Below, one piece after another: positions 1 through 50,359 of a DNA stretch of 50,359 nucleotides. The DNA lies in the NCBI GenBank assembly GCA_038233435.1, contig JBBSLZ010000001.1, positions 1 to 50,359 on the forward strand. Direction: 5' to 3'. Origin of the DNA: Chthoniobacterales bacterium. GTDB lineage: Bacteria > Verrucomicrobiota > Verrucomicrobiia > Chthoniobacterales > UBA10450. Below the pieces are notes generated by a model. That model was not told the origin of the DNA. It ran no database searches and saw only the letters and a list, made by a program, of their open reading frames with translations. The position numbers were made by a program, and so were the translations under genes. Positions within the stretch are counted from its first letter, which is position 1, and every line of letters begins with the position of its first letter.

Positions 1-58
1 CTCCTACTCCTACTCCTACTCCTACTCCTACTCCTACTCCTACTCCTACTCCTACTCC
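1..58. repeat. Perfect hexanucleotide tandem repeat (CTCCTA) x about 9.7, followed by (CCGAGC)x3
   Basis: Read directly from the sequence. The period of 6 nt equals two codons, so it encodes a (Pro-Thr)n run in the partial CDS. Confidence 0.95.
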
Positions 59-251
59 GAGCCCGAGCCCGAGCCCCGACGCCTCTCCCTCTCCCACGAC
101 GTCTCCAGAAGCCTCTCCCGCGCCGACATTTGCCTTCCCACTTCCCTCCGCCTCGCCCTCCCCGAGCGAAAGCCCCTCCGCGTCGCCCACTCCTTCCTCA
201 AGCAGCAGCCCGAAATCGAAAAAAGCGCGCCCGAGCTTAGCCCAATCATGA
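1..251 (+). CDS. 3' end of an upstream gene (5' partial at the window edge): Pro/Thr/Ser-rich low-complexity tail
   Basis: Frame 3 is open from the window edge to TGA 249-251. It translates as (PT)x9[25 protein letters not shown]...[18 protein letters not shown]. The stop overlaps the ATG at 248 of the next gene (ATGA). It is absent from the ORF track because no start codon lies in the window. Confidence 0.5.
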
Positions 252-1342
252 AAGCTCCCTGGCGCAGCAAACTCCTCTGGCTCGTCCTCGTCCTGGCCGT
301 CGCGCTCCTCGTCGTGCGCGCCCTGCTCCCCATTTGGGCGCGCGATTACGTCAACCGCAAGCTCACCGAAATGGAAGACTACCGCGGCCACGTCGCCGAC
401 GTAGACCTCCATCTCTGGCGCGGCGCCTACACCATTCACGGCATCGAGATCGTCAAGACCGGCGGCGGCCATGTCCCCGTGCCATTTTTCTCTGCGCCCA
501 CGATCGATCTCTCCGTGGAATGGAGAGCGCTCTTCGATGGCTCGTTCGTCGGCGAGATTCACCTCGAGCAGCCGAAACTGAACTTCGTCAATGGCAAAAC
601 CAAAGCGACCTCCCAAGTTGGCGTGGATCAATCCTGGACCGGAAAAATCGGCGAGCTCTTCCCGCTCAAGATCAACCGCGCCACCGCCCACAACGGCGAG
701 ATCCACTACCGCGATTTCAGCCGCAAGCCCAAGGTCGACGTCGAGATCGACCGCCTGCGCCTGATCGCCACTAACCTGACCAACAGCCGCAAACTTTCCG
801 AGACGCTCAACGCCAAAATCGAGATCGAAGGCCGCCCCCTCCGGGCCGGAAAGCTGCGGGCGAACATCGACATGGACCCCTACGCCGCGAAGCCGACCTT
901 TGCCTTGCAGTTGGAAATGGAATCGATCCCGCTGGTGAAGCTAAACGATTTCGCGAAGGCATACGCGGCCATCACCTTTGAAGCCGGCACCCTCCGTCTC
1001 GCCACCGAGATGAACACCAAGCAAGGCCGCTTCACCGGCTTCGTCGAGCCGGTCTTCGACAAGATGGCCATCTTCGATCCCGGCCACGATTCCGCTAACC
1101 CGATCGACTTCATCTGGCAGGGCATCGTGGGCGGTCTCACCCGCATCATCCGGAACCAGCCGAAAGATCGTTTCGGAACCAAAGTGCCGATCTCTGGCAG
1201 CTTCGACGATCCCGCGCCAGCCATTCTCGAAACCGTCTTCAACGTCTTCCGGAACGCCTTCGTTAAAGCCTTCGAAGGCAAGCTGGGGCACGACAACATC
1301 GATCTGGAGAAGCTCCAGGACGCGCCCGAGACGAAGAAGTAA
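248..1342 (+). CDS. Membrane-anchored DUF748/AsmA-like family protein
   Basis: 364-aa ORF with an N-terminal TM helix ([15 protein letters not shown]). The YVNRKL...[21 protein letters not shown] layout is as recalled for DUF748 proteins. The family call is from memory, not from a search. Confidence 0.5.
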
Positions 1343-1360
1343 CTGGCGCACTCGGGCATT

Positions 1361-1441
1361 GTAGCGACGGCGCTCTGTCGCCGTAAACACGCGTGGATTG
1401 CAGGGAACGCGCCCAAACGCCGACAGAGCGGCGTCGCTACA
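1361..1441. repeat. REP doublet (inverted pair) between convergent genes; possible bidirectional terminator
   Basis: GTAGCG-ACGGCG-ctctgt-CGCCGT at 1361-1384. The inverted copy at 1418-1441 reads GTAGCG-ACGCCG-ctctgt-CGGCGT on the other strand. The stem differs by a compensatory double change. Confidence 0.85.
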
Positions 1442-1491
1442 GTGCCCTCATCCCCTAAAGCAGGTCGCGCTCGAGAAAGCGCGCGCCACAC

Positions 1492-4400
1492 TTAACTCAA
1501 CAGCTCCTCCAAATCTTCCGTCGACAACCCGCTCATGAGCGGCTCCTCGCTTCCGATCACGCCTTCGCTCGCGCTCCGTTTCCGCTCCTGCAGCTTCGCG
1601 ATCTTCTCCTCCACCGTATCGCGCGCGATCAACTTGTAAGCCGTCACCACCCTCTTTTGCCCGATGCGATGCGCGCGATCCGTGGCCTGCGCTTCGGCGG
1701 CGTAGTTCCACCAAGGATCAAAGTGGATGACGGTGTCGGCCGCCGCGAGGTTCAAGCCGACGCCGCCGGCTTTCAAGCTCATGAGGAAGACGGGGATGGC
1801 GTCGTCGTTTTGGAATTGATCCACCACCGCCTGGCGTTCCTTCGTCCGGCCGTCAAGATAGGCGTAACGAATCTTCTGCTCCTCCAGGCGCGCGCGCAGC
1901 AGCGTAAGCATGGCGACGAATTGGCTAAAAATGAGCACGCGGTGCCCACCATCGATCGCTTCCTCCAGCAGCTCGTCGAGCAGGTCGAGCTTGGCGGAGT
2001 CTGCCCCCGTGGCGCATGCGTCCCGCTTGCGTTCCCCCGCCACGCGCAAGCGAGACGCATGCGCCACGTCCAGCAGTCGCAGGTCGCAGCAGACCTGCCG
2101 CAGGCGGAGCAATCCCACCAACATCTTCATGCGCCCCGCCCCGGCATTACCGCCAATGGTGGTCGTTAGGCCGGTTTGGATTTCGCGCAGGAGACCGTCG
2201 TAGGCTGCGCGCTGCGGCGGGGTCAGATCGCATACCACCACCTGTTCTATTTTCTCCGGCAGATCCTTCGCCACTTCCGATTTCTTGCGCCGTAAAAGGA
2301 AAGGCCGCAGCCGCCGCGCCAGTCGGCGCTGCACTTCTGGTGCGGGTCCGCGCGCGAGTGGTTGCTCGTAGCGTTCCCGGAAGTCGACCCGAATGCCCAG
2401 GTAGCCCGGCTGCACGAAATTCATCAGCGACCAAAGATCGCGCACCGAGTTTTCCATCGGCGTGCCGGTTAGGACAAAACGATGCCGCGCGCGGAGGGAA
2501 AAAGCCGCCTGCGCGTTCTGCGTATCGGGGTTTTTGATATGCTGCGCCTCATCCAGAATCGCGCTGGAGAATTGCAGGTTGTCGTAGTTTTCGGTGTCGC
2601 GTTGCAGAAGCGCGTAGCTGGTCAGCACGATCTGCGCGTCCGGGATCTCGGCGAAACGGGCGTGGCGCTCCGGTCCATCGAGCAGGAGCACGCGCAACTC
2701 CGGCGTGAAACGGCGCGCTTCGTTTTCCCAGTTGGTCAGGAGCGAGGTCGGGCAGACGATCAGCGCCGGCTCGCGGGCGGCTTGCGCGCGCAGGAACGCG
2801 AGCGTTTGCACAGTTTTCCCCAGGCCCATTTCGTCCGCGAGGATGCCGCCGAGATTGTTGCGCGCGAGGCGGACAAGCCATTCCACGCCTAGACGCTGAT
2901 AATCGCGCAGCTTCTCGTCGAGATCGCCGAGCGCGAGGTCGCCGACCGGTTTCTGCGTGGTCAAGCCGCGCAAGGCGGCGCCCATATCCTGCGCCGTTTC
3001 CGCAAGGTAAGCGGCGTGGCTGCGCGCGATGCGATAGGTGCCGGGCTGGCTTTGGCGTGGATCACAATCGCGCAAGACCTCTTCAAAATCCGAAATCGCA
3101 TCCGAGTCGAAAACGGCGGTGCGACCGCTACGCAGCCGGGTTTTGCTTTGGCCCGAGCGGAGCAGGCGCTGGAGCTCGGTGGCGGAAAACATCTCGCCAT
3201 CGGCGGTGCCGAGCGAGTAGCGCAGCTCGAACCAATCGGTCCCGGAACCGACTACCTCCATCTTCGGAGTGAGCGGTTGCAGATCGCCGCTCGCCTTGGT
3301 TGCAGTGGCGGAGAGATGGACTTCCCACTCCTGCTCCAGGCGCGGGCGTTGAAAGGCGAAGAAGCGCGCGATCTGATCTTCGTCCTGCAGAATAAAGCGG
3401 TCGCCGCGTGTGCCGAAACCAAGCGCGCGGAGGCGCGTCACGGCGGCCACTTCGGCCGATGTATCGCGGAGAAGGATGGCGTCGTCGCTCGCCTCGCGGA
3501 CGAAGGCCGATTCGTCCTTCCGCGGCTCGGCGCTCAGCCGATGCGCCGCGTTCGCATACCTGGCGGATAACTCGCCGCGCAACTCCCGGAGGGAGCCTTC
3601 GAGATTAAGCACGAATTTCGGCGTGGCAAAGCGCACCTCCGGCAGGACGAAATCGCTTTCGACGACAAACCAGGCGGCGAGCCGCGGGGCCGTGGCAATC
3701 AGAAACTTCTGCGCGCTCTCACCGCGCCAGGTGATGCCGCCTTCGGCCAGCGCCCGCAGCTCACCCGGCAGATTTTCGGCCAACGGGAGGAAGGAAGCGT
3801 CGCGAAAGATCCACGCTTCTTCCTCAGCGACGAGCAGCCGCTCCTCGCCCGCGGCGGCCAGCTCCATCGTCACCGAAGAAGAATCAGCGCGCTTCAAGTA
3901 CAGCCGCGGCTGGAAAATTTCGGTCGCGATGCGCGCCGCTTTCGTCTTGCCAAAGGTGACGCGGGGATGCCCGCGCAAGCGGCCGAGCAGGCGGAGAAAA
4001 TCCGGCCGCGAGAAGGTGCGCATCGCGTCGACGCGGCTGAGTTCATCGAGGGCGGCCAGATCGTGCGCATCGCAGGCGTAGGTCTCGTTAGGCGAGAGCG
4101 TCGCCGGCATCGCGCGCTGGCCGTTTCGCTCCACTTCGGTGACGAGCATGATCTGCTTTTGCGACCAGGCGGATTCGAACTGGGGCGGCAGGATGAAATG
4201 GAACGCGAGGGCGGGTACGTCCGCGCTTCCGAGTTCGACAAACTTCGGCCCAGGGGCGGGTTGGCTCGCGGGGGCGGCGGAAGTCGCGCGCAGATCGTTG
4301 GAGCCGGCCCGGCCCCGGGCCGAACTCTCTTCTTGCGCACGCTTTATCCATTCCAGCCCGACCGCAAGCGAGTGCGCACAGATTTTCCCCCACTGGCGCG

Positions 4401-4626
4401 ATTCCCGACAGGTGCAGATGTTTTCGACATCGGAGAAGGTGGTCACGCGCAATCCGGAGCGCAGGGTGCGCAGTCCATCCTTGACCATCCCGGCCACGAG
4501 CGGTGGCTCGTAGCTGGCTTCGAGGACGCGCCCGGCGGCGTGCAGACTCTGGGCGGCTTTCATGGCCGGCCAGCCGCCTGCGTTTACGAGCAACTTCTGA
4601 TTAATGGGAACTGCGGCATCGGCCAT
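1492..4626 (-). CDS. SNF2-family DEAD/DEAH-box helicase with N-terminal SWIM zinc finger
   Basis: 1044-aa ORF. SWIM CxC...CxH motif (CTCRESRQWGKICAHSLAV). Helicase motif I LADEMGLGKT, motif II DEAQHIKN, and C-terminal helicase motifs (FSQF..., DPWWN, QATDRAHRIGQ). Confidence 0.9.
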   Translation of the reverse strand: MADAAVPINQKLLVNAGGWPAMKAAQSLHAAGRVLEASYEPPLVAGMVKDGLRTLRSGLRVTTFSDVENICTCRESRQWGKICAHSLAVGLEWIKRAQEESSARGRAGSNDLRATSAAPASQPAPGPKFVELGSADVPALAFHFILPPQFESAWSQKQIMLVTEVERNGQRAMPATLSPNETYACDAHDLAALDELSRVDAMRTFSRPDFLRLLGRLRGHPRVTFGKTKAARIATEIFQPRLYLKRADSSSVTMELAAAGEERLLVAEEEAWIFRDASFLPLAENLPGELRALAEGGITWRGESAQKFLIATAPRLAAWFVVESDFVLPEVRFATPKFVLNLEGSLRELRGELSARYANAAHRLSAEPRKDESAFVREASDDAILLRDTSAEVAAVTRLRALGFGTRGDRFILQDEDQIARFFAFQRPRLEQEWEVHLSATATKASGDLQPLTPKMEVVGSGTDWFELRYSLGTADGEMFSATELQRLLRSGQSKTRLRSGRTAVFDSDAISDFEEVLRDCDPRQSQPGTYRIARSHAAYLAETAQDMGAALRGLTTQKPVGDLALGDLDEKLRDYQRLGVEWLVRLARNNLGGILADEMGLGKTVQTLAFLRAQAAREPALIVCPTSLLTNWENEARRFTPELRVLLLDGPERHARFAEIPDAQIVLTSYALLQRDTENYDNLQFSSAILDEAQHIKNPDTQNAQAAFSLRARHRFVLTGTPMENSVRDLWSLMNFVQPGYLGIRVDFRERYEQPLARGPAPEVQRRLARRLRPFLLRRKKSEVAKDLPEKIEQVVVCDLTPPQRAAYDGLLREIQTGLTTTIGGNAGAGRMKMLVGLLRLRQVCCDLRLLDVAHASRLRVAGERKRDACATGADSAKLDLLDELLEEAIDGGHRVLIFSQFVAMLTLLRARLEEQKIRYAYLDGRTKERQAVVDQFQNDDAIPVFLMSLKAGGVGLNLAAADTVIHFDPWWNYAAEAQATDRAHRIGQKRVVTAYKLIARDTVEEKIAKLQERKRSASEGVIGSEEPLMSGLSTEDLEELLS

Positions 4627-4638
4627 CGCGCGCTCACT

Positions 4639-5267
4639 CTAGAGCGTCTTCAGGTATTCAAGCAGATTCTCTTTCTTCTTCCGGCGTAAGGGTGGTGCCG
4701 TAGAGATGGCCGCCATTCCCGTTCGCCCGGCGGCTGGTCTCGAAGAGGAAGAACGGCTGATGGGGCTCGCCGGCGGAAGCCGGGCTGATTGATCAGGCCC
4801 GCCACCCGGAAACGATCGGCGCACGGATACTTCCGGTTATCCAAAGCTTTGAGCAGATCCATCATCTCGTAGCCGCCCTGCGCCACGCGATTCCAGAAGT
4901 GTTCGTTCCCGGCCGACCAGAGATTCCAGGCATTTCGACCCATGATCTCGTCGGGCGTGAGCGCGATTCCGCCATCCATTTTTTGGAACACATCCGCGGC
5001 CACCTGGGGGAAACCGGCGGTCGATTTGCCGGCGAGTTTGGCTTCGTCCTTGTAGGTTTTCTGCCAGCAGCCCGTGCTCAAAGCGAGCGGCAGCGCGAAT
5101 GCGCAAGCCCGTGCTCCGACTCGTCGGAAAAGCTTCACAGCAAGCCGATTGTCTTGGGAACTAAGGTTCCCGGCAAGCACATTTTCGCGTCGCGCGCGCC
5201 CCCGGTGAAAGAGGCGGCTGATCGTGCCGATAAAAACTGTTTTTATGGCATTGACGGATTCGTTCAT
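4639..5267 (-). pseudogene. Decayed lipoprotein / cytochrome-c(-peroxidase)-like gene relic
   Basis: The N-terminal part is intact, with a lipobox (LALSTGC) and GRNAWNLWSAGNEHFWNRV. After ...GLINQPGF the sensible reading needs two frame changes within about 200 nt (EPHQPFFLFETSRRANGNGGHLYGTTLTPEE, then KKENLLEYLKTL*). That tail resembles a haem-protein C-terminus. The total is far too short for such a protein, so a large internal deletion is implied. Confidence 0.4.
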
Positions 5268-5316
5268 GCCCCTTCAGGATGAGCGTCGGTGGACAATTTT
5301 TCTGGAAAACACTGAA

Positions 5317-6474
5317 ATGAATCCCCGCCAATCCGTCACTCGCAACCCTCAAGAGCGCCAGAACCAGACACTCAGAGCATGTTTTCGCCCGTCCAGGCTT
5401 TTTATGAGGGCTGGTTTAATCGGGGTTTTTCTTGGCTCGATGCTTTGCAGGATGGAGACGGCATGCGCGGGCGTGACGTTTGATCTGCAGGCCGAGAATA
5501 ACATTCCGCTGTTGCCTTACGGAGAGGATCGAATGCGGGTCCGGTTCAGCACCGTCGGCGCGGGCAATGGCAACGAAGTAGAGTTTATCGTAAGTAATCG
5601 CTCAGCCGGCGAAAAGTGGGAGGCCGCCGAGTTCTGGGGCGTCTACTGGGACGTGCCGCCCGTGAGTGGCACGGCGGTACTCAATTCATTCGGCACCCCT
5701 CTTCGCTTCACCGCGACCGCAGAGAAAGCACCCGACAGGCCATGGCAACAGGTGATTTTAGTCAGACTAAGCTATTTCCCCAACGGCGCTCCACCGGCTA
5801 ACATCACTCCAGGCGATCAGAAAGTGGGAGGTAGCTCGTGCGGATCCAGCGCCGGGATGGCGCGCTACACGGTCGATGCCAAAGAAGTGAGCTTGAATGT
5901 GCAAGATACTCCGATCGGATATTCGCCCCCACGGGGGCCAGCGATGAATTTCACTGTCACCTATAATCAACGGGCGGACCCACCACCGTTAGCGTTCAAC
6001 TACTCCAACTTGGGGCCGAAATGGACCACAAATTGGGTTTCGTACGTGGTTGAGGATGCGCCCGATCAACGACCATCTACGAAAGTTTTCGTGCCCGGCG
6101 GAGGCGCGGAAGCGTACTCGTATCAGTTGCCTTCCACGACGTCGGCACCGCACCCACAGAGTCACGCCATCCTTGTGCGACTTGAGGCCGGAAGTTACGA
6201 AAGGCGCCTCCCCGACGGTTCCAAGCAAGTCTATGCCAAAACAGACAACGGCGCTGGCTACCCCAGGAAGGTATTCATGACTGAGTGGATTGACCCCACC
6301 GGCAGCTCCGCAACGCTCAGATACGATGATAACAACTCCCCATTTCCTCTGCGTCTAAAAGGGATGATCGATGATCTGGGCCAGGAAACAACGCTCAGCT
6401 ACAACGAGGCTGATGATCCGTATACCGCGAATACGATTCAAATCGGCGATTGTCCCCAAAGTGAAGGATCCTGA
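5317..6474 (+). CDS. Rhs/YD-repeat toxin, N-terminal segment (frame 1), interrupted by a frameshift
   Basis: A signal/TM-like N-terminus (MRAGLIGVFLGSMLC) lies downstream of ATG 5317. It contains the Rhs N-terminal region (SLNVQDTPIGYSPPRGPAMNFTVTYNQR...NLGPKWTTNW) and a first YD-like repeat (DDLGQETTLSYNE). The frame ends at 6474 while the repeats continue in frame 2. The start codon is uncertain (5224, 5317 or 5404). Confidence 0.7.
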   Translation: MNPRQSVTRNPQERQNQTLRACFRPSRLFMRAGLIGVFLGSMLCRMETACAGVTFDLQAENNIPLLPYGEDRMRVRFSTVGAGNGNEVEFIVSNRSAGEKWEAAEFWGVYWDVPPVSGTAVLNSFGTPLRFTATAEKAPDRPWQQVILVRLSYFPNGAPPANITPGDQKVGGSSCGSSAGMARYTVDAKEVSLNVQDTPIGYSPPRGPAMNFTVTYNQRADPPPLAFNYSNLGPKWTTNWVSYVVEDAPDQRPSTKVFVPGGGAEAYSYQLPSTTSAPHPQSHAILVRLEAGSYERRLPDGSKQVYAKTDNGAGYPRKVFMTEWIDPTGSSATLRYDDNNSPFPLRLKGMIDDLGQETTLSYNEADDPYTANTIQIGDCPQSEGS

Positions 6475-9010
6475 GAATCGCATCACGCAATACGACTGGT
6501 GTTCGTGCGGCTCGCTCGGGAGCATCACCGACGCCTTGAATCGCACCACGACCTTTTACCGTGATCTGCAGGGCCGCGTGACACGCAAGGAGTATGGGGA
6601 GATTAATGGGGGACAGGGAGTTAATTATCTTTACGAAGGCCAGACGCCGACAAATCCTGTCGGCTCGACCGGCCGTCTCGCTTCGATGACGGATGCGAAG
6701 GGGCAGCGGACGAACTATCGATACGGCATCGACGATAATATCGAAGAAATTAGTTACACAGATTCTTCCGGCGCTCCGCTCTATCCCGTTACGCCGAACG
6801 TCTCCTACGGTTATGATCCGAATTACAGCCGGCTTACGTCGATGGACGATGGCACAGGCCACACGGATTATTCCTATCATTCAGTGGGCTCTGGCGCGGC
6901 CCTTGGAGCCAGTCGGCTCGCAACAGTAGACGGGCCGCTCGGTGACGATGTGATTAGGTACACCTACGACGAGCTGGGGCGCATAGGAAGTGATTCCGTC
7001 AACGGGACAGGTACGAGCATGATCTACGATGCTTTGGGCCGAATCACCAAGACGACCACTCCCGTTCTCGGCGGAGATTTCCCCCGCACCTACGATTACG
7101 TGACGGCTCGACTCGAATCAGTCACAGCTCCAAATGGCCAGGTGGCGACCTATCATTATTTGGGCGGGACCCAAGACCGCCGGCTCGAATACATGGAGAG
7201 CCGCCAGAGCGGAGGGACAAATTTGTCGCGCTTCGACTACACCTACGACCCGGAAGGCGAGATCAAGTCGTGGACGAAGCTGTTGGGCGCCGCTTCCTCA
7301 GGCCTCTGGTTCCAATACGACGACGCCCAGCAACTGCGAGGCGTCCAAAACGCTGCCAACGCGAACCTTTCTACTGCCGACTCCGTCTTCGACTATGATA
7401 AGGCTGGAAACCGGACGCTCGACTCGCTGACGAATCCGCAGCTCGCGGTCCCCAACGGCGCGGTGCATGCATACACTTCCAATGAATTGAATCAGCTCAC
7501 TGATGTCACCCACACGGTCAACGGGGTTATTTCCGATACTTTCCCGATTCTGTACGATCTGAATGGCAACATGACCTACGATCCGGCCGGTAAAACGTTC
7601 GAGTGGGATGCGGCCAACCGGCTGATTGCGATCAATTACATCAATAACGGAAAACGCTCCGAATTCGCCTACGACGGGGCGAACCGGCGGACGAAAATAA
7701 CGGAGAAAGGCGCGGGGCAGACGGCGGTCGCGCAGCCGGCCGGGAATGCCTACAGCGATTTTGCCACCGCGGCCTTCAGCGCCACGGCGGGAAATTATAC
7801 CATCCGGTTCGAGGGCCTCGAAGCTGCAATGGGGAGTGCGGTTCTGATCGACGAGGTGCGTTTAAATAACGTTCTGGTCGGCAATGGAAGCTTCGAGACG
7901 CCAGAGCCCCTCGGAGACGAAGGGGAGGTTTACAATCCAGCCGGCGCCAGTTGGACGTTTGAGGGCGACGCAGGGGTAGCCCGGGCTTGGAGCGGGCTGA
8001 CCGACGGGAACGCGAGTGCGCCGGGAGGCGCGCAGGTGGGTTTTGTGCAAGGTGATTCGGGCGTGATTCGGCAAACGGTCAACCTCGGCGCCGGAGCCTA
8101 CACGCTGGCATTCAAAGCGGCGCAGAGCGCGGGGAACAAGATGCCGCAGCGGGTGCGGGTGACGATTGAGAAGATCGGCCAGAGCATGAGCGTGCAGCGG
8201 TATGTTTGGGATGGGACGAGGATCGCGGAAGAGCGCGATGGCACCGGGGCGAATGTGACAAAACGGTTCTATCCGGACGGCGAGCAGCGTTTAAACGAGA
8301 AGACCCTGGCCATGGAGCCGTTCTTCTACACCCGCGACCACCTCGGAAGCATCCGCGAAATGACCGATGCGAGCGGGGCACTACGGGCGCGCTACGATTA
8401 CGAAGTCTGGGGCAATTCGGCCGTCGTGGAGGGCGACATGAGCCTGGACTTCGGCTACACTGGGCATTATTTCCACGCGCCCAGCGGGCTGAATTTAACG
8501 CTTTATCGAGCCTACGGCCCGGCTATGGGACGTTGGCTAAGCCGCGATCCTATCGGCGAGGCAGGCGGGATCAATCTGTATGGATACGTGGATAATAGAC
8601 CTTTGACCCACATCGATCCCGAAGGACTAGCGAGTCTAAATCTCTTTGAACCTACTGATCCACTTCATACTTATGCTAATCGCCAGCCTTCGACACCTGG
8701 TATCTTCAATGTAGCCGGACATGGAGGGCCCGGCTACGCATGGGATTCGAACAGCTCTTTGTTGCCTCCCGTGAAGCTGGCAAACCTGATTCTTACATCG
8801 CCGAATTATCATCCTGGCGACGTCCTTGTCCTCGATGTCTGCGACGCCGCTACGCCGCGGTCTGATGGAAAACCGAGCTATGCTGAAGCCGTTGCAAACG
8901 CCTTGGGAAGACCGTTGTTCGCACCGAATACTAAGGTAACATACGATGGAAATGGCCACGTTGCACCCTCGGGAGACAATGGTGGCTATCTAAAGGTCAA
9001 ACCCCGTTGA
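6371..9010 (+). CDS. Rhs/YD-repeat toxin, main body with RHS core and C-terminal toxin tip (frame 2)
   Basis: Many YD repeats (YDALGR, YTYDELGR, YDPAGK, FAYDGANRR). RHS-associated core: YDYEVWGN...GYTGHYFHAPSGLNLTLYRAYGPAMGRWLSRDPIGEAGGINLYGYVDNRPLTHIDPEGL. A 126-aa tip follows. The real coding sequence probably joins the previous ORF near 6440-6460 rather than starting at 6371. Confidence 0.85.
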   Translation: MIWARKQRSATTRLMIRIPRIRFKSAIVPKVKDPENRITQYDWCSCGSLGSITDALNRTTTFYRDLQGRVTRKEYGEINGGQGVNYLYEGQTPTNPVGSTGRLASMTDAKGQRTNYRYGIDDNIEEISYTDSSGAPLYPVTPNVSYGYDPNYSRLTSMDDGTGHTDYSYHSVGSGAALGASRLATVDGPLGDDVIRYTYDELGRIGSDSVNGTGTSMIYDALGRITKTTTPVLGGDFPRTYDYVTARLESVTAPNGQVATYHYLGGTQDRRLEYMESRQSGGTNLSRFDYTYDPEGEIKSWTKLLGAASSGLWFQYDDAQQLRGVQNAANANLSTADSVFDYDKAGNRTLDSLTNPQLAVPNGAVHAYTSNELNQLTDVTHTVNGVISDTFPILYDLNGNMTYDPAGKTFEWDAANRLIAINYINNGKRSEFAYDGANRRTKITEKGAGQTAVAQPAGNAYSDFATAAFSATAGNYTIRFEGLEAAMGSAVLIDEVRLNNVLVGNGSFETPEPLGDEGEVYNPAGASWTFEGDAGVARAWSGLTDGNASAPGGAQVGFVQGDSGVIRQTVNLGAGAYTLAFKAAQSAGNKMPQRVRVTIEKIGQSMSVQRYVWDGTRIAEERDGTGANVTKRFYPDGEQRLNEKTLAMEPFFYTRDHLGSIREMTDASGALRARYDYEVWGNSAVVEGDMSLDFGYTGHYFHAPSGLNLTLYRAYGPAMGRWLSRDPIGEAGGINLYGYVDNRPLTHIDPEGLASLNLFEPTDPLHTYANRQPSTPGIFNVAGHGGPGYAWDSNSSLLPPVKLANLILTSPNYHPGDVLVLDVCDAATPRSDGKPSYAEAVANALGRPLFAPNTKVTYDGNGHVAPSGDNGGYLKVKPR
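8630..9007 (+). other. Variable C-terminal toxin domain of the Rhs protein (family not recognised)
   Basis: It begins immediately after the DPxGL cleavage motif. Sampled 60-nt lines give about 47% G+C, against about 65% in neighbouring genes. It contains VAGHG (His codon 8720-8722) and LVLDVC (Cys codon 8840-8842). Confidence 0.7.
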
Positions 9011-9351
9011 GCTACTTCGTGAAACTGTCGTTTTGGCGGGGTGTTGCAGCTCTGATTATCTGCGCGCTCCTGTTATTGGTGGTCACGATGTGCGTCCGGA
9101 ACCGGACAATTCTTCCTTCGGATCGGTCAAGTTTGACGCACGATGAGATCGAAACGCTGACGCTGTCAGCAAACGCCGGTGACAGTACTGCGGCTCGTCG
9201 GTTAAGTAGATTTTATCTAGACATGGAGGGTAATGGGGTGCGTGCGTATTATTGGATGCGCCGCGCAATGGAGCTGGGCGATCCGAGGGCCGAAGACGAT
9301 TTGCAAGCCCTTCGTGAAATTTTTCCAGAATTACAGGGAGAAGCCGAGTGA
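9007..9351 (+). CDS. Candidate Rhs immunity protein: N-terminal TM helix plus Sel1-like repeat
   Basis: 114-aa ORF. Its TTG start (or GTG at 9019) overlaps the rhs stop (TTGA). TM segment VAALIICALLLLVVTM. Sel1-like repeat AARRLSRFYLDMEGNGVRAYYWMRRAMELGDPRAEDDL. G+C is lower than the surroundings, and the position is the typical one for an immunity gene. Confidence 0.6.
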   Translation: MSYFVKLSFWRGVAALIICALLLLVVTMCVRNRTILPSDRSSLTHDEIETLTLSANAGDSTAARRLSRFYLDMEGNGVRAYYWMRRAMELGDPRAEDDLQALREIFPELQGEAE

Positions 9352-9405
9352 CGCCAGGGTCGTCCTAAACGCAAGGGGAGGGTCGAACGCGAAACCCGGT
9401 TCGGC

Positions 9406-10317
9406 GTGGGCTGCACCTTCCAGCAGCGCCGCGAGCACGAAGTGATGGACGAAGACTGGAGTGTCTCGCCTGTGACGCAGCGCCTCCGAGACAAGGCTTG
9501 GTCGCAGCTCGGCACGAGTGGAAGCGGGAACCACTTCGTCGAATTCGGCGCGTTTAAGGTAGCGCAAGCTTCCAGCTTGCTCGGGAACGACGACTGCAAG
9601 CTGGAAGCTTGCGCTACCTTGCCGCCCGGCGAATACGTGGCGCTCCTCACTCACAGCGGCTCGCGCGGGACGGGGGCCCAGGTTTGCCAGCACTACAGCC
9701 GGCTGGCGATGGAACGGCACCCGGAGTTGCCGAAAGAGCAAAAACACCTTGCCTGGCTCTCGCTCGATGAGGAAGCAGGCCAGGAATATTGGAACGCGAT
9801 GAACCTGATGGGTCACTACGCGGCGGCGAACCATGCCCTCATCCATAAACACATCGCGCGCTCGTTAGGCGCGCGCGTCGTCCTCGAGAACCATCACAAC
9901 TTCGCCTGGAAAGAGCGCCACCTGATCGCGGGCGAAGAACGCGCAGTGATCGTGCACCGTAAAGGCGCCACGCCAGCCGGCGTGGGCGTGCTCGGCATTA
10001 TCCCGGGCACAATGGCGTCGCCCGGTTTCCTCGTGCGCGGCAAAGGCCAGACCGAATCGCTCGCCAGCGCCTCGCACGGCGCGGGCCGCGTTATGAGCCG
10101 CACGAAGGCGAAGCAATCGTTTACCTGGAGCGCGGTGAAGAAGCTGCTCGCCGAGCGCGGGGTCACGCTGCTCTCCGCCGGACTCGATGAAGTGCCCGGC
10201 GTCTACAAAGACATCGACGCCGTCATGGCCGCGCAGACTGATTTGGTCGAGGTGCTCGGCCAATTCGATCCGAAGCTGGTTAAGATGTGCCCCGCCGGCG
10301 AGCGGGCGGAAGATTGA
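9406..10317 (+). pseudogene. rtcB: RtcB RNA ligase, 5'-truncated (about 110 N-terminal residues missing) with an in-frame palindromic insertion
   Basis: Conserved RtcB blocks are present: GSGNHFVEFG, HSGSRGTG, NHHNFAW, HRKGATPA, IPGTMASPGFLVRG, SASHGAGRVMSRTKAK, PGVYKDIDAVMAAQTDLVEV. GSGNHF sits at about residue 48, whereas in E. coli RtcB (from memory) it is at about 160. The N-terminal metal-binding region is therefore absent. Confidence 0.75.
9556..9620. repeat. REP doublet inside the rtcB reading frame (25-nt perfect inverted arms, 15-nt spacer)
   Basis: AAGGTAGCGCAAGCTTCCAGCTTGC at 9556-9580. Its exact reverse complement is at 9596-9620. Each arm is GTAGCG plus the hairpin GCAAGCT-tcc-AGCTTGC. 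Confidence 0.9.
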
Positions 10318-10467
10318 GCCAAAGCGACGTCTTCCTTCGACCCTTCAGGCAACCCGCGGCCGGGCGGCAGGCCTGGTGAAGGCGACTCGCCTCAACGAAC
10401 TTTATCGAATTCACCTCGTTCCACATGAGCCTTCGACATGGTCTCGAAGCAGCGGCCGAAAGGCATG

Positions 10468-10551
10468 AGTTTTCATCCACAGATTCCTCGGTCCCGATTC
10501 ACACAGGTTCCGAAAAAGAATTAGGGCGCAGAAACTCTGTGCGATTTGTGG
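10468..10551 (+). repeat. CCACAGAT...ATYTGTGG element, copy 1 (upstream of parDE)
   Basis: About 84 nt, roughly 85% identical to 11205-11287. It has internal CACAG(A/G)TTCC x2 near the 5' end and the inverted motif (A)ATYTGYG near the 3' end. Confidence 0.85.
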
Positions 10552-10613
10552 ACCGTTCGGGGCGGCTCATTGCGATGATTGCCGCAGGTCGTGGGCTTTG
10601 GTATTCTTCCGGC

Positions 10614-10838
10614 ATGAGCACCTTACCGGAAGTCAAGGCCGCGGCGGCCACGCTGCCGGCGGAGGATCGCAGCGCCTTGGTCGCGTGGCTGAGTGAATCG
10701 GACGACGTTTGGAAGATCCGTCGCGAAAGTCTGCGCCGTGAAATTCAGATCGGCTTGGATGAGATCGAGCAGGGTGAAGTCGAACCGCTCGACATGGCAG
10801 AGATTAAGCGCGAGGCGCGAGCCCGCTTTGCCACCTAG
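10614..10838 (+). CDS. parD: Type II antitoxin, ParD/addiction-module-component-like
   Basis: 74 aa from ATG 10614. The 137-aa track ORF runs through the upstream repeat. N-terminal LPAEDRSALVAWLSES motif. The C-terminal LRREIQIGLDEIEQGEVEPLDMAEIKREARARF resembles ParD tails. It lies directly upstream of a ParE gene. Confidence 0.7.
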   Translation: MSTLPEVKAAAATLPAEDRSALVAWLSESDDVWKIRRESLRREIQIGLDEIEQGEVEPLDMAEIKREARARFAT

Positions 10839-10849
10839 CATCGGAACGG

Positions 10850-11149
10850 ATGGCAAGGGTCGATCGAGCGGCGCGCGCGGAAGCCGATCTCATTGAAATC
10901 TGGATTCACATCGCGCAGGACGATCCCTCGGCTGCCGATCGTCAACTCGACCGAATCGACGCAGCCTGCGACATGCTCGCGACAAATCCCGAAGGCGGCC
11001 CACGCCGTGAAGACCTCGCGCCAGGCCTTCGCTTCTATCCGGTTGGAAACTATCTGATTTTCTACGCGTCGATCGAGGACGGAATCATTCTGGTGCGCGT
11101 GCTTCACGGAGCCCGCGACTACGCTTGGGATTTCGACCTGCCATCTTAA
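10850..11149 (+). CDS. parE: Type II toxin, RelE/ParE family
   Basis: 99 aa. A..DLIEIWIHIAQDDPSAADRQLDRI...L...P..G..RE.L.PGLRFYPVGNYLIFY...DGIILVRVLHGARD is a classic ParE pattern. There is a 12-nt gap after the antitoxin. Confidence 0.85.
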   Translation: MARVDRAARAEADLIEIWIHIAQDDPSAADRQLDRIDAACDMLATNPEGGPRREDLAPGLRFYPVGNYLIFYASIEDGIILVRVLHGARDYAWDFDLPS

Positions 11150-11204
11150 CCGCCTCTTACACTGATCAACGTCACTCGTCCGGAAGGGCAAGGCGGTCGC
11201 AGGC

Positions 11205-11287
11205 AGTTTCATCCACAGATTCCCTCGGTCCCGATCACACAGATTCCGAATGGGAATTGGGGCGCCGAAAATCTGCGTAATCTATGG
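11205..11287 (+). repeat. CCACAGAT...ATCTRTGG element, copy 2 (downstream of parDE)
   Basis: Direct repeat of 10468-10551, in the same orientation. Confidence 0.85.
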
Positions 11288-11658
11288 TTCATTCGCGTCC
11301 TGCTTGCGCGGGTGATTAACCCAGCGGCGTCATCACCGCACGATGAAGGAATGCGAATCATCGTGGTTTTGCCGGAGACGCAAATCAAAGCGATCGGTTC
11401 CTATCGGAAGCGAAGGCATCTCCCGTGCGGAAGACGTCTGGATTGCGGTAGAAGCCTTAGCAGCTCCAATTTCGAGGAATTATCACACAAACACACAGCG
11501 CCTTCCTTCATAACGGATGTGATGGCCGAGTGAGACGGGGTCGGACAGTCCGGAGCCCGCCGCTCCCTTTATTGAATGAACCGGATCGTCACCGGCTAGC
11601 GGTAGAATGCTTCGTCGCTCCTTTGGATGACGCCGACGATGACGCGGACGGAGAACAA

Positions 11659-11690
11659 AGCGGCCGGATGTTTCTCATAATCCGGCCGCT
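11659..11690 (-). terminator. Candidate intrinsic terminator for the M20 hydrolase gene
   Basis: 11-bp GC-rich stem (AGCGGCCGGAT / ATCCGGCCGCT) with a 10-nt loop. On the minus strand it is followed by TTGTTCTCC. It lies about 125 nt downstream of the stop at 11815. Confidence 0.45.
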
Positions 11691-11814
11691 CGGATTGAAC
11701 TTCTGACTACGGATCAGCGGATTTCGGTCGCCGCCTTCCCGCCGACCCAAGGTGCGGGTCGCGTCGGCTTGACACCGCCGCGCAGCGTCCCTACCCAGGA
11801 AACGCTCCTCGCCG

Positions 11815-13062
11815 TTACGCGTTGCCCGCGATCCAGGCGATCGCGTTGTCGGCCAGCTTATCGAAGGCGGTCACGGCGAGGGCGATGTGCTCTTCTTTCG
11901 TGTCCTCGATTTTGTTGTGGCTGAGACCGTGCAAACTTTGCACGAACATCATGACCGTCGGCACGCCGGCGCGCGCCACTTCGGCGGCGTCGTGCAGCGG
12001 ACCGGAGGGAAGACGATGGGGCGTGGCTCCGCTGGCGCGGATGGCGTCGTCGCTCAGCGCGATTAATTTTTCATGAAAGAGGATCGGCGCGATGTTCCAG
12101 ATCCGCTCCCAGGCGACGGTGACGTTGCTTTCCTCCGCGAAACGCTCGCTGGCGGATCGCGCGTCGCGTAACATGGCGGCGAGGCCGTCCGCGTCGAGGT
12201 GGCGTTGGTCGAGCGTGAGGATGCAATCTTCCACCACGCTGGTGACGATGCCGGGACGCGTCCGGCAGGAGCCAATCGTGCAGACGCCGCCGTGCCGCTC
12301 CGCGATTCGGTAGATCTCCGGACTCATTTTGGCGGCGGCGAGGAAGGCATCCTGGCGACGATTCATCGGGGTGCTGCCGGCGTGGGCGGCCTGCCCGTGG
12401 AAGGTGAGGGAGTGCCGCTCGACGCCGAAGGTGCCGAGGACCGTGCCCAAGGGCAGATCGAGGTCGAGGAGGACGGGTCCCTGTTCGATGTGCAATTCGA
12501 GGTAGGCGGCCGCGTTCTTCAGTTCGCGTCCGCACGCGAGCACGTTCTCGAAGTCGATCTCGTGCTCCCGCAGAGCGGCGGGCAGGGCGATGCCGTCGCG
12601 GTCTTTCAACGCGCGCGCTTCCGCCAGGTTGAGATTTCCGGAGCAGGCCGAGGAACCGAAGAGGCTTTTGCCGAAGCGGGCCCCTTCTTCGTCCGCCCAA
12701 TCGACCAGCCGCACGGTGACCGGCGGCCGCCCATGGTATTGGGCATGGAGGCGGCGCAGGATCTCGGCTCCGGCGAGGGTGTTCAGGCAACCATCGAGCC
12801 AGCCACCGTTCGGGACGGAATCGATGTGGCCACCGATGAGGAGGCATTTCTCGGATTCGCCCACGAGGGTGGCCCAAAGATTTCCGGCTTCATCGCGATG
12901 GGTCTCAGCTGGGATGGCCTCGGTCTTTTGCTGGAGCCAGGCGCGTGCGCCCGCCCAGAGACCGGTGAAGGCGACGCGTTGGGCGCCGTTTTCGTTTCCG
13001 GTGAGCGCGCGTAATTCCTGGAGTTCCGCGATGGTGCGTTGCGGATTTAGAGGGGCTCGCAT
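11815..13062 (-). CDS. M20-family Zn-dependent amidohydrolase (allantoate amidohydrolase / N-carbamoyl-L-amino-acid hydrolase type)
   Basis: 415 aa. GGHIDSVPNGGWLDG, WADEEGARFG, ELHIEQGPVL, FHGQAAHAGSTPMNRRQDA and SHNKIEDT are typical of the hydantoinase/carbamoylase amidase family. Confidence 0.85.
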   Translation of the reverse strand: MRAPLNPQRTIAELQELRALTGNENGAQRVAFTGLWAGARAWLQQKTEAIPAETHRDEAGNLWATLVGESEKCLLIGGHIDSVPNGGWLDGCLNTLAGAEILRRLHAQYHGRPPVTVRLVDWADEEGARFGKSLFGSSACSGNLNLAEARALKDRDGIALPAALREHEIDFENVLACGRELKNAAAYLELHIEQGPVLLDLDLPLGTVLGTFGVERHSLTFHGQAAHAGSTPMNRRQDAFLAAAKMSPEIYRIAERHGGVCTIGSCRTRPGIVTSVVEDCILTLDQRHLDADGLAAMLRDARSASERFAEESNVTVAWERIWNIAPILFHEKLIALSDDAIRASGATPHRLPSGPLHDAAEVARAGVPTVMMFVQSLHGLSHNKIEDTKEEHIALAVTAFDKLADNAIAWIAGNA

Positions 13063-13253
13063 CGGCGTCTCCAGCGCCCCACTCTCTACCGAGCGGCTGG
13101 CGCAGCGGCGAGATAATTCATCGTCCGGCCGGGAGGCCGTAAGGCTAAATTGAATTTTTTCCGGAAAATTCGGTCCAATTCTACACGCCCGGGAGACGGC
13201 GCTTTCGATCCAGAGAGCAAAGACATTTCCGCACTCGGGTTGATTTTTTTTCT

Positions 13254-15065
13254 GTGTCCATGGAACGCCCTACTTATCTCGAACATTACCGCGTCATGGT
13301 GGACAGCGTCGGCGCGCCAGTGGAACTCCGGCGGAATGGCCAGCACGTCGTCTACCAGGCAGAGGATCTGCGCTCCGGACAGGAAGTGGCACTCGGCGTG
13401 ATCCGGGATTTTTCGCCGGAGAATCTTGACCGCTTGGAAGAGGAAACGCGCCGCGCGGAGCGAATCGCGCATCTTAATCTTCCCCGTATCTTGGAGGTGG
13501 GACGGGAGCCGGGCCGCGTCGTCTACGCCACCGAGAACTTCGTGGGCACGCCCGCGGAGGAATGGATCGAAGAGCACGGACCGATGCCGGTGGGCCCCGT
13601 CTTGCGGATCGGGCTCCAGGCGGTCAGCGCGCTGGGAGCGGCCACTTACCACAGCGTCTCGCATGGCGCGATCAACCCGCGCCATGTCCTCCTGGTGCCC
13701 GGCCAGACGGCGCAGGGAGATTGGCCTTTGATCAAAATTCTCGGTCTGGTGGGGCCGTTACGCAGCTTTGCCGGCTCTCAGTTTGCAGGGGAAGCGGCGG
13801 ACTTCGAGGCGCAATTCGCCAGCCCGGAACAGTGGCAGAATCGCCCGGTTGATTTCCGTTCCGAGATCTACTCGTTAGGCGCGACGCTTTGGTATCTGCT
13901 CACCGGCGCGCCGCCAGCGCCGGCAGAGGAACTCGACCGGGTGAGCGGGCTTTCGAAGCCGGTCCTGAAGTTGCTCGAGGAAATGCTGGCCCGCCCGCCC
14001 GAGGCGCGGCCGCACGATCCGGTCGCTTTCGAAGAGGAGATACGGAAGTGCCTCGATCAGGTGGAACGGCGGGCCGCGATCGGGCGGAAATTTGGGGTGC
14101 CGGCGGTGGCACCGATCGCGGTGGTGAAAAAAAGCGAGCCGCGGCCTCCTTGGACGATGGGGAGAACCCTGGCGGTGGCCGCGGTGGTGCTGCTCTTCAT
14201 GGGCCTGGGCATCTTTTTCTGGTCCGCGAATCTGCGCCCCGGTCGGTCGCTTCTTTCCAACAGCGCTCCGATTGGGGTGCCGATCGGCGTGCCGGACGCT
14301 GCGGACGCGGTAGAGGCCAAGAACGGTGCGGATCGCGTTCCTAACCGCTCGAGCACAGCGGCGGTTGATCTCGCCTCTCGCTCCGTCGCTTCCGCGACGC
14401 CAGCTGATGCTTCCGCTTCGGACATCGATTTGGTGGAGCCCTCGGCGCCGGGGGAAGGGCCGGGTGCACCGGCACGCTTAGCCCAGACCGCTCCGATGGC
14501 TCAGAGCGGTCCTTCGGTAGCGCCGGGCGCCGAACCGCCTCCTCCTCCGATCGTGGCGGAAAACGATTCGGCGGAGATTTCTTCCCTGCCCTCCGAAACG
14601 GCGGAAAATCCGATCAAGCCAGACTTTTCCAATCCGGATGTCGCTGGCCTCCCGGAGCCTTCGCAAGACACCGCGCCCGTCGTTGCGGCGGGGAGCCCAG
14701 AGAGCCAACCGGAACCGACAGCCGTAGCGGAGGTGCAAGCACCTCGTCGTCCCGAACCTGCCAGCACGCCCACTCCGGTCGTGGCGCAGCGGGCGAAGCC
14801 GGCCACGATTCAGGGATTGCCGGTGCGGCGCGCGGAGCCCATCCAGGCGGTAGATTCGGTTACGGAAATCCGGCCGATCGCGAGCCCGGAGCGCACGGGG
14901 CGGCGATTCAACGGCTTGGAAGTGCGGGCCGCGGAGCCAGCCGAAAACACGCCGGGCTTGCCGAAACGCTCGCGGCGGGCGCGCTTCCTCGGGACGACGC
15001 CGGACGGCGAGATGGTCTTCGAGTTGCCTTCGGCGGAAGAAGGCTTCGTCGCCCCGCGCCGGTAG
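13254..15065 (+). CDS. Membrane-anchored Ser/Thr-kinase-like protein with degenerate catalytic motifs (pseudokinase) and a Pro/Ala-rich C-terminal region
   Basis: 603 aa. The kinase fold is recognisable (LEHYRV..., ASPEQ, SEIYSLGATLWYLLTG). However, VAIK reads EVALGVI, HRDxKPxN reads SHGAINPRH, and DFG reads ILGLVG. One TM helix (LAVAAVVLLFMGLGIFFW) is followed by about 270 aa of low complexity. Confidence 0.8.
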   Translation: MSMERPTYLEHYRVMVDSVGAPVELRRNGQHVVYQAEDLRSGQEVALGVIRDFSPENLDRLEEETRRAERIAHLNLPRILEVGREPGRVVYATENFVGTPAEEWIEEHGPMPVGPVLRIGLQAVSALGAATYHSVSHGAINPRHVLLVPGQTAQGDWPLIKILGLVGPLRSFAGSQFAGEAADFEAQFASPEQWQNRPVDFRSEIYSLGATLWYLLTGAPPAPAEELDRVSGLSKPVLKLLEEMLARPPEARPHDPVAFEEEIRKCLDQVERRAAIGRKFGVPAVAPIAVVKKSEPRPPWTMGRTLAVAAVVLLFMGLGIFFWSANLRPGRSLLSNSAPIGVPIGVPDAADAVEAKNGADRVPNRSSTAAVDLASRSVASATPADASASDIDLVEPSAPGEGPGAPARLAQTAPMAQSGPSVAPGAEPPPPPIVAENDSAEISSLPSETAENPIKPDFSNPDVAGLPEPSQDTAPVVAAGSPESQPEPTAVAEVQAPRRPEPASTPTPVVAQRAKPATIQGLPVRRAEPIQAVDSVTEIRPIASPERTGRRFNGLEVRAAEPAENTPGLPKRSRRARFLGTTPDGEMVFELPSAEEGFVAPRR

Positions 15066-15168
15066 GGAAGCCGCGCTGCGGCGTCCAGGCGGAGTGGCCT
15101 GCTGCTGGACTTCGGACGACCTTCCGCGAACCACCCCTCTTGGACGGCGCAGCGCGCCGTCCCTACCC
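15061..15168. repeat. REP doublet between convergent genes
   Basis: GGTAGGG-AAGCCGCGCTGCGGCGT-CCAGGCGG at 15061-15092. The inverted unit CTTGGACGGCGCAGCGCGCCGTCCCTACCC is at 15139-15168. The TAG stop of the kinase-like gene (15063-15065) lies inside the GTAG of the first unit. Confidence 0.85.
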
Positions 15169-15176
15169 AGGGAGCC

Positions 15177-16142
15177 TTATCGCCTTACGCTTTCCGCCTC
15201 GCGCACTTTCTCGGCGGCCACGCGTCGCAACCCGCCGGTCAGCCCGATTTTCGAGAGCGTCCAGATAATCCACTTCGTGGGATCGAACTCCCACGGCTTC
15301 ACCCCGTTGCGGTAGTCGTGTTGGAACTCGTGGTGATAGTTATGATAGCCCTCGCCGAAGGTGAAGACCGCCAGTAGATGCGAATCCCGCGCACTGCAAC
15401 GATCTGAATAAGGCTGCCGGCCCAGGGTGTGACAGGCGCTGTTAATCAGGAAGGTGCAATGCTGGAGCACGGTGACCCGCGCCACCCCGGCGATGAGAAA
15501 TCCCCCGAGCGCGCCGACCGCGCCATTCCAGAGCCAGCCGATCGCCGCCGGTAGGGCGAAGGCCACCACCACCGCGATGAGATGGACATAACGGTGTTGC
15601 CACATGACGAGGCGATCGCGCTTTAAATCCGGCACATTATCGAAGGGCGGTTGCGGACTCATCTTGAAGAGCAGCCAGCCGATGTGGGCGTAAAAAAAGC
15701 CTTTCGAAATATCGTAAGGATCGTCGTCATGATCGACGTGCTTGTGGTGGCGCCGATGTTCGCTCGACCACATCAAGACCGAGTTCTCAAACGCGCCCGC
15801 CCCGAAGATGAGCGTAAACAAACGCACCGGCCACGCCGCCCGGAATGCGATGTGCGAGAAAAGCCGGTGATAGCCCAGGCTGATCGAGAACCCGCTCGCG
15901 CAAAACATGGCGAAGAAAAGTGCCCACTGGAACCAATCCAGACCGAACTTCCAAAGATAAAGCGGGACCGCGGTGACGGTCAGTGCCGCCGTTCCGATCA
16001 GAAACGAACTGGTCGTCCAGTTGATCCGGTGCCGCGGCACGCGGAAGAGGGTGCGCTCGCGCTCCGCTGGCTTCTGATTGGGCGAGGCAGGAACCGGGCG
16101 GCTGACGGGAGCAGATTCAGGAACGGGAGTAAGAACTGGCAC
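15177..16142 (-). CDS. Acyl-CoA (delta-9 type) fatty-acid desaturase
   Basis: 321 aa with three histidine boxes: HRLFSH, HRRHHKHVD and GEGYHNYHHEFQHDY. Confidence 0.9.
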   Translation of the reverse strand: MPVLTPVPESAPVSRPVPASPNQKPAERERTLFRVPRHRINWTTSSFLIGTAALTVTAVPLYLWKFGLDWFQWALFFAMFCASGFSISLGYHRLFSHIAFRAAWPVRLFTLIFGAGAFENSVLMWSSEHRRHHKHVDHDDDPYDISKGFFYAHIGWLLFKMSPQPPFDNVPDLKRDRLVMWQHRYVHLIAVVVAFALPAAIGWLWNGAVGALGGFLIAGVARVTVLQHCTFLINSACHTLGRQPYSDRCSARDSHLLAVFTFGEGYHNYHHEFQHDYRNGVKPWEFDPTKWIIWTLSKIGLTGGLRRVAAEKVREAESVRR

Positions 16143-16232
16143 TGTGGATAGTAGGTTGGTTCCGGTTTAAAGCAATCCGCGCGCCGGGGGTGACGTTCGT
16201 TCGGCAGAGTTAAAAATTTTCCCGTTCACCGC

Positions 16233-16320
16233 TCAGAGCGGCCAGAAAGATACCAGCGTAACCGTCAACTCGAGCCCCACTTTCATGTAATCGAGGGTCA
16301 ATATTTACCCGGCCCACACC
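16233..16320 (-). pseudogene. Relic copy of the 3' end of the SLC13 permease gene
   Basis: 16220-16320 aligns with 17512-17640, the true 3' end, apart from an 18-nt gap. On the minus strand it reads ...GPGK-(indel/stop)-ILTLDYMKVGLELTVTLVSFWPL*. The intact gene reads GPGKYRILDYVKVGLGLTVTLAAVVLVTLELFWPL*. Confidence 0.8.
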
Positions 16321-16394
16321 GCTCGGAAGGTTGAACGAAGAGCGAGAGTCTTCCTGCTGGGGACGATTCGCCCACCTCCGGGATATGTCGATGT

Positions 16395-16434
16395 GTGGAC
16401 CAATTGGGGGTCATGTGGACCAATTGGGGGTCAG
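16395..16434 (+). repeat. 20-bp tandem duplication (GTGGACCAATTGGGGGTCA+1) x2
   Basis: Read directly: 16395-16414 and 16415-16434. Confidence 0.9.
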
Positions 16435-16565
16435 GCTAAGAATCTTGACAGAAGCGGCGAGCGGGCTTTGCTGCGAGATCCCAGAGCATTAGGGTCGAGT
16501 ATGGAGGAGCCCAGAGATATTATTCGCCGAACGAATCTGTCATGATTCTTAGCCTGACCCCCAAT
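16423..16565. mobile_element. MITE-like element: 29-bp terminal inverted repeats flanking 85 bp
   Basis: ATTGGGGGTCAGGCTAAGAATCTTGACAG at 16423-16451. Its reverse complement (28/29 match) is at 16537-16565. No ORF lies inside. A third solo arm is at 17412-17440. Confidence 0.6.
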
Positions 16566-16648
16566 CCCGATCCGGCGTTCTCCGAGTTGCCGGCACGTTT
16601 TCCAGACAGGGCTCTGCTTAACGCGGATACGCTCGCGGACTATGCTCG

Positions 16649-17194
16649 ATGAACATTCGCGACACGCTCATCTATCTTATGGCGGCCGCCGTTATGACGC
16701 CTGCATATACGTGCGGACAGGACCGCCGAAGTCAAGATTGTGACCGTCCTAAATACAAGCTAGAGATTGTCGATCAGCCAGAAAAGCTCCGCTTTCGACT
16801 GATTCTCACTTCGACAGATAACCGCGACATCTGCATACATTTCGGCATCTGGCCAGACAGCGAAGGCAGGACTGAAACCGGCCCGGATGTGTATTCGATA
16901 AGAACAGACGAGGGAATTATTTACCCTCATCCTCCGACCGTGGAGATCGACTGCTGGGATGCCGATTGCGTAACACGAGTCGGACCGGGCGAGTCGCTCA
17001 ACGGCTTTATCGCATATTCCGAGTTCGGCGACCCGAGTAAAATTAGATCGCTTCGCAAGCGCGAGCTTCGCGCCCACATCGTGCCTTCGGTGTGCGAGAG
17101 CATCACAGGAGACGGGCGGAAGAACGCCGTTCCAAGTACCGACGACCCGGAGCCGGCGTCATCGCCAAAGTCGGCGATCACGCCTAACGAGTAG
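16649..17194 (+). CDS. Hypothetical exported Cys-rich protein on a low-G+C insertion
   Basis: 181-aa ORF with a hydrophobic N-terminus (LIYLMAAAVMTPAYTCG). About 47-50% G+C in sampled lines. No family recognised. Confidence 0.5.
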   Translation: MNIRDTLIYLMAAAVMTPAYTCGQDRRSQDCDRPKYKLEIVDQPEKLRFRLILTSTDNRDICIHFGIWPDSEGRTETGPDVYSIRTDEGIIYPHPPTVEIDCWDADCVTRVGPGESLNGFIAYSEFGDPSKIRSLRKRELRAHIVPSVCESITGDGRKNAVPSTDDPEPASSPKSAITPNE

Positions 17195-17411
17195 TAGAGT
17201 TAGCGCAGCTTTGCTGCAGTAAATAACGAACGGCCCTCCTGCGCCACCGCCTTCGAACGAGACCCGGCACGCATCGCGCCAGCGCAGCACTCGTCCCCAA
17301 TCCCCTAACGAGTCCTGCACTGTCACGCTGCGTGCTTGCAAGAATCCCCGCTCCGCCCTCTGTTACGCCGGCTGCTTCCACGAGATCATACAACAGCGGT
17401 GTAGGGAATCG

Positions 17412-17440
17412 ATTGGGGGTCAGGCTACAAATCTTGACAG
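17412..17440 (+). repeat. Solo copy of the MITE arm
   Basis: ATTGGGGGTCAGGCTACAAATCTTGACAG, in the same orientation as 16423-16451. The match continues through AA(G/T)CGGCG. Confidence 0.85.
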
Positions 17441-17524
17441 AATCGGCGTCATCGCCCAAAGGCCGCGATCCCGCCTTGGATGCAAAAGAGTCAGCCGGGC
17501 GCTAACGCAATTCCCGTCAGTCGC

Positions 17525-19324
17525 TCAGAGCGGCCAGAAAAGTTCCAGCGTTACGAGCACCACCGCCGCCAGCGTCACCGTCAATCCCAATCCGACTTTT
17601 ACGTAATCGAGGATCCGGTATTTACCCGGCCCATAGACCAGCAAACACGAGGGCTCGAACGGCGCCACGAGCGAGAACGACGCCGTCAGCATGATCCCGA
17701 TCGCAAAGGTGCGCTCGTTCGCGCCGATCTGATGCGCGGTGTTGATCGCCACTGGCAGGACCACCAGCGCCGCGGCCGCATTCGACATCGGCTGCGTGAG
17801 GATGATCGTGAGCACAAAAAATCCCCCCAGCACCGCCAGCACGCCAAACGGTGCGCACCATTTCACGATCACGTCCGCCAGGAAAGCCGCTCCGCCGCTC
17901 TTCTCCATCGCGGTTCCGAAGGCCGTCATCCCGCCGATCAAAACCAGCAGCCGCCAATCTACAAACTCATACGCCCGCTGCACACTGATGCACCGGCTCA
18001 AAACCGTGATCACCGCCGCCGTCAAAAACGCCACCGAAAGCGGAATCCACCCCAGCGCGCCGATGATCACCGCCGCCCCGAAGACCGCCACCGTCAGCAT
18101 TCCCTTCCGCGGATGATATAGCGGCTCGCTCACCTCGCCCATGAGCGCCATCCCCGGGTGACTGCGCAGCCCCTCGATCCGCGGCGCCTCGCCCTGCACG
18201 AGGAGCAGATCGCCCACCCGCAGCACGATGTTTCCCACCTGCTCGCGGAGCGATTGGCCATGCCGATAAATCGCCAGCGCGGTCAGGCCGTAGTGCTGGC
18301 GAAAATTTGCCGCCCGCAGCGTGCGACCCGGCAGCTCGCTTTGCGGCGTCAGGAGCACCTCCGCGATCTTTAAGTCCGAACCCTCCAGATCCAGATCGCC
18401 CAGGCTGAACTCCGGCTTAATCTCGATCCCCTCGATCTTTTTCACCTTCATCAAGGTGTCCGCCTTGCCCTCCACCAGGAGCGTATCGCCCTCTTCGATC
18501 AGAATATTACGGCCCGGGATGATCTCGCGTTCCGCCCGCAGGATTTTCAAAATCCGGAACTCCAGCACGTTTAAATCCGAGTCGTAACTCTTCTGCCCGA
18601 TCAACGGCGATTCCGGCAGGACAATGATCTCGCTCACATACTCGCGCATCGCGTAGTGCGCGGTCAGGCTCGTCTCCGGATGATCCGGCAGCAGCCGTTG
18701 CCCGATGAACATGATGTAAACCAGCCCCACGGCCACGATTATCAAACCGATCGGCGTCAGCTCAAACATCCCCAGCTCCTGCATCCCCACCTTCTTCATG
18801 TAACCGCTCACCGCCACGTTCGTCGACGTCCCAATCAACGTGCACGTCCCGCCCAAAATCGAGGCGAACGCCAGCGGCATCAGCAACTTCGAAGCCGACA
18901 CCTTCGCCCGCCGAGCCAGCGTCATCACCGGCGGCACGAACATCGCCGTCACCGTCGTGTTATTCATAAACCCGGAAACCGCCGACGTGGTCCCCATCAA
19001 GAGCAAGAGGAGACGGTTCTGATTCGACCCCGCTAGCTTTAGTAACCGCGTCCCGAGCAGATCCAGCACCCCCGTTTCCTGCAGCGCGCCGCTGATCACA
19101 AAGATCGAGCCCAGAATGATGATGATATCATTGCTGAACCCTTCAAAAGCCTCATGCGGCGTCAGGATTCCGCCCACCACCAGCGCGATCAAAAGCATGA
19201 ACGCCACCAGATCCACCGACACCTTCTCGGTCGCGAAAAGGACGATCGCGATTACCAGCAAACCCAGGACGAAAGCGATGGAAAGCGTCATGGAAAAAAG
19301 ATCGAGCCTAAAAACGCGGGGCAA
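17525..19324 (-). CDS. SLC13/DASS-family anion permease with two central TrkA-C (RCK-C) domains
   Basis: 599 aa. Multi-TM N- and C-terminal halves flank two TrkA-C-like segments (VLPESPLIGQKSYDSDLN...EEGDTLLVEG and LTPQSELPGRTLRAANFRQ...VGDLLLVQG). Confidence 0.85.
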   Translation of the reverse strand: MPRVFRLDLFSMTLSIAFVLGLLVIAIVLFATEKVSVDLVAFMLLIALVVGGILTPHEAFEGFSNDIIIILGSIFVISGALQETGVLDLLGTRLLKLAGSNQNRLLLLLMGTTSAVSGFMNNTTVTAMFVPPVMTLARRAKVSASKLLMPLAFASILGGTCTLIGTSTNVAVSGYMKKVGMQELGMFELTPIGLIIVAVGLVYIMFIGQRLLPDHPETSLTAHYAMREYVSEIIVLPESPLIGQKSYDSDLNVLEFRILKILRAEREIIPGRNILIEEGDTLLVEGKADTLMKVKKIEGIEIKPEFSLGDLDLEGSDLKIAEVLLTPQSELPGRTLRAANFRQHYGLTALAIYRHGQSLREQVGNIVLRVGDLLLVQGEAPRIEGLRSHPGMALMGEVSEPLYHPRKGMLTVAVFGAAVIIGALGWIPLSVAFLTAAVITVLSRCISVQRAYEFVDWRLLVLIGGMTAFGTAMEKSGGAAFLADVIVKWCAPFGVLAVLGGFFVLTIILTQPMSNAAAALVVLPVAINTAHQIGANERTFAIGIMLTASFSLVAPFEPSCLLVYGPGKYRILDYVKVGLGLTVTLAAVVLVTLELFWPL

Positions 19325-19537
19325 TTTCGTCGGCCCAAACCTTCGCCGAAACCCGTCAATTCACGAGCAAAATCGCAGCCGGTCTCCGTCGTGGCCGCCC
19401 CTTGGAGCCGGCCCGCCCTCGGGCCGAAGTCTCCGCCCCGCCGCCCCGCGATTGCGAGCCTCCTCTCTCTGAGGTAAAGTAAGCGCGCTCCGCAGCCCTC
19501 CCCTCATGTCCTCCCGCCCGCCTGTCCACTCCCCCGC

Positions 19538-19846
19538 ATGATCGGCTGGCGCACCAAACGCGAACCCGTCCGGATCACGCGCGACATCGTCATCTCGAAC
19601 AAACACGGCTTCCACGCCCGACCCGCCGCCGCCTTCGTCCGCCGCGCCAATAGCTTCCGCTCCCAAATTTCCATCCTCCGGAACGGCGAACGCTACGATG
19701 CCATGAGCCTGATGGACATTCTCCGTGGCCAATTCGAATGCGGCGCCACCGCCCAGATCGAAGCCTACGGAGTCGACGCCGAAGCCGCCGTCACCGCCCT
19801 CTGCGCCGTCCTCCTCGAGCTGCGCGATCAGGAAGCCGGCGAATAA
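19538..19846 (+). CDS. ptsH: HPr-family phosphocarrier protein
   Basis: 102 aa. Active-site NKHGFHARPAA (His) and regulatory Ser context DAMSLMDIL. The N-terminus is about 10 aa longer than in typical HPr, so the start is uncertain. Confidence 0.85.
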   Translation: MIGWRTKREPVRITRDIVISNKHGFHARPAAAFVRRANSFRSQISILRNGERYDAMSLMDILRGQFECGATAQIEAYGVDAEAAVTALCAVLLELRDQEAGE

Positions 19847-20003
19847 CGCAAGCCTCCCTTCCCTCCTCCTCCGGGGAGCGCGGGCGCCCTCGCCCGCTGT
19901 TTTGGGCGCCCCGCCAAAAACTCTTGCCCCCGGCAGGCGAGATCAATCAGCCCCGCGCTTAGAGCGGGTCATGCACTTTGTTTACTGCCTGCTGATAAAT
20001 CGC

Positions 20004-20112
20004 GAAGTAGCACAGGCGTCCCGCCGGTGGGGACACCGGGCATCTTGCCCGGTGAGACAGAGTTGGAGGAAGGCAACGAAAGGGAAATCACCGGGCGGGA
20101 CGCCGGTGCTAC
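20004..20112. repeat. Two-hairpin REP doublet (GTAGCA family)
   Basis: GAAGTAGCACAGGCGTCCCGCCGGTGGGGACACCGGGCATCTTGCCCGGTGAGAC at 20004-20058. The inverted partial unit TCACCGGGCGGGACGCCGGTGCTAC is at 20088-20112. Confidence 0.8.
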
Positions 20113-20149
20113 CATTCGCAAACGCACCGCAAGAAGTGCATGACACGCT

Positions 20150-21208
20150 CTAGGGAGTAAAATCCTGGCCCGGGCTCAGTCTGGTGCAAAATGCGGCTAG
20201 CAAACGCGCCGTATTCTCCAGATCCACCAGCGAAAGCAACTCGTTAGGCGTATGCATGTAACGGAGCGGCACCGAGAGCAGCCCCGTCGCCATCCCACCG
20301 CGCGCCAGTTGCATCGCGTTCGCATCCGTCCCCGTCCCGCGCGCTGCCGGCCCCACTTGATAGGCGATGCCCTCCGCCTCCGCCGCCGCCACCAAAAGCT
20401 CGAAAACGCGCGGATTAATATTCGCTCCCCGCGCGATGATCGGCCCGCCCCCGATCCGGAAGTCGCCCGCGCGCTTCTTCTCGATCCCGGGCGTATCCGT
20501 CCCGTGCGCCACATCGAGCGCGATCCCCACCTCCGCCTCGCTCGCAAAAGCGCTCGTCTGCGCGCCGCGCAACCCGATTTCCTCCTGCACCGTCGCCACC
20601 CCGATCACGCACGCCTCGAAGACCTGCTGCTGGAGCAACCGCAACACCTCCGTCACGATCCACGTCCCCATCTTGTTATCGAACGCCATCGAGACTGCGT
20701 GCTCATTGGCCAACTCCAGATACGGCTGCAGAAAAACGCCCGCGTCCCCCAGGCTGACCAACTCCAGCGCCGCCGCCTTGCTCGAGACGCCGAGGTCGAT
20801 GTAAAGGTCGTGCATCTTCGGCACCTTCTTCTTGTCCTCCTCGTCCATCAGATGGATCGCCTTCCGCCCGATCACGCCCGGGAGCAGGCCCGCGCGGGTC
20901 ATGATCGAGACGCGTTGCGAAGTGGCCACCACCGGGTCCACCCCGCCGATCGGTTCCAAATGCACGAACCCATCCTCCGTAATGTAATTAACGATGAACC
21001 CGATCTGATCGCAGTGCCCGGCGAGCATGATCCGCGGCCGCCCGTTTGGTTGCCGCGTCCCGAAGACATTCCCCATCACATCCGTGCGCACCTCATCGCA
21101 CCATGGCGCGATCCGGGCCCGGACCAGCCTCTGCACTTCGTGCTCGTAACCCGACGGGCTCGCCGTCTCGACCAGTCGTTTCAAAAAATCTTTACTCTCG
21201 GAATTCAT
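20150..21208 (-). CDS. M42-family metallopeptidase (glutamyl aminopeptidase / FrvX type)
   Basis: 352 aa. MGNVFG...PRIMLAGHCDQIGFIVNYITEDGFVHLEPIGGVD and VQEEIGLRGA are typical of M42. Confidence 0.85.
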   Translation of the reverse strand: MNSESKDFLKRLVETASPSGYEHEVQRLVRARIAPWCDEVRTDVMGNVFGTRQPNGRPRIMLAGHCDQIGFIVNYITEDGFVHLEPIGGVDPVVATSQRVSIMTRAGLLPGVIGRKAIHLMDEEDKKKVPKMHDLYIDLGVSSKAAALELVSLGDAGVFLQPYLELANEHAVSMAFDNKMGTWIVTEVLRLLQQQVFEACVIGVATVQEEIGLRGAQTSAFASEAEVGIALDVAHGTDTPGIEKKRAGDFRIGGGPIIARGANINPRVFELLVAAAEAEGIAYQVGPAARGTGTDANAMQLARGGMATGLLSVPLRYMHTPNELLSLVDLENTARLLAAFCTRLSPGQDFTP

Positions 21209-21290
21209 AGGCAGATCTGTCGGCTACCATCGCGCAGCAACCGGCGCAACTGGCTACCTACCCGCGCGAGTCCGCGCCCGCCCCCTCCCT

Positions 21291-21344
21291 CGTAGCACAG
21301 GCATCCTGCCTGTGCGGACACCGGGCGTCTCGCCCGGTGAAGCG
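21291..21344 (+). repeat. Two-hairpin REP unit (GTAGCA family)
   Basis: CGTAGCA-CAGGCA-tcc-TGCCTGTG-CGGA-CACCGGGC-gtctc-GCCCGGTG-AAGCG. Confidence 0.85.
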
Positions 21345-21438
21345 CGGCCTAAAACTTCGAATTTCCCGCTCCGCTCCCCGCCAGCGCCGGCCCCGCTGGG
21401 TTGCCTTTCCCTCTCAACGCCGCTAAAGGTTTGCCGCA

Positions 21439-21957
21439 ATGAGACATCTGGCATTCGCCGGGATGATCTTCTGCGCGGTCTCCGCGTTCGCAGGTCCCTC
21501 CCCTTTCCCCATCACCGGTCCCGTCATCCCGGGCACCCTCGCGCTCCTGCGTGGCAGCGTGGCCCACGCGCCCGCGCAAGCCCCCGACGAGGTCAAACGC
21601 GCCATCTGGGCGGCCAACCAATTGCGCGATAAACCCTATCGCTTCGGAGGCGGGCACCGCTCCTTTAACGATTCCGGCTACGACTGTTCCGGCACCATCT
21701 CGTATGTGCTCGGCGGAGCGGGCCTGTTAAAATCGCCCACCAATTCCTCCGGCTTCAAACGCTACGGCCAACGCGGTCGCGGGAAATGGATCACCATCTT
21801 CTCGCGCAACGGGCACACCTTTGCCCTCATCGCCGGCCTGCGGCTCGACACCACGCCCTTCAACACGATGAAGCGGGATCGCTTCTGGGCGCCGCGCTGG
21901 CAGGCCACCCCGCGCGAGCCGCGCGGCTTCGAAGCCCGCCACCCCGCGGGCTTCTAG
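21439..21957 (+). CDS. Secreted NlpC/P60-like (C40) protein
   Basis: 172 aa with a signal-like N-terminus. KPYRFGGGHRSFNDSGYDCSGTISYVL matches the NlpC/P60 Cys-motif context. The family call is from memory. Confidence 0.55.
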   Translation: MRHLAFAGMIFCAVSAFAGPSPFPITGPVIPGTLALLRGSVAHAPAQAPDEVKRAIWAANQLRDKPYRFGGGHRSFNDSGYDCSGTISYVLGGAGLLKSPTNSSGFKRYGQRGRGKWITIFSRNGHTFALIAGLRLDTTPFNTMKRDRFWAPRWQATPREPRGFEARHPAGF

Positions 21958-21976
21958 CGGGCGGTTTCTGTAGTCG

Positions 21977-23902
21977 TTAGGTTGGCTGCCACTTCGACTG
22001 GCTGGAAAAGAGAAGCCGCAGCGTGCGCGGCACGCGAAAGAACCCGGCGATCACCCCTTTCCAGCCAATCGTGGCCCCCACGCTGCGGCGGAATTTTTCG
22101 TGATCTGGCAGGGCGTGGAAACCGTTTTCTTTTTTCGCCGCGTCCAGATTGAGAATGCTTTGGATGAGCCCGAGGTGGGAGAAGGCCTGGGGGAAATTGC
22201 CTAGGAAATTGCCCGTGGCGGGGTCGATTTCTTCCGAGAGCAAACCGAGCGGGCTGACCCGCGTGATCATTTCCTCGACCAACTCTTCGGCGCGTTTCAG
22301 GTCGCCTTCGCGGATGAGATGATCGATCCGCCAAAAGTTGCAGAGGACGAAGGCGCCCTCTTTTTCATCGTTCCAGTTCCGGCGCAGGAGCGGATCCTGC
22401 CCGAGTTCTTCCTCGATCGCCGTCCGCGTAGTTACGGCCAGATCGCGCTCCAGGAATCCACTCGTGAAGGCGAGCAGGAGGGAAGCATCCGCGTCGGCTC
22501 GATCGAAGCGGGCGGAGAGGAACGGGCGACCGTCCTTTTCCTTCACCCCGCGCCGCAGGATCTCCGCCCGGATTTCGGCGCAGGTTCGCTCCAGGCTGCC
22601 GTCCGGGTCCCCGGAGAGATCGCGCGTCCGTTGCAAGGCCAGCCAGCACATGATTTTTCCGAAGGTATAGGGATGCTCCGTCCGCTCTTCCCAGATGCCG
22701 TTATCGTCCCGCGGCCAAAGCTTTTTTGCCTCCGCGGCGAGCTGCGCGATCATGGCGCGCTTATCGCGGTCAATCTTGCCGCCGGTATGGTGAAAGTAAA
22801 AAAGCGACTGGAGCAGGTGCCCGTAGTTATCGAGTTGGAATTGCTCCTCCGCCGCGTTGCCCATGCGCACGGGCTGGGATCCGGCGTAACCGGCCAGGTG
22901 GTCCAATTCGGCTTCGGGCGGAATCGGTGCATCGCAAACCGGAAACATCACCTGGACGGTGGGCGCGGCGCCGTCCTGGCCGCTTTTCTCCCGCCAGTTT
23001 TTGACCGCGAAATCGATGAACGCCGTCGCCTCGCCGGAGTAGCCGAGACCGAAAAGCGTCTGGATAAAGAGCGCCGTATCCCGCACCCAGGTGAAGCGAT
23101 AATCCCAATTCGCCTGCCCGCCGATGCCTTCGGGCAGCGAGGTGGTGGGCGCCGCCACGAAACCGCCCGTGGCCGCGTAGGTGAGCAACTTCAGCGTCAC
23201 CGCGCTGCGCCGCACCAGATCGGCGTGAGCGCCTCGGTAGTAGTTAAATAAATTCCACTCGCGCCAAAAAGCCGCCGTCACCTCGAGCCAACGCTGCGTC
23301 TCCGCCCAATCCGGCGCGCGCCGCTCCTCGGCGTAATCGAGCACCAGGAAAAGCGGACACTCCCGCGTCACCTGGAAACGCCCGCTGAGATCACGCCCGT
23401 CAGATTGCAAAGACGCGTTGGTAAACACCGCAGCCTGCTCGCAGGTATAGCCGTGCTCTCCCAGCGCCCGCCAATCCGGCTGGGCCCGCGCATAATCCGG
23501 ACGCGCCTCGATCTTCCACTCCATCTCGACCGCGCCGCCTCCCTCCCACTCCACCAGTCTAACGAGTTTTCGGGTGGGATGGAGCGAGGTGAAATCGTAG
23601 AAGCGCGCCTCCGCCCGGCGCGCGATGACAAAAAAATCGGTCGCCTTGACGGAGCCCTGCGCGGTGCGGAAGCGAGTCTCCAAGATCGCGCTCGCGTCGC
23701 GATATTGCTGCTCCACCTGGAAATCCTGCTCCGTGGGAGCAAGCTTGAAGTGGCCACCTTTCTTCTCATCCAGGAGGGCGCCAAAAAAAGAGCCGGCATC
23801 GAAAGCCGGCAGGCAAAGCCAATCGATTCCGCCGCGCGGATTGATCAACGCCGCGGTCTCGCAGTTGCCGATCAAGGCGTAATCTTTGATCGGCGTCGTC
23901 AT
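21977..23902 (-). CDS. Glycoside hydrolase family 15 (glucoamylase/trehalase-like)
   Basis: 641 aa. N-terminus IKDYALIGNCETAALINPRGGIDWLCLPAFDAGSFFGALL, plus WVRDTA and the GH15 catalytic-domain layout. Confidence 0.85.
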   Translation of the reverse strand: MTTPIKDYALIGNCETAALINPRGGIDWLCLPAFDAGSFFGALLDEKKGGHFKLAPTEQDFQVEQQYRDASAILETRFRTAQGSVKATDFFVIARRAEARFYDFTSLHPTRKLVRLVEWEGGGAVEMEWKIEARPDYARAQPDWRALGEHGYTCEQAAVFTNASLQSDGRDLSGRFQVTRECPLFLVLDYAEERRAPDWAETQRWLEVTAAFWREWNLFNYYRGAHADLVRRSAVTLKLLTYAATGGFVAAPTTSLPEGIGGQANWDYRFTWVRDTALFIQTLFGLGYSGEATAFIDFAVKNWREKSGQDGAAPTVQVMFPVCDAPIPPEAELDHLAGYAGSQPVRMGNAAEEQFQLDNYGHLLQSLFYFHHTGGKIDRDKRAMIAQLAAEAKKLWPRDDNGIWEERTEHPYTFGKIMCWLALQRTRDLSGDPDGSLERTCAEIRAEILRRGVKEKDGRPFLSARFDRADADASLLLAFTSGFLERDLAVTTRTAIEEELGQDPLLRRNWNDEKEGAFVLCNFWRIDHLIREGDLKRAEELVEEMITRVSPLGLLSEEIDPATGNFLGNFPQAFSHLGLIQSILNLDAAKKENGFHALPDHEKFRRSVGATIGWKGVIAGFFRVPRTLRLLFSSQSKWQPT

Positions 23903-23992
23903 CGCAGTCGGAGGCGGGAGCGGGGCGAATATTTCATCAGCGCGGGAAGGCGAAGCTGCGCGGGAAAGGATTTTCGCTCATAGTGGAAGTCA

Positions 23993-24511
23993 ATGAAAAC
24001 CGCGCTCCTTCTCGCTTTTACATGGCTCGCCCTCCCGGCCTTCGCCGAACCGGCCGCCACTTTCCAAGTGGAACGTTTTACCTTTGCCGTGCCCGAAGGT
24101 TGGCGACAAGTGCCGCCGCCTTCCCCGATGCGGAAAGCGCAGCTCGAAGTCGGTCAAGGAGCGAGCAAGGCGGAGGTCACGTTTTTTCATTTCGGCGGCG
24201 GCAGCGGCACCCCGGCCGATAATGTGGCGCGCTGGTATTCGCAGTTCCCGGACAGCGCCGCGACGCAGCAGAGCGAGACCGTGGAAGTGAACGGGGTCAA
24301 GATCACCTTCGTCGCCGCGGCGGGGACTTTTAACAGCGGCATGCCCGGCGGCCCGACCACGCCGATGGCCGATTACGCCTTGCGCGGTGCCATCCTGGAG
24401 AACGGCGAGGCCGGCGATGTTTACATCAAAATGAGCGGCCCAAAAGCGACCGTGGAAGGCGCGAAGGAAGCCTTCCGAAAAATGGTGCGCGCCGCCGCTG
24501 CGCCGGAGTAG
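23993..24511 (+). CDS. Hypothetical secreted protein
   Basis: 172 aa with a clear signal peptide (MKTALLLAFTWLALPAFAEP). No motif recognised. Confidence 0.6.
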   Translation: MKTALLLAFTWLALPAFAEPAATFQVERFTFAVPEGWRQVPPPSPMRKAQLEVGQGASKAEVTFFHFGGGSGTPADNVARWYSQFPDSAATQQSETVEVNGVKITFVAAAGTFNSGMPGGPTTPMADYALRGAILENGEAGDVYIKMSGPKATVEGAKEAFRKMVRAAAAPE

Positions 24512-24521
24512 GCGCGTTCCT

Positions 24522-24632
24522 GGGTAGGGTCGCTGCGCTGCGGCGACCAAGACGCGTGGGCAGCTCGAAAAACGCTCAAGCGACGGTACGTTGCCACCCC
24601 GCCTGGACGGCGCAGCGCGCCGTCCCTACCCC
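24522..24632. repeat. REP doublet between convergent genes
   Basis: GGGTAGGGTCGCTGCGCTGCGGCGACCAAGACGCGTGGG at 24522-24560. The inverted unit GCCTGGACGGCGCAGCGCGCCGTCCCTACCCC is at 24601-24632 and overlaps the last codons of the LysE gene. Confidence 0.85.
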
Positions 24633-25279
24633 AATCGCAGCACCAGCATGACGGCGAAGTAGAGCATGAGCAGCGCCGTCAGAGCCTGGGTGGCGATCTG
24701 CCAGCTCGGCCGCGCGAAGATGCGGGCGCCGAGTTTGATCGCGGTCGCGAAAACGAATCCCCAGGTGATCGCACCGAACAAGACCGCGCCCGCCAAAAGC
24801 AACGCGTTCCAGAGAGAACCACCGAGCCGCCCGCTTTGGCTGCCGATGACCGCGAGCCAGAAACCGATGTTCCACGGGCTGGTCAGCGCGAGGGTAAACC
24901 CTAGCAGGTAACCGGGCAGCGCACGTTTCCTCTGCGGCACTTCGGCGGTCTGCGCCGGGCTGTGCCGATCCCGCCAGGCGCGCCAGGCGCCGCGCAGAAA
25001 AACGCTGGCCAGGAAAAGGAGCAAACCCAGGCTGATCAATCCCAGGACGACCCGCACCCGCGGCGTGTTGATGAGGGCGCCCGCGCCTAACGAGACGCCG
25101 AGCGCCCAGAGCCCATCGCCGGTGCAGGCGCCGAGGCCGACGCGCCACGCGGGCCAGAAGCCGCCCCCGGCGGCCGGCGGGAGCAGACCGCGCCGCATCA
25201 TCTCGGCATTGATCGGGCCGGGCGGCCAGGCGACCGACCAGCCGAGCAGGAAACCCTGGAAGAGCAGGGCAGAGTTCAT
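24626..25279 (-). CDS. LysE/RhtB-family translocator
   Basis: 217 aa and about 6 TM helices. N-terminus FLLGWSVAWPPGPINAEMMRRGL is typical of the LysE family. Its ATG overlaps the stop of the upstream lpxL-like gene (ATGA). Confidence 0.8.
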   Translation of the reverse strand: MNSALLFQGFLLGWSVAWPPGPINAEMMRRGLLPPAAGGGFWPAWRVGLGACTGDGLWALGVSLGAGALINTPRVRVVLGLISLGLLLFLASVFLRGAWRAWRDRHSPAQTAEVPQRKRALPGYLLGFTLALTSPWNIGFWLAVIGSQSGRLGGSLWNALLLAGAVLFGAITWGFVFATAIKLGARIFARPSWQIATQALTALLMLYFAVMLVLRLG

Positions 25280-26652
25280 CCCCGGTGCGCGATGTTCGCC
25301 CCGATGCTGTGGGCGATTTTCAGGTGCGCGCTGATCGCATCGGAATTCTCCGAAGCGGGGACGGGCTGCTGATTATAAAAGAAGGAAACCCAGCCGTGTT
25401 TCCGTCCCACCCGGAGAGGGATGCCGGCCAGCGCGACCGCGCAGGCTGGTTTCCAGCGCGGCTCGAAGAAGATGGCCACGTCGAAACGGGCGGCGTTTTG
25501 GATCAGCTGGCGGAGCGCGAGGGGCGAGCTCTCGGGCGGATATTCGATCACGGTGTTCACCTCCGGCGCTTCGCGCCAGATTTGCGCGACGGGGCCGGGC
25601 GCGAGGACGGCGAGCCAGGTATCGGGCCGGCCTTCCTGGATGGCGCGCATCGCCGGAAGGGCGGCGGCGGCCAGCGCGGCCGTATCGGGCGAGACAATCA
25701 GGATGCGGAAGGGATCAAGGGTGCTGCGATCGAACTCCGGGGGAAAGAAGACGCGGCGTTGATCGCGCGCAAAGAGGATGTGCGGACGGAGCGGTTTCCA
25801 GCGGTTGTGCGCCCAGAGCCAATCGGCGGGATGGCGGCGGATTTGTTCTTCGAGGAGACGGTTAATTCGGGCGGTGAAGGCTTCAGTGTCGCCGTCTTCG
25901 GGAGGGAAGACGGGCTCGGAGATGGTCATTTTCCAACGGGCGTGGCCGACGGTGTTAATCGCGATCGGCACCACCGGATGCCCGCTCCGCAGGGAAAGAG
26001 TGGCCGCGAGGGTAGAAGAGGAAGTGAGCCGGCCGAAGAGCGGCGTCCAAAGCCCCGCGTAGCCGGCCCCCTGGTCGATCAAAACGCCGACGACTCCCCC
26101 TTCGCGCAGAAAGCGGACGCACTTCAGTAACTCGGTGCGTCGATCAAAGAGGATGTTCCCCGAACCCGCGCGAGTGCGGCGCAGATAACGATCGATGTAG
26201 GGATTGGCCAACCCCTGAAAGATGGCGCTGAAGCGATACTCCGGAAATCGGCCGCCGAGGTGACTGAAAAGTTCCCAATTCCCAATGTGACTGATGAGCG
26301 CCACCCAGCCATTTTCCAGACGCTCGGTGGGCAGGTTGGCGGTGACGCACTCCCAGACAGCGTCATCGGACATGCGGGCCGCTTTCAGGCCGGCGATAAG
26401 ATTGGCGCCGAGGAGTTGGAAATGTTCGCGGTTGAGGTCGCGGAGTTGGACCTCGGACATTTCGGATCCGAAGGCGAGGCGAAGATTATTGAGCGCGAGG
26501 CGGCGGCGCTTCCAGAAGAGGTGATAAAAGATGCCGCCACCGAATTGGCCTAACGAAAAGGCCACCCCGATGGGGAGAAAATGGATCAAGCCTTCGCAGA
26601 GCCGAAAGAACAGGTAAGGAACGAAATAGAAAAGGCGAAAGACCACGGCCAT
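25276..26652 (-). CDS. lpxL: Lipid A late acyltransferase (LpxL/HtrB family) fused to the N-terminal half of a GT9 (heptosyltransferase-like) domain
   Basis: About 458 aa from ATG 26652. The N-terminal 300 aa look like a lysophospholipid/lauroyl acyltransferase (TM anchor, LALNNLRLAF, ISHIGNWE, VGVLIDQ). The C-terminal 160 aa (ILIVSPDTAALAAAALPAMRAIQEGRPDTWLAVLAPGPVAQIW...FDVAIFFE...AGIPLRVG) look like a GT9 N-domain. No nucleotide-sugar-binding half follows. Confidence 0.7.
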   Translation of the reverse strand: MAVVFRLFYFVPYLFFRLCEGLIHFLPIGVAFSLGQFGGGIFYHLFWKRRRLALNNLRLAFGSEMSEVQLRDLNREHFQLLGANLIAGLKAARMSDDAVWECVTANLPTERLENGWVALISHIGNWELFSHLGGRFPEYRFSAIFQGLANPYIDRYLRRTRAGSGNILFDRRTELLKCVRFLREGGVVGVLIDQGAGYAGLWTPLFGRLTSSSTLAATLSLRSGHPVVPIAINTVGHARWKMTISEPVFPPEDGDTEAFTARINRLLEEQIRRHPADWLWAHNRWKPLRPHILFARDQRRVFFPPEFDRSTLDPFRILIVSPDTAALAAAALPAMRAIQEGRPDTWLAVLAPGPVAQIWREAPEVNTVIEYPPESSPLALRQLIQNAARFDVAIFFEPRWKPACAVALAGIPLRVGRKHGWVSFFYNQQPVPASENSDAISAHLKIAHSIGANIAHRG

Positions 26653-26790
26653 GGCGGCAAGCTTACGCCGTTTTCGCCGATCCGCGCACGGGCTTAGCCC
26701 GACTGCCAGCCCCACCCTCACGCAGCCCTCTCGTAGAGACCCGAGACCTTCGCCAAGGGGAACCGATGCGCGCTAATGCCGAATCGATTC

Positions 26791-26822
26791 CCAAGTTTTG
26801 CCGCAGCTGCGGCAAAACTTGG
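26791..26822. promoter_or_regulatory. Perfect 32-bp palindrome between lpxB and the lpxL-like gene
   Basis: CCAAGTTTTGCCGCAG|CTGCGGCAAAACTTGG, exact dyad symmetry. There is no U-tract on either side, so it may be an operator-like site or an RNA hairpin rather than a classic terminator. Confidence 0.5.
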
Positions 26823-26949
26823 TTAAGTAGGATGCCGTCACTGCTTGAGTCGGTTTCACCGGATTGGTCGCTGCCGCGTTGATCGCTGCCACGTTGATGT
26901 CGCCGCCGGGGGGACGTTCGCCGCGCGGTCTTGCTTCGGTTGTCTGCGC

Positions 26950-28149
26950 TTAGACCGCGAGCGCGGTAGCGGCGGGGCGGGCTTTCGTTTCCGTGAGCAT
27001 CTCTTCGAGAATTTCGGCGGTGCGCTCGGTGGCCGGGGTGGGCAACCCGGAGCCGAGGGCCTGACGGATGAGCTCGTATTCGGCCAGAATCTTCCGCCGC
27101 GCGGGACCGTCCTCGAGGAGCGGGAGGAGGTGGCGCGCGATGTTCTCGGGATTGCTTTTAAGGCCGAGCAACTCGGGGATGGCGGCGCGCTGCAGGATGA
27201 TGTTCGGCATGGCGTAGAAGGGGATTTTTTTCCAGGACCAGAGCAAGCACCACTCGATCCGGCCGGCGAACGGAAGATCGTAGATGGCCACCTGGGGGAC
27301 ATCGGCGAGGGCGGCTTCCAGGCTGGCGGTGCCGGTTTTGACAATAGCGGCATCGGCGGCGCGGAGGAGATCGGGGGCGCAATCGGTCACGATGGGAATG
27401 GTGAGCGGCAAATAGGAGCGCGCTTCCGCAGCCAGCTCGCGCGGCAGGGCAGCCAGAAAACGCGCGGGGTGCCGGGCATTGATGAGGGCGGCGGCGGCGG
27501 CCATTTTCGGGGCCAGGACTTTGATCTCGCTCCGGCGGGAGCCGGGCATGAGCGCGATTAACTTTTCCTCGGCGGCGATGCCGAAGCGCTTCCGGAGCGC
27601 GGCGCGCTCGTCGGTGGAACCCACTTTTTCGAGTGCGGGATGCCCGACCCATTCCGCCCGGCAGCCAGCCGCGTGCAGCCGTTCGGCCGACCACGGGAAG
27701 GGCGTGGCGACGCGCTGGACGTATGGGACAATGCCCAGGCCGGGAGTCCCTTCGCGTTGCCAGGAGCGCGGCGGGAAATAAAAGAGGACGGGAATCCCGC
27801 GCGCGTGCAATTCCGGCAAAATCCGGCCATTAAAGGCGCCCCAATCGCAGAGCACCGCAGCGTCCACGCGGTGAGAATCGAGGAAGCGAAACAACTTCGC
27901 CCGCAGTTTCCGGCAGCGGAAGTATACCTGGATGGCGGAGATGATGCCGATCGCGCTGCAGTTGGTGGTATCGCCGAGCACGTGCCCGCCGGCCGATTCG
28001 GCCGCCACCTCCTGGAGACGCGCTCCGCCCAGGGCCTGAAGCGCAAGGCCAGGATCGCGCTGTAAAAGGAAGCGCCCCAGCGCCGCCGCGTGGACATCGC
28101 CCGAAACATCGCCGGCGGTGAAAAGAATCGAAGACGAGGGGGCGGGCAT
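26950..28149 (-). CDS. lpxB: Lipid-A-disaccharide synthase
   Basis: About 399 aa from ATG 28149. ILFTAGDVSGDVHAAAL N-terminus and GT19 layout (VLFYFPPRSWQ, LMPGSRRSEI, IVKTGTASLEAAL). Confidence 0.85.
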   Translation of the reverse strand: MPAPSSSILFTAGDVSGDVHAAALGRFLLQRDPGLALQALGGARLQEVAAESAGGHVLGDTTNCSAIGIISAIQVYFRCRKLRAKLFRFLDSHRVDAAVLCDWGAFNGRILPELHARGIPVLFYFPPRSWQREGTPGLGIVPYVQRVATPFPWSAERLHAAGCRAEWVGHPALEKVGSTDERAALRKRFGIAAEEKLIALMPGSRRSEIKVLAPKMAAAAALINARHPARFLAALPRELAAEARSYLPLTIPIVTDCAPDLLRAADAAIVKTGTASLEAALADVPQVAIYDLPFAGRIEWCLLWSWKKIPFYAMPNIILQRAAIPELLGLKSNPENIARHLLPLLEDGPARRKILAEYELIRQALGSGLPTPATERTAEILEEMLTETKARPAATALAV

Positions 28150-28288
28150 GTAACGGAAACGCAAGCGGGAGCCGTGCGGGACTCCCGCATCAATGCCAAG
28201 CGGAGAAAGAATTTTCAAGCCGCAACTGCGGCCAGGATACGAGCTGGTGGTGGCGCGGAAGCATGCGCGCGTCTAGATTCCGCACCTC

Positions 28289-30157
28289 GTGCACTATATT
28301 GCCGACATCTTCCGCTTCGGTGCGCCCTACTTGCGGCGCTATTGGCTCGCTTTCGTCCTGGGGATTTCCTTCAGCATCCTCTACGGATTCTCGAACGGCA
28401 CCGTCGTCTGGGGGACCAAGACCATCCTGGATCGGTTTAGCCCGCCTTCGATCGAGGCGGTGACTTCCGATTCGCACCTCTCGAAGATGGAAAAGGTGAC
28501 CTTTAAAGTGGTGGACCCGTGGCTGCCGCGGACCGGACGCCCGATCGATGGGCGGCAAATGGTGGGTGGATTGCTTTTCCTTCCGCTTCTGGTCGGGCTG
28601 CGCGGTTTGGCCCAATATTTGGGCGCCATCTTCATGGCTTCCGTGGGCGAACGGACGGTGAACGATCTGCGGGGGGATGTGCTCGCGAAATTGCAGAGCC
28701 TCTCGCTCGATTACTTTAACAAGACCAGCATGGGCGATCTGCTCCAGCGGATCAACGGGGACACCGCGGCCCTAAACCAGTGTCTCAGCAACGGCTTCAT
28801 GGACTCGGTGAAGGAGCCGTTCTCCATGATCGGGATCACGATCGCGCTCTGCATGATCGATTGGAAGCTGACCATCGCCGCGCTCATCCTGACTCCGCTC
28901 TGCCTGATTCCGATCTCCACTTTGGGCAAGAAAGCGCGCGCCGCGGCGGCGATCGGGATCAGGGCCACCATCAGCCAGGCCAGCCTGCTGGTGGAGATGT
29001 TGCCCGGCATCCGGGTGGTCAAAGCGCTCAATCTGGAGGAGGAACAATCCCGCCGTTTCCGCGAGCACTCGAAGGAGCTGATCCGCGGGAAGCTGAAAGC
29101 CGTCTCCGCCCGGCAGCAGATCAATCCGATCATCGAGACCTTCTCCATGCTCGGGCTGGGCATGCTCTTGATTTACGTCTTTTATAGCGGTCAAACCACG
29201 CCGGACATGGTCAGTTTCCTGGCCGGAATGCTCTTGTTCTTTATCCCGGTAAAACGGCTGGCCTCGCTTCACTTGACCCTGCAGGAATCAAAACTCGGCG
29301 TCGATCGCCTGGCCCAAATCCTGACGGAAGTTCCTTCGGTCAAAGAGCGCGCGGACGCGACCCCGCTGCCGGCTTTCACCAACGGGCTGCGCTTTCGCGG
29401 GGTCTGCTTTGCCTATGAGACGCAGCCGGTCCTGAAGCAGATCAATCTCGACATCCCGCGCGGTTCCCGGGTTGGAATCGCGGGTGATAACGGCTCCGGC
29501 AAAAGCACGCTCGTTAACCTGCTGATGCGATTCTACGATCCGACCGAAGGTGCGATCGAGATCGATGGCGTGAATCTGCGCGATGCGAAGGTGGCGGATC
29601 TGCGGAATTTGATCGGACTGGTGAGCCAGGAAGTGGTCATCTTCGATCAATCCGTGGCGGGGAATATCGGCTGCGCCAAAGCGGGCGCCACCCAGGCGGA
29701 GATCGAGACTGCGGCGCGGGCGGCCGGTTGCCATGAATTCATCATGCAGTTTCCGGAAGGCTACGAGACGCGGGTGGGCGAACGCGGGGTCCGGCTCTCC
29801 GGCGGGCAACGCCAGCGGATCTCGATCGCGCGCGCTTTCGTGCGCGATGCTCCCATCATTATTCTGGATGAAGCGACCGCCTCGCTCGACGCGCAGGCCG
29901 AAGCGGATATCCAGGGCACGGTGGATCGGTTGGAAGAACACCGCACCGTCATCTGCGTGGCGCACCGCCTCTCCACCCTCGCGGAAATGGACACGATCAT
30001 CGTGCTCGCGGCCGGCGAGGTGATCGAGCATGGCACCTTCGATGAGTTACTGCAGAGCAACGGCCACTTCGCCCGGATGGCGCGGCAACAGGGTCTGGCG
30101 GTGGCGCGGCCCGAGACGTTCACGACTGAGTCCGCGGTCGTGCCGGTGGAGGTGTAA
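28289..30157 (+). CDS. msbA: ABC transporter permease/ATPase, MsbA-like lipid A exporter
   Basis: 622 aa with a GTG start. Six-TM domain followed by Walker A GDNGSGKST, signature LSGGQRQRISIARA and Walker B IIILDEATS. Its position in a lipid A cluster supports msbA. Confidence 0.8.
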   Translation: MHYIADIFRFGAPYLRRYWLAFVLGISFSILYGFSNGTVVWGTKTILDRFSPPSIEAVTSDSHLSKMEKVTFKVVDPWLPRTGRPIDGRQMVGGLLFLPLLVGLRGLAQYLGAIFMASVGERTVNDLRGDVLAKLQSLSLDYFNKTSMGDLLQRINGDTAALNQCLSNGFMDSVKEPFSMIGITIALCMIDWKLTIAALILTPLCLIPISTLGKKARAAAAIGIRATISQASLLVEMLPGIRVVKALNLEEEQSRRFREHSKELIRGKLKAVSARQQINPIIETFSMLGLGMLLIYVFYSGQTTPDMVSFLAGMLLFFIPVKRLASLHLTLQESKLGVDRLAQILTEVPSVKERADATPLPAFTNGLRFRGVCFAYETQPVLKQINLDIPRGSRVGIAGDNGSGKSTLVNLLMRFYDPTEGAIEIDGVNLRDAKVADLRNLIGLVSQEVVIFDQSVAGNIGCAKAGATQAEIETAARAAGCHEFIMQFPEGYETRVGERGVRLSGGQRQRISIARAFVRDAPIIILDEATASLDAQAEADIQGTVDRLEEHRTVICVAHRLSTLAEMDTIIVLAAGEVIEHGTFDELLQSNGHFARMARQQGLAVARPETFTTESAVVPVEV

Positions 30158-30161
30158 GACA

Positions 30162-31211
30162 ATGCGCGGGCGAGCGCTGTTTCTCCTCGCGCTGGTTTGG
30201 GGCGCGACGGCGGCTTTCGCGCAGGATGCTACCACGCCGGTGACGCGGATCGCGTTCGGTTCCTGCAATCGGGAATACCGCCCGCAAGTGCTCTGGAAAC
30301 CGATTTTGGCCTGCCAGCCGGACGTCTGGATCTGGCTGGGCGATATCATCTACGGCAGCGCGGAAAATTTGCCGGACTTGGCGCGCCGTTATCAATCCGC
30401 CAAAACGCAACCGGACTACGAAATGCTCCGCCAGCGTACGCGCATTCTGGGGATATGGGATGACAACGACTACGGCGAAGGCAATGGCGGCGCCGATAAT
30501 CCGCACAAACGCCAGAGCCAGGAATTGCTCCTGAATTTTCTGGACGAGCCGCCCGAGAGCCCGCGGCGGAAACAGGAAGGTATCTACGCGGCCTACACCC
30601 TTGGCCCAGCCGGCCGGCAGGTGAAAGTGATCCTGCTCGACGGCCGCTATTTTCGGCAGGAACCGCCGCGTCCATGGGATTTCCTCTTTCGCCACGCCGC
30701 GGCCGAGCCAGACATCCTGGGCGAGGCGCAATGGCAATGGCTGGAACGGGAACTCGCCGGCAGCACCGCCGATCTGAATTTGATCTGCTCCGGGATCGAG
30801 GTGCTCGCCACCGAACAGCCTTTCGAGAAGTGGGCCAATTTTCCCGCGGCGCGCCAGCGCCTGCTCGATCTACTCGCGAAAACGCAGCCTCGGAATCCCA
30901 TCTTCCTGAGCGGCGATCGGCATCTGGGCGAGATCTCGCGCGCGGTCGATCCCCGCCTTCCTCAACCGCTCTACGACATCACTTCCAGCGGGCTCACCCA
31001 TCACGCGGAGAGCGGGTTCTTTTATAATTTTAAACACGAGCCGAACCGCTTCCGCCTCGGCGAACTCTATCTCGCGCTCAATTTCGGCTTGCTCGAAATC
31101 GATTGGAACGCCTCGCCGCCCGTCGTCACGGCGGAGATTCGCGGAGTGGATAACGTGCTCGCCCGCTCGGCGAAAATCACCCTCGCGCCCACGGCCAGCG
31201 CGCCGCGTTAA
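30162..31211 (+). CDS. PhoD-like metallophosphatase (alkaline phosphatase D family), secreted
   Basis: About 349 aa from ATG 30162, with signal peptide MRGRALFLLALVWGATAAFAQD. Motifs WIWLGDIIYG, GIWDDNDYG and FLSGDRHLGE. The 393-aa track ORF starts inside msbA. Confidence 0.75.
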   Translation: MRGRALFLLALVWGATAAFAQDATTPVTRIAFGSCNREYRPQVLWKPILACQPDVWIWLGDIIYGSAENLPDLARRYQSAKTQPDYEMLRQRTRILGIWDDNDYGEGNGGADNPHKRQSQELLLNFLDEPPESPRRKQEGIYAAYTLGPAGRQVKVILLDGRYFRQEPPRPWDFLFRHAAAEPDILGEAQWQWLERELAGSTADLNLICSGIEVLATEQPFEKWANFPAARQRLLDLLAKTQPRNPIFLSGDRHLGEISRAVDPRLPQPLYDITSSGLTHHAESGFFYNFKHEPNRFRLGELYLALNFGLLEIDWNASPPVVTAEIRGVDNVLARSAKITLAPTASAPR

Positions 31212-31842
31212 CGAGTCGTTCGCCGCCCGCGGTGCGGCGCCAAAGCAAGACCGCGACCAGCGTGCCCAAGGCGGCCCCGGCGATCACATCGGAAAGATGA
31301 TGCGCACCCACATAGATCCGCGCGCCCGCCACCAGCACGATGAACGGAAAGACGAGTGCGCCGAAGCGGCGGCGCCAGAGAAAAAGCGGAAGCACGAAAC
31401 CGGTTGCGGCGGTGGTGTGCCCAGACGGGAAGGAATTGTAAGCGTGGTCAAAAATCAGCCAGCGCGCTTCGCTCCGGATTCCATACCAACCTTGCGCCGC
31501 CACCGCCGAAGGCCGCGTCCGGCCGGTCAGGCCGCGGGCCACATCAGCCGAGAGGCCGGCCAGCGATGCGGCCACCATCATCACGCAGAGGACGCGTTTC
31601 CACTCCTCGCGTCGTCTCCACCAGGCGAGCAGGAACCCAAGCAGCGCCGCGCCCATCAACCAATGCCAGGCGAAGTAGCGGCTGCACATTTTTGCCAGCA
31701 ACTCGGCTTCCGCGCTCCGATGCGTCACCACCCAATGATCGACCGCAGCGTCCCCAAAAAAAGCGGCGACCAGCGCGCTGAGCAGGCCGAGCGCGATGCT
31801 CCAGCGGGCGGTTCTGGAGAGTGGAGAAAGAGAAGTGGTCAC
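31177..31842 (-). CDS. PAP2-family phosphatase (candidate lipid A / undecaprenyl-PP phosphatase)
   Basis: 221 aa and multi-TM. PAP2 motifs SFPSGHTTAA and ARIYVGAHHLSDV. It overlaps the PhoD-like gene convergently by 35 nt. Confidence 0.8.
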   Translation of the reverse strand: MTTSLSPLSRTARWSIALGLLSALVAAFFGDAAVDHWVVTHRSAEAELLAKMCSRYFAWHWLMGAALLGFLLAWWRRREEWKRVLCVMMVAASLAGLSADVARGLTGRTRPSAVAAQGWYGIRSEARWLIFDHAYNSFPSGHTTAATGFVLPLFLWRRRFGALVFPFIVLVAGARIYVGAHHLSDVIAGAALGTLVAVLLWRRTAGGERLVNAARWPWARG

Positions 31843-31941
31843 GCGAATTCGTTTACTCTTCGGCCCGGTCGCGGGCCGACTCCAACGAAAGCGGCAACTT
31901 CAGGTCGATCAAACAGTGTTAGTTGCTCGTTAGGCAAATCA

Positions 31942-32053
31942 GGGTAGGGACGGCGCGCTGCGCCGTCCAGGCCGCGTGGCCCGCTCTTGATCTTGCGCAC
32001 TTCCCAAACTCGCCCAAGCACCCCCTGGTCGCCGCAGCGCGGCAACCCTACCC
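31942..32053. repeat. REP doublet
   Basis: GGGTAGGGACGGCGCGCTGCGCCGTCCAGGCCGCGTGG at 31942-31979. The inverted unit CCTGGTCGCCGCAGCGCGGCAACCCTACCC is at 32024-32053. Confidence 0.85.
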
Positions 32054-32056
32054 TGG

Positions 32057-32896
32057 CTAGCCGATTACATCGACCGGCTCTGTCAATTGCACGCCCCGCG
32101 CGTGCAGCGGTGTCACATCGCTCTCCCGTGGCTCGCGCGTAAAACCGCGCCGCGATCCGCGCACGAACTGAATCAAGTGCGAGACGTTTGCGTCCTCCAG
32201 GCGCGCCATATCCTGCAGGGCCGTCTCAAGCGGAAGCATGGAGCGTAGGAGCAAATGGCAGGCGCGTTTCAAATTCATCCGTGTCTCCGCCGTAAACCCG
32301 GCCCGCCGCAGGCCGACCGTATTCAAGCCACGCACGCGGCACGGGTTCCCATCCGAAATCAGGAACGGGAGGACGTCCTGCACGATTTTCGCCTTCGCGC
32401 CCACCATCGAGTAGCGTCCCAGCCTAACGAATTGATGGACGCCCACTTCATTGGAAAGAAAGACGTGATCCTCCACCGTAATGTGACCGGCGAGGGCGGT
32501 GCCATTGGCAAAAATGCAGTGATCGCCCATGACGCAGTTGTGCGCGACGTGGACGCCGATCATGATGAAGTTCCTCGAACCCACATGCGTCACCTGATCT
32601 TCTCCCGTCGCGCGATGGATGGTCACGTTCTCGCGGATCATGTTTTCGTCGCCGATCAGGAGGTGGCTGCGTTCCCCGCGGAATTTCACATCCTGCGGCT
32701 CGCCCCCGAGCGTGGCGTGCTCGAAGACCCGGTTCCCTTGCCCGAGGGTGGTGAAGCGTTTGATGACCGCATGGGCGCCGATCTGGCAGCCAGCGCCGAT
32801 CCGAACGTCATCTTCGACAATGACATAGGGCCCAATCTCGACCCCAGACGCGATCTCGGCACGGGGACTGATCACAGCTGTCGGATGAATGGCCAC
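32057..32896 (-). CDS. lpxA: Acyl-ACP--UDP-N-acetylglucosamine O-acyltransferase
   Basis: 279 aa with hexapeptide repeats. IHPTAVISPRAEIASGVEIGPYVIVEDDVRIG...LGGEPQDVKFRGE...IGDENMIRENVTIHRAT aligns block for block with E. coli LpxA (from memory). Confidence 0.9.
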   Translation of the reverse strand: MAIHPTAVISPRAEIASGVEIGPYVIVEDDVRIGAGCQIGAHAVIKRFTTLGQGNRVFEHATLGGEPQDVKFRGERSHLLIGDENMIRENVTIHRATGEDQVTHVGSRNFIMIGVHVAHNCVMGDHCIFANGTALAGHITVEDHVFLSNEVGVHQFVRLGRYSMVGAKAKIVQDVLPFLISDGNPCRVRGLNTVGLRRAGFTAETRMNLKRACHLLLRSMLPLETALQDMARLEDANVSHLIQFVRGSRRGFTREPRESDVTPLHARGVQLTEPVDVIG

Positions 32897-34088
32897 TCGT
32901 AGCCAAGGTAGTTATTTTCCATCATTGGTAAACAAGAAGCTAAAACGCGTGAAAATCGGCCTTCTCCTGGAACAGTTCGAGCCCAGCCGCGGCGGGCTGG
33001 AACATTGGACGTGGCAATACGCGCACGCCCTGCGGGCACGCGGCCAGGAAGTGCACGTGGTCGCGTTCACTTTTGCCAAGGGCCTGGAAGGCAGCGGGCT
33101 GGTGCTTCATCCGATGGGGGAAAGGCCGCGTTCTCGGCTGGAACGCGCCGAAGTGATCGCGGCGCATCTGCCTTCGTTAGGCCTCGACCTCACTCACGAT
33201 ATGGGCATCGGCTGGCAGGCCGATATCATTCATCCGCATGGCGGCTCCACCAGGGCGCTTTGGGAGCACAACCTTTTACGCATCCCGCGCTGGCGGCAGA
33301 TCCGCTTCTGGCGGGAGCGCCGCTATCGGGAGCTGGCGGAACTGGAACGCCGCCAGCATACCCGGAGCGAAGCGGTCGTAGTTGCAGTCTCTGAAATGGT
33401 GCGGCGGCATTTTGAAACTTGGCACCACCTCCCACCGGCACGCTTGCGCGTCATCCCGAACGGGGTCGACGTGGCGCACTTTACTCCTACGCATCGCCAG
33501 CGCTGGCGGGCCGGAGAGCGAGCGAAGCTGGGAGTCAAAGAGGAGGAAGTGCTTTACCTCATGCTGGCCCATAATCTTTTGCTCAAAAACGCCGAGGCTT
33601 TCCTGCGCGCCGCCGCCTGCCTCGTTAGGTCGGGCGCTCCCGCGCGAGTCTTGATTGCCGGAGGAAAAAAGACGGAATCTTTTGTTAGGCTGAGCAAGCA
33701 GTTAGGGATGGCTGCGGCGGTCACTTTTACCGGAGTGGTCGAGCCCATCCCGCTCTATGCAGCCGCGGATGTTTTTGTTCATCCCACCTGGTACGACCCT
33801 TGCAGCCTGGTCACGCTGGAAGCTGCGGCCTCCGGTTTGCCGGTCATCACCACTCGTTACAACGGCGCCGCCGAGTTCATGACGGACGGGGAAGATGGAT
33901 ACGTGCTCGATGATCCCGCGGACTTCGTGACCCTGGCGGCCCGGATGGAAGAGCTGCTCGAACCCGCGCGCCGCCAGGCGATGGGCACAGCCGGCCGCTC
34001 CATGGCGGAGCGGCATACCTTCGCCCAGCAAACCACCCAGTTCCTCGAACTCTACGCGGACGTGATCGCGGCGCGCTCCGCGCCGTAA
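32889..34088 (+). CDS. GT4-family glycosyltransferase
   Basis: 399-aa ORF. The true start may be GTG at about 32949 (VKIGLLLEQFEPSRGGLEHW). C-terminal GT1-fold motif: FVHPTWYDPCSLVTLEAAASGLPVITTRYNGAAEF. Confidence 0.8.
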   Translation: MATRSQGSYFPSLVNKKLKRVKIGLLLEQFEPSRGGLEHWTWQYAHALRARGQEVHVVAFTFAKGLEGSGLVLHPMGERPRSRLERAEVIAAHLPSLGLDLTHDMGIGWQADIIHPHGGSTRALWEHNLLRIPRWRQIRFWRERRYRELAELERRQHTRSEAVVVAVSEMVRRHFETWHHLPPARLRVIPNGVDVAHFTPTHRQRWRAGERAKLGVKEEEVLYLMLAHNLLLKNAEAFLRAAACLVRSGAPARVLIAGGKKTESFVRLSKQLGMAAAVTFTGVVEPIPLYAAADVFVHPTWYDPCSLVTLEAAASGLPVITTRYNGAAEFMTDGEDGYVLDDPADFVTLAARMEELLEPARRQAMGTAGRSMAERHTFAQQTTQFLELYADVIAARSAP

Positions 34089-35434
34089 CCGGTCCGCGCT
34101 CGTCTCCGCAAAGCGATCAACCCGGCCACCCAGAGCGCGAGGGTCGCATACAGAGGCACCCCGAAATCCCGCAACCAGTAGTTTGTAAATGGCAACGAAA
34201 CCGTCAGATCCGCCGCGATCGAGAGCGAGAAAAGCGCCAGGTAACCTGGCCCAATCCACGGGAAAGGATGCCGTTCCCAGGCATCGGCTAGCAGCGCCAT
34301 GACCAGCGGAATGGCAAAGATGAAATAGTGCACGTGGCAGACCGGACTGATCGGCAACATGATCACGATCAACCCGCCTAGGAATAAAACCTCCGCGATC
34401 GCATCGCCCGGCCGGCGCCGCCAGCCCGCCGCCAGCGTGAGCAAAGTAACCAGCCCTCCGATCGCCCAATGCACGGCGCGGACGGTGGCGCTGTTATCGG
34501 GCGGACGCGTGGCGCGGCTCGGATGCGAAAGATTATGCAGCACAACCATGAAAGCCTGCGAACCGGTGCGGGTGGCAGTGGTTAACTCGTGCGCGCGGGT
34601 GGTATCGGTGCCGATGCGCAAACCCGGCCGCAGGACCGCCTGATCAAAGTGACGATAAGTGGCCCAGGTCTGCGCTGGACCGAGCACCGCCAGCGGGATC
34701 AGGAGCAAACCGAAAAGCAAGCCCACCGCCGCTCCTGACAACGCGCGCACGTCCCTCCGCAGCACCGGGTAGATGAGGAGAAAGGCTGGGAAGACTTTGA
34801 TGCAAATGGTGCCTGCCAGGCAAAGGCCGGCGCGGAAACATCGGCGCCCGAGGAAGAGCGCGATCATGCCGCAAAACAGAAGCAGGACGAAAGTGTTCGA
34901 TTGGCCGCGGGAAAGCGTCCGGCCCACCGGCATCAGGCAAAGCAGGATCGGCCAAAGCCGGATTGTCCACCAATGGCGCGAGAAACGCGGCGGCGCGCGA
35001 CCCGCCGGCCCCGCGCGTTCCAAGGCGCTCGCCAGCCAATCCACCGCCAGCCAAAGCGCCACCACGCTGAGCACATACCAGATCGCCACCGTCACCGGAA
35101 AGGGTAGCATCCCGCTTTCATCCGAACCGGGCGGCGGACTGGCGAAAGGGGTCATCGCGATCGCGAAGAGCGGCGGGTAATTATAATGCCAGCCATTCGT
35201 TTCCGTGACCGCATACATATCGAGCCCTTGCCGAACCGCCCACGCGCCGCGCAGGAAGCAATCCACGTCCGTCATCCGCCTTTTCAAGAAAGCGGAACGC
35301 ATCTCCACCACCGCGCCGAAGGCGAGGACGGCGACAAGGAAGAGCCACAGCAACGCCTTCTCCCAACCCGCCAGCCACGACGGCTTAGCGCCGGCCGGCG
35401 GCACGGGCGCGGAAGGAACGGGTGGAGAAAACAT
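34052..35434 (-). CDS. GT87/DUF2029-family integral-membrane glycosyltransferase (GT-C type)
   Basis: 460 aa and more than 10 TM helices. Early loop motif GWHYNYPPLFAIAMTPF is as recalled for DUF2029 proteins. Confidence 0.65.
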   Translation of the reverse strand: MFSPPVPSAPVPPAGAKPSWLAGWEKALLWLFLVAVLAFGAVVEMRSAFLKRRMTDVDCFLRGAWAVRQGLDMYAVTETNGWHYNYPPLFAIAMTPFASPPPGSDESGMLPFPVTVAIWYVLSVVALWLAVDWLASALERAGPAGRAPPRFSRHWWTIRLWPILLCLMPVGRTLSRGQSNTFVLLLFCGMIALFLGRRCFRAGLCLAGTICIKVFPAFLLIYPVLRRDVRALSGAAVGLLFGLLLIPLAVLGPAQTWATYRHFDQAVLRPGLRIGTDTTRAHELTTATRTGSQAFMVVLHNLSHPSRATRPPDNSATVRAVHWAIGGLVTLLTLAAGWRRRPGDAIAEVLFLGGLIVIMLPISPVCHVHYFIFAIPLVMALLADAWERHPFPWIGPGYLALFSLSIAADLTVSLPFTNYWLRDFGVPLYATLALWVAGLIALRRRARTGYGAERAAITSA

Positions 35435-35480
35435 GGCGCCGAAAGCGGATACTCGATTCCGCCCCAGCGCGCGAGCGAAA

Positions 35481-35514
35481 GGTAGGGTCGCCGCGCTGCG
35501 GTGACCAGGACGCG
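35481..35514 (+). repeat. REP unit (GTAGGG-TCGCC type)
   Basis: GGTAGGGTCGCCGCGCTGCGGTGACCAGGACGCG. A degenerate inverted partner (CCGCGCCGTCCCTACC) lies at 35607-35622. Confidence 0.8.
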
Positions 35515-35673
35515 TCGCGCCCGCGAGACCATCCGTGCTAGCAAAGACGCACCAGTTTGTCCCCTTTCCCTCTCGCGCCAGGGATCGCCCGCACGGTCCA
35601 GAGCCACCGCGCCGTCCCTACCGCAGCTTGGACGGGAGCGCTCAGGCGTGACACGCTCCCGGTTGCCTCCCGA

Positions 35674-36873
35674 ATGAAAACGCCGCGCCGCCTGAACACC
35701 TTCCAATCGCTCATGCGCGCCTGGACCGAGCTGGCGCCGTATAGTTTCATCCACGCCGTCCGGTTGGAGGAGCCGGCGGATGCGGCGCGCTGGCACGCCG
35801 CGGTCAGGGCGGTCCTGCCCGTGCTGGAGTTGGACCCGCGCTCGTTCTCAATCGAATCACCGGCCGTGCCGATCGATGTGCATCTGGCGGCGGAGTTGAA
35901 CCGCCCCTTCGCGCCCGGCGACCTGCCGTTGCGTTTTTTCCTCCTCCCCGCGGAGGGCAGCGGACATTGGTTCGGCGTCGTGATCGATCACTGGTTCGCG
36001 GACGATTTCACTGCCCGCGCCTGGCTACAGTGGATAGTGGACGGTTACCACGGAACCGGATCGGTTCCGCCGCCCGTCGGCTCTTTCTGGGCCGAGCGTC
36101 CACCGCGCGGGCGCGGTTGGTGGATGGAAGGAATGAATCTTTTGCAACAAGGCGCCGCGCTTCGTTCGGCCCGCCGCATCCCGTTACGCGACCCGCTCGA
36201 TTTCACCGTTGGCGTCCTGCGCGCCGAACTGCCGGCAGAGACGCTGGAGGCCGCGCGCCAGTGCGCGCGCGAAGCAGGCGCCACTGTCCACGACGTCTTT
36301 CTGGCCGCCGCCGCGCAAGCCTGCGCGCAGCTGCGGCCGGCCGCGCCGGGCTCCCGGCGGGATGGCCTCGGGCTGGCCTCCGCGATTGATTTGCGGCGCT
36401 TTGAAACCAGCGCGGCGGGGAACACGGGCGGGCTCCTGATTAGCCAGTATGTGATCGTGGAAACCCGGCCGGACGAAGTGCCCATGCCTGATTTGGTGGC
36501 ACGGATCGCGCGGAAGACGCGCCTGCTGAAAGCTGCCTCTGGACGAGCAGTTCTTTGCGCGGGGCTGCTCTTCTGGCGTTTGAGTCGAACCCCGTGGGCG
36601 AAGGCGACTCTCCACCTGCGCGGCGCGCCGCTCGCGGCCGGCCTCTCAAATGTAAACCTGAGCGGAAGCTGGCTCGAGCAGGCGCCAATCGCGGAGTTCC
36701 GCCGCGTCGCTCCGGCCGGGCCGGCGGTGCCTTTCGTTTTCATGATCACGACCTGGCGCGGCCGGATCGCGGTGGATGCCACCTACCGGACAACTGCTTT
36801 CTCGCGACCGGAGGCGGAACGTTTGCTGGAAGATTTTGCGCAGCGCCTCCAGCCAGCGGAGAGAGCGGGATGA
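35674..36873 (+). CDS. Condensation-domain-like (HHxxxDG-superfamily) acyltransferase, putative
   Basis: About 399 aa from ATG 35674. VIDHWFADDFT sits where condensation and WS-DGAT/PapA5-type enzymes carry HHxxxDG. The stop overlaps the next start (ATGA). The family call is tentative. Confidence 0.5.
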   Translation: MKTPRRLNTFQSLMRAWTELAPYSFIHAVRLEEPADAARWHAAVRAVLPVLELDPRSFSIESPAVPIDVHLAAELNRPFAPGDLPLRFFLLPAEGSGHWFGVVIDHWFADDFTARAWLQWIVDGYHGTGSVPPPVGSFWAERPPRGRGWWMEGMNLLQQGAALRSARRIPLRDPLDFTVGVLRAELPAETLEAARQCAREAGATVHDVFLAAAAQACAQLRPAAPGSRRDGLGLASAIDLRRFETSAAGNTGGLLISQYVIVETRPDEVPMPDLVARIARKTRLLKAASGRAVLCAGLLFWRLSRTPWAKATLHLRGAPLAAGLSNVNLSGSWLEQAPIAEFRRVAPAGPAVPFVFMITTWRGRIAVDATYRTTAFSRPEAERLLEDFAQRLQPAERAG

Positions 36874-38141
36874 GTTCGCCGGAAGTGATCGCGCCCGCCG
36901 GACGCGAGCTCTGGGCGCGGCGCGCGCTCTGCGTCGGCGCGGTGCTGGTGGTGCTGGCCTGCGCTTTCCGCGCGCTCACTCGGGTGAGCGATGGCGATTT
37001 CAAGTTGCACTGGGAATTCGGACGCCGTTTTCTGGCCGGGGAATTTCTTTACAGCGGCGGGATGCATCTGCCTTATCCGCCGTTCTGGGCGATGGCGCAT
37101 GCGCCATTTGCGCTCTTCTCGATGCCGGTGGCGAAGGCGCTTTTCTTTCCGCTCGGCGTGGCGGCGCTTTGCCTTCTTCTCTGGCTACTGCGGGCACTGG
37201 CGGGCCCGGCATTTTCCCTAGACCGGAGCCGCGCTTTCTGGGTGGCGACAATCGCGCTCTTCCTCGCCAGCCGATATGTCCTGCGCGATCTGGCGGAGCT
37301 GGGCGTGAACTCGCTCCTGGTCGCGTTAACCTGGCTGGCTATCTATCTTTGGACGCAGCGGCGCGAATTCCTCGCCGGCACGACCTTGGGGTTTGCGATC
37401 GCGTTAAAATGCACGCCCGTCATTTTCGCCGGCTATTTTCTCTGGAAACGGCAGTGGCGGATGTTTGCGCTGAGCAGTGGCGCGGCTCTGCTTTTCACGC
37501 TTGCTCCGATTCTCTGGCAAGGGCCTGCCACCTATCGCGATCATCTCGCCACCTGGTCGGCAAATGTCTGGCGCGGCTTCGGCAGCGTGAATCCATCGGT
37601 CGGCGTGCTCGGGCCGGAGCCGTTGCAAAACATGGCGTTGCGCCCGGCTTTGGCGCGCTATCTGATCCGGCTGCCGGAGGGACATCCGGGCCGCGCGGAG
37701 CATCCGCTTTACGTGGATGTGTTCGCGCTTTCCCCGGGCGCGGCGGGCTGGGTAATCAAGGCCATCCTGCTGGGTTTGCTGGCCGGTGTTCTCTGGTGGT
37801 CGCGCGGGGCGATCGCGGACCGGCAAGCGCCGCGCTTGCTTTGGGAACTCTCCGCCCTCGCCATTTTGATGCTCCTCTTTTCGCCCATCACCTGGGGCCA
37901 ACACTCCGTCGCGCTCCTGCCGGCCTCTTATTTCATCGCCACTCTTTTCGTGACCCGTGGCCGCCTGCCGCGCTGGATGCTGGGCCTGCTCGGCGTTTAC
38001 ATTTTAGTCGTGCCGGTGCTGAGCCGGGACATCGTGGGACGCCCGTTCGCTCTCCTGCTCGGCAGCTACCACGTGGAGACTTTTGCCATCATCGGATTGC
38101 TGGCCGTGGTGGTGGGATGTGCTCGATTGCCTCGGACATGA
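36870..38141 (+). CDS. GT87/DUF2029-family integral-membrane glycosyltransferase, second copy
   Basis: About 423 aa from ATG 36870. FLYSGGMHLPYPPFWAMAHAPFALF motif and many TM helices. ATGA overlaps occur at both ends. Confidence 0.65.
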   Translation: MSSPEVIAPAGRELWARRALCVGAVLVVLACAFRALTRVSDGDFKLHWEFGRRFLAGEFLYSGGMHLPYPPFWAMAHAPFALFSMPVAKALFFPLGVAALCLLLWLLRALAGPAFSLDRSRAFWVATIALFLASRYVLRDLAELGVNSLLVALTWLAIYLWTQRREFLAGTTLGFAIALKCTPVIFAGYFLWKRQWRMFALSSGAALLFTLAPILWQGPATYRDHLATWSANVWRGFGSVNPSVGVLGPEPLQNMALRPALARYLIRLPEGHPGRAEHPLYVDVFALSPGAAGWVIKAILLGLLAGVLWWSRGAIADRQAPRLLWELSALAILMLLFSPITWGQHSVALLPASYFIATLFVTRGRLPRWMLGLLGVYILVVPVLSRDIVGRPFALLLGSYHVETFAIIGLLAVVVGCARLPRT

Positions 38142-40207
38142 GGGCGCCCAAAGTTTCCGTCTGCATCGATTCGTTTAACTACGGGCGCTTCCTCCCGGAG
38201 GCGATCGAGTCGGTCTTGCGGCAGAGCTGGCAGGACTTCGAGATCATCATTTCCGACGATCGTTCGACGGATAATTCGTTTGCGATCGCGCAACGCTACG
38301 CCGCCCAGGACAGCCGCATCCGCGCGGTCCAAAACGCGACCAATCTCGGGATGGTGAAGAACCGGAATGCCGGTCTGGCGCAGGCACGGGGCGAGTATGT
38401 GAAGACGCTCCACGCGGATGATTTTCTGGGTTCAACCGAAGCCATCGCGCAGATGGTGGCGGCGCTGGAGAGCAACCGCGCCATCAGCCTGGTGGCGGCG
38501 GCGCGCCAGATTGTGGATGAGCAGGGCCGGCCGCTGGAGACGTGGTCGTCATTGGAAGAACAAAAGCGGCCCTTGGCGGGCGTGACGGTGATTAATCGTT
38601 GTCTCTTCGAACAGCGGAACCTGATCGGCGGGCCGAGCGCGGTCATGTTCCGCCGCGCGCTCGCGGGGCGTGGTTTTGACGAAGCCTTCTTCGTCATGGC
38701 CGACCTCGAGATGTGGTTCCATCTCCTCGAGCAGGGCTGCTTTTTCTATCTCGCCGAGCCGCTCTGCGCCTTCCGCCAGCACGGCCGCCAGCAAACGGAA
38801 AAAGATCGCAGCGCGCTTGCCCCCGCCCTCGAAAACCGCGCCCTGCTCCAGCGTTACCTACACAAACGCTACGTCCGTTTGCGGCGCTGGATCTGGAAAT
38901 ACCTCGAGTACGATGCAGTCCGGCGCATTCTTCGGCGGAGCCGGAAGCTGGGTCTCGGCCGGGAGGAACTGGAAGCCGCCATGGCCGAGTATGGCGGCTG
39001 GCGAAAGTACCGCCGCGTGACCGCGAAGAATCTGTATCGCGAGACGCTCCTGAAGGTGCGCCGGCTTTATGAGCGCCATCTGCGGCGGCCGGTGCGCGTG
39101 GAAACCGCCACGCGGCCGAGCGGAATCAACCTGGCCGGGTTCGTGCAAAGCGAATTCGGGATCGGAGAATCGTCCCGCGCCTTCTGGCGCGCGGTGCAGG
39201 CGACGGGCTTGCCCTGCGTGCTCTGCAACGTCCGCAGCACCATGCACCGGAACCGCGACGAAAGCTTCGCTGAGTTCGCCGGGACGAATCCGTATCGGGT
39301 CAATCTGATGACCTTCTCCTTCGATTACGCGCGCCGGTTTGCCCGCGATATGGGGCCGCGCTTTTTCGCCGGCCGCCACAACATCGGCCTCTGGTATTGG
39401 GAGCAGGAACACTTCCCGGTCCGCTGGCATTCGGCCTTCGATTACTACGACGAAATCTGGGTGCCCTCCGATTTCACCCGCCAAGCGATCGCCGCCGTCT
39501 CGCCCATCCCGGTGCACCAGATCACCTACCCGTTTTACCTCGATGAATCCCAGGCGGTGGCCGATCGGAAGCGTTTCGGCTTGCCGGAGGATGCGTTCAT
39601 TTTTCTCTTCAACTTCGATTTCCTGAGCACGACTCACCGCAAAAATCCGGGCGCAGTGATCGATGCCTTCCGCCTCGCCTTCCGCGACGACGAGCGCGCG
39701 CTCCTGGTCATGAAATCGATCAACTGGGAGCACGACCGCGCCGGCCGCGCCGCCCTTGGCGAGCAAGCCGCGGGCGCGCGGGTGCTGTTCCTCGATCCGC
39801 ACCTGCCCGGCGCGGAAGTGAATGCGCTTTTCGCTTCGATCGATTCCTACGTCTCGCTTCATCGCTCGGAAGGTCTCGGGCTCGGGATGGCGCAGGCGAT
39901 GTATCTCGGCAAGCCGGTCATCGGCACCGGCTACTCGGGCAATCTGGAATTTATGAATGCGGAAAACAGCCTCCTGGTCAGGTACCGCATGACCGAGCTG
40001 GAGGAAGACTCCGGTCCCTACGAGCAAGGCACACATTGGGCCGCGCCGGAGGTGGAGCACGCCGCCGACCTGATGCGCTGGGTCTACGACCACCGCGCGG
40101 AAGGCGAGGCCCTCGGCCGCCGCGCCGCGCAAGACATCCGGCGGCAGCTCGATCCCGCCAAGACCGCGCGCCAGATTCAAGAGCGCGTGGAAGAGTTAGC
40201 CGGGTAG
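38138..40207 (+). CDS. Bifunctional GT2 (N-terminal) / GT4-like (C-terminal) glycosyltransferase
   Basis: 689 aa from ATG 38138. GT2 part: VSVCIDSFNYGRFLPEAIESVLRQSWQDFEIIISDDRSTDNS...HADD. C-terminal GT1-fold part: SLHRSEGLGLGMAQAMYLGKPVIGTGYSGNLEF. Confidence 0.8.
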   Translation: MRAPKVSVCIDSFNYGRFLPEAIESVLRQSWQDFEIIISDDRSTDNSFAIAQRYAAQDSRIRAVQNATNLGMVKNRNAGLAQARGEYVKTLHADDFLGSTEAIAQMVAALESNRAISLVAAARQIVDEQGRPLETWSSLEEQKRPLAGVTVINRCLFEQRNLIGGPSAVMFRRALAGRGFDEAFFVMADLEMWFHLLEQGCFFYLAEPLCAFRQHGRQQTEKDRSALAPALENRALLQRYLHKRYVRLRRWIWKYLEYDAVRRILRRSRKLGLGREELEAAMAEYGGWRKYRRVTAKNLYRETLLKVRRLYERHLRRPVRVETATRPSGINLAGFVQSEFGIGESSRAFWRAVQATGLPCVLCNVRSTMHRNRDESFAEFAGTNPYRVNLMTFSFDYARRFARDMGPRFFAGRHNIGLWYWEQEHFPVRWHSAFDYYDEIWVPSDFTRQAIAAVSPIPVHQITYPFYLDESQAVADRKRFGLPEDAFIFLFNFDFLSTTHRKNPGAVIDAFRLAFRDDERALLVMKSINWEHDRAGRAALGEQAAGARVLFLDPHLPGAEVNALFASIDSYVSLHRSEGLGLGMAQAMYLGKPVIGTGYSGNLEFMNAENSLLVRYRMTELEEDSGPYEQGTHWAAPEVEHAADLMRWVYDHRAEGEALGRRAAQDIRRQLDPAKTARQIQERVEELAG

Positions 40208-40233
40208 GGACCGCGCGCTGCGCGGTCCAGGCG
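40202..40233 (+). repeat. REP unit with a compensated stem
   Basis: GGGTAGGG-ACCGCG-cgctg-CGCGGT-CCAGGCG. Its GTAG supplies the TAG stop (40205-40207) of the preceding gene. Confidence 0.85.
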
Positions 40234-40250
40234 AGGTCTCATGCTTTGAG

Positions 40251-40766
40251 ATGAACGAGCCATCTCCAGCGTCACCCTTCGGCCCAAGGGCGGGCCGACT
40301 CCATTCCGCCAGCGAAGAAGTTTGTCGCGCGCGCGCCGAGGTGATAAGAGCGAGGGACCGCGAAAGAATCACGATGCTTACGCCCCCACCGGACCCCACT
40401 TCCGTGGAAAAGATCGCCACCTGGATCCGCGACGCGGCCACCGCGGATTCGTGGCAACCCGGCCACCATCTCCGCCCACCTTCCGGCGCCATGATGCTCG
40501 ATCTTCACCACGGCCCCATCCAGACCGCTTTGCAGCGCGCCCGGCGAAAAACTTTCGTCAAAATTGCGAAACCATTTCGCCGTTTCTTTCGCAATCAGGG
40601 CGCGGTCAATGACAGCATCCTCGAAGCGCTTCATCACCTCGCCCTTCAGAACGAAGAGCTGATCGAGGAGATCGGCCAACTGCGCGATGATCTCCGGCAG
40701 CTACGCCGCCGGAGCGGCTCGGCGCCGAAGGTTGAAAACGAGGCCGAGCCGGAATGCGAGTCGTAA
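40251..40766 (+). CDS. Hypothetical protein with a C-terminal coiled-coil-like segment
   Basis: 171-aa ORF, with an alternative start at MLTPPPDP. The tail reads LALQNEELIEEIGQLRDDLRQLRR. It overlaps the next gene by 13 nt. No family recognised. Confidence 0.45.
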   Translation: MNEPSPASPFGPRAGRLHSASEEVCRARAEVIRARDRERITMLTPPPDPTSVEKIATWIRDAATADSWQPGHHLRPPSGAMMLDLHHGPIQTALQRARRKTFVKIAKPFRRFFRNQGAVNDSILEALHHLALQNEELIEEIGQLRDDLRQLRRRSGSAPKVENEAEPECES

Positions 40767-41803
40767 TCGCCACGGTGCGGACGCCGTTTATCTACGGCGG
40801 CGCCGAGGTGCATGCGGATGGTCTGTTGAAAGCGCTCCTCGCCGCCGGCCATCAGGCGGACGTGGTCGCGCTCCCGTTTAATCCGAGCGAGGCGGACCGC
40901 ATTCCCGATCAGATGCTGGCCTGCCGGCTCTGGGATTTACGCGAGATCGATGGCGTGCCGGTGGATCGTTTGATCGCGCTGAAATTCCCCGCCTACCTCA
41001 TTCCGCATCCGCAAAAAGTGATCTGGCTCCTGCATCAACACCGCGCCGCCTACGATCTCTGGGAGCACGCGCTCGGCGGGCTGCGGGCTGCGCCGCGCGG
41101 GCGGATGGTGCGGGAGATGATTCAACGGGCCGATCGCCAGATGGGCGATGAGACCCGCGCCATTTTCGCCAACTCGGGGAACGTGGCGCGCCGGTTGCGA
41201 GACTTCTGCGGAGTCGACTCAGAGCCGCTCTATCATCCACCGGCGGAGGCGGAGTCGTTCTATTGCGCGGAGACGGTCGAAGATTATCTGCTCTATCCGA
41301 GCCGCCTTTCGCCCACGAAGCGGCAGGATCTCGTCATCCGGGCGCTCGCCCTAACGAGTGCGCCGGTGCGGATAAAACTGGCCGGCACGCCGGATAATCC
41401 CTCTTACGGCGAGAGCCTGCAACGGCTGGCGCGGGAGCTGGGCTTGGCTGGGCGGATCGAGTGGCTGGGATTTCTGACCGAACCGCAAAAACGCGAGGCC
41501 TACGCCCGCGCCCGCGGCGTCCTCTTTCCACCGCTGGATGAGGATTACGGCTACGTGACCCTGGAGGCAATGCTGGCTTCAAAGCCCGTCATCACCTGCA
41601 CGGATTCGGGCGGGCCGCTCGAATTTGTCCTCCATCAGAAAACAGGCTGGGTGGCGCCGCCGGAACCGGAAGCGCTCGCGGCCGCGATGGACGCGCTCTG
41701 GCAAAATCCCGAGGCCGCGCAGCGCTACGGGCGGGAAGCGCGGCGGCATTATGACGAGATGAATCTCTCCTGGTCGCACGTGGTGAAGACGCTCCTGGCA
41801 TGA
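40754..41803 (+). CDS. GT4-family glycosyltransferase
   Basis: 349 aa. MRVVIATVRTPFIYGGAEVHADGL N-terminus and C-terminal LFPPLDEDYGYVTLEAMLASKPVITCTDSGGPLEF. Confidence 0.8.
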   Translation: MRVVIATVRTPFIYGGAEVHADGLLKALLAAGHQADVVALPFNPSEADRIPDQMLACRLWDLREIDGVPVDRLIALKFPAYLIPHPQKVIWLLHQHRAAYDLWEHALGGLRAAPRGRMVREMIQRADRQMGDETRAIFANSGNVARRLRDFCGVDSEPLYHPPAEAESFYCAETVEDYLLYPSRLSPTKRQDLVIRALALTSAPVRIKLAGTPDNPSYGESLQRLARELGLAGRIEWLGFLTEPQKREAYARARGVLFPPLDEDYGYVTLEAMLASKPVITCTDSGGPLEFVLHQKTGWVAPPEPEALAAAMDALWQNPEAAQRYGREARRHYDEMNLSWSHVVKTLLA

Positions 41804-42612
41804 CGCTCAACTGGTTCTCCCCGCTCCCGCCGTCGCCCTCCGCGGTCGCTCGGCGGACGGCGGAGTTATTGCCAGCCTTGGCGCGGCGTGCGCGGGTGAT
41901 TCTTTGGACGCCGCTGCCAGGCTGGTCGGACGAACTCGAACGCGACGCCGAAGTCCGGCGCTATGATCCGGGAGCGATGCCGTGGACGGAGATCAACGCG
42001 GCCGACATGACGGTCTTCCATTTTTCCAATCAACTGGAGGATGACATCTCCGCCTGGCGGGTAAACCAGCAGCATCCCGGTCTGGTCGTGCTCCACGCGG
42101 AGAATTTTCAGGCGTTCTTCGCCGGCCAGTTGCGGAATGGAAGCATGGCTTCGGAGGCTTATCTCCAGTTGATGGATTTCCATTATCCGATCGGGGGCCG
42201 GGAGGCGGCGGAAGCCGCTCTGCGCGGTGAAAGCATCAGCGCCGATTACTCGTTAACCGGAGCCATGATCGCAAATGCGCTCGGCGTGGCGGTGACGTAT
42301 CCTCAGGCGATGGCGCAATTGAGCGAGCTGGCGGATGTGCCGGTGGCGCTTCTGCCTTTCGGAGCTAATTCGTCCACCGACTCCCTCGTCGACGGTCTGC
42401 GGGCCTTGATCGAAGAGACGCGGGCGAATGAAGCGCGCGCCGCGGTTTACTGGACGGCGGGCCGGGCGGGCCGGCAAATGGCGACTTGGTTCAGCGAGCG
42501 AACGGCTCGTTTTTTCCTCCCGCGCCTGGCGGCACAAATTAAATTTCTCGGCCAGGACATCGCAAAACCGATGCGCGCCGCGCCACCCTGCCGCACAATC
42601 CAAAACCAATGA
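41800..42612 (+). CDS. Hypothetical protein; the N-terminus resembles the acceptor half of GT4-like enzymes
   Basis: 270 aa, with an ATGA overlap with the previous gene. LNWFSPLPPSPSAVARRTAELLPALARRARVILWT resembles glycosyltransferase N-termini. No EX7E-type C-terminal motif was seen. Confidence 0.5.
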   Translation: MTLNWFSPLPPSPSAVARRTAELLPALARRARVILWTPLPGWSDELERDAEVRRYDPGAMPWTEINAADMTVFHFSNQLEDDISAWRVNQQHPGLVVLHAENFQAFFAGQLRNGSMASEAYLQLMDFHYPIGGREAAEAALRGESISADYSLTGAMIANALGVAVTYPQAMAQLSELADVPVALLPFGANSSTDSLVDGLRALIEETRANEARAAVYWTAGRAGRQMATWFSERTARFFLPRLAAQIKFLGQDIAKPMRAAPPCRTIQNQ

Positions 42613-42682
42613 GTGGCAAACTGCGCGCCTTTCTGGGCCTCTTTTCTAGCGGCCTCTGCTGAGGGCCTTTCGACCGCGTTCC

Positions 42683-43039
42683 GTGCTAGCCTTCACGATT
42701 GACCGAATGAACGATCGTCCGCCATCCATCCGCACTTTCCGGGAAACGATGCGCGCGTTCGCCGCGGCGTGGTTGGTGGCGAGCTTGCTCCTGGCTGGCC
42801 TGCTCGCATCGTCGCCGCAGCTCCACCAATCGCTACACAAGGATAGCAACCGCCTCTCGCACGAATGCGCCGGAACGCTGCTCGCTTCCGGCAGCCTAAA
42901 GCATTCGGCCTGCGAACCGTCATCCGTGGCGCCGCAGCTGCTTCCGGGCACCACAATTTCCCAGACGCCGAGCGTCATCCATTTGGCGGCTCTCCTCGCG
43001 TTCACACAACGCGAGCACGCGCCGCCCGCCCTCTCCTAA
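42683..43039 (+). CDS. Small membrane protein with His/Cys-rich motif upstream of the TonB receptor
   Basis: 118-aa ORF (later starts are possible). One TM helix (AAAWLVASLLLAGLLA), then SPQLHQSLHKDSNRLSHECAG. The function is unknown. Confidence 0.4.
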   Translation: MLAFTIDRMNDRPPSIRTFRETMRAFAAAWLVASLLLAGLLASSPQLHQSLHKDSNRLSHECAGTLLASGSLKHSACEPSSVAPQLLPGTTISQTPSVIHLAALLAFTQREHAPPALS

Positions 43040-43080
43040 GCGCAGGCGTTCGCCGCCTCCGGTACGGCAACTCGCTCCTC

Positions 43081-43106
43081 GTAGCGCTCGTCTGCGCAGA
43101 CGCAGC
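43081..43106 (+). repeat. Solo REP-like unit
   Basis: GTAGCG-CTC-GTCTGC|GCAGAC-GC. GTAG is followed by a perfect 12-nt palindrome. Confidence 0.6.
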
Positions 43107-43183
43107 CCCATGCGGTCTTCACCTGTCGTGAAGCACCGCCGTTTCTGTCCTGCAGTCAGTCCATTTCAATTAGGAGATTTAGT

Positions 43184-45382
43184 ATGAAAAAATTTGCCCT
43201 GTTTGCTCTCGCCCTTGCGTGGGGCCTACGCCTAACGAGCGCTCAAGAAGCAGTTTCACCGGCGCCCAGCGCCAGTCCCAGCCCAGCGAAGACAGCCACC
43301 ACCGAACGCGTCATTGTCACCGCCGGCGCGATCGAACACAGCGAGACCGAAACCGTGGAACCGGTGTCGGTCCTCAACGGGCAAGACCTGAAACGTGAAG
43401 CCGGCGCCACCCTGGGCGACACCTTGCGCGATCAGCCCGGCGTGGCTGCGAGCGGTTTCACGGCGGGTGCGAGCCGACCCGTCATCCGCGGCCTGGCCGA
43501 CAACCGCGTCCGTGTTTTGAATAACGGCACGGAAGTCTTCGACGTTTCGAATCTGAGCCCGGATCACGCCCCCAGCGTGAGTCCGCTCCTCGCTACGAGC
43601 ATCGAAGTGGTGCGCGGCCCGGCCACGATCCTTTACGGCTCCGGCGCGATCGGCGGCGTGGTGAATGTGAACGACAACCGCATTCCCGTGGAAGCGCCCT
43701 CCAACCCGTTCGGAGGCGAACTGGTCGGTCGTTACGGCTCGGTCGATGACGAACGCAGCGGCGCGCTTTCCCTACAGATCGCGCCCACTCCGCATCTCGT
43801 CTTCCATCTCGATGGCTCGATTATCCGCACCGACAATCGCGAAATTCCAGGCTTCGCCTTGAGCGAACGGCTGCGGAATCAATTGTCGCCCGAAACGGCG
43901 GCCGGGCGCGGCTTCGGCCAGAACCCGGAAGGCGAAGTGCCGAACACCTTTGTGCGCACGAAAGAGTACGGCGTGGGTGCGTCGTACGTTCGGGAGAAAG
44001 GCTACTTCGGCGCGTCGTTTAGCCAGTTTCTCTCCATCTACGGTGTGCCGGCGAATCCCGATGCGGTCGTCGCGGGCGAGATTCCGGCGCGGGTAAAACT
44101 GGATGTCGATAAACGCCAGTGGAACGTGCGCAGCTCGATCGTAGATCCTTTCCGCGGGATTCATAATGCCAACTTCAAACTCGTTTATACCGACTATCAA
44201 CATCAGGAGATCGATGACGGCGACGTGGGCTCGATCTTTAAAACCAGCGGGATCGATTCCCGCCTCGAAGCGGTGCATGAGCCGATTGGGCCACTGGAGG
44301 GATCGTTTGGCGGGCAGGTCTTCTTCAAGAAGCTTTCCATCCTCGGCGACGAAGCTTTTCTGCAACCGACGGAGACGTTGCAGCTCGCCGGCTTTCTTTT
44401 TGAAGAAGCGCATTTTGCTTCCGTGCGGTTGCAGGCGGGCGTGCGAGTCGAGCACGACGATGTCAAAATCAATTCGAGCGATCCCGATCTCACTTCGCTC
44501 ACATCGCCGAGCCAGAAGCAGCGCGACTTTCTCCCGGTCAGCGCGGCGGTCGGTTTGATCTACGAATTCGCGCGCGATTACCGGCTGGCGGTCAACGCCA
44601 GCTTCTCGCAACGCGCGCCGACCGCGGAGGAGCTTTTCGCCCGCGGACCGCACGATGCGACCTTCCAGTTCATCGTCGGGAATCCGAATCTTGATCTGGA
44701 AACGAGCCGCGGGGTTGATGTTTCATTGCGGAAAGAGAACGGCGTTGTCACCGGCAGTTTGAGCGGCTTTTACACTCGCTTTAGCGACTTCATCGACTTT
44801 ACGCCCACAGCCGAATTCGAAAACGATCTCCGCGTTTTCGTTTACACGCCGAAGACGGCGGAGTTTTACGGCGGCGAAGCGCAAGTGCAGTTTCATTTGC
44901 TGCCGCTTACGTTGGCAAGCGACCCGCAGGCGTCCGCACCTAACGATCCGAAATCGGTCAAAAGCATGATCACGGGCGAGCCCGCGGAAACGCACAAAAA
45001 TCCGAACGATCTCTTCCTCGATCTGCGCGCGGATTACGTGCACGCGCAGGACCTGGACCAGAACGAACCGTTGCCGCGGATCACGCCCCTGCGCTACAGC
45101 GCGTCGCTCAATTACCGGAGCGAGAAATGGGAAGGGAAGATCGAAGTCCAGCGGGTCGCTTCACAGGATCGGATCGCGCAATTCGAAACGCCGACGGACG
45201 GCTACACGTTTCTAAACGCGAGTGTGGGCTACAACTTCCGTGTCGGCCCGACCTTCGTGAATCTGTACCTGCGCGGGACGAACCTGACGAACGAAGAAGC
45301 GCGTGATCATCTTTCCTTTTTGAAGGAAGCACTGCCGCTCGCAGGTCGGAGCGTGCTGGTCGGACTTCGCACGACGTTCTAG
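43184..45382 (+). CDS. TonB-dependent outer-membrane receptor (ZnuD-like plug motifs)
   Basis: 732 aa with AGGAG 6 nt upstream and a signal peptide. Plug: RPVIRGLADNRVRVLNNGTEVFDVSNLSPDHA. C-terminal beta-barrel ending ...VLVGLRTTF. Confidence 0.85.
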   Translation: MKKFALFALALAWGLRLTSAQEAVSPAPSASPSPAKTATTERVIVTAGAIEHSETETVEPVSVLNGQDLKREAGATLGDTLRDQPGVAASGFTAGASRPVIRGLADNRVRVLNNGTEVFDVSNLSPDHAPSVSPLLATSIEVVRGPATILYGSGAIGGVVNVNDNRIPVEAPSNPFGGELVGRYGSVDDERSGALSLQIAPTPHLVFHLDGSIIRTDNREIPGFALSERLRNQLSPETAAGRGFGQNPEGEVPNTFVRTKEYGVGASYVREKGYFGASFSQFLSIYGVPANPDAVVAGEIPARVKLDVDKRQWNVRSSIVDPFRGIHNANFKLVYTDYQHQEIDDGDVGSIFKTSGIDSRLEAVHEPIGPLEGSFGGQVFFKKLSILGDEAFLQPTETLQLAGFLFEEAHFASVRLQAGVRVEHDDVKINSSDPDLTSLTSPSQKQRDFLPVSAAVGLIYEFARDYRLAVNASFSQRAPTAEELFARGPHDATFQFIVGNPNLDLETSRGVDVSLRKENGVVTGSLSGFYTRFSDFIDFTPTAEFENDLRVFVYTPKTAEFYGGEAQVQFHLLPLTLASDPQASAPNDPKSVKSMITGEPAETHKNPNDLFLDLRADYVHAQDLDQNEPLPRITPLRYSASLNYRSEKWEGKIEVQRVASQDRIAQFETPTDGYTFLNASVGYNFRVGPTFVNLYLRGTNLTNEEARDHLSFLKEALPLAGRSVLVGLRTTF

Positions 45383-45447
45383 CGGGTGGCGGGGGTGCAG
45401 GCATCGGCGGCGGATGCCTGCGCTCTCCGGAAGGCCGGCCCTTTTCA

Positions 45448-45735
45448 GTGCCGGCAGTGTCACTGCCGGGAGCAGATATGAAGCATTGCGTCGGCTCGCG
45501 GCGCGCGCTTGACATGAACAGCCGCGGCGCGTTCCTGCACGTGCCGGCGGATGCCGGCGTGTCTGCGGTGGTAGTGATCGGCGGTTTTCTCTCCAACATG
45601 ACGGGACTGCCTTGGATCGATCCGGCGATGAATTTGGTCGCGGTGATCGTGGATGCTGTCCTCGCCGGCCGCGCCGTCGATTCGCTCTTTCTCCAATTCG
45701 AATTCGTCGGCGCCCACGGCGCGCATAAGTTTTGA
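45448..45735 (+). pseudogene. Fragment of a cation-diffusion-facilitator (CzcD/ZitB-like) gene
   Basis: GAFLHVPADAGVSAVVVIGGFLSNMTGLPWIDPAMNLVAVIVDAVLAGRAV matches CDF TM5-TM6 (consensus GA.LHVLAD..GS..V........G....DP...L.I...I). The HxxxD motif is spoilt (HVPAD). Only about 60 aa of a roughly 300-aa family are present. Confidence 0.6.
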
Positions 45736-45754
45736 ACGGCGTGATTCATAAAAT

Positions 45755-45918
45755 CCGGGGAGCGCACGCCTTCAGGCGTGCTGGCGACGGCATTCTGCCG
45801 TCGCGAACTTCCGGGCGCGTCCGATCCGAGAGTCAGCTTCCGCCATTCTTTAACGCCGACGAAAGTTCGTCTCCGCAGAATGCGGAGACCAGCACGCCTG
45901 GAGGCGTGCGCTCCCCGG
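45755..45918. repeat. Large two-hairpin REP doublet (about 165-bp composite palindrome)
   Basis: CCGGGGAGCGCACGCCTTCAGGCGTGCTGGCGACGGCATTCTGCCGTCGCG at 45755-45805. The inverted CGTCTCCGCAGAATGCGGAGACCAGCACGCCTGGAGGCGTGCGCTCCCCGG is at 45868-45918. Confidence 0.85.
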
Positions 45919-45938
45919 GCCTCCGTAACCACACCGCT

Positions 45939-46778
45939 ATGAAAAAAATCGCACTCCTCCTCGCTTCCGTTTTCCTCTCCGCCTTCAGCGCGGAGGCGAA
46001 ACTAAACGTCGTCACCACTCTGCCGGACCTGGGCGCGCTCGCGCGTGAGATCGGCGGTGACAAAGTGGACGTGACCACGATGGCGAAACCGACCGAAGAC
46101 CCGCACTTTGTCGATGCGCGGCCCAGCTTCGTGGTCCAACTGCGCAATGCCGATGTCCTGATCGACGGCGGCGCCGAACTCGAACTCGGCTGGCTCCCGC
46201 CACTGCTGCAAAATGCGCGCAACCCGAAGCTGGAAGTCGGGAAACCCGGACGCGTCCAGGCTTCGCAAGGGGTGCGCCTGATGAACGTGCCGGCGAACGT
46301 GAGCCGCGCCGCCGGCGACGTGCATGCGCTCGGCAACCCGCATTTCGCGATCGATCCGATCATCGCCAAGACGGTCGCGCAGCACATCGCGCAAGCGTTC
46401 GCCGCGGTCGATCCGCCGAACGCCGCCTTCTACGACGCGAACTACAAAGAACTCGAAGCCGAGATCGACGCCAACGATTCCTGGCCGTACTTCGCGCACC
46501 GTTTCGGAGTTGAGATCAATACCTTTCTCGAACCAAAGCCGGGCATTCCGCCTTCGCCGTCGCACCTCGCGGAAGTGATCGGCCAGGTGAAAGCGCAGAA
46601 GATGAAAGCGATCATCGTCGAGCCGTTCCACGACCGGAAAATCGCGGAGAAGGTGGCCAGCGCGACCGGTGCGAAGGTGGTCGATTTCGCGCAATATCCC
46701 GGCGCGCTGCCGGGGACGGAGACTTACGTGAAGTTAATCGACCGCCTGGTCGCGAACCTCGCCGCGGCGCTGAAGTAA
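45939..46778 (+). CDS. ZnuA/TroA-family metal ABC transporter substrate-binding protein (apparently shortened)
   Basis: 279 aa from ATG 45939, with signal peptide MKKIALLLASVFLSAFSAEA. Motifs VVTTLPDLGALAREIGGDKV, DPHF, GNPHFAIDP and LEPKPGIPPSPSHL. The segment between ...YKELEAEID and SWPYFAHRFG looks about 20-25 aa shorter than in homologues as I remember them. Confidence 0.7.
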   Translation: MKKIALLLASVFLSAFSAEAKLNVVTTLPDLGALAREIGGDKVDVTTMAKPTEDPHFVDARPSFVVQLRNADVLIDGGAELELGWLPPLLQNARNPKLEVGKPGRVQASQGVRLMNVPANVSRAAGDVHALGNPHFAIDPIIAKTVAQHIAQAFAAVDPPNAAFYDANYKELEAEIDANDSWPYFAHRFGVEINTFLEPKPGIPPSPSHLAEVIGQVKAQKMKAIIVEPFHDRKIAEKVASATGAKVVDFAQYPGALPGTETYVKLIDRLVANLAAALK

Positions 46779-46793
46779 GCGGGGGAAATTTTA

Positions 46794-46891
46794 CCGCAGA
46801 TGGCGCAGATGAGGCACAGGAAGAGGGGATCGCCGCCTTCATCTTCGGCAGCTTCCCATCTCTTCATCTGCGTTATCTGCGTAATCTGCGG
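46794..46891 (+). repeat. CCGCAGAT...ATCTGCGG element (same family as 10468 and 11205)
   Basis: CCGCAGATGGCGCAGATGAGGCACAGG...CATCTGCGTTATCTGCGTAATCTGCGG. Iterated CRCAGAT motifs at the 5' end face inverted ATCTGCG motifs at the 3' end. Confidence 0.75.
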
Positions 46892-46905
46892 TTTCATTAA
46901 TCTTT

Positions 46906-47591
46906 ATGTTTGAAGTAATGTTTTGGCCCATCGTAGCGTGCGTCCTATTGGCATGGCTGCTCGTTTATCTCGGGCTGCACGTGGTGCAACGCGGGATCAT
47001 CTTCATCGACATCGCGATGGCGCAGATGGCATCGCTCGGGATCGCGCTCGCGGTTCTCTTGCGGCTCGATTTGCAAAGTCCGGCCACCTTCGCGATTGCG
47101 CTTGGCTTTACCCTGCTGGGCGCGGCCGTCTTTTCCATTACCGGCAAACGCGCGAGCGAGATTCCGCAGGAAGCCGTCATCGGCATTTCCTACGTAGTCG
47201 CGGTCGGCGTGCTGCACTTCGTTCTCCGGAAGAATTTCCTGCTCGTTTCTTTCAACCGCGACGCCGCCTACGAGAAAGGCCTGCGCGTGCGGTGGTGGGA
47301 TTTTCTCTTCTACGCGGCCTTCGGTCTGGTCGTGACCAGCTTTGTCGCATCGCGGGCGGGCTGCTGGTCTTCAGTTCTCTGATTGTGCCGGCGGTTTGCG
47401 GGATCAATCTGGCGGGCACGCTGGCGAAACGTTTGCTGATCGGCTGGATCATTGCGCTCATCGGCGGCGTGGCTGGTTTGTTTTTCTCGTTTTACGGCGA
47501 TCTGCCGTCAGGGGCTGCGATCGTTTGTACCTTCGGTGCGCTGCTGGTTCTCGTTTCGATCGTGGGGGTGTTCCGTCCGCGGCGAGCGTGA
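46906..47591 (+). pseudogene. ZnuB-like (ABC-3) metal transporter permease, frameshifted and internally shortened
   Basis: Frame 1 (46906-47382) gives MFEVMFWPIVACVLL...FGLVVTSFVA and then nonsense. Frame 3 continues with IAGGLLVFSSLIVPAVCGINLAGTLAKRLLIGW...DLPSGAAIVCTFGALLVLVSIVG up to 47591. A 1-nt shift lies near 47343-47350. About 35-40 aa also appear to be missing between AVGVL and RKNFLLVSF. Confidence 0.7.
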
Positions 47592-47607
47592 TACGCGGGC
47601 CAGCCCT

Positions 47608-47727
47608 CGTAGCACAGGCATCCCTGCCTGTGGGGACGTCGGGCATCTTGCCCGGCGTTTGCGTTTTGGCGATGAATCACCGGGCGAGACGCCCGGTGTC
47701 CGCACAGGCAGGATGCCTGTGCTACGG
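47608..47727. repeat. Two-hairpin REP doublet (GTAGCA family)
   Basis: CGTAGCACAGGCATCCCTGCCTGTGGGGACGTCGGGCATCTTGCCCGGCG at 47608-47657. The inverted TCACCGGGCGAGACGCCCGGTGTCCGCACAGGCAGGATGCCTGTGCTACGG is at 47677-47727. Confidence 0.9.
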
Positions 47728-47734
47728 TCCCCAC

Positions 47735-49021
47735 TTGCACGCATTCCACTACCGCGACGGCTCGCTGCATTGCGAGGACGTCGATCTCGCCCAGGTCGCC
47801 GACGACCACGGCACGCCGCTCTACGTTTATAGCGCGAGCACGATGACCGATCACTATCGCCGCTTGCACGCGGCGCTCGGCGAGTTGGAGCATCTGATCT
47901 GCTACGCGGTGAAGGCGAACTCGAATCTCGCTGTCCTCCGCTTGCTTCACGCGGAAGGCGCGGGATTCGACATCGTCTCCGGCGGCGAACTCTATCGCGT
48001 GATCGCGGCGGGGGGCGACCCGACTCTGTGCACCTTTGCGGGCGTGGGGAAATCGCGGGAGGAGATCGAGTATGCGCTCGAGCAGCGCGTTTTTTGTTTC
48101 AATGTCGAAAGCGAAGCGGAGCTTGATTACATCAACCAGATCGCCGCCGGCAAAAAGATGCAGGCGCCGATCGCGGTTCGGGTGAACCCGGATGTGGCCG
48201 CGGGTTCGCACAAGTATGTCTCGACCGGGCTGAGCGAGAACAAGTTTGGCATCGGGCTGGAACGCGTCCCGGCGGTTTATGAAAAGGCGGCTGCGTTGCC
48301 GCACATCCGCATTCGCGGTGTGCAGATGCACATCGGCTCGCAGATCACCGCCGCGCAGCCGTTCGCGGAGGCGATCGCAAAAGTCACGGCTCCGGTGCTG
48401 GCGTTGAAAGAACGCTACGCGCTCGAATTTCTCAGCATTGGCGGCGGGATGGGCATCGCCTACCAGTCGTCGCTGGCCAGCGGCCAACCCGATTGGTGGC
48501 GTGCGCACGACCATCAATTGACGATCGACGAATATACGACCTCGATCGTCCCGCAGCTCAAGCCGCTCGGCCTTCGCATTCTGCTTGAGCCGGGGCGTTT
48601 TCTGGTGGGCAACGCCGGCGTCCTGCTGACGCGGGTGCGTTATGTAAAGCAGGCGGAGCGGAAGAAATTCGTGATCGTGGATGCGGGCATGAACGACCTG
48701 ATCCGGCCTGCGCTTTACCAGAGCTACCACGAGATCGTGCCCGTGCGCGAGCTGGCCTCGAGCGCACGCGAAGCCGTCGATGTGGTGGGCCCGGTCTGCG
48801 AGAGTGGCGATTTTTTTGCGCAGGATCGCGAGCTGCCGGCGCTGGCGGAAGGCGAGCTGGCGGCGATCATGAGTGCGGGCGCGTATGGGTTCGTGATGGC
48901 GTCGAATTACAATTCGCGGCCGTTCCCCGCGGAGGTGCTGGTGCGGGGCGAGCACGCTTCGTTGGTCCGGGAGCGGCAGACGTATGCGGACCTGGTGCGG
49001 GGCGAGCGGGCGGAGGGTTAA
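47735..49021 (+). CDS. lysA: Diaminopimelate decarboxylase
   Basis: About 428 aa if TTG 47735 is the start (LHAFHYRDGSLHCEDVDL...). GTPLYVYS, CYAVKANSNLAVLRLL, GFDIVSGGEL, HIGSQI, GGGMGIAY and CESGD are typical of LysA. The 559-aa track ORF extends upstream across REPs and the znuB tail. Confidence 0.85.
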   Translation: MHAFHYRDGSLHCEDVDLAQVADDHGTPLYVYSASTMTDHYRRLHAALGELEHLICYAVKANSNLAVLRLLHAEGAGFDIVSGGELYRVIAAGGDPTLCTFAGVGKSREEIEYALEQRVFCFNVESEAELDYINQIAAGKKMQAPIAVRVNPDVAAGSHKYVSTGLSENKFGIGLERVPAVYEKAAALPHIRIRGVQMHIGSQITAAQPFAEAIAKVTAPVLALKERYALEFLSIGGGMGIAYQSSLASGQPDWWRAHDHQLTIDEYTTSIVPQLKPLGLRILLEPGRFLVGNAGVLLTRVRYVKQAERKKFVIVDAGMNDLIRPALYQSYHEIVPVRELASSAREAVDVVGPVCESGDFFAQDRELPALAEGELAAIMSAGAYGFVMASNYNSRPFPAEVLVRGEHASLVRERQTYADLVRGERAEG

Positions 49022-49123
49022 GTTTTGTTCTCGGCGGAAGTTGCGAGCGAGCCTCTCCGCCCTTAAAACTTAGATCTTAAAACTTAAGACTCCCCGCGCA
49101 TAATTACTGCTCTTCGAATTACC

Positions 49124-49840
49124 GTGAAACGAATCCCGCTTTTTCTCGTCACCCTTCTTTTGCTGTTCGTGGCGGCCACGCCCGGTCGCGCGGCTTCTGA
49201 CGCCACCCCGGAATTCGTGCTCTTGATCGGCGGCCCTTCCTTGATGAAATGGGAGAAGTATAAAGGCCCGCTCGCGCATGATCATTGGTGGGCTAATTTC
49301 GTCCGCGCCGGGCGGATCCGGACCGAGCAGCTCCGCGAGAAATACGGTCCGGACGCCAAGATCACCTGGCTGGTTTACAAGCAGGGCTACGTCGATCGTT
49401 CCGCGCAGGAGGGGAAGGATCTGGTCGAGTTCATCAACTCCGTGCGCGACGCCTTCAACCTAAACCTGATCTATTTCAAAGACGGGGCCGATGTGATCAA
49501 TTACCTGAATAGCGGCCAGCCGCGCGATCAGACGAAGGTGGCGTTCTTCGAATATTTCGGCCACTCGAACAAGGCCTGTTTCATGTTCGACTACAGCAGC
49601 AATGTGGACAGCTCGTCGAAGTCGTTTCTGCATCAGAGCCAGCTCAGCGCGATCAAGAAATCGTCCTTCACTAAGGACGCGCAGATTCGCAGTTGGGGCT
49701 GCCACACCGGCGAGATGATGTCGAAAAAATGGCGCGACGCGGTCGGGAACAAGATGTGGGGCGTGATCGGGAAGACGCAATACATGACGCACGAGTTGCC
49801 GGTCATCGCCACCCCGCCGGGCGGGAAGTGGACTTACTGA
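49124..49840 (+). CDS. Secreted protein of unknown function with a GHS...GCHTG motif pair
   Basis: 238 aa with a GTG start and signal peptide (MKRIPLFLVTLLLLFVAATPGRA). FFEYFGHSN (His147) and SWGCHTGE (Cys193). No family name recalled. Confidence 0.65.
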   Translation: MKRIPLFLVTLLLLFVAATPGRAASDATPEFVLLIGGPSLMKWEKYKGPLAHDHWWANFVRAGRIRTEQLREKYGPDAKITWLVYKQGYVDRSAQEGKDLVEFINSVRDAFNLNLIYFKDGADVINYLNSGQPRDQTKVAFFEYFGHSNKACFMFDYSSNVDSSSKSFLHQSQLSAIKKSSFTKDAQIRSWGCHTGEMMSKKWRDAVGNKMWGVIGKTQYMTHELPVIATPPGGKWTY

Positions 49841-49872
49841 TTTCTGATTTTTGATTTCTGATTGCTGATTTT
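49838..49872 (+). repeat. Tandem heptamer (TGATTKY) x5
   Basis: TGATTTC TGATTTT TGATTTC TGATTGC TGATTTT, starting at the stop codon of the previous gene and ending 24 nt before the bioB ATG. Confidence 0.9.
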
Positions 49873-49895
49873 CGAAGTAGCCTCGCGGTTCTGCG

Positions 49896-50359
49896 ATGAA
49901 CTTCGACCACCTCTCCGCACTTTATCACCAGCCGCTCTTTGATCTGATCTCGCAGAGTCGCGCGGTGCACCTGGAGCACTGGCGCGGGGAACAGGTGCAG
50001 CGTTGCAGTTTGCTCAGCATCAAGACCGGCGGGTGCAGCGAGGATTGCAGCTATTGCGCGCAGAGTGCGCATTACTCGACCGGACTGGAACGCGAGGATT
50101 TGCTCCCGATTGCCGAGATTCTTACGTCGGCGAAACAGGCGCGCGCGCAGGGGGCGACGCGGTTTTGCATGGGCGCGGCCTGGAAAGGCGTGCGCGATGG
50201 GACGCCGAAGTTCGAGCAGGTGCTCGAAACGGTGCGCGAAGTCGGGCAGCTCGGGATGGAAGTGTGTGTCACGCTCGGGCAAATCGGGCCGGTGGAAGCG
50301 CGGAAGCTCCGCGAAGCTGGGGTGACCGCTTATAATCATAACATCGATACTTCGCCGGA
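49896..50359 (+). CDS. bioB: Biotin synthase (3' partial, runs off the window)
   Basis: My own translation from ATG 49896: MNFDHLSALYHQPLFDLISQSRAVHLEHWRGEQVQRCSLLSIKTGGCSEDCSYCAQSAHY...RFCMGAAWKG...YNHNIDTSP. It has the radical-SAM CxxxCxxC and BioB blocks. It is not in the ORF track because no stop lies in the window. Confidence 0.9.
   Translation, partial: MNFDHLSALYHQPLFDLISQSRAVHLEHWRGEQVQRCSLLSIKTGGCSEDCSYCAQSAHYSTGLEREDLLPIAEILTSAKQARAQGATRFCMGAAWKGVRDGTPKFEQVLETVREVGQLGMEVCVTLGQIGPVEARKLREAGVTAYNHNIDTSP

Follow-up and report, generated by a model that had tools for sequence, protein, structure and literature searches.

A hyper-abundant nine-base word resembling DNA uptake sequences in a family of soil Chthoniobacterales

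To our knowledge, words that tag self DNA for uptake have to date been described only in the Neisseria and Haemophilus families. The USS of the Pasteurellaceae, for which the minor pilin ComN is the predicted receptor, has a non-palindromic 9-bp core that recurs hundreds to thousands of times, is used equally on both strands, lies mostly within genes in frames that avoid stop codons, overrides codon choice and sometimes residue choice, is common to the whole family, and occurs in more perfect copies than one-off variants. The DUS of the Neisseriaceae (GCCGTCTGAA and its dialects), bound by the minor pilin ComP, is a family-restricted hyper-abundant word without replication polarity, whose density ranges widely between species and which is sparse in DNA whose atypical composition marks it as probably acquired. 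Inverted-repeat terminator pairs are common in both but do not define the class. HIP1 (GCGATCGC) of cyanobacteria is likewise a short word of very high abundance, which a large clade has conserved within its genes and whose function is debated. Chi, KOPS and architecture-imparting sequences are over-represented oligomers read by DNA-processing proteins. A comparative preprint ascribes uptake sequences to two proteobacterial families whose members mostly live with animal hosts (10.1101/2025.10.24.684340).

Here we describe the 9-mer TCGTTAGGC from an uncultured soil bacterium of the Chthoniobacterales (Verrucomicrobiota; genome G000, 3.25 Mb), which shares the above properties of the USS, the DUS and HIP1, a likeness read from genome sequence. 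Unlike the USS, it has an unrelated sequence, belongs to an unrelated phylum, has no AT-rich flanking segments and forms few terminator-type inverted pairs. Unlike the DUS, it has no dialects, the same 9-mer recurring in all genera sampled, and is far less often intergenic or part of inverted-repeat terminators. A HIP1-type methylation word was considered and is not supported: HIP1 is a palindrome and a methyltransferase target, whereas TCGTTAGGC is asymmetric and linked to no methyltransferase, the C5-methyltransferase genes of the family being sporadic and not tracking the motif. Chi and KOPS are strongly co-oriented with replication and only a few-fold in excess, in contrast to the 52:48 orientation of TCGTTAGGC relative to GC skew. 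A search of the literature found no report of this word.

Abundance, orientation and reading of the word

The window, that is, the whole stretch of 50,359 nucleotides analysed, contains 12 exact copies of TCGTTAGGC, against 0.20 ± 0.47 expected from shuffled sequences, all at the coordinates and on the strands given in a preliminary description of this DNA. The context reported there is also correct: all 17 occurrences of CGTTAGG in the window are immediately preceded by T, and 8 of the 12 exact copies by CT. Genome-wide, TCGTTAGGC is the most over-represented 9-mer, with 425 copies compared to 10.4 expected under the order-3 Markov model that had been proposed as the decisive yardstick, an excess of ~40-fold over chance. 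Models of orders 0 to 4 expect only 10–25 copies, and the order-7 expectation of 406 carries no information, since nearly all occurrences of the 8-mer sub-words belong to the motif itself. The second proposed way of refuting the signal, a recently duplicated block, is contradicted by the flanks, which comprise 424 distinct 59-mers for the 425 copies and lack any extended common sequence, so that a dispersed REP/MITE repeat was likewise rejected; information content drops to about 0 beyond the 9-mer. Separate REP/MITE-like families exist in the genome, for example GCCTGTGCTAC inverted pairs and an element of roughly 110 bp.

The copies are distributed nearly evenly between the plus and minus strands (224 and 201), between the two orientations relative to GC skew (221 and 206), and, within genes, between sense and antisense (169 and 156), while adjacent copies point the same way in 101 cases and opposite ways in 102. 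A polar motif of the Chi/KOPS type is therefore rejected, with neither co-orientation with replication nor correlation between neighbours, and its exclusion, first proposed from the window, holds genome-wide and family-wide. Spacing is somewhat more even than random (coefficient of variation of the gaps 0.88 versus 1.02 ± 0.075), with 4 pairs of copies less than 200 bp apart where 10.9 are expected. Copies fall in each of the four frames free of stops, on two strands, and 42 of them provide a gene with its TAG or TAA stop codon. The commonest reading is Ser-Leu-Gly, a tripeptide that is itself only about 13% above expectation, yet is written TCG-TTA-GGC in 127 of 488 cases (2.2 expected); TTA, which accounts for 3% of leucine codons, is found in 26% of these tripeptides. 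Similarly, Pro-Asn-(Glu/Asp) is written CCT-AAC in 112 of 240 instances, against 13 expected. Frame use and this overriding of codon choice bear out, genome-wide and family-wide, the initial suggestion that the signal lies in the DNA rather than in the protein. Terminator-type inverted-repeat pairs are rare, and spacers centred on the motif fold no better than random ones (−19.5 versus −21.1 kcal/mol).

The motif is more fully written T[C/T]GTTAGG[C/G], in which position 8 is partly free and an A directly 5′ is weakly disfavoured; in the densest genome, G088, the flanks show only weak A at −2, C/T at −1 and purines at +1 to +3. One-off variants at strict positions reach 0.2–0.8 of expectation, whereas the perfect word exceeds it 32- to 175-fold, a scarcity that fits the draining of one-off sites into perfect copies. 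The C-to-T variant at position 2, TTGTTAGGC, is 17-fold enriched (77 versus 4.6 expected), whereas its mirror product TCATTAGGC is not (4 versus 8 expected), a pattern that looks like recognition tolerance rather than deamination or repair.

Kept and renewed sites

Orthologue comparisons, suggested in the preliminary description, reveal that sites of TCGTTAGGC are both kept and renewed, some being invariant at the DNA level and others lineage-specific. Two plus-strand copies lie antisense in an SNF2-family helicase gene (1492-4626, minus strand). The copy at 2163..2171, read GGC CTA ACG ACC (G-L-T-T), has the motif in the same alignment column in 7 of 18 family orthologues; at 4085..4093, read TCG CCT AAC GAG (S-P-N-E), 11 of the 18 keep the 9-mer unchanged, at protein identities as low as 61%, while the flanking codons vary synonymously. 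Synonymous CTC-to-TTA recoding is seen in four scattered lineages, and the two Roseibacillus SNF2 loci contain no copy. The minus-strand copy at 32422..32430, sense in frame +1 of ORF 32057-32896 (minus) and read TTC GTT AGG CTG (F-V-R-L), is matched by the motif at the corresponding site of the orthologues from G016 and G012, but not of those from G015 or G003.

Three of the sense Ser-Leu-Gly copies are lineage-specific. At 25085..25093 (minus; ORF 24626-25279, minus), the orthologous positions are GCCGAGGGA in G005 and GCCGAGCGC in G010; at 26548..26556 (minus), in a lipid-A-acyltransferase-family gene (25276-26721, minus), 3–5 of the 9 bases differ in four same-genus orthologues; and at 33174..33182 (plus; ORF 32889-34088, plus), where the orthologues have GCGCTGCAG, ACCTTGCGG and similar sequences, the motif alters amino acids. 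Two further sense Ser-Leu-Gly copies are found at 9862..9870 (plus; TCG TTA GGC; ORF 9406-10317, plus) and 13872..13880 (plus; ORF 13254-15065, plus). Antisense copies are present at 20241..20249 (plus) in an M42 peptidase gene (20150-21208, minus), read ACG CCT AAC GAG (T-P-N-E), and at 43230..43238 (minus) in ORF 43184-45382 (plus), read CGC CTA ACG AGC (R-L-T-S). The intergenic copy at 31927..31935 (plus) directly adjoins a REP-like element (31942-32053), and no terminator-like site was found near it. The copy at 17182..17190 (minus) reads T-P-N-E-stop at the end of a candidate ORF, 16649-17194 (plus), which the gene caller did not call, making the copy intergenic by that call. The original tally of readings thus stands, with five Ser-Leu-Gly, two Leu-Thr, one Phe-Val-Arg-Leu and one intergenic copy, together with Pro-Asn-Glu at 4085 and 20241, and at 17182 if that ORF is real.

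Five 8-mer variants accompany the exact copies: TCGTTAGG is followed by G, a tolerated base at position 9, at 17304..17311 (minus, intergenic), and by T at 21974..21981 (plus, intergenic) and 33622..33629 (plus, ORF 32889-34088); two others lie antisense at 41350..41357 (minus) in a GT4 glycosyltransferase gene (40754-41803) and at 44939..44946 (minus) in ORF 43184-45382, the latter read P-N-D.

Distribution across the family

TCGTTAGGC is enriched in most of the 36 sampled genera of one Chthoniobacterales family, about 26 of which carry it at at least three times the level of the control word in a hand tally of the first genome of each genus. Across the family, density ranges from 0.005 to 1.35 copies per kb, with up to 4,336 copies per genome, the maximum being reached in G088, where the excess is 175-fold in a 391-kb sample. 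The spread exceeds 100-fold between genera and is 17-fold within a genus, several genera being at background with otherwise similar genomes. No dialect was seen across the 36 genera, nor any replacement word in the low-density genomes, and in 16 genomes from 15 sister families of the order the word is at background only.

An 18-kb glycan island with 58.6% GC contains zero copies, and in G088, stretches at a distance of over 1.6 kb from the nearest copy have a GC3 of 66% versus 72% elsewhere; DNA without the motif is compositionally atypical and probably acquired. GC and GC3 rise locally and symmetrically around copies, a rise that is ambiguous because GC1 rises too, not GC3 alone. A bona fide phage head-and-tail module (terminase gpA, lambda-type portal, S49 protease, capsid and tail fibre) with host-like GC carries 9 copies in 12.1 kb (0.74 per kb).

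An uptake-type self tag and its alternatives

With middling confidence, we propose that TCGTTAGGC tags self DNA throughout the family, as the DUS and USS do in theirs, and was spread by biased transformation. This reading fits best because length, copy number, strand symmetry, restriction to one family and the presence of competence genes all match. The size of the excess, the unique flanks, the use of all frames, the overridden codon choice, the mixture of kept and renewed sites, the atypical composition of motif-free DNA and the scarcity of one-off variants speak for it as well. Among the three alternatives offered in the preliminary description, the uptake type is accordingly retained, whereas Vsr/Dcm-type methylation or repair is not. 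Under the proposed mechanism, double-stranded DNA containing the word would be bound by part of the type IV pilus/ComEA/ComEC machinery at the surface or in the periplasm, and fragments bearing the word would be taken up and recombined more often than fragments without it. A mutation creating a perfect copy would then be over-transmitted through the population (molecular drive), and copies would build up wherever the DNA tolerates them, through synonymous recoding and at weakly constrained residues, stop codons and spacers, while newly acquired DNA would still be without them.

The search for competence genes called for at the outset recovered ComEC, DprA, a ComEA-like HHH_3 protein, four secretins and about 17 prepilin-like ORFs in G000, and PilM in five of five relatives tested. 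These genes are permissive evidence only, because motif-poor genera also have them: ComEC is present there too, and the ComEA-like HHH_3 protein is present in G063 (13 copies), yet was not found in G059 (852 copies). Pilin C-terminal domains proved too variable to track, and, in a further difference from the DUS, no ComP-like receptor was recognised. We know of no report of natural transformation in this family of uncultured metagenome-assembled genomes. The non-discriminating competence genes, the rare inverted pairs, the absent dialects and the ambiguous GC rise all count against uptake, as does the phage module, whose copies uptake drive could explain only for a prophage that had long been resident.

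We give a modest chance to the word being, instead, the mark of a hitherto unknown intracellular system with which this abundant soil family reads double-stranded DNA. It could be a self tag controlling a nuclease or recombination machine and copied by resident phages, or a self-propagating conversion centred on the word, which the symmetric local GC3 rise would fit. In the first form, which we think unlikely, TCGTTAGGC would be a genome-wide recognition tag for a cytoplasmic system, such as a self mark tempering a family-specific nuclease, helicase or defence system, or a non-polar loading site for recombination or repair; selection, not uptake drive, would keep the copies spread over resident DNA, and phages would acquire the word by mimicry. 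The copy-rich phage module at host-like GC, the somewhat even spacing, the retention of an identical word family-wide and the conservation of some sites at the DNA level are consistent with such a tag, but the density spread between and within genera is hard to square with a function needing a set site density, orientation bias is absent, unlike in Chi or KOPS, and no candidate reader protein was identified.

Very doubtful, in our view, is an origin in a sequence-specific mutation, mismatch-repair or gene-conversion bias that turns near-cognates into the perfect word, like an extreme very-short-patch repair, which would act on any DNA replicating in the cells and leave the word with no need of a function. 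The depletion of one-off variants alongside enrichment of the perfect word, the word-bearing phage module and the symmetric GC/GC3 rise, the pattern expected of a conversion focus, all agree with it; however, we know of no repair system with a 9-bp specificity or a 40- to 175-fold excess. Its Vsr/Dcm form is unsupported, as Vsr and C5-methyltransferase genes are sporadic, occurring both in motif-rich G088 and in motif-poor G073 but found neither in motif-rich G140 nor in G000, and as the position-2 T variant is enriched, whereas very-short-patch repair predicts its depletion. Finally, an excess arising secondarily from composition or codon usage, or from a protein motif, dispersed repeat or MITE, to which the REP/MITE-like families and the prevalence of Ser-Leu-Gly might point, has next to no probability, being refuted by the low-order Markov expectations, the unique flanks, the use of four frames on two strands, and the TTA excess within a tripeptide that is itself barely enriched.

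If the uptake-type reading is true, TCGTTAGGC is a third, unrelated uptake-like word, in an uncultured family of soil Verrucomicrobia, and self-preferring natural transformation, or another form of self-DNA recognition, is at work in soil bacteria of a different phylum. Its nine bases would serve as a marker by which metagenomic contigs, and possibly phages, could be assigned to the family. The 100-fold natural range of density, together with motif-free genera in the same family, permits comparisons for which Neisseria and Haemophilus give no scope, usable for finding the receptor and for testing how such words arise and decay.

Copy number and shape of the word

The nine-base word TCGTTAGGC (distinct from TGTCGATCTT, which has no part in the evidence here) occurs exactly 12 times in the window, at 2163, 4085, 9862, 13872, 20241, 31927 and 33174 on the forward strand and at 17182, 25085, 26548, 32422 and 43230 on the reverse, just as listed in the preliminary description, compared with 0.20 ± 0.47 copies in dinucleotide-preserving shuffles. 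All 17 copies of CGTTAGG in the window are preceded by T, and 8 of the 12 exact words by CT. The excess holds for the whole source genome, G000 (3.25 Mb in 364 contigs, 61.5% G+C, the window being contig 1), which contains 425 copies, split 224 to 201 between the strands, against 10.4 expected under an order-3 Markov model; orders 0 to 4 predict 10 to 25 copies, and TCGTTAGGC is the top over-represented 9-mer of the genome. An order-7 model predicts 406 copies, a figure without information since the sub-words of eight bases are found almost solely within TCGTTAGGC.

The suggestion that the copies do not belong to a duplicated block was borne out, with distinct 25-nt flanks for 424 of the 425 copies in G000. 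Information content beyond the nine bases is approximately zero, save for a weak 'not A' immediately 5' of the word. TCGTTAGGC is therefore a discrete word and not part of a repeat element, a source that the unique flanks rule out. Positions 1 and 3–7 are strict, and one-off variants there reach only 0.2 to 0.8 of the expected number. Position 8 is free in part, and G is tolerated at position 9, as is T at position 2 (77 copies versus 4.6 expected). The mirror product of deamination, TCATTAGGC, shows no enrichment in G000 (4 versus 8 expected), so that T at position 2 seems to reflect tolerant recognition and not CpG decay.

Repeats of other kinds are also present. Sequence GCCTGTGCTAC has 76 copies in G000, in inverted pairs ~100 nt apart in spacers (in the window at 20007–20112, 21292–21302 and 47609–47725), an arrangement suggestive of the termini of another, MITE/REP-like family that has no relation to TCGTTAGGC. 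A REP-like element of ~110 bp (window positions 31942–32053, 15061–15168 and 24519–24631), corresponding to repeats previously described as 'GTAG-headed', has many BLAST-detected copies on G000 contigs and in genomes of the same genus. Islands of GTTAG do not occur in G000.

Coding context and turnover of the sites

The preliminary description placed the signal at the level of DNA rather than protein, and the genome agrees: all four open frames, counted over the two orientations, are used, and codon choice is overridden. In G000, with genes called by our own codon-usage ORF caller, 169 copies within genes are sense and 156 antisense, the four stop-free frames hold 127, 42, 63 and 93 copies, a further 42 supply the stop codon of a gene (TAG or TAA), and ~58 lie outside genes altogether, a fraction near that of non-coding DNA in the genome. 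Of the 488 Ser-Leu-Gly tripeptides, 127 are spelled TCG-TTA-GGC where codon usage predicts 2.2, TTA making up only 3% of Leu codons; likewise, CCT-AAC is used in 112 of 240 Pro-Asn-[Glu/Asp] tripeptides (13 expected). The excess of the peptides themselves is modest (Ser-Leu-Gly +13%, Pro-Asn-Glu +44%), and in this low-density genome TCGTTAGGC mostly recodes compatible peptides. Within the window, the earlier frame tally stands for five Ser-Leu-Gly, two Leu-Thr, one Phe-Val-Arg-Leu and one intergenic copy; among the three Pro-Asn-Glu readings, those at 4085 and 20241 hold, and the third, at 17182, does so solely if the ORF at 16649–17194 is a real gene. By our gene calls, G000 uses TGA, TAG and TAA as stops 917, 856 and 723 times, respectively, and only 27 of the TAG stops are owed to TCGTTAGGC; a TAG share of ~34% is unusually high for a bacterium of 61% GC.

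The SNF2 helicase gene, which carries the sites at 2163 and 4085, has orthologues in uncultured Chthoniobacterales (Verrucomicrobiota) from soil, and 18 of them from the family were aligned with two Roseibacillus outgroups, whose SNF2 loci contain zero copies of TCGTTAGGC. At 4085 (Ser-Pro-Asn-Glu), the 9-mer is invariant in 11 orthologues with protein identity down to 61%, while the flanking codons vary synonymously across the same identity range; the site at 2163 is common to 7 orthologues. Within a conserved RYSLGT peptide, CTC has changed to TTA, a rare codon two synonymous changes away, in four scattered lineages. Nucleotide identity among genomes of the same genus is only ~73%; two of them share the site at 32422, and the sites at 25085, 26548 and 33174, together with the 8-mer variant at 33622, are lineage-specific, the orthologous positions differing at 3–5 bases and in amino acids. 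From the invariant and the lineage-specific sites together it follows that TCGTTAGGC is maintained at the DNA level while new copies are continually created.

Distribution, orientation and local composition

Enrichment is seen in each of the 24 genomes sampled from the same genus (138 to 2,291 copies) and in most genera among the 151 genomes and 36 genera sampled from the family. The maximum is found in G088, with 4,336 copies in 3.2 Mb (1.35 per kb); a 391-kb sample of this genome (457 copies, 175-fold excess) shows a core unchanged from that in G000, with only weak flank preferences and roughly equal use of the four open frames. Four genera (g22, g29, g39 and g49) are at background, a level exemplified by G063 (13 copies in 2.9 Mb), and so are 16 genomes that represent 15 further families of the order (1 to 19 copies). 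No replacement word of the kind that dialects would bring was detected in ~100–200 kb each of the motif-poor G063 and G078 and the low-density G002 and G145, and in the samples of the latter two TCGTTAGGC is still 10- to 18-fold enriched. The G145 sample (C1:1000001-1200000) also contains 20 copies of GACAACTGG and 15 of TTACACGGC in 200 kb, both ~17-fold enriched and perhaps pieces of a repeat or a further word, and G063 has palindrome-like repeats AGCTAGGAGCT and AATTAGGAA (8–10 copies per 91 kb), probably REP-type elements.

A polar Chi- or KOPS-like role, already doubted from the window, is rejected: relative to the strong contig GC skew of G000 (5th and 95th percentiles −0.15 and +0.19) the copies divide 221:206, their orientation is unrelated to that of genes, and adjacent copies have the same orientation in 101 cases and opposite in 102. 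On a 222-kb contiguous contig of the high-density relative G140 the split is 48:61. The GC skew is much weaker on that contig than in G000, whose skew shows no correlation with the orientation of genes (rho 0.13). Copies in G000 are spaced a little more evenly than chance would give (coefficient of variation of gaps 0.88 versus 1.02 ± 0.075), with 4 pairs less than 200 bp apart versus 10.9 expected. Terminator-like inverted pairs were sought and are rare.

Although the word is relatively AT-rich, its density in G000 is about fivefold higher in the highest-GC than in the lowest-GC genes. On the G140 contig, the two longest stretches free of TCGTTAGGC correspond to an 18-kb glycan-synthesis island (58.6% GC) and a 14-kb respiratory operon. 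In three genomes, GC content is ~2 points higher within 100 bp of a copy, symmetrically, and decays over 1–3 kb, a rise not seen around control words of the same composition; it affects GC3 (+1.8 points in a within-gene test, p = 0.002) and GC1, not GC2. This pattern is suggestive of either a recombination or conversion focus or a tendency of copies to settle in long-resident DNA under weak constraint. Since GC1 rises as well as GC3, the GC increase, although real, is not counted as proof of recombination by way of GC-biased gene conversion.

Candidate explanations

Uptake sequences, 9–10 nt long and present in hundreds to thousands of copies, are described for two families, Neisseriaceae and Pasteurellaceae, with ComP and the predicted ComN as receptors (10.1101/2025.10.24.684340). 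TCGTTAGGC resembles them in length, copy number and restriction to a family, and differs in that dialects are lacking, terminator pairs are few, and both sequence and phylum are unrelated. Full-text literature searches returned neither a bacterial report of the word nor any account of uptake sequences in Verrucomicrobia. We prefer to see in TCGTTAGGC a putative self tag of the DNA-uptake type, which would spread by biased transformation, and give this reading about an even chance of being correct.

G000 does encode the competence genes proposed as a check: ComEC, DprA, a ComEA-like HHH_3 protein and four secretins, alongside numerous prepilin-like ORFs. All five relatives tested have PilM, and ComEC is almost universal (142 of 151 family genomes); ComEA-like HHH_3 and PilM do not track TCGTTAGGC density, and none of the competence genes examined separates motif-rich from motif-poor lineages. 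A receptor search with two pilin-like proteins of G000 revealed conservation confined to the N-terminal helix. Three family genomes in which TCGTTAGGC is sparse to moderately dense (G005:C12:409293-409950, G045:C9:459447-460251 and G082:C31:14735-15728; 195, 318 and 131 copies, respectively) have the ComEC domain in two adjacent pieces, which may reflect a frameshift or a pseudogene.

Searches for HK97 capsid and portal genes of prophages in five high-density genomes gave no matches, and the 34 matches of an IMG/VR scan for close direct pairs of TCGTTAGGC were all chance pairs in unrelated DNA. The inverted-pair scan yielded one real phage contig, IMGVR_UViG_3300036819_000104 (12,120 bp, 60.8% GC), with 9 dispersed copies and a lambda-like head-and-tail module (gpA terminase, lambda-type portal, S49 protease, capsid and tail fibre). 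These copies would fit a temperate phage of long residence that is subject to uptake drive, and equally favour mechanisms acting on any intracellular DNA. A self tag read by another protein ranks second and seems to us rather unlikely. Sequence-specific conversion or repair bias is less probable still; its Vsr/Dcm (Vsr/C5-methyltransferase) form fails because those genes turn up sporadically, with no correspondence to TCGTTAGGC. The contig is probably a (pro)phage of the TCGTTAGGC-bearing family, and the word may therefore serve as a marker for assigning phages to their hosts.

Follow-up and report, generated by a model that had tools for sequence, protein, structure and literature searches.

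A predicted clan-CD Cys-His toxin tip and a small exported Sel1-like immunity candidate at an Rhs locus of a Chthoniobacterales bacterium

The stretch of DNA analysed, here called the window, covers 50,359 nucleotides of contig JBBSLZ010000001.1. It carries an Rhs gene, a small gene overlapping the end of it and the remnant of an rtcB gene, all on the forward strand, with the following features.

5224..6456, + strand: N-terminal part of the Rhs gene (frame 1), its translation beginning with a signal-peptide-like segment followed by the first YD-type repeats
6454..6457, + strand: frame break (+1) in a C4 homopolymer, where ORFs 5224..6474 and 6371..9010 overlap in different frames
6458..8629, + strand: Rhs/YD-repeat shell (Pfam RHS_repeat, E 9.8e-20, six stretches)
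8399-8629, + strand: Rhs-associated core (TIGR03696 Rhs_assc_core, E 5.5e-21, residues 677-753 of ORF 6371..9010)
8615-8629, + strand: autoproteolysis motif DPEGL, the end of the Rhs core at residue 753
8630..9010, + strand: C-terminal tip of 126 residues (coding span 8630-9007) and TGA stop (9008-9010), a minimal caspase-like Cys-His domain of clan-CD type, predicted to be a toxin
8720..8725, + strand: His31-Gly32 of the tip, predicted catalytic histidine and oxyanion-hole glycine, at the end of strand 25-30
8840..8842, + strand: Cys71 of the tip, predicted nucleophile in a C-x-x-G/A motif, at the end of strand 65-70
9007..9351, + strand: immunity candidate, an ORF of 114 residues with a TTG start, comprising a hydrophobic anchor then one Sel1-like repeat unit
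about 9040-9096, + strand: N-terminal hydrophobic anchor of the immunity candidate
about 9154-9321, + strand: Sel1-like repeat unit of the immunity candidate
9406..10317, + strand: rtcB remnant, 5'-truncated (the Pfam RtcB match starts at profile position 131 of 426)

The Rhs gene has the makeup of an Rhs/YD polymorphic toxin, with a shell of YD/RHS repeats and a core ending in PxxxxDPxGL, beyond which lie 126 unrelated residues. The shell shares 46% identity, over its full length, with the Rhs protein P0008. A preliminary description of this DNA had located the DPEGL motif, the 126-residue tip and the codons for His31 (8720) and Cys71 (8840) exactly to the base. It had overlooked the one-base frameshift at 6454-6457 by which the Rhs gene is split. 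The Sec-like N-terminus it described does exist, reading ...MRAGLIGVFLGSMLCRMETACA/GV and signal-peptide-like as judged by eye, but it is encoded in ORF 5224..6474, out of frame with ORF 6371..9010. This N-terminal ORF gives a weak Pfam RHS_repeat match and aligns with residues 383-594 of P0059, an Rhs protein of 1756 residues. Removal of one C at 6454-6457 creates a single, uninterrupted ORF of 1261 codons with the signal-peptide-like start, and the alignment of the repaired product with P0059 (195-732 against 383-950) spans the junction.

The break in the C4 tract reflects a sequencing error or else a genuine inactivating mutation, and in the sequence as given the gene has no intact frame that carries an N-terminal delivery signal. 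Because of this the cassette may be dead in the source genome. That the Rhs gene is a pseudogene we regard as a real, if minority, possibility. The frameshift parts the signal-peptide segment from the shell and tip, and the adjoining rtcB is truncated as well. On the other hand, the break affects a single base in a homopolymer, as assembly errors typically do, the two halves are free of stops over the 1261 codons apart from the break, and P0008, the closest relative, still has an open frame of 851 residues though it lacks the N-terminal part.

Scanned directly, the window tip matched nothing in PDB sequences or in the Pfam, NCBIfam and PADLOC models, in keeping with the earlier remark that it resembles no toxin domain that could be named. 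Relatives exist nonetheless. An exhaustive profile HMM search identified 427 representatives at E<=1e-3, of which 44 also pass E<=1e-10, the representatives being clusters at 50% identity; a word-index homologue search, using the tip or a 62-sequence profile, had returned P0001 alone. A locus search with the close tip pair led to one Verrucomicrobiae locus. The domain is the last and sole cargo in dozens of Rhs proteins, and giant proteins carry several copies of it, interspersed with kinase-like, ART, RelA/SpoT and amidoligase modules. The Rhs tips and these internal polytoxin copies are clearly related (hhalign E 2.6e-35, probability 99.9). Across 162 domain copies the histidine is retained in 157, the glycine in 153 and the cysteine in 158, so that the dyad is kept in approximately 97%. 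The size of the family at E<=1e-3 and this nearly invariant His-Gly...Cys pattern indicate a feature that exceeds chance.

The AlphaFold model of the tip has a pLDDT of 97.6 and a pTM of 0.90. His31 lies within the segment IFNVAGHG and Cys71, 40 residues further on, within VLVLDVC. His31-Gly32 follows strand 25-30 of the model and Cys71 follows strand 65-70, parallel to the first, which is the order of elements typical of clan CD. A helix is predicted at residues 84-92, in the segment SYAEAVANALG.

The proposal in the preliminary description that the tip holds a clan-CD His...Cys dyad is supported by four independent lines of evidence, the first being conservation of the dyad. Secondly, sub-threshold Pfam matches among 62 family members are to DUF4347 (nine), Peptidase_C80 (five), CHAT (three) and Peptidase_C13 (one). 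Thirdly, the top PDB match of the family profile is the legumain HaAEP1 (PDB code 6AZT, E 0.15, 47 residues covered), an alignment that places the family His, Gly and Cys on the catalytic His178, Gly179 and Cys220. Fourthly, a Foldseek search with the model lists almost exclusively clan-CD structures. The best is the cysteine protease domain (CPD) of the Vibrio cholerae RTX (MARTX) toxin, with probability 0.99-1.0, and further top matches are the V. vulnificus CPD, GPI8, Craspase CHAT, legumains, caspases and the TcdB CPD. The best E value is 6.6e-3, with no match at E<=1e-3, and the query-normalised TM score is about 0.5; the tip is some 75 residues shorter than solved CPDs and part of the canonical fold is therefore absent. 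An earlier model, built on a two-sequence alignment with pLDDT 72, had given a Foldseek list of Rossmann methyltransferases mixed with clan-CD proteins, and a methyltransferase reading was dropped once the better model gave almost only the latter. Weak matches to SurE and, at E>=0.11, to Ntox37 were treated as noise. Sequence and model together thus support a domain of the caspase/legumain/gingipain type, predicted to be a peptidase.

The family is not, as first thought, unrecognised. It falls in the Tox-Caspase class and shares ancestry with domains of the DUF4347 type. Tox-Caspase is a polymorphic toxin class defined in silico, predicted in 2012 by comparative genomics (Zhang, de Souza, Anantharaman, Iyer & Aravind 2012, Biol Direct 7:18; PMC3482391), in which the domain is either the C-terminal-most toxin domain or an internal, arrayed releasing peptidase of giant toxins that also carry ART and other modules. 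Delivery by Sec (T2SS) and by T6SS is reported for it (PMC3482391). A caspase-like α/β fold, the H...C arrangement, terminal and internal copies and both delivery contexts are all seen here, and the assignment is made on these described features rather than on the authors' alignment. The immunity proteins differ: Imm36 and Imm57 are those listed for Tox-Caspase (PMC3482391), whereas exported Sel1-repeat proteins occur here. With respect to DUF4347 (PF14252), two giant-protein relatives, P0003 (56.9 bits) and P0052 (24.6 bits), reach the gathering threshold of 24.6 bits, but the window tip has no match at E<=1. A DUF4347 protein of Pseudomonas aeruginosa, PA0256, is an Hcp-bound putative T6SS effector (PMC8262886); neither an immunity gene nor an activity for it was found in the literature.

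Of the solved structures, those of Peptidase C80, the InsP6-activated cysteine protease domains of the Vibrio MARTX and Clostridioides TcdA/TcdB toxins, are the best matches (PDB codes 3eeb, 3gcd, 3fzy and 8yjc, probability 0.92-1.0). In both groups the His and then the Cys follow adjacent parallel strands, and relatives of the tip, like CPDs, are found between effector modules. The differences are considerable. At 126 residues, compared with about 200-250 for a CPD, the tip offers scant room for a β-flap or an InsP6 site, and only five of 62 members match the Peptidase C80 model, weakly (best E 1.5e-3), the window tip itself not at E<=1. A CPD is a releasing module; the tip is terminal cargo with a candidate immunity gene, presumably aimed at bacteria. 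The resemblance to legumain and GPI8 (C13) lies in the motifs x-H-G-G-P and L-x-x-C-x-x-G, which align with SNHGGPG and LEACESG of HaAEP1, with the caveat that the match is weak (E 0.15) and short (47 residues).

These comparisons bear on what the domain might do. It could be something other than a plain endoprotease, a transpeptidase or ligase for example, that cuts or re-links peptidoglycan stem peptides or lipoprotein tethers. Clan CD does hold transamidases and ligases, and GPI8 (7wld_K) and the AEP ligases 6l4y and 5h0i are among the structural matches. Periplasmic action is typical of effectors directed at the cell wall and membrane, so that the periplasmic site proposed below would suit such an activity. 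We nevertheless consider it improbable, as the internal polytoxin copies, read by Zhang et al. as self-cleaving releasing peptidases, are nearest to it in sequence, and the solved structures that resemble it most are self-cleaving CPDs. Could the tip, then, be a non-toxic leftover of such a releasing peptidase, with the Sel1 gene as an accessory or chaperone? Most Tox-Caspase domains are regarded as releasing peptidases (PMC3482391), and the giant proteins are dominated by internal repeated copies. However, release in Rhs proteins is already performed by the Rhs core at DPxGL, the domain is terminal and the sole cargo here as in dozens of Rhs proteins, and the tip and its small neighbour move as a low-GC unit, the pattern of toxin/immunity cassettes. 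We judge a leftover peptidase very unlikely and favour a toxin.

The gene immediately downstream starts within the toxin stop codon (TTGA). The TTG start is inferred; a GTG at 9019 is an alternative. The transmembrane and Sel1 character ascribed to this overlapping gene holds, with a hydrophobic segment preceding the Sel1-like repeat. On its own the protein gives a sub-threshold Pfam Sel1 match (E 0.14). A five-sequence profile of the neighbour family (A3), however, matches the solved Sel1-repeat protein 8sxq with E 1.2e-19, and nine more solved Sel1 structures are matched. The window protein shares 35% identity with the product of the gene that follows P0001 and 28% with the lipoprotein encoded after P0008. 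Small exported Sel1-like genes adjoin related tips at six other loci (L001, L002, L003, L004, L008, L009 and L012, less a duplicate context), representing five distinct contexts. The encoded proteins are of 93-140 residues, with one to two repeats, and bear a signal peptide, a lipobox or an anchor. At a further locus, L013, the neighbour is a Sel1-like lipoprotein by eye, lacks statistical support and was excluded from the proven set. Three related loci have different neighbours, namely L005 (a transmembrane segment and Zn ribbon), L007 and L011. The conserved synteny lends weight to the toxin/immunity reading already offered in the preliminary description, and a small Sel1-like gene as the recurrent exported neighbour of Tox-Caspase-type tips is new here. 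There is a precedent in Klebsiella pneumoniae Sel1E, a Sel1-repeat antitoxin encoded beside the T6SS effector VgrG4 (PMC7108748). Sel1E and the PA5087-type proteins of P. aeruginosa are Sel1-like repeat proteins that serve as antitoxins and are encoded next to antibacterial effectors. Their partner toxins are DUF2345 or phospholipase, whereas the window-type protein is very small, exported or anchored, and paired with a predicted Cys-His peptidase.

Where the toxin might act is suggested by its partners. Among the homologues L004 and L012 carry lipoprotein signals (LIGC and LCSC, respectively) and L009 a Sec signal (FNA/KSQ). Such cleavable signal peptides and lipoboxes, found also at the L009 locus that is linked to VgrG and PAAR, place the Sel1 unit outside the cytoplasm and so point to the periplasm or the envelope as the site of action. 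The topology of the window protein's own anchor cannot be fixed from sequence. A cytoplasmic toxin with the same fold and dyad, and a window immunity protein oriented N-out/C-in with a cytoplasmic Sel1 domain, would be consistent with the anchors of the window, L001 and L003 proteins, which look uncleaved, and with the positive charges (K17 and R21) that follow the anchor in the L001 homologue. Most characterised Rhs tips do act in the cytoplasm. This arrangement is set against the signals of the L004, L012 and L009 homologues, the last of these T6SS-linked and with a toxin that has no signal peptide, and to us it seems rather unlikely.

The lower G + C content noted earlier for the tip and immunity gene is borne out. 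Together they have 52.8% GC, against 62.3% for the window, and form its lowest-GC stretch; a GC content this low occurs in just 0.1% of 722-bp windows. GC at third codon positions is 46.8% in the tip compared with 69.2% in the Rhs shell. The rtcB remnant, host-like at 63.9% GC, bounds the low-GC cassette on the right. The low GC and the abutting truncated rtcB suggest that the pair was gained by recombination; for recent tip swapping the evidence is compositional. The survey for the same shell bearing other tips, proposed earlier, did not add to this, since a metagenome scan by the shell end gave one distant fragment only. The window contains a 25-nt palindrome; the surroundings of Y1 transposase genes at related loci yielded no similar hairpins.

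A scan of 30 large ORFs across the 50-kb window with Pfam found no T6SS, PAAR or VgrG genes, as the preliminary description had stated, and the PAAR/DUF6531 N-terminus or nearby vgrG, hcp or tss genes that mark a T6SS-delivered Rhs effector were likewise not found among these ORFs. This, with the signal-peptide-like N-terminus, makes T6SS-independent delivery plausible at this locus. The suggestion does not extend to the tip type as a whole: the L009 relative, a DUF6531 protein, carries the same type with VgrG and PAAR genes upstream.

Our interpretation, to which we attach a probability of roughly 70%, is of an Rhs polymorphic-toxin cassette acquired by recombination, with a clan-CD peptidase as cargo, an exported Sel1 protein as immunity factor, and the periplasm or envelope as the likely site of action. 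As in Rhs proteins that have been characterised, the YD-repeat shell would enclose the tip and the Rhs core would free it by cleavage after DPEGL. In the source genome delivery is probably Sec-dependent and independent of a T6SS. Within a neighbouring cell the tip would cleave one or more target proteins, His31 acting as general base, Gly32 contributing to the oxyanion hole and Cys71 serving as nucleophile. The membrane-anchored Sel1-repeat protein would bind and block the tip. A more specific version, in which a cofactor-independent clan-CD peptidase with a minimal core of about 110 residues acts as a periplasmic interbacterial toxin, is countered by one-repeat exported Sel1 immunity and arose as an offshoot of polytoxin releasing peptidases, is tentative and in our view falls a little short of even odds.

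Literature searches found no experimental study of a clan-CD (caspase-like) toxin of polymorphic systems, and PA0256 is the only experimentally flagged relative of the tip family. Most members fall outside the current Pfam, NCBIfam and PADLOC models and genome annotation therefore misses the family. The locus and its relatives offer a compact pair, a predicted toxin of 126 residues with two obvious point mutants and a proposed immunity factor of about 100 residues, accompanied by a high-confidence structural model and a specific prediction of periplasmic action. The locus also illustrates how the self-processing module of giant toxins may be redeployed as a payload. If the more specific version is correct, this would be the first tractable minimal clan-CD periplasmic interbacterial toxin, with an envelope protein or peptide, new as a toxin target, for its substrate.

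The Rhs-associated core (residues 677-753 of the open reading frame (ORF) 6371..9010; TIGR03696, E 5.5e-21) ends in DPEGL at 8615-8629, and this defines the tip as 8630-9007. The features of the locus are:

5224..6474, N-terminal Rhs piece with a signal-peptide-like start, in a frame different from that of ORF 6371..9010
6371..9010, + strand, Rhs shell plus tip, 879 aa, with RHS repeats (Pfam E 9.8e-20)
8630-9007, + strand, tip, 126 aa, directly after DPEGL
9007..9351, immunity candidate, 114 aa, with a TTG start overlapping the TGA stop of the toxin; a hydrophobic stretch, then a Sel1-like unit
9406-10317, rtcB remnant of host-like GC, directly right of the low-GC cassette, with a Pfam match from profile position 131

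The tip carries the motifs first described, IFNVAGHG (His31 codon at 8720) and VLVLDVC (Cys71 codon at 8840) followed by SYAEAVANALG, and this observation is confirmed. Scans of the tip against Pfam, NCBIfam, PADLOC and PDB sequences returned zero matches. A word-index search gave one relative, P0001, sharing 56% identity with the tip, and an exhaustive HMM search with the two-sequence profile produced 427 representative proteins at E<=1e-3, 44 at E<=1e-10. Two architectures are seen. In most relatives the domain is C-terminal, directly after DPxGL; RHS repeats are present in several of those scanned with Pfam, with DUF6531 also in the relative P0039. The second comprises giant proteins of 1,200-6,600 aa with the domain in two to five copies; in four scanned with Pfam it lies alongside kinase-like, ADP-ribosyltransferase, RelA/SpoT or amidoligase modules, and two giants reach the Pfam DUF4347 threshold. 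Several Cys-His domain copies occur in P0003 (3184 aa), P0014 (2773 aa), P0017 (1217 aa) and P0004 (2161 aa), the layout of which resembles a MARTX-like polytoxin with several putative self-cleaving units. The kinase-like modules in this set are PI3/4-kinase- or Fam20C-like. Alignment of a profile of 68 Rhs tips with one of 36 internal copies (probability 99.9%, E 2.6e-35, 117 columns) indicates that the two groups belong to one family.

The His...Cys dyad, on which the preliminary description had staked its proposal in advance, is kept among homologues: His31 is found in 157, Gly32 in 153 and Cys71 in 158 of 162 domain copies, and G74, A85, Q86, L88, A89, V96, A98, P99 and G109 are also well conserved. 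When 62 family members were scanned individually against Pfam (E<=1), only three families were matched by more than two of them, DUF4347 (nine, best 3e-5), Peptidase_C80 (five, best 1.5e-3) and CHAT (three); Peptidase_C13 was matched once (5.5e-3). C80, CHAT and C13 are members of the caspase-like clan. The best PDB sequence match of the family profile is the legumain HaAEP1 (6AZT, E 0.15), with the family H-G aligned on SNHG and C-x-x-G on EACESG, segments that include the catalytic His178, oxyanion-hole Gly179 and catalytic Cys220 (PMC5834244).

An AlphaFold2 model of the tip from the 62-sequence alignment (pLDDT 97.6, pTM 0.90) has a beta-alpha-beta core in which strand 25-30 leads to His31 and strand 65-70 to Cys71, with helices 47-55 and 84-92 and strand 96-99. 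The top 40 Foldseek matches in the PDB are almost exclusively clan-CD entries, namely the V. cholerae RTX cysteine protease domain (CPD; E 6.6e-3 to 3e-2, probability 0.99-1.0, TM about 0.5 on the query), the V. vulnificus and TcdB CPDs, GPI8, Craspase TPR-CHAT, plant legumains, caspase-8/-3 and CED-3. Rossmann methyltransferase matches, present in the mixed Foldseek list of an earlier low-depth model, are gone with the better model. The Pfam, PDB profile, AlphaFold2 and Foldseek lines, each individually not strong, agree with the proposed caspase/legumain/gingipain-type fold, and the clan-CD interpretation is supported. Since Foldseek gave no PDB match at E 1e-3 or better and the domain is some 75 residues shorter than solved CPDs, we describe it as a minimal clan-CD-type domain. 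We do not assign it to C80, C13 or C14.

Together the conserved dyad and the modelled fold indicate that the tip is a predicted cysteine peptidase. Peptidoglycan or transpeptidase-type chemistry is a possible alternative, because clan CD also includes transamidases and ligases. For the predicted peptidase, the standard shell and core suggest that the tip would be encapsulated in the Rhs shell, then cut free after DPEGL.

The Sec-like N-terminus reported for the Rhs protein is present but is encoded in ORF 5224..6474, out of frame with ORF 6371..9010. Both ORFs match P0059, a single 1756-aa Rhs protein, in the correct order, and removal of a single C in the C4 homopolymer at 6454-6457 yields an uninterrupted 1261-codon ORF with a signal-peptide-like start, the alignment of which to P0059 crosses the junction. 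The Rhs gene as given is therefore split by a single-base (+1) frameshift at this homopolymer, which could either stem from faulty assembly or be a genuine inactivating mutation, making a pseudogene. The repaired N-terminus suggests that delivery would be Sec-dependent. In agreement with what was previously noted, Pfam scans of 30 large ORFs in the window found no T6SS genes. Among these ORFs are LpxB, a lipid A acyltransferase and a TonB-dependent receptor, hence the host is diderm.

An insert in the shell just before the core, at approximately 7874-8197 (residues 502-609 of ORF 6371..9010), gives a weak choice-of-anchor-C-like match far below cutoff (TIGR04362, E 2.6e-5); a role as a module that binds a surface or a receptor, of relevance to delivery without a T6SS, is possible. 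Related Rhs proteins have different inserts at about this position, Dockerin in P0039 and Golvesin_C in P0085. The closest Rhs relative, P0008 (851 aa; 2693-5248 of L004, one of the loci elsewhere that carry related tips), shares 46% identity across shell and tip. It starts where the second ORF of the window starts, without the N-terminal signal or plug region and with a 390-bp gap upstream, and is either naturally short or 5'-truncated.

The lower G+C noted for the tip and downstream gene is borne out. The pair has 52.8% GC vs 62.3% in the window, a value as low being found in only 0.1% of equal-sized windows, and GC3 drops from the 69.2% of the shell to 46.8% for the tip. The adjoining rtcB remnant lacks its first 130 or so residues. 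Given this drop and the truncated neighbour of host GC, the low-GC pair is a distinct insert, sharply bounded on its right. A survey for the same Rhs shell with other tips found only one distant locus, so the case for a recent cassette exchange is confined to the composition break and the truncated rtcB. Within the remnant lies a perfect inverted repeat, in-frame and the sole copy in the window, with arms of 25 nt (9556-9580 / 9596-9620) around a 15-nt loop. At the unrelated loci L004 (6006-6935), L007 (4915-5913) and L009 (7572-8408), the toxin/immunity pair is closely followed by genes for Y1_Tnp, a tyrosine transposase that is REP-associated or of the IS200/IS605 type. These genes may have to do with the mobility of the cassette; a look for hairpins near them found none.

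Exported or anchored Sel1-like neighbours recur at related tip loci, in keeping with the membrane-anchored Sel1-repeat gene first described here. A TM-plus-Sel1-like protein follows P0001 (L001, L002) and a Verrucomicrobiae homologue (L003), that of L001 sharing 35% identity with the immunity candidate. Other neighbours are:

L004, 97-aa lipoprotein with LIGC as its lipobox, sharing 28% identity with the immunity candidate
L008, 93 aa, with a signal or lipoprotein-like start
L009, 132 aa, with a cleavable signal peptide (Pfam Sel1 8.7e-6)
L012, lipoprotein containing two Sel1 units and matching a family profile built without it at E 3e-10
L013, lipoprotein, Sel1-like in appearance without statistical support

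Three tip loci have differing neighbours: L005 (TM-plus-zinc-ribbon proteins), L007 and L011. A five-sequence immunity profile matches solved Sel1-repeat proteins (E 1.2e-19), and the Sel1 interpretation of the predicted partner is supported at the sequence level. At L009 the toxin has no signal peptide and lies behind VgrG and PAAR, and the predicted immunity protein is still exported. The exported or lipid-anchored immunity family, L009 included, suggests that the protective Sel1 domain would work outside the cytoplasm, and tips the balance slightly towards a toxin acting in the periplasm or on the envelope.

L003 (9797-11761; Verrucomicrobiae MAG CAVXQL010000012.1) and L001 (2986-3943) encode mini-toxins, some 190-196 aa long, in which a signal peptide and a tip are joined by no more than the final 40 or so residues of the Rhs core, which end in DPLGL. 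Two stand in tandem with different tips. They lack an Rhs shell and nevertheless appear to be secreted. Next to them, L001, L002 and L003 have a Transglut_core2-like gene, and in L001 and L002 there is a phage-type integrase as well.

Direct scans leave the tip without a nameable toxin domain, as was first stated, but its kind had already been predicted. In the Tox-Caspase class of Zhang et al. (2012) the fold is caspase-like and bears the H and C residues; the majority are peptidases of the releasing kind, some of the copies at the C-terminus are probably toxins, and repeat arrays occur with ART domains in giant actinobacterial toxins (PMC3482391). Delivery is by T2SS, T6SS, T7SS or PVC and the immunity families are Imm36 and Imm57 (PMC3482391). 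This description fits the tip family, thus the kind is known in silico. Sel1-repeat proteins are absent from the immunity list for that class (PMC3482391). As T6SS immunity proteins they are established elsewhere, an example being Sel1E, which acts against VgrG4 (PMC7108748). The P. aeruginosa DUF4347 protein PA0256 is an Hcp-bound putative effector without an immunity candidate (PMC8262886). Literature searches on Tox-Caspase and on clan-CD T6SS effector/immunity found no experimental study. What is new is the recurrent exported Sel1 predicted immunity partner and the periplasmic target that it implies. Within the computationally predicted Tox-Caspase class, the family is a new member that at present lacks annotation. 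Current ideas are not overturned by the locus, but it provides a small, clearly delimited system in which a caspase-like interbacterial toxin could be tested experimentally for the first time.
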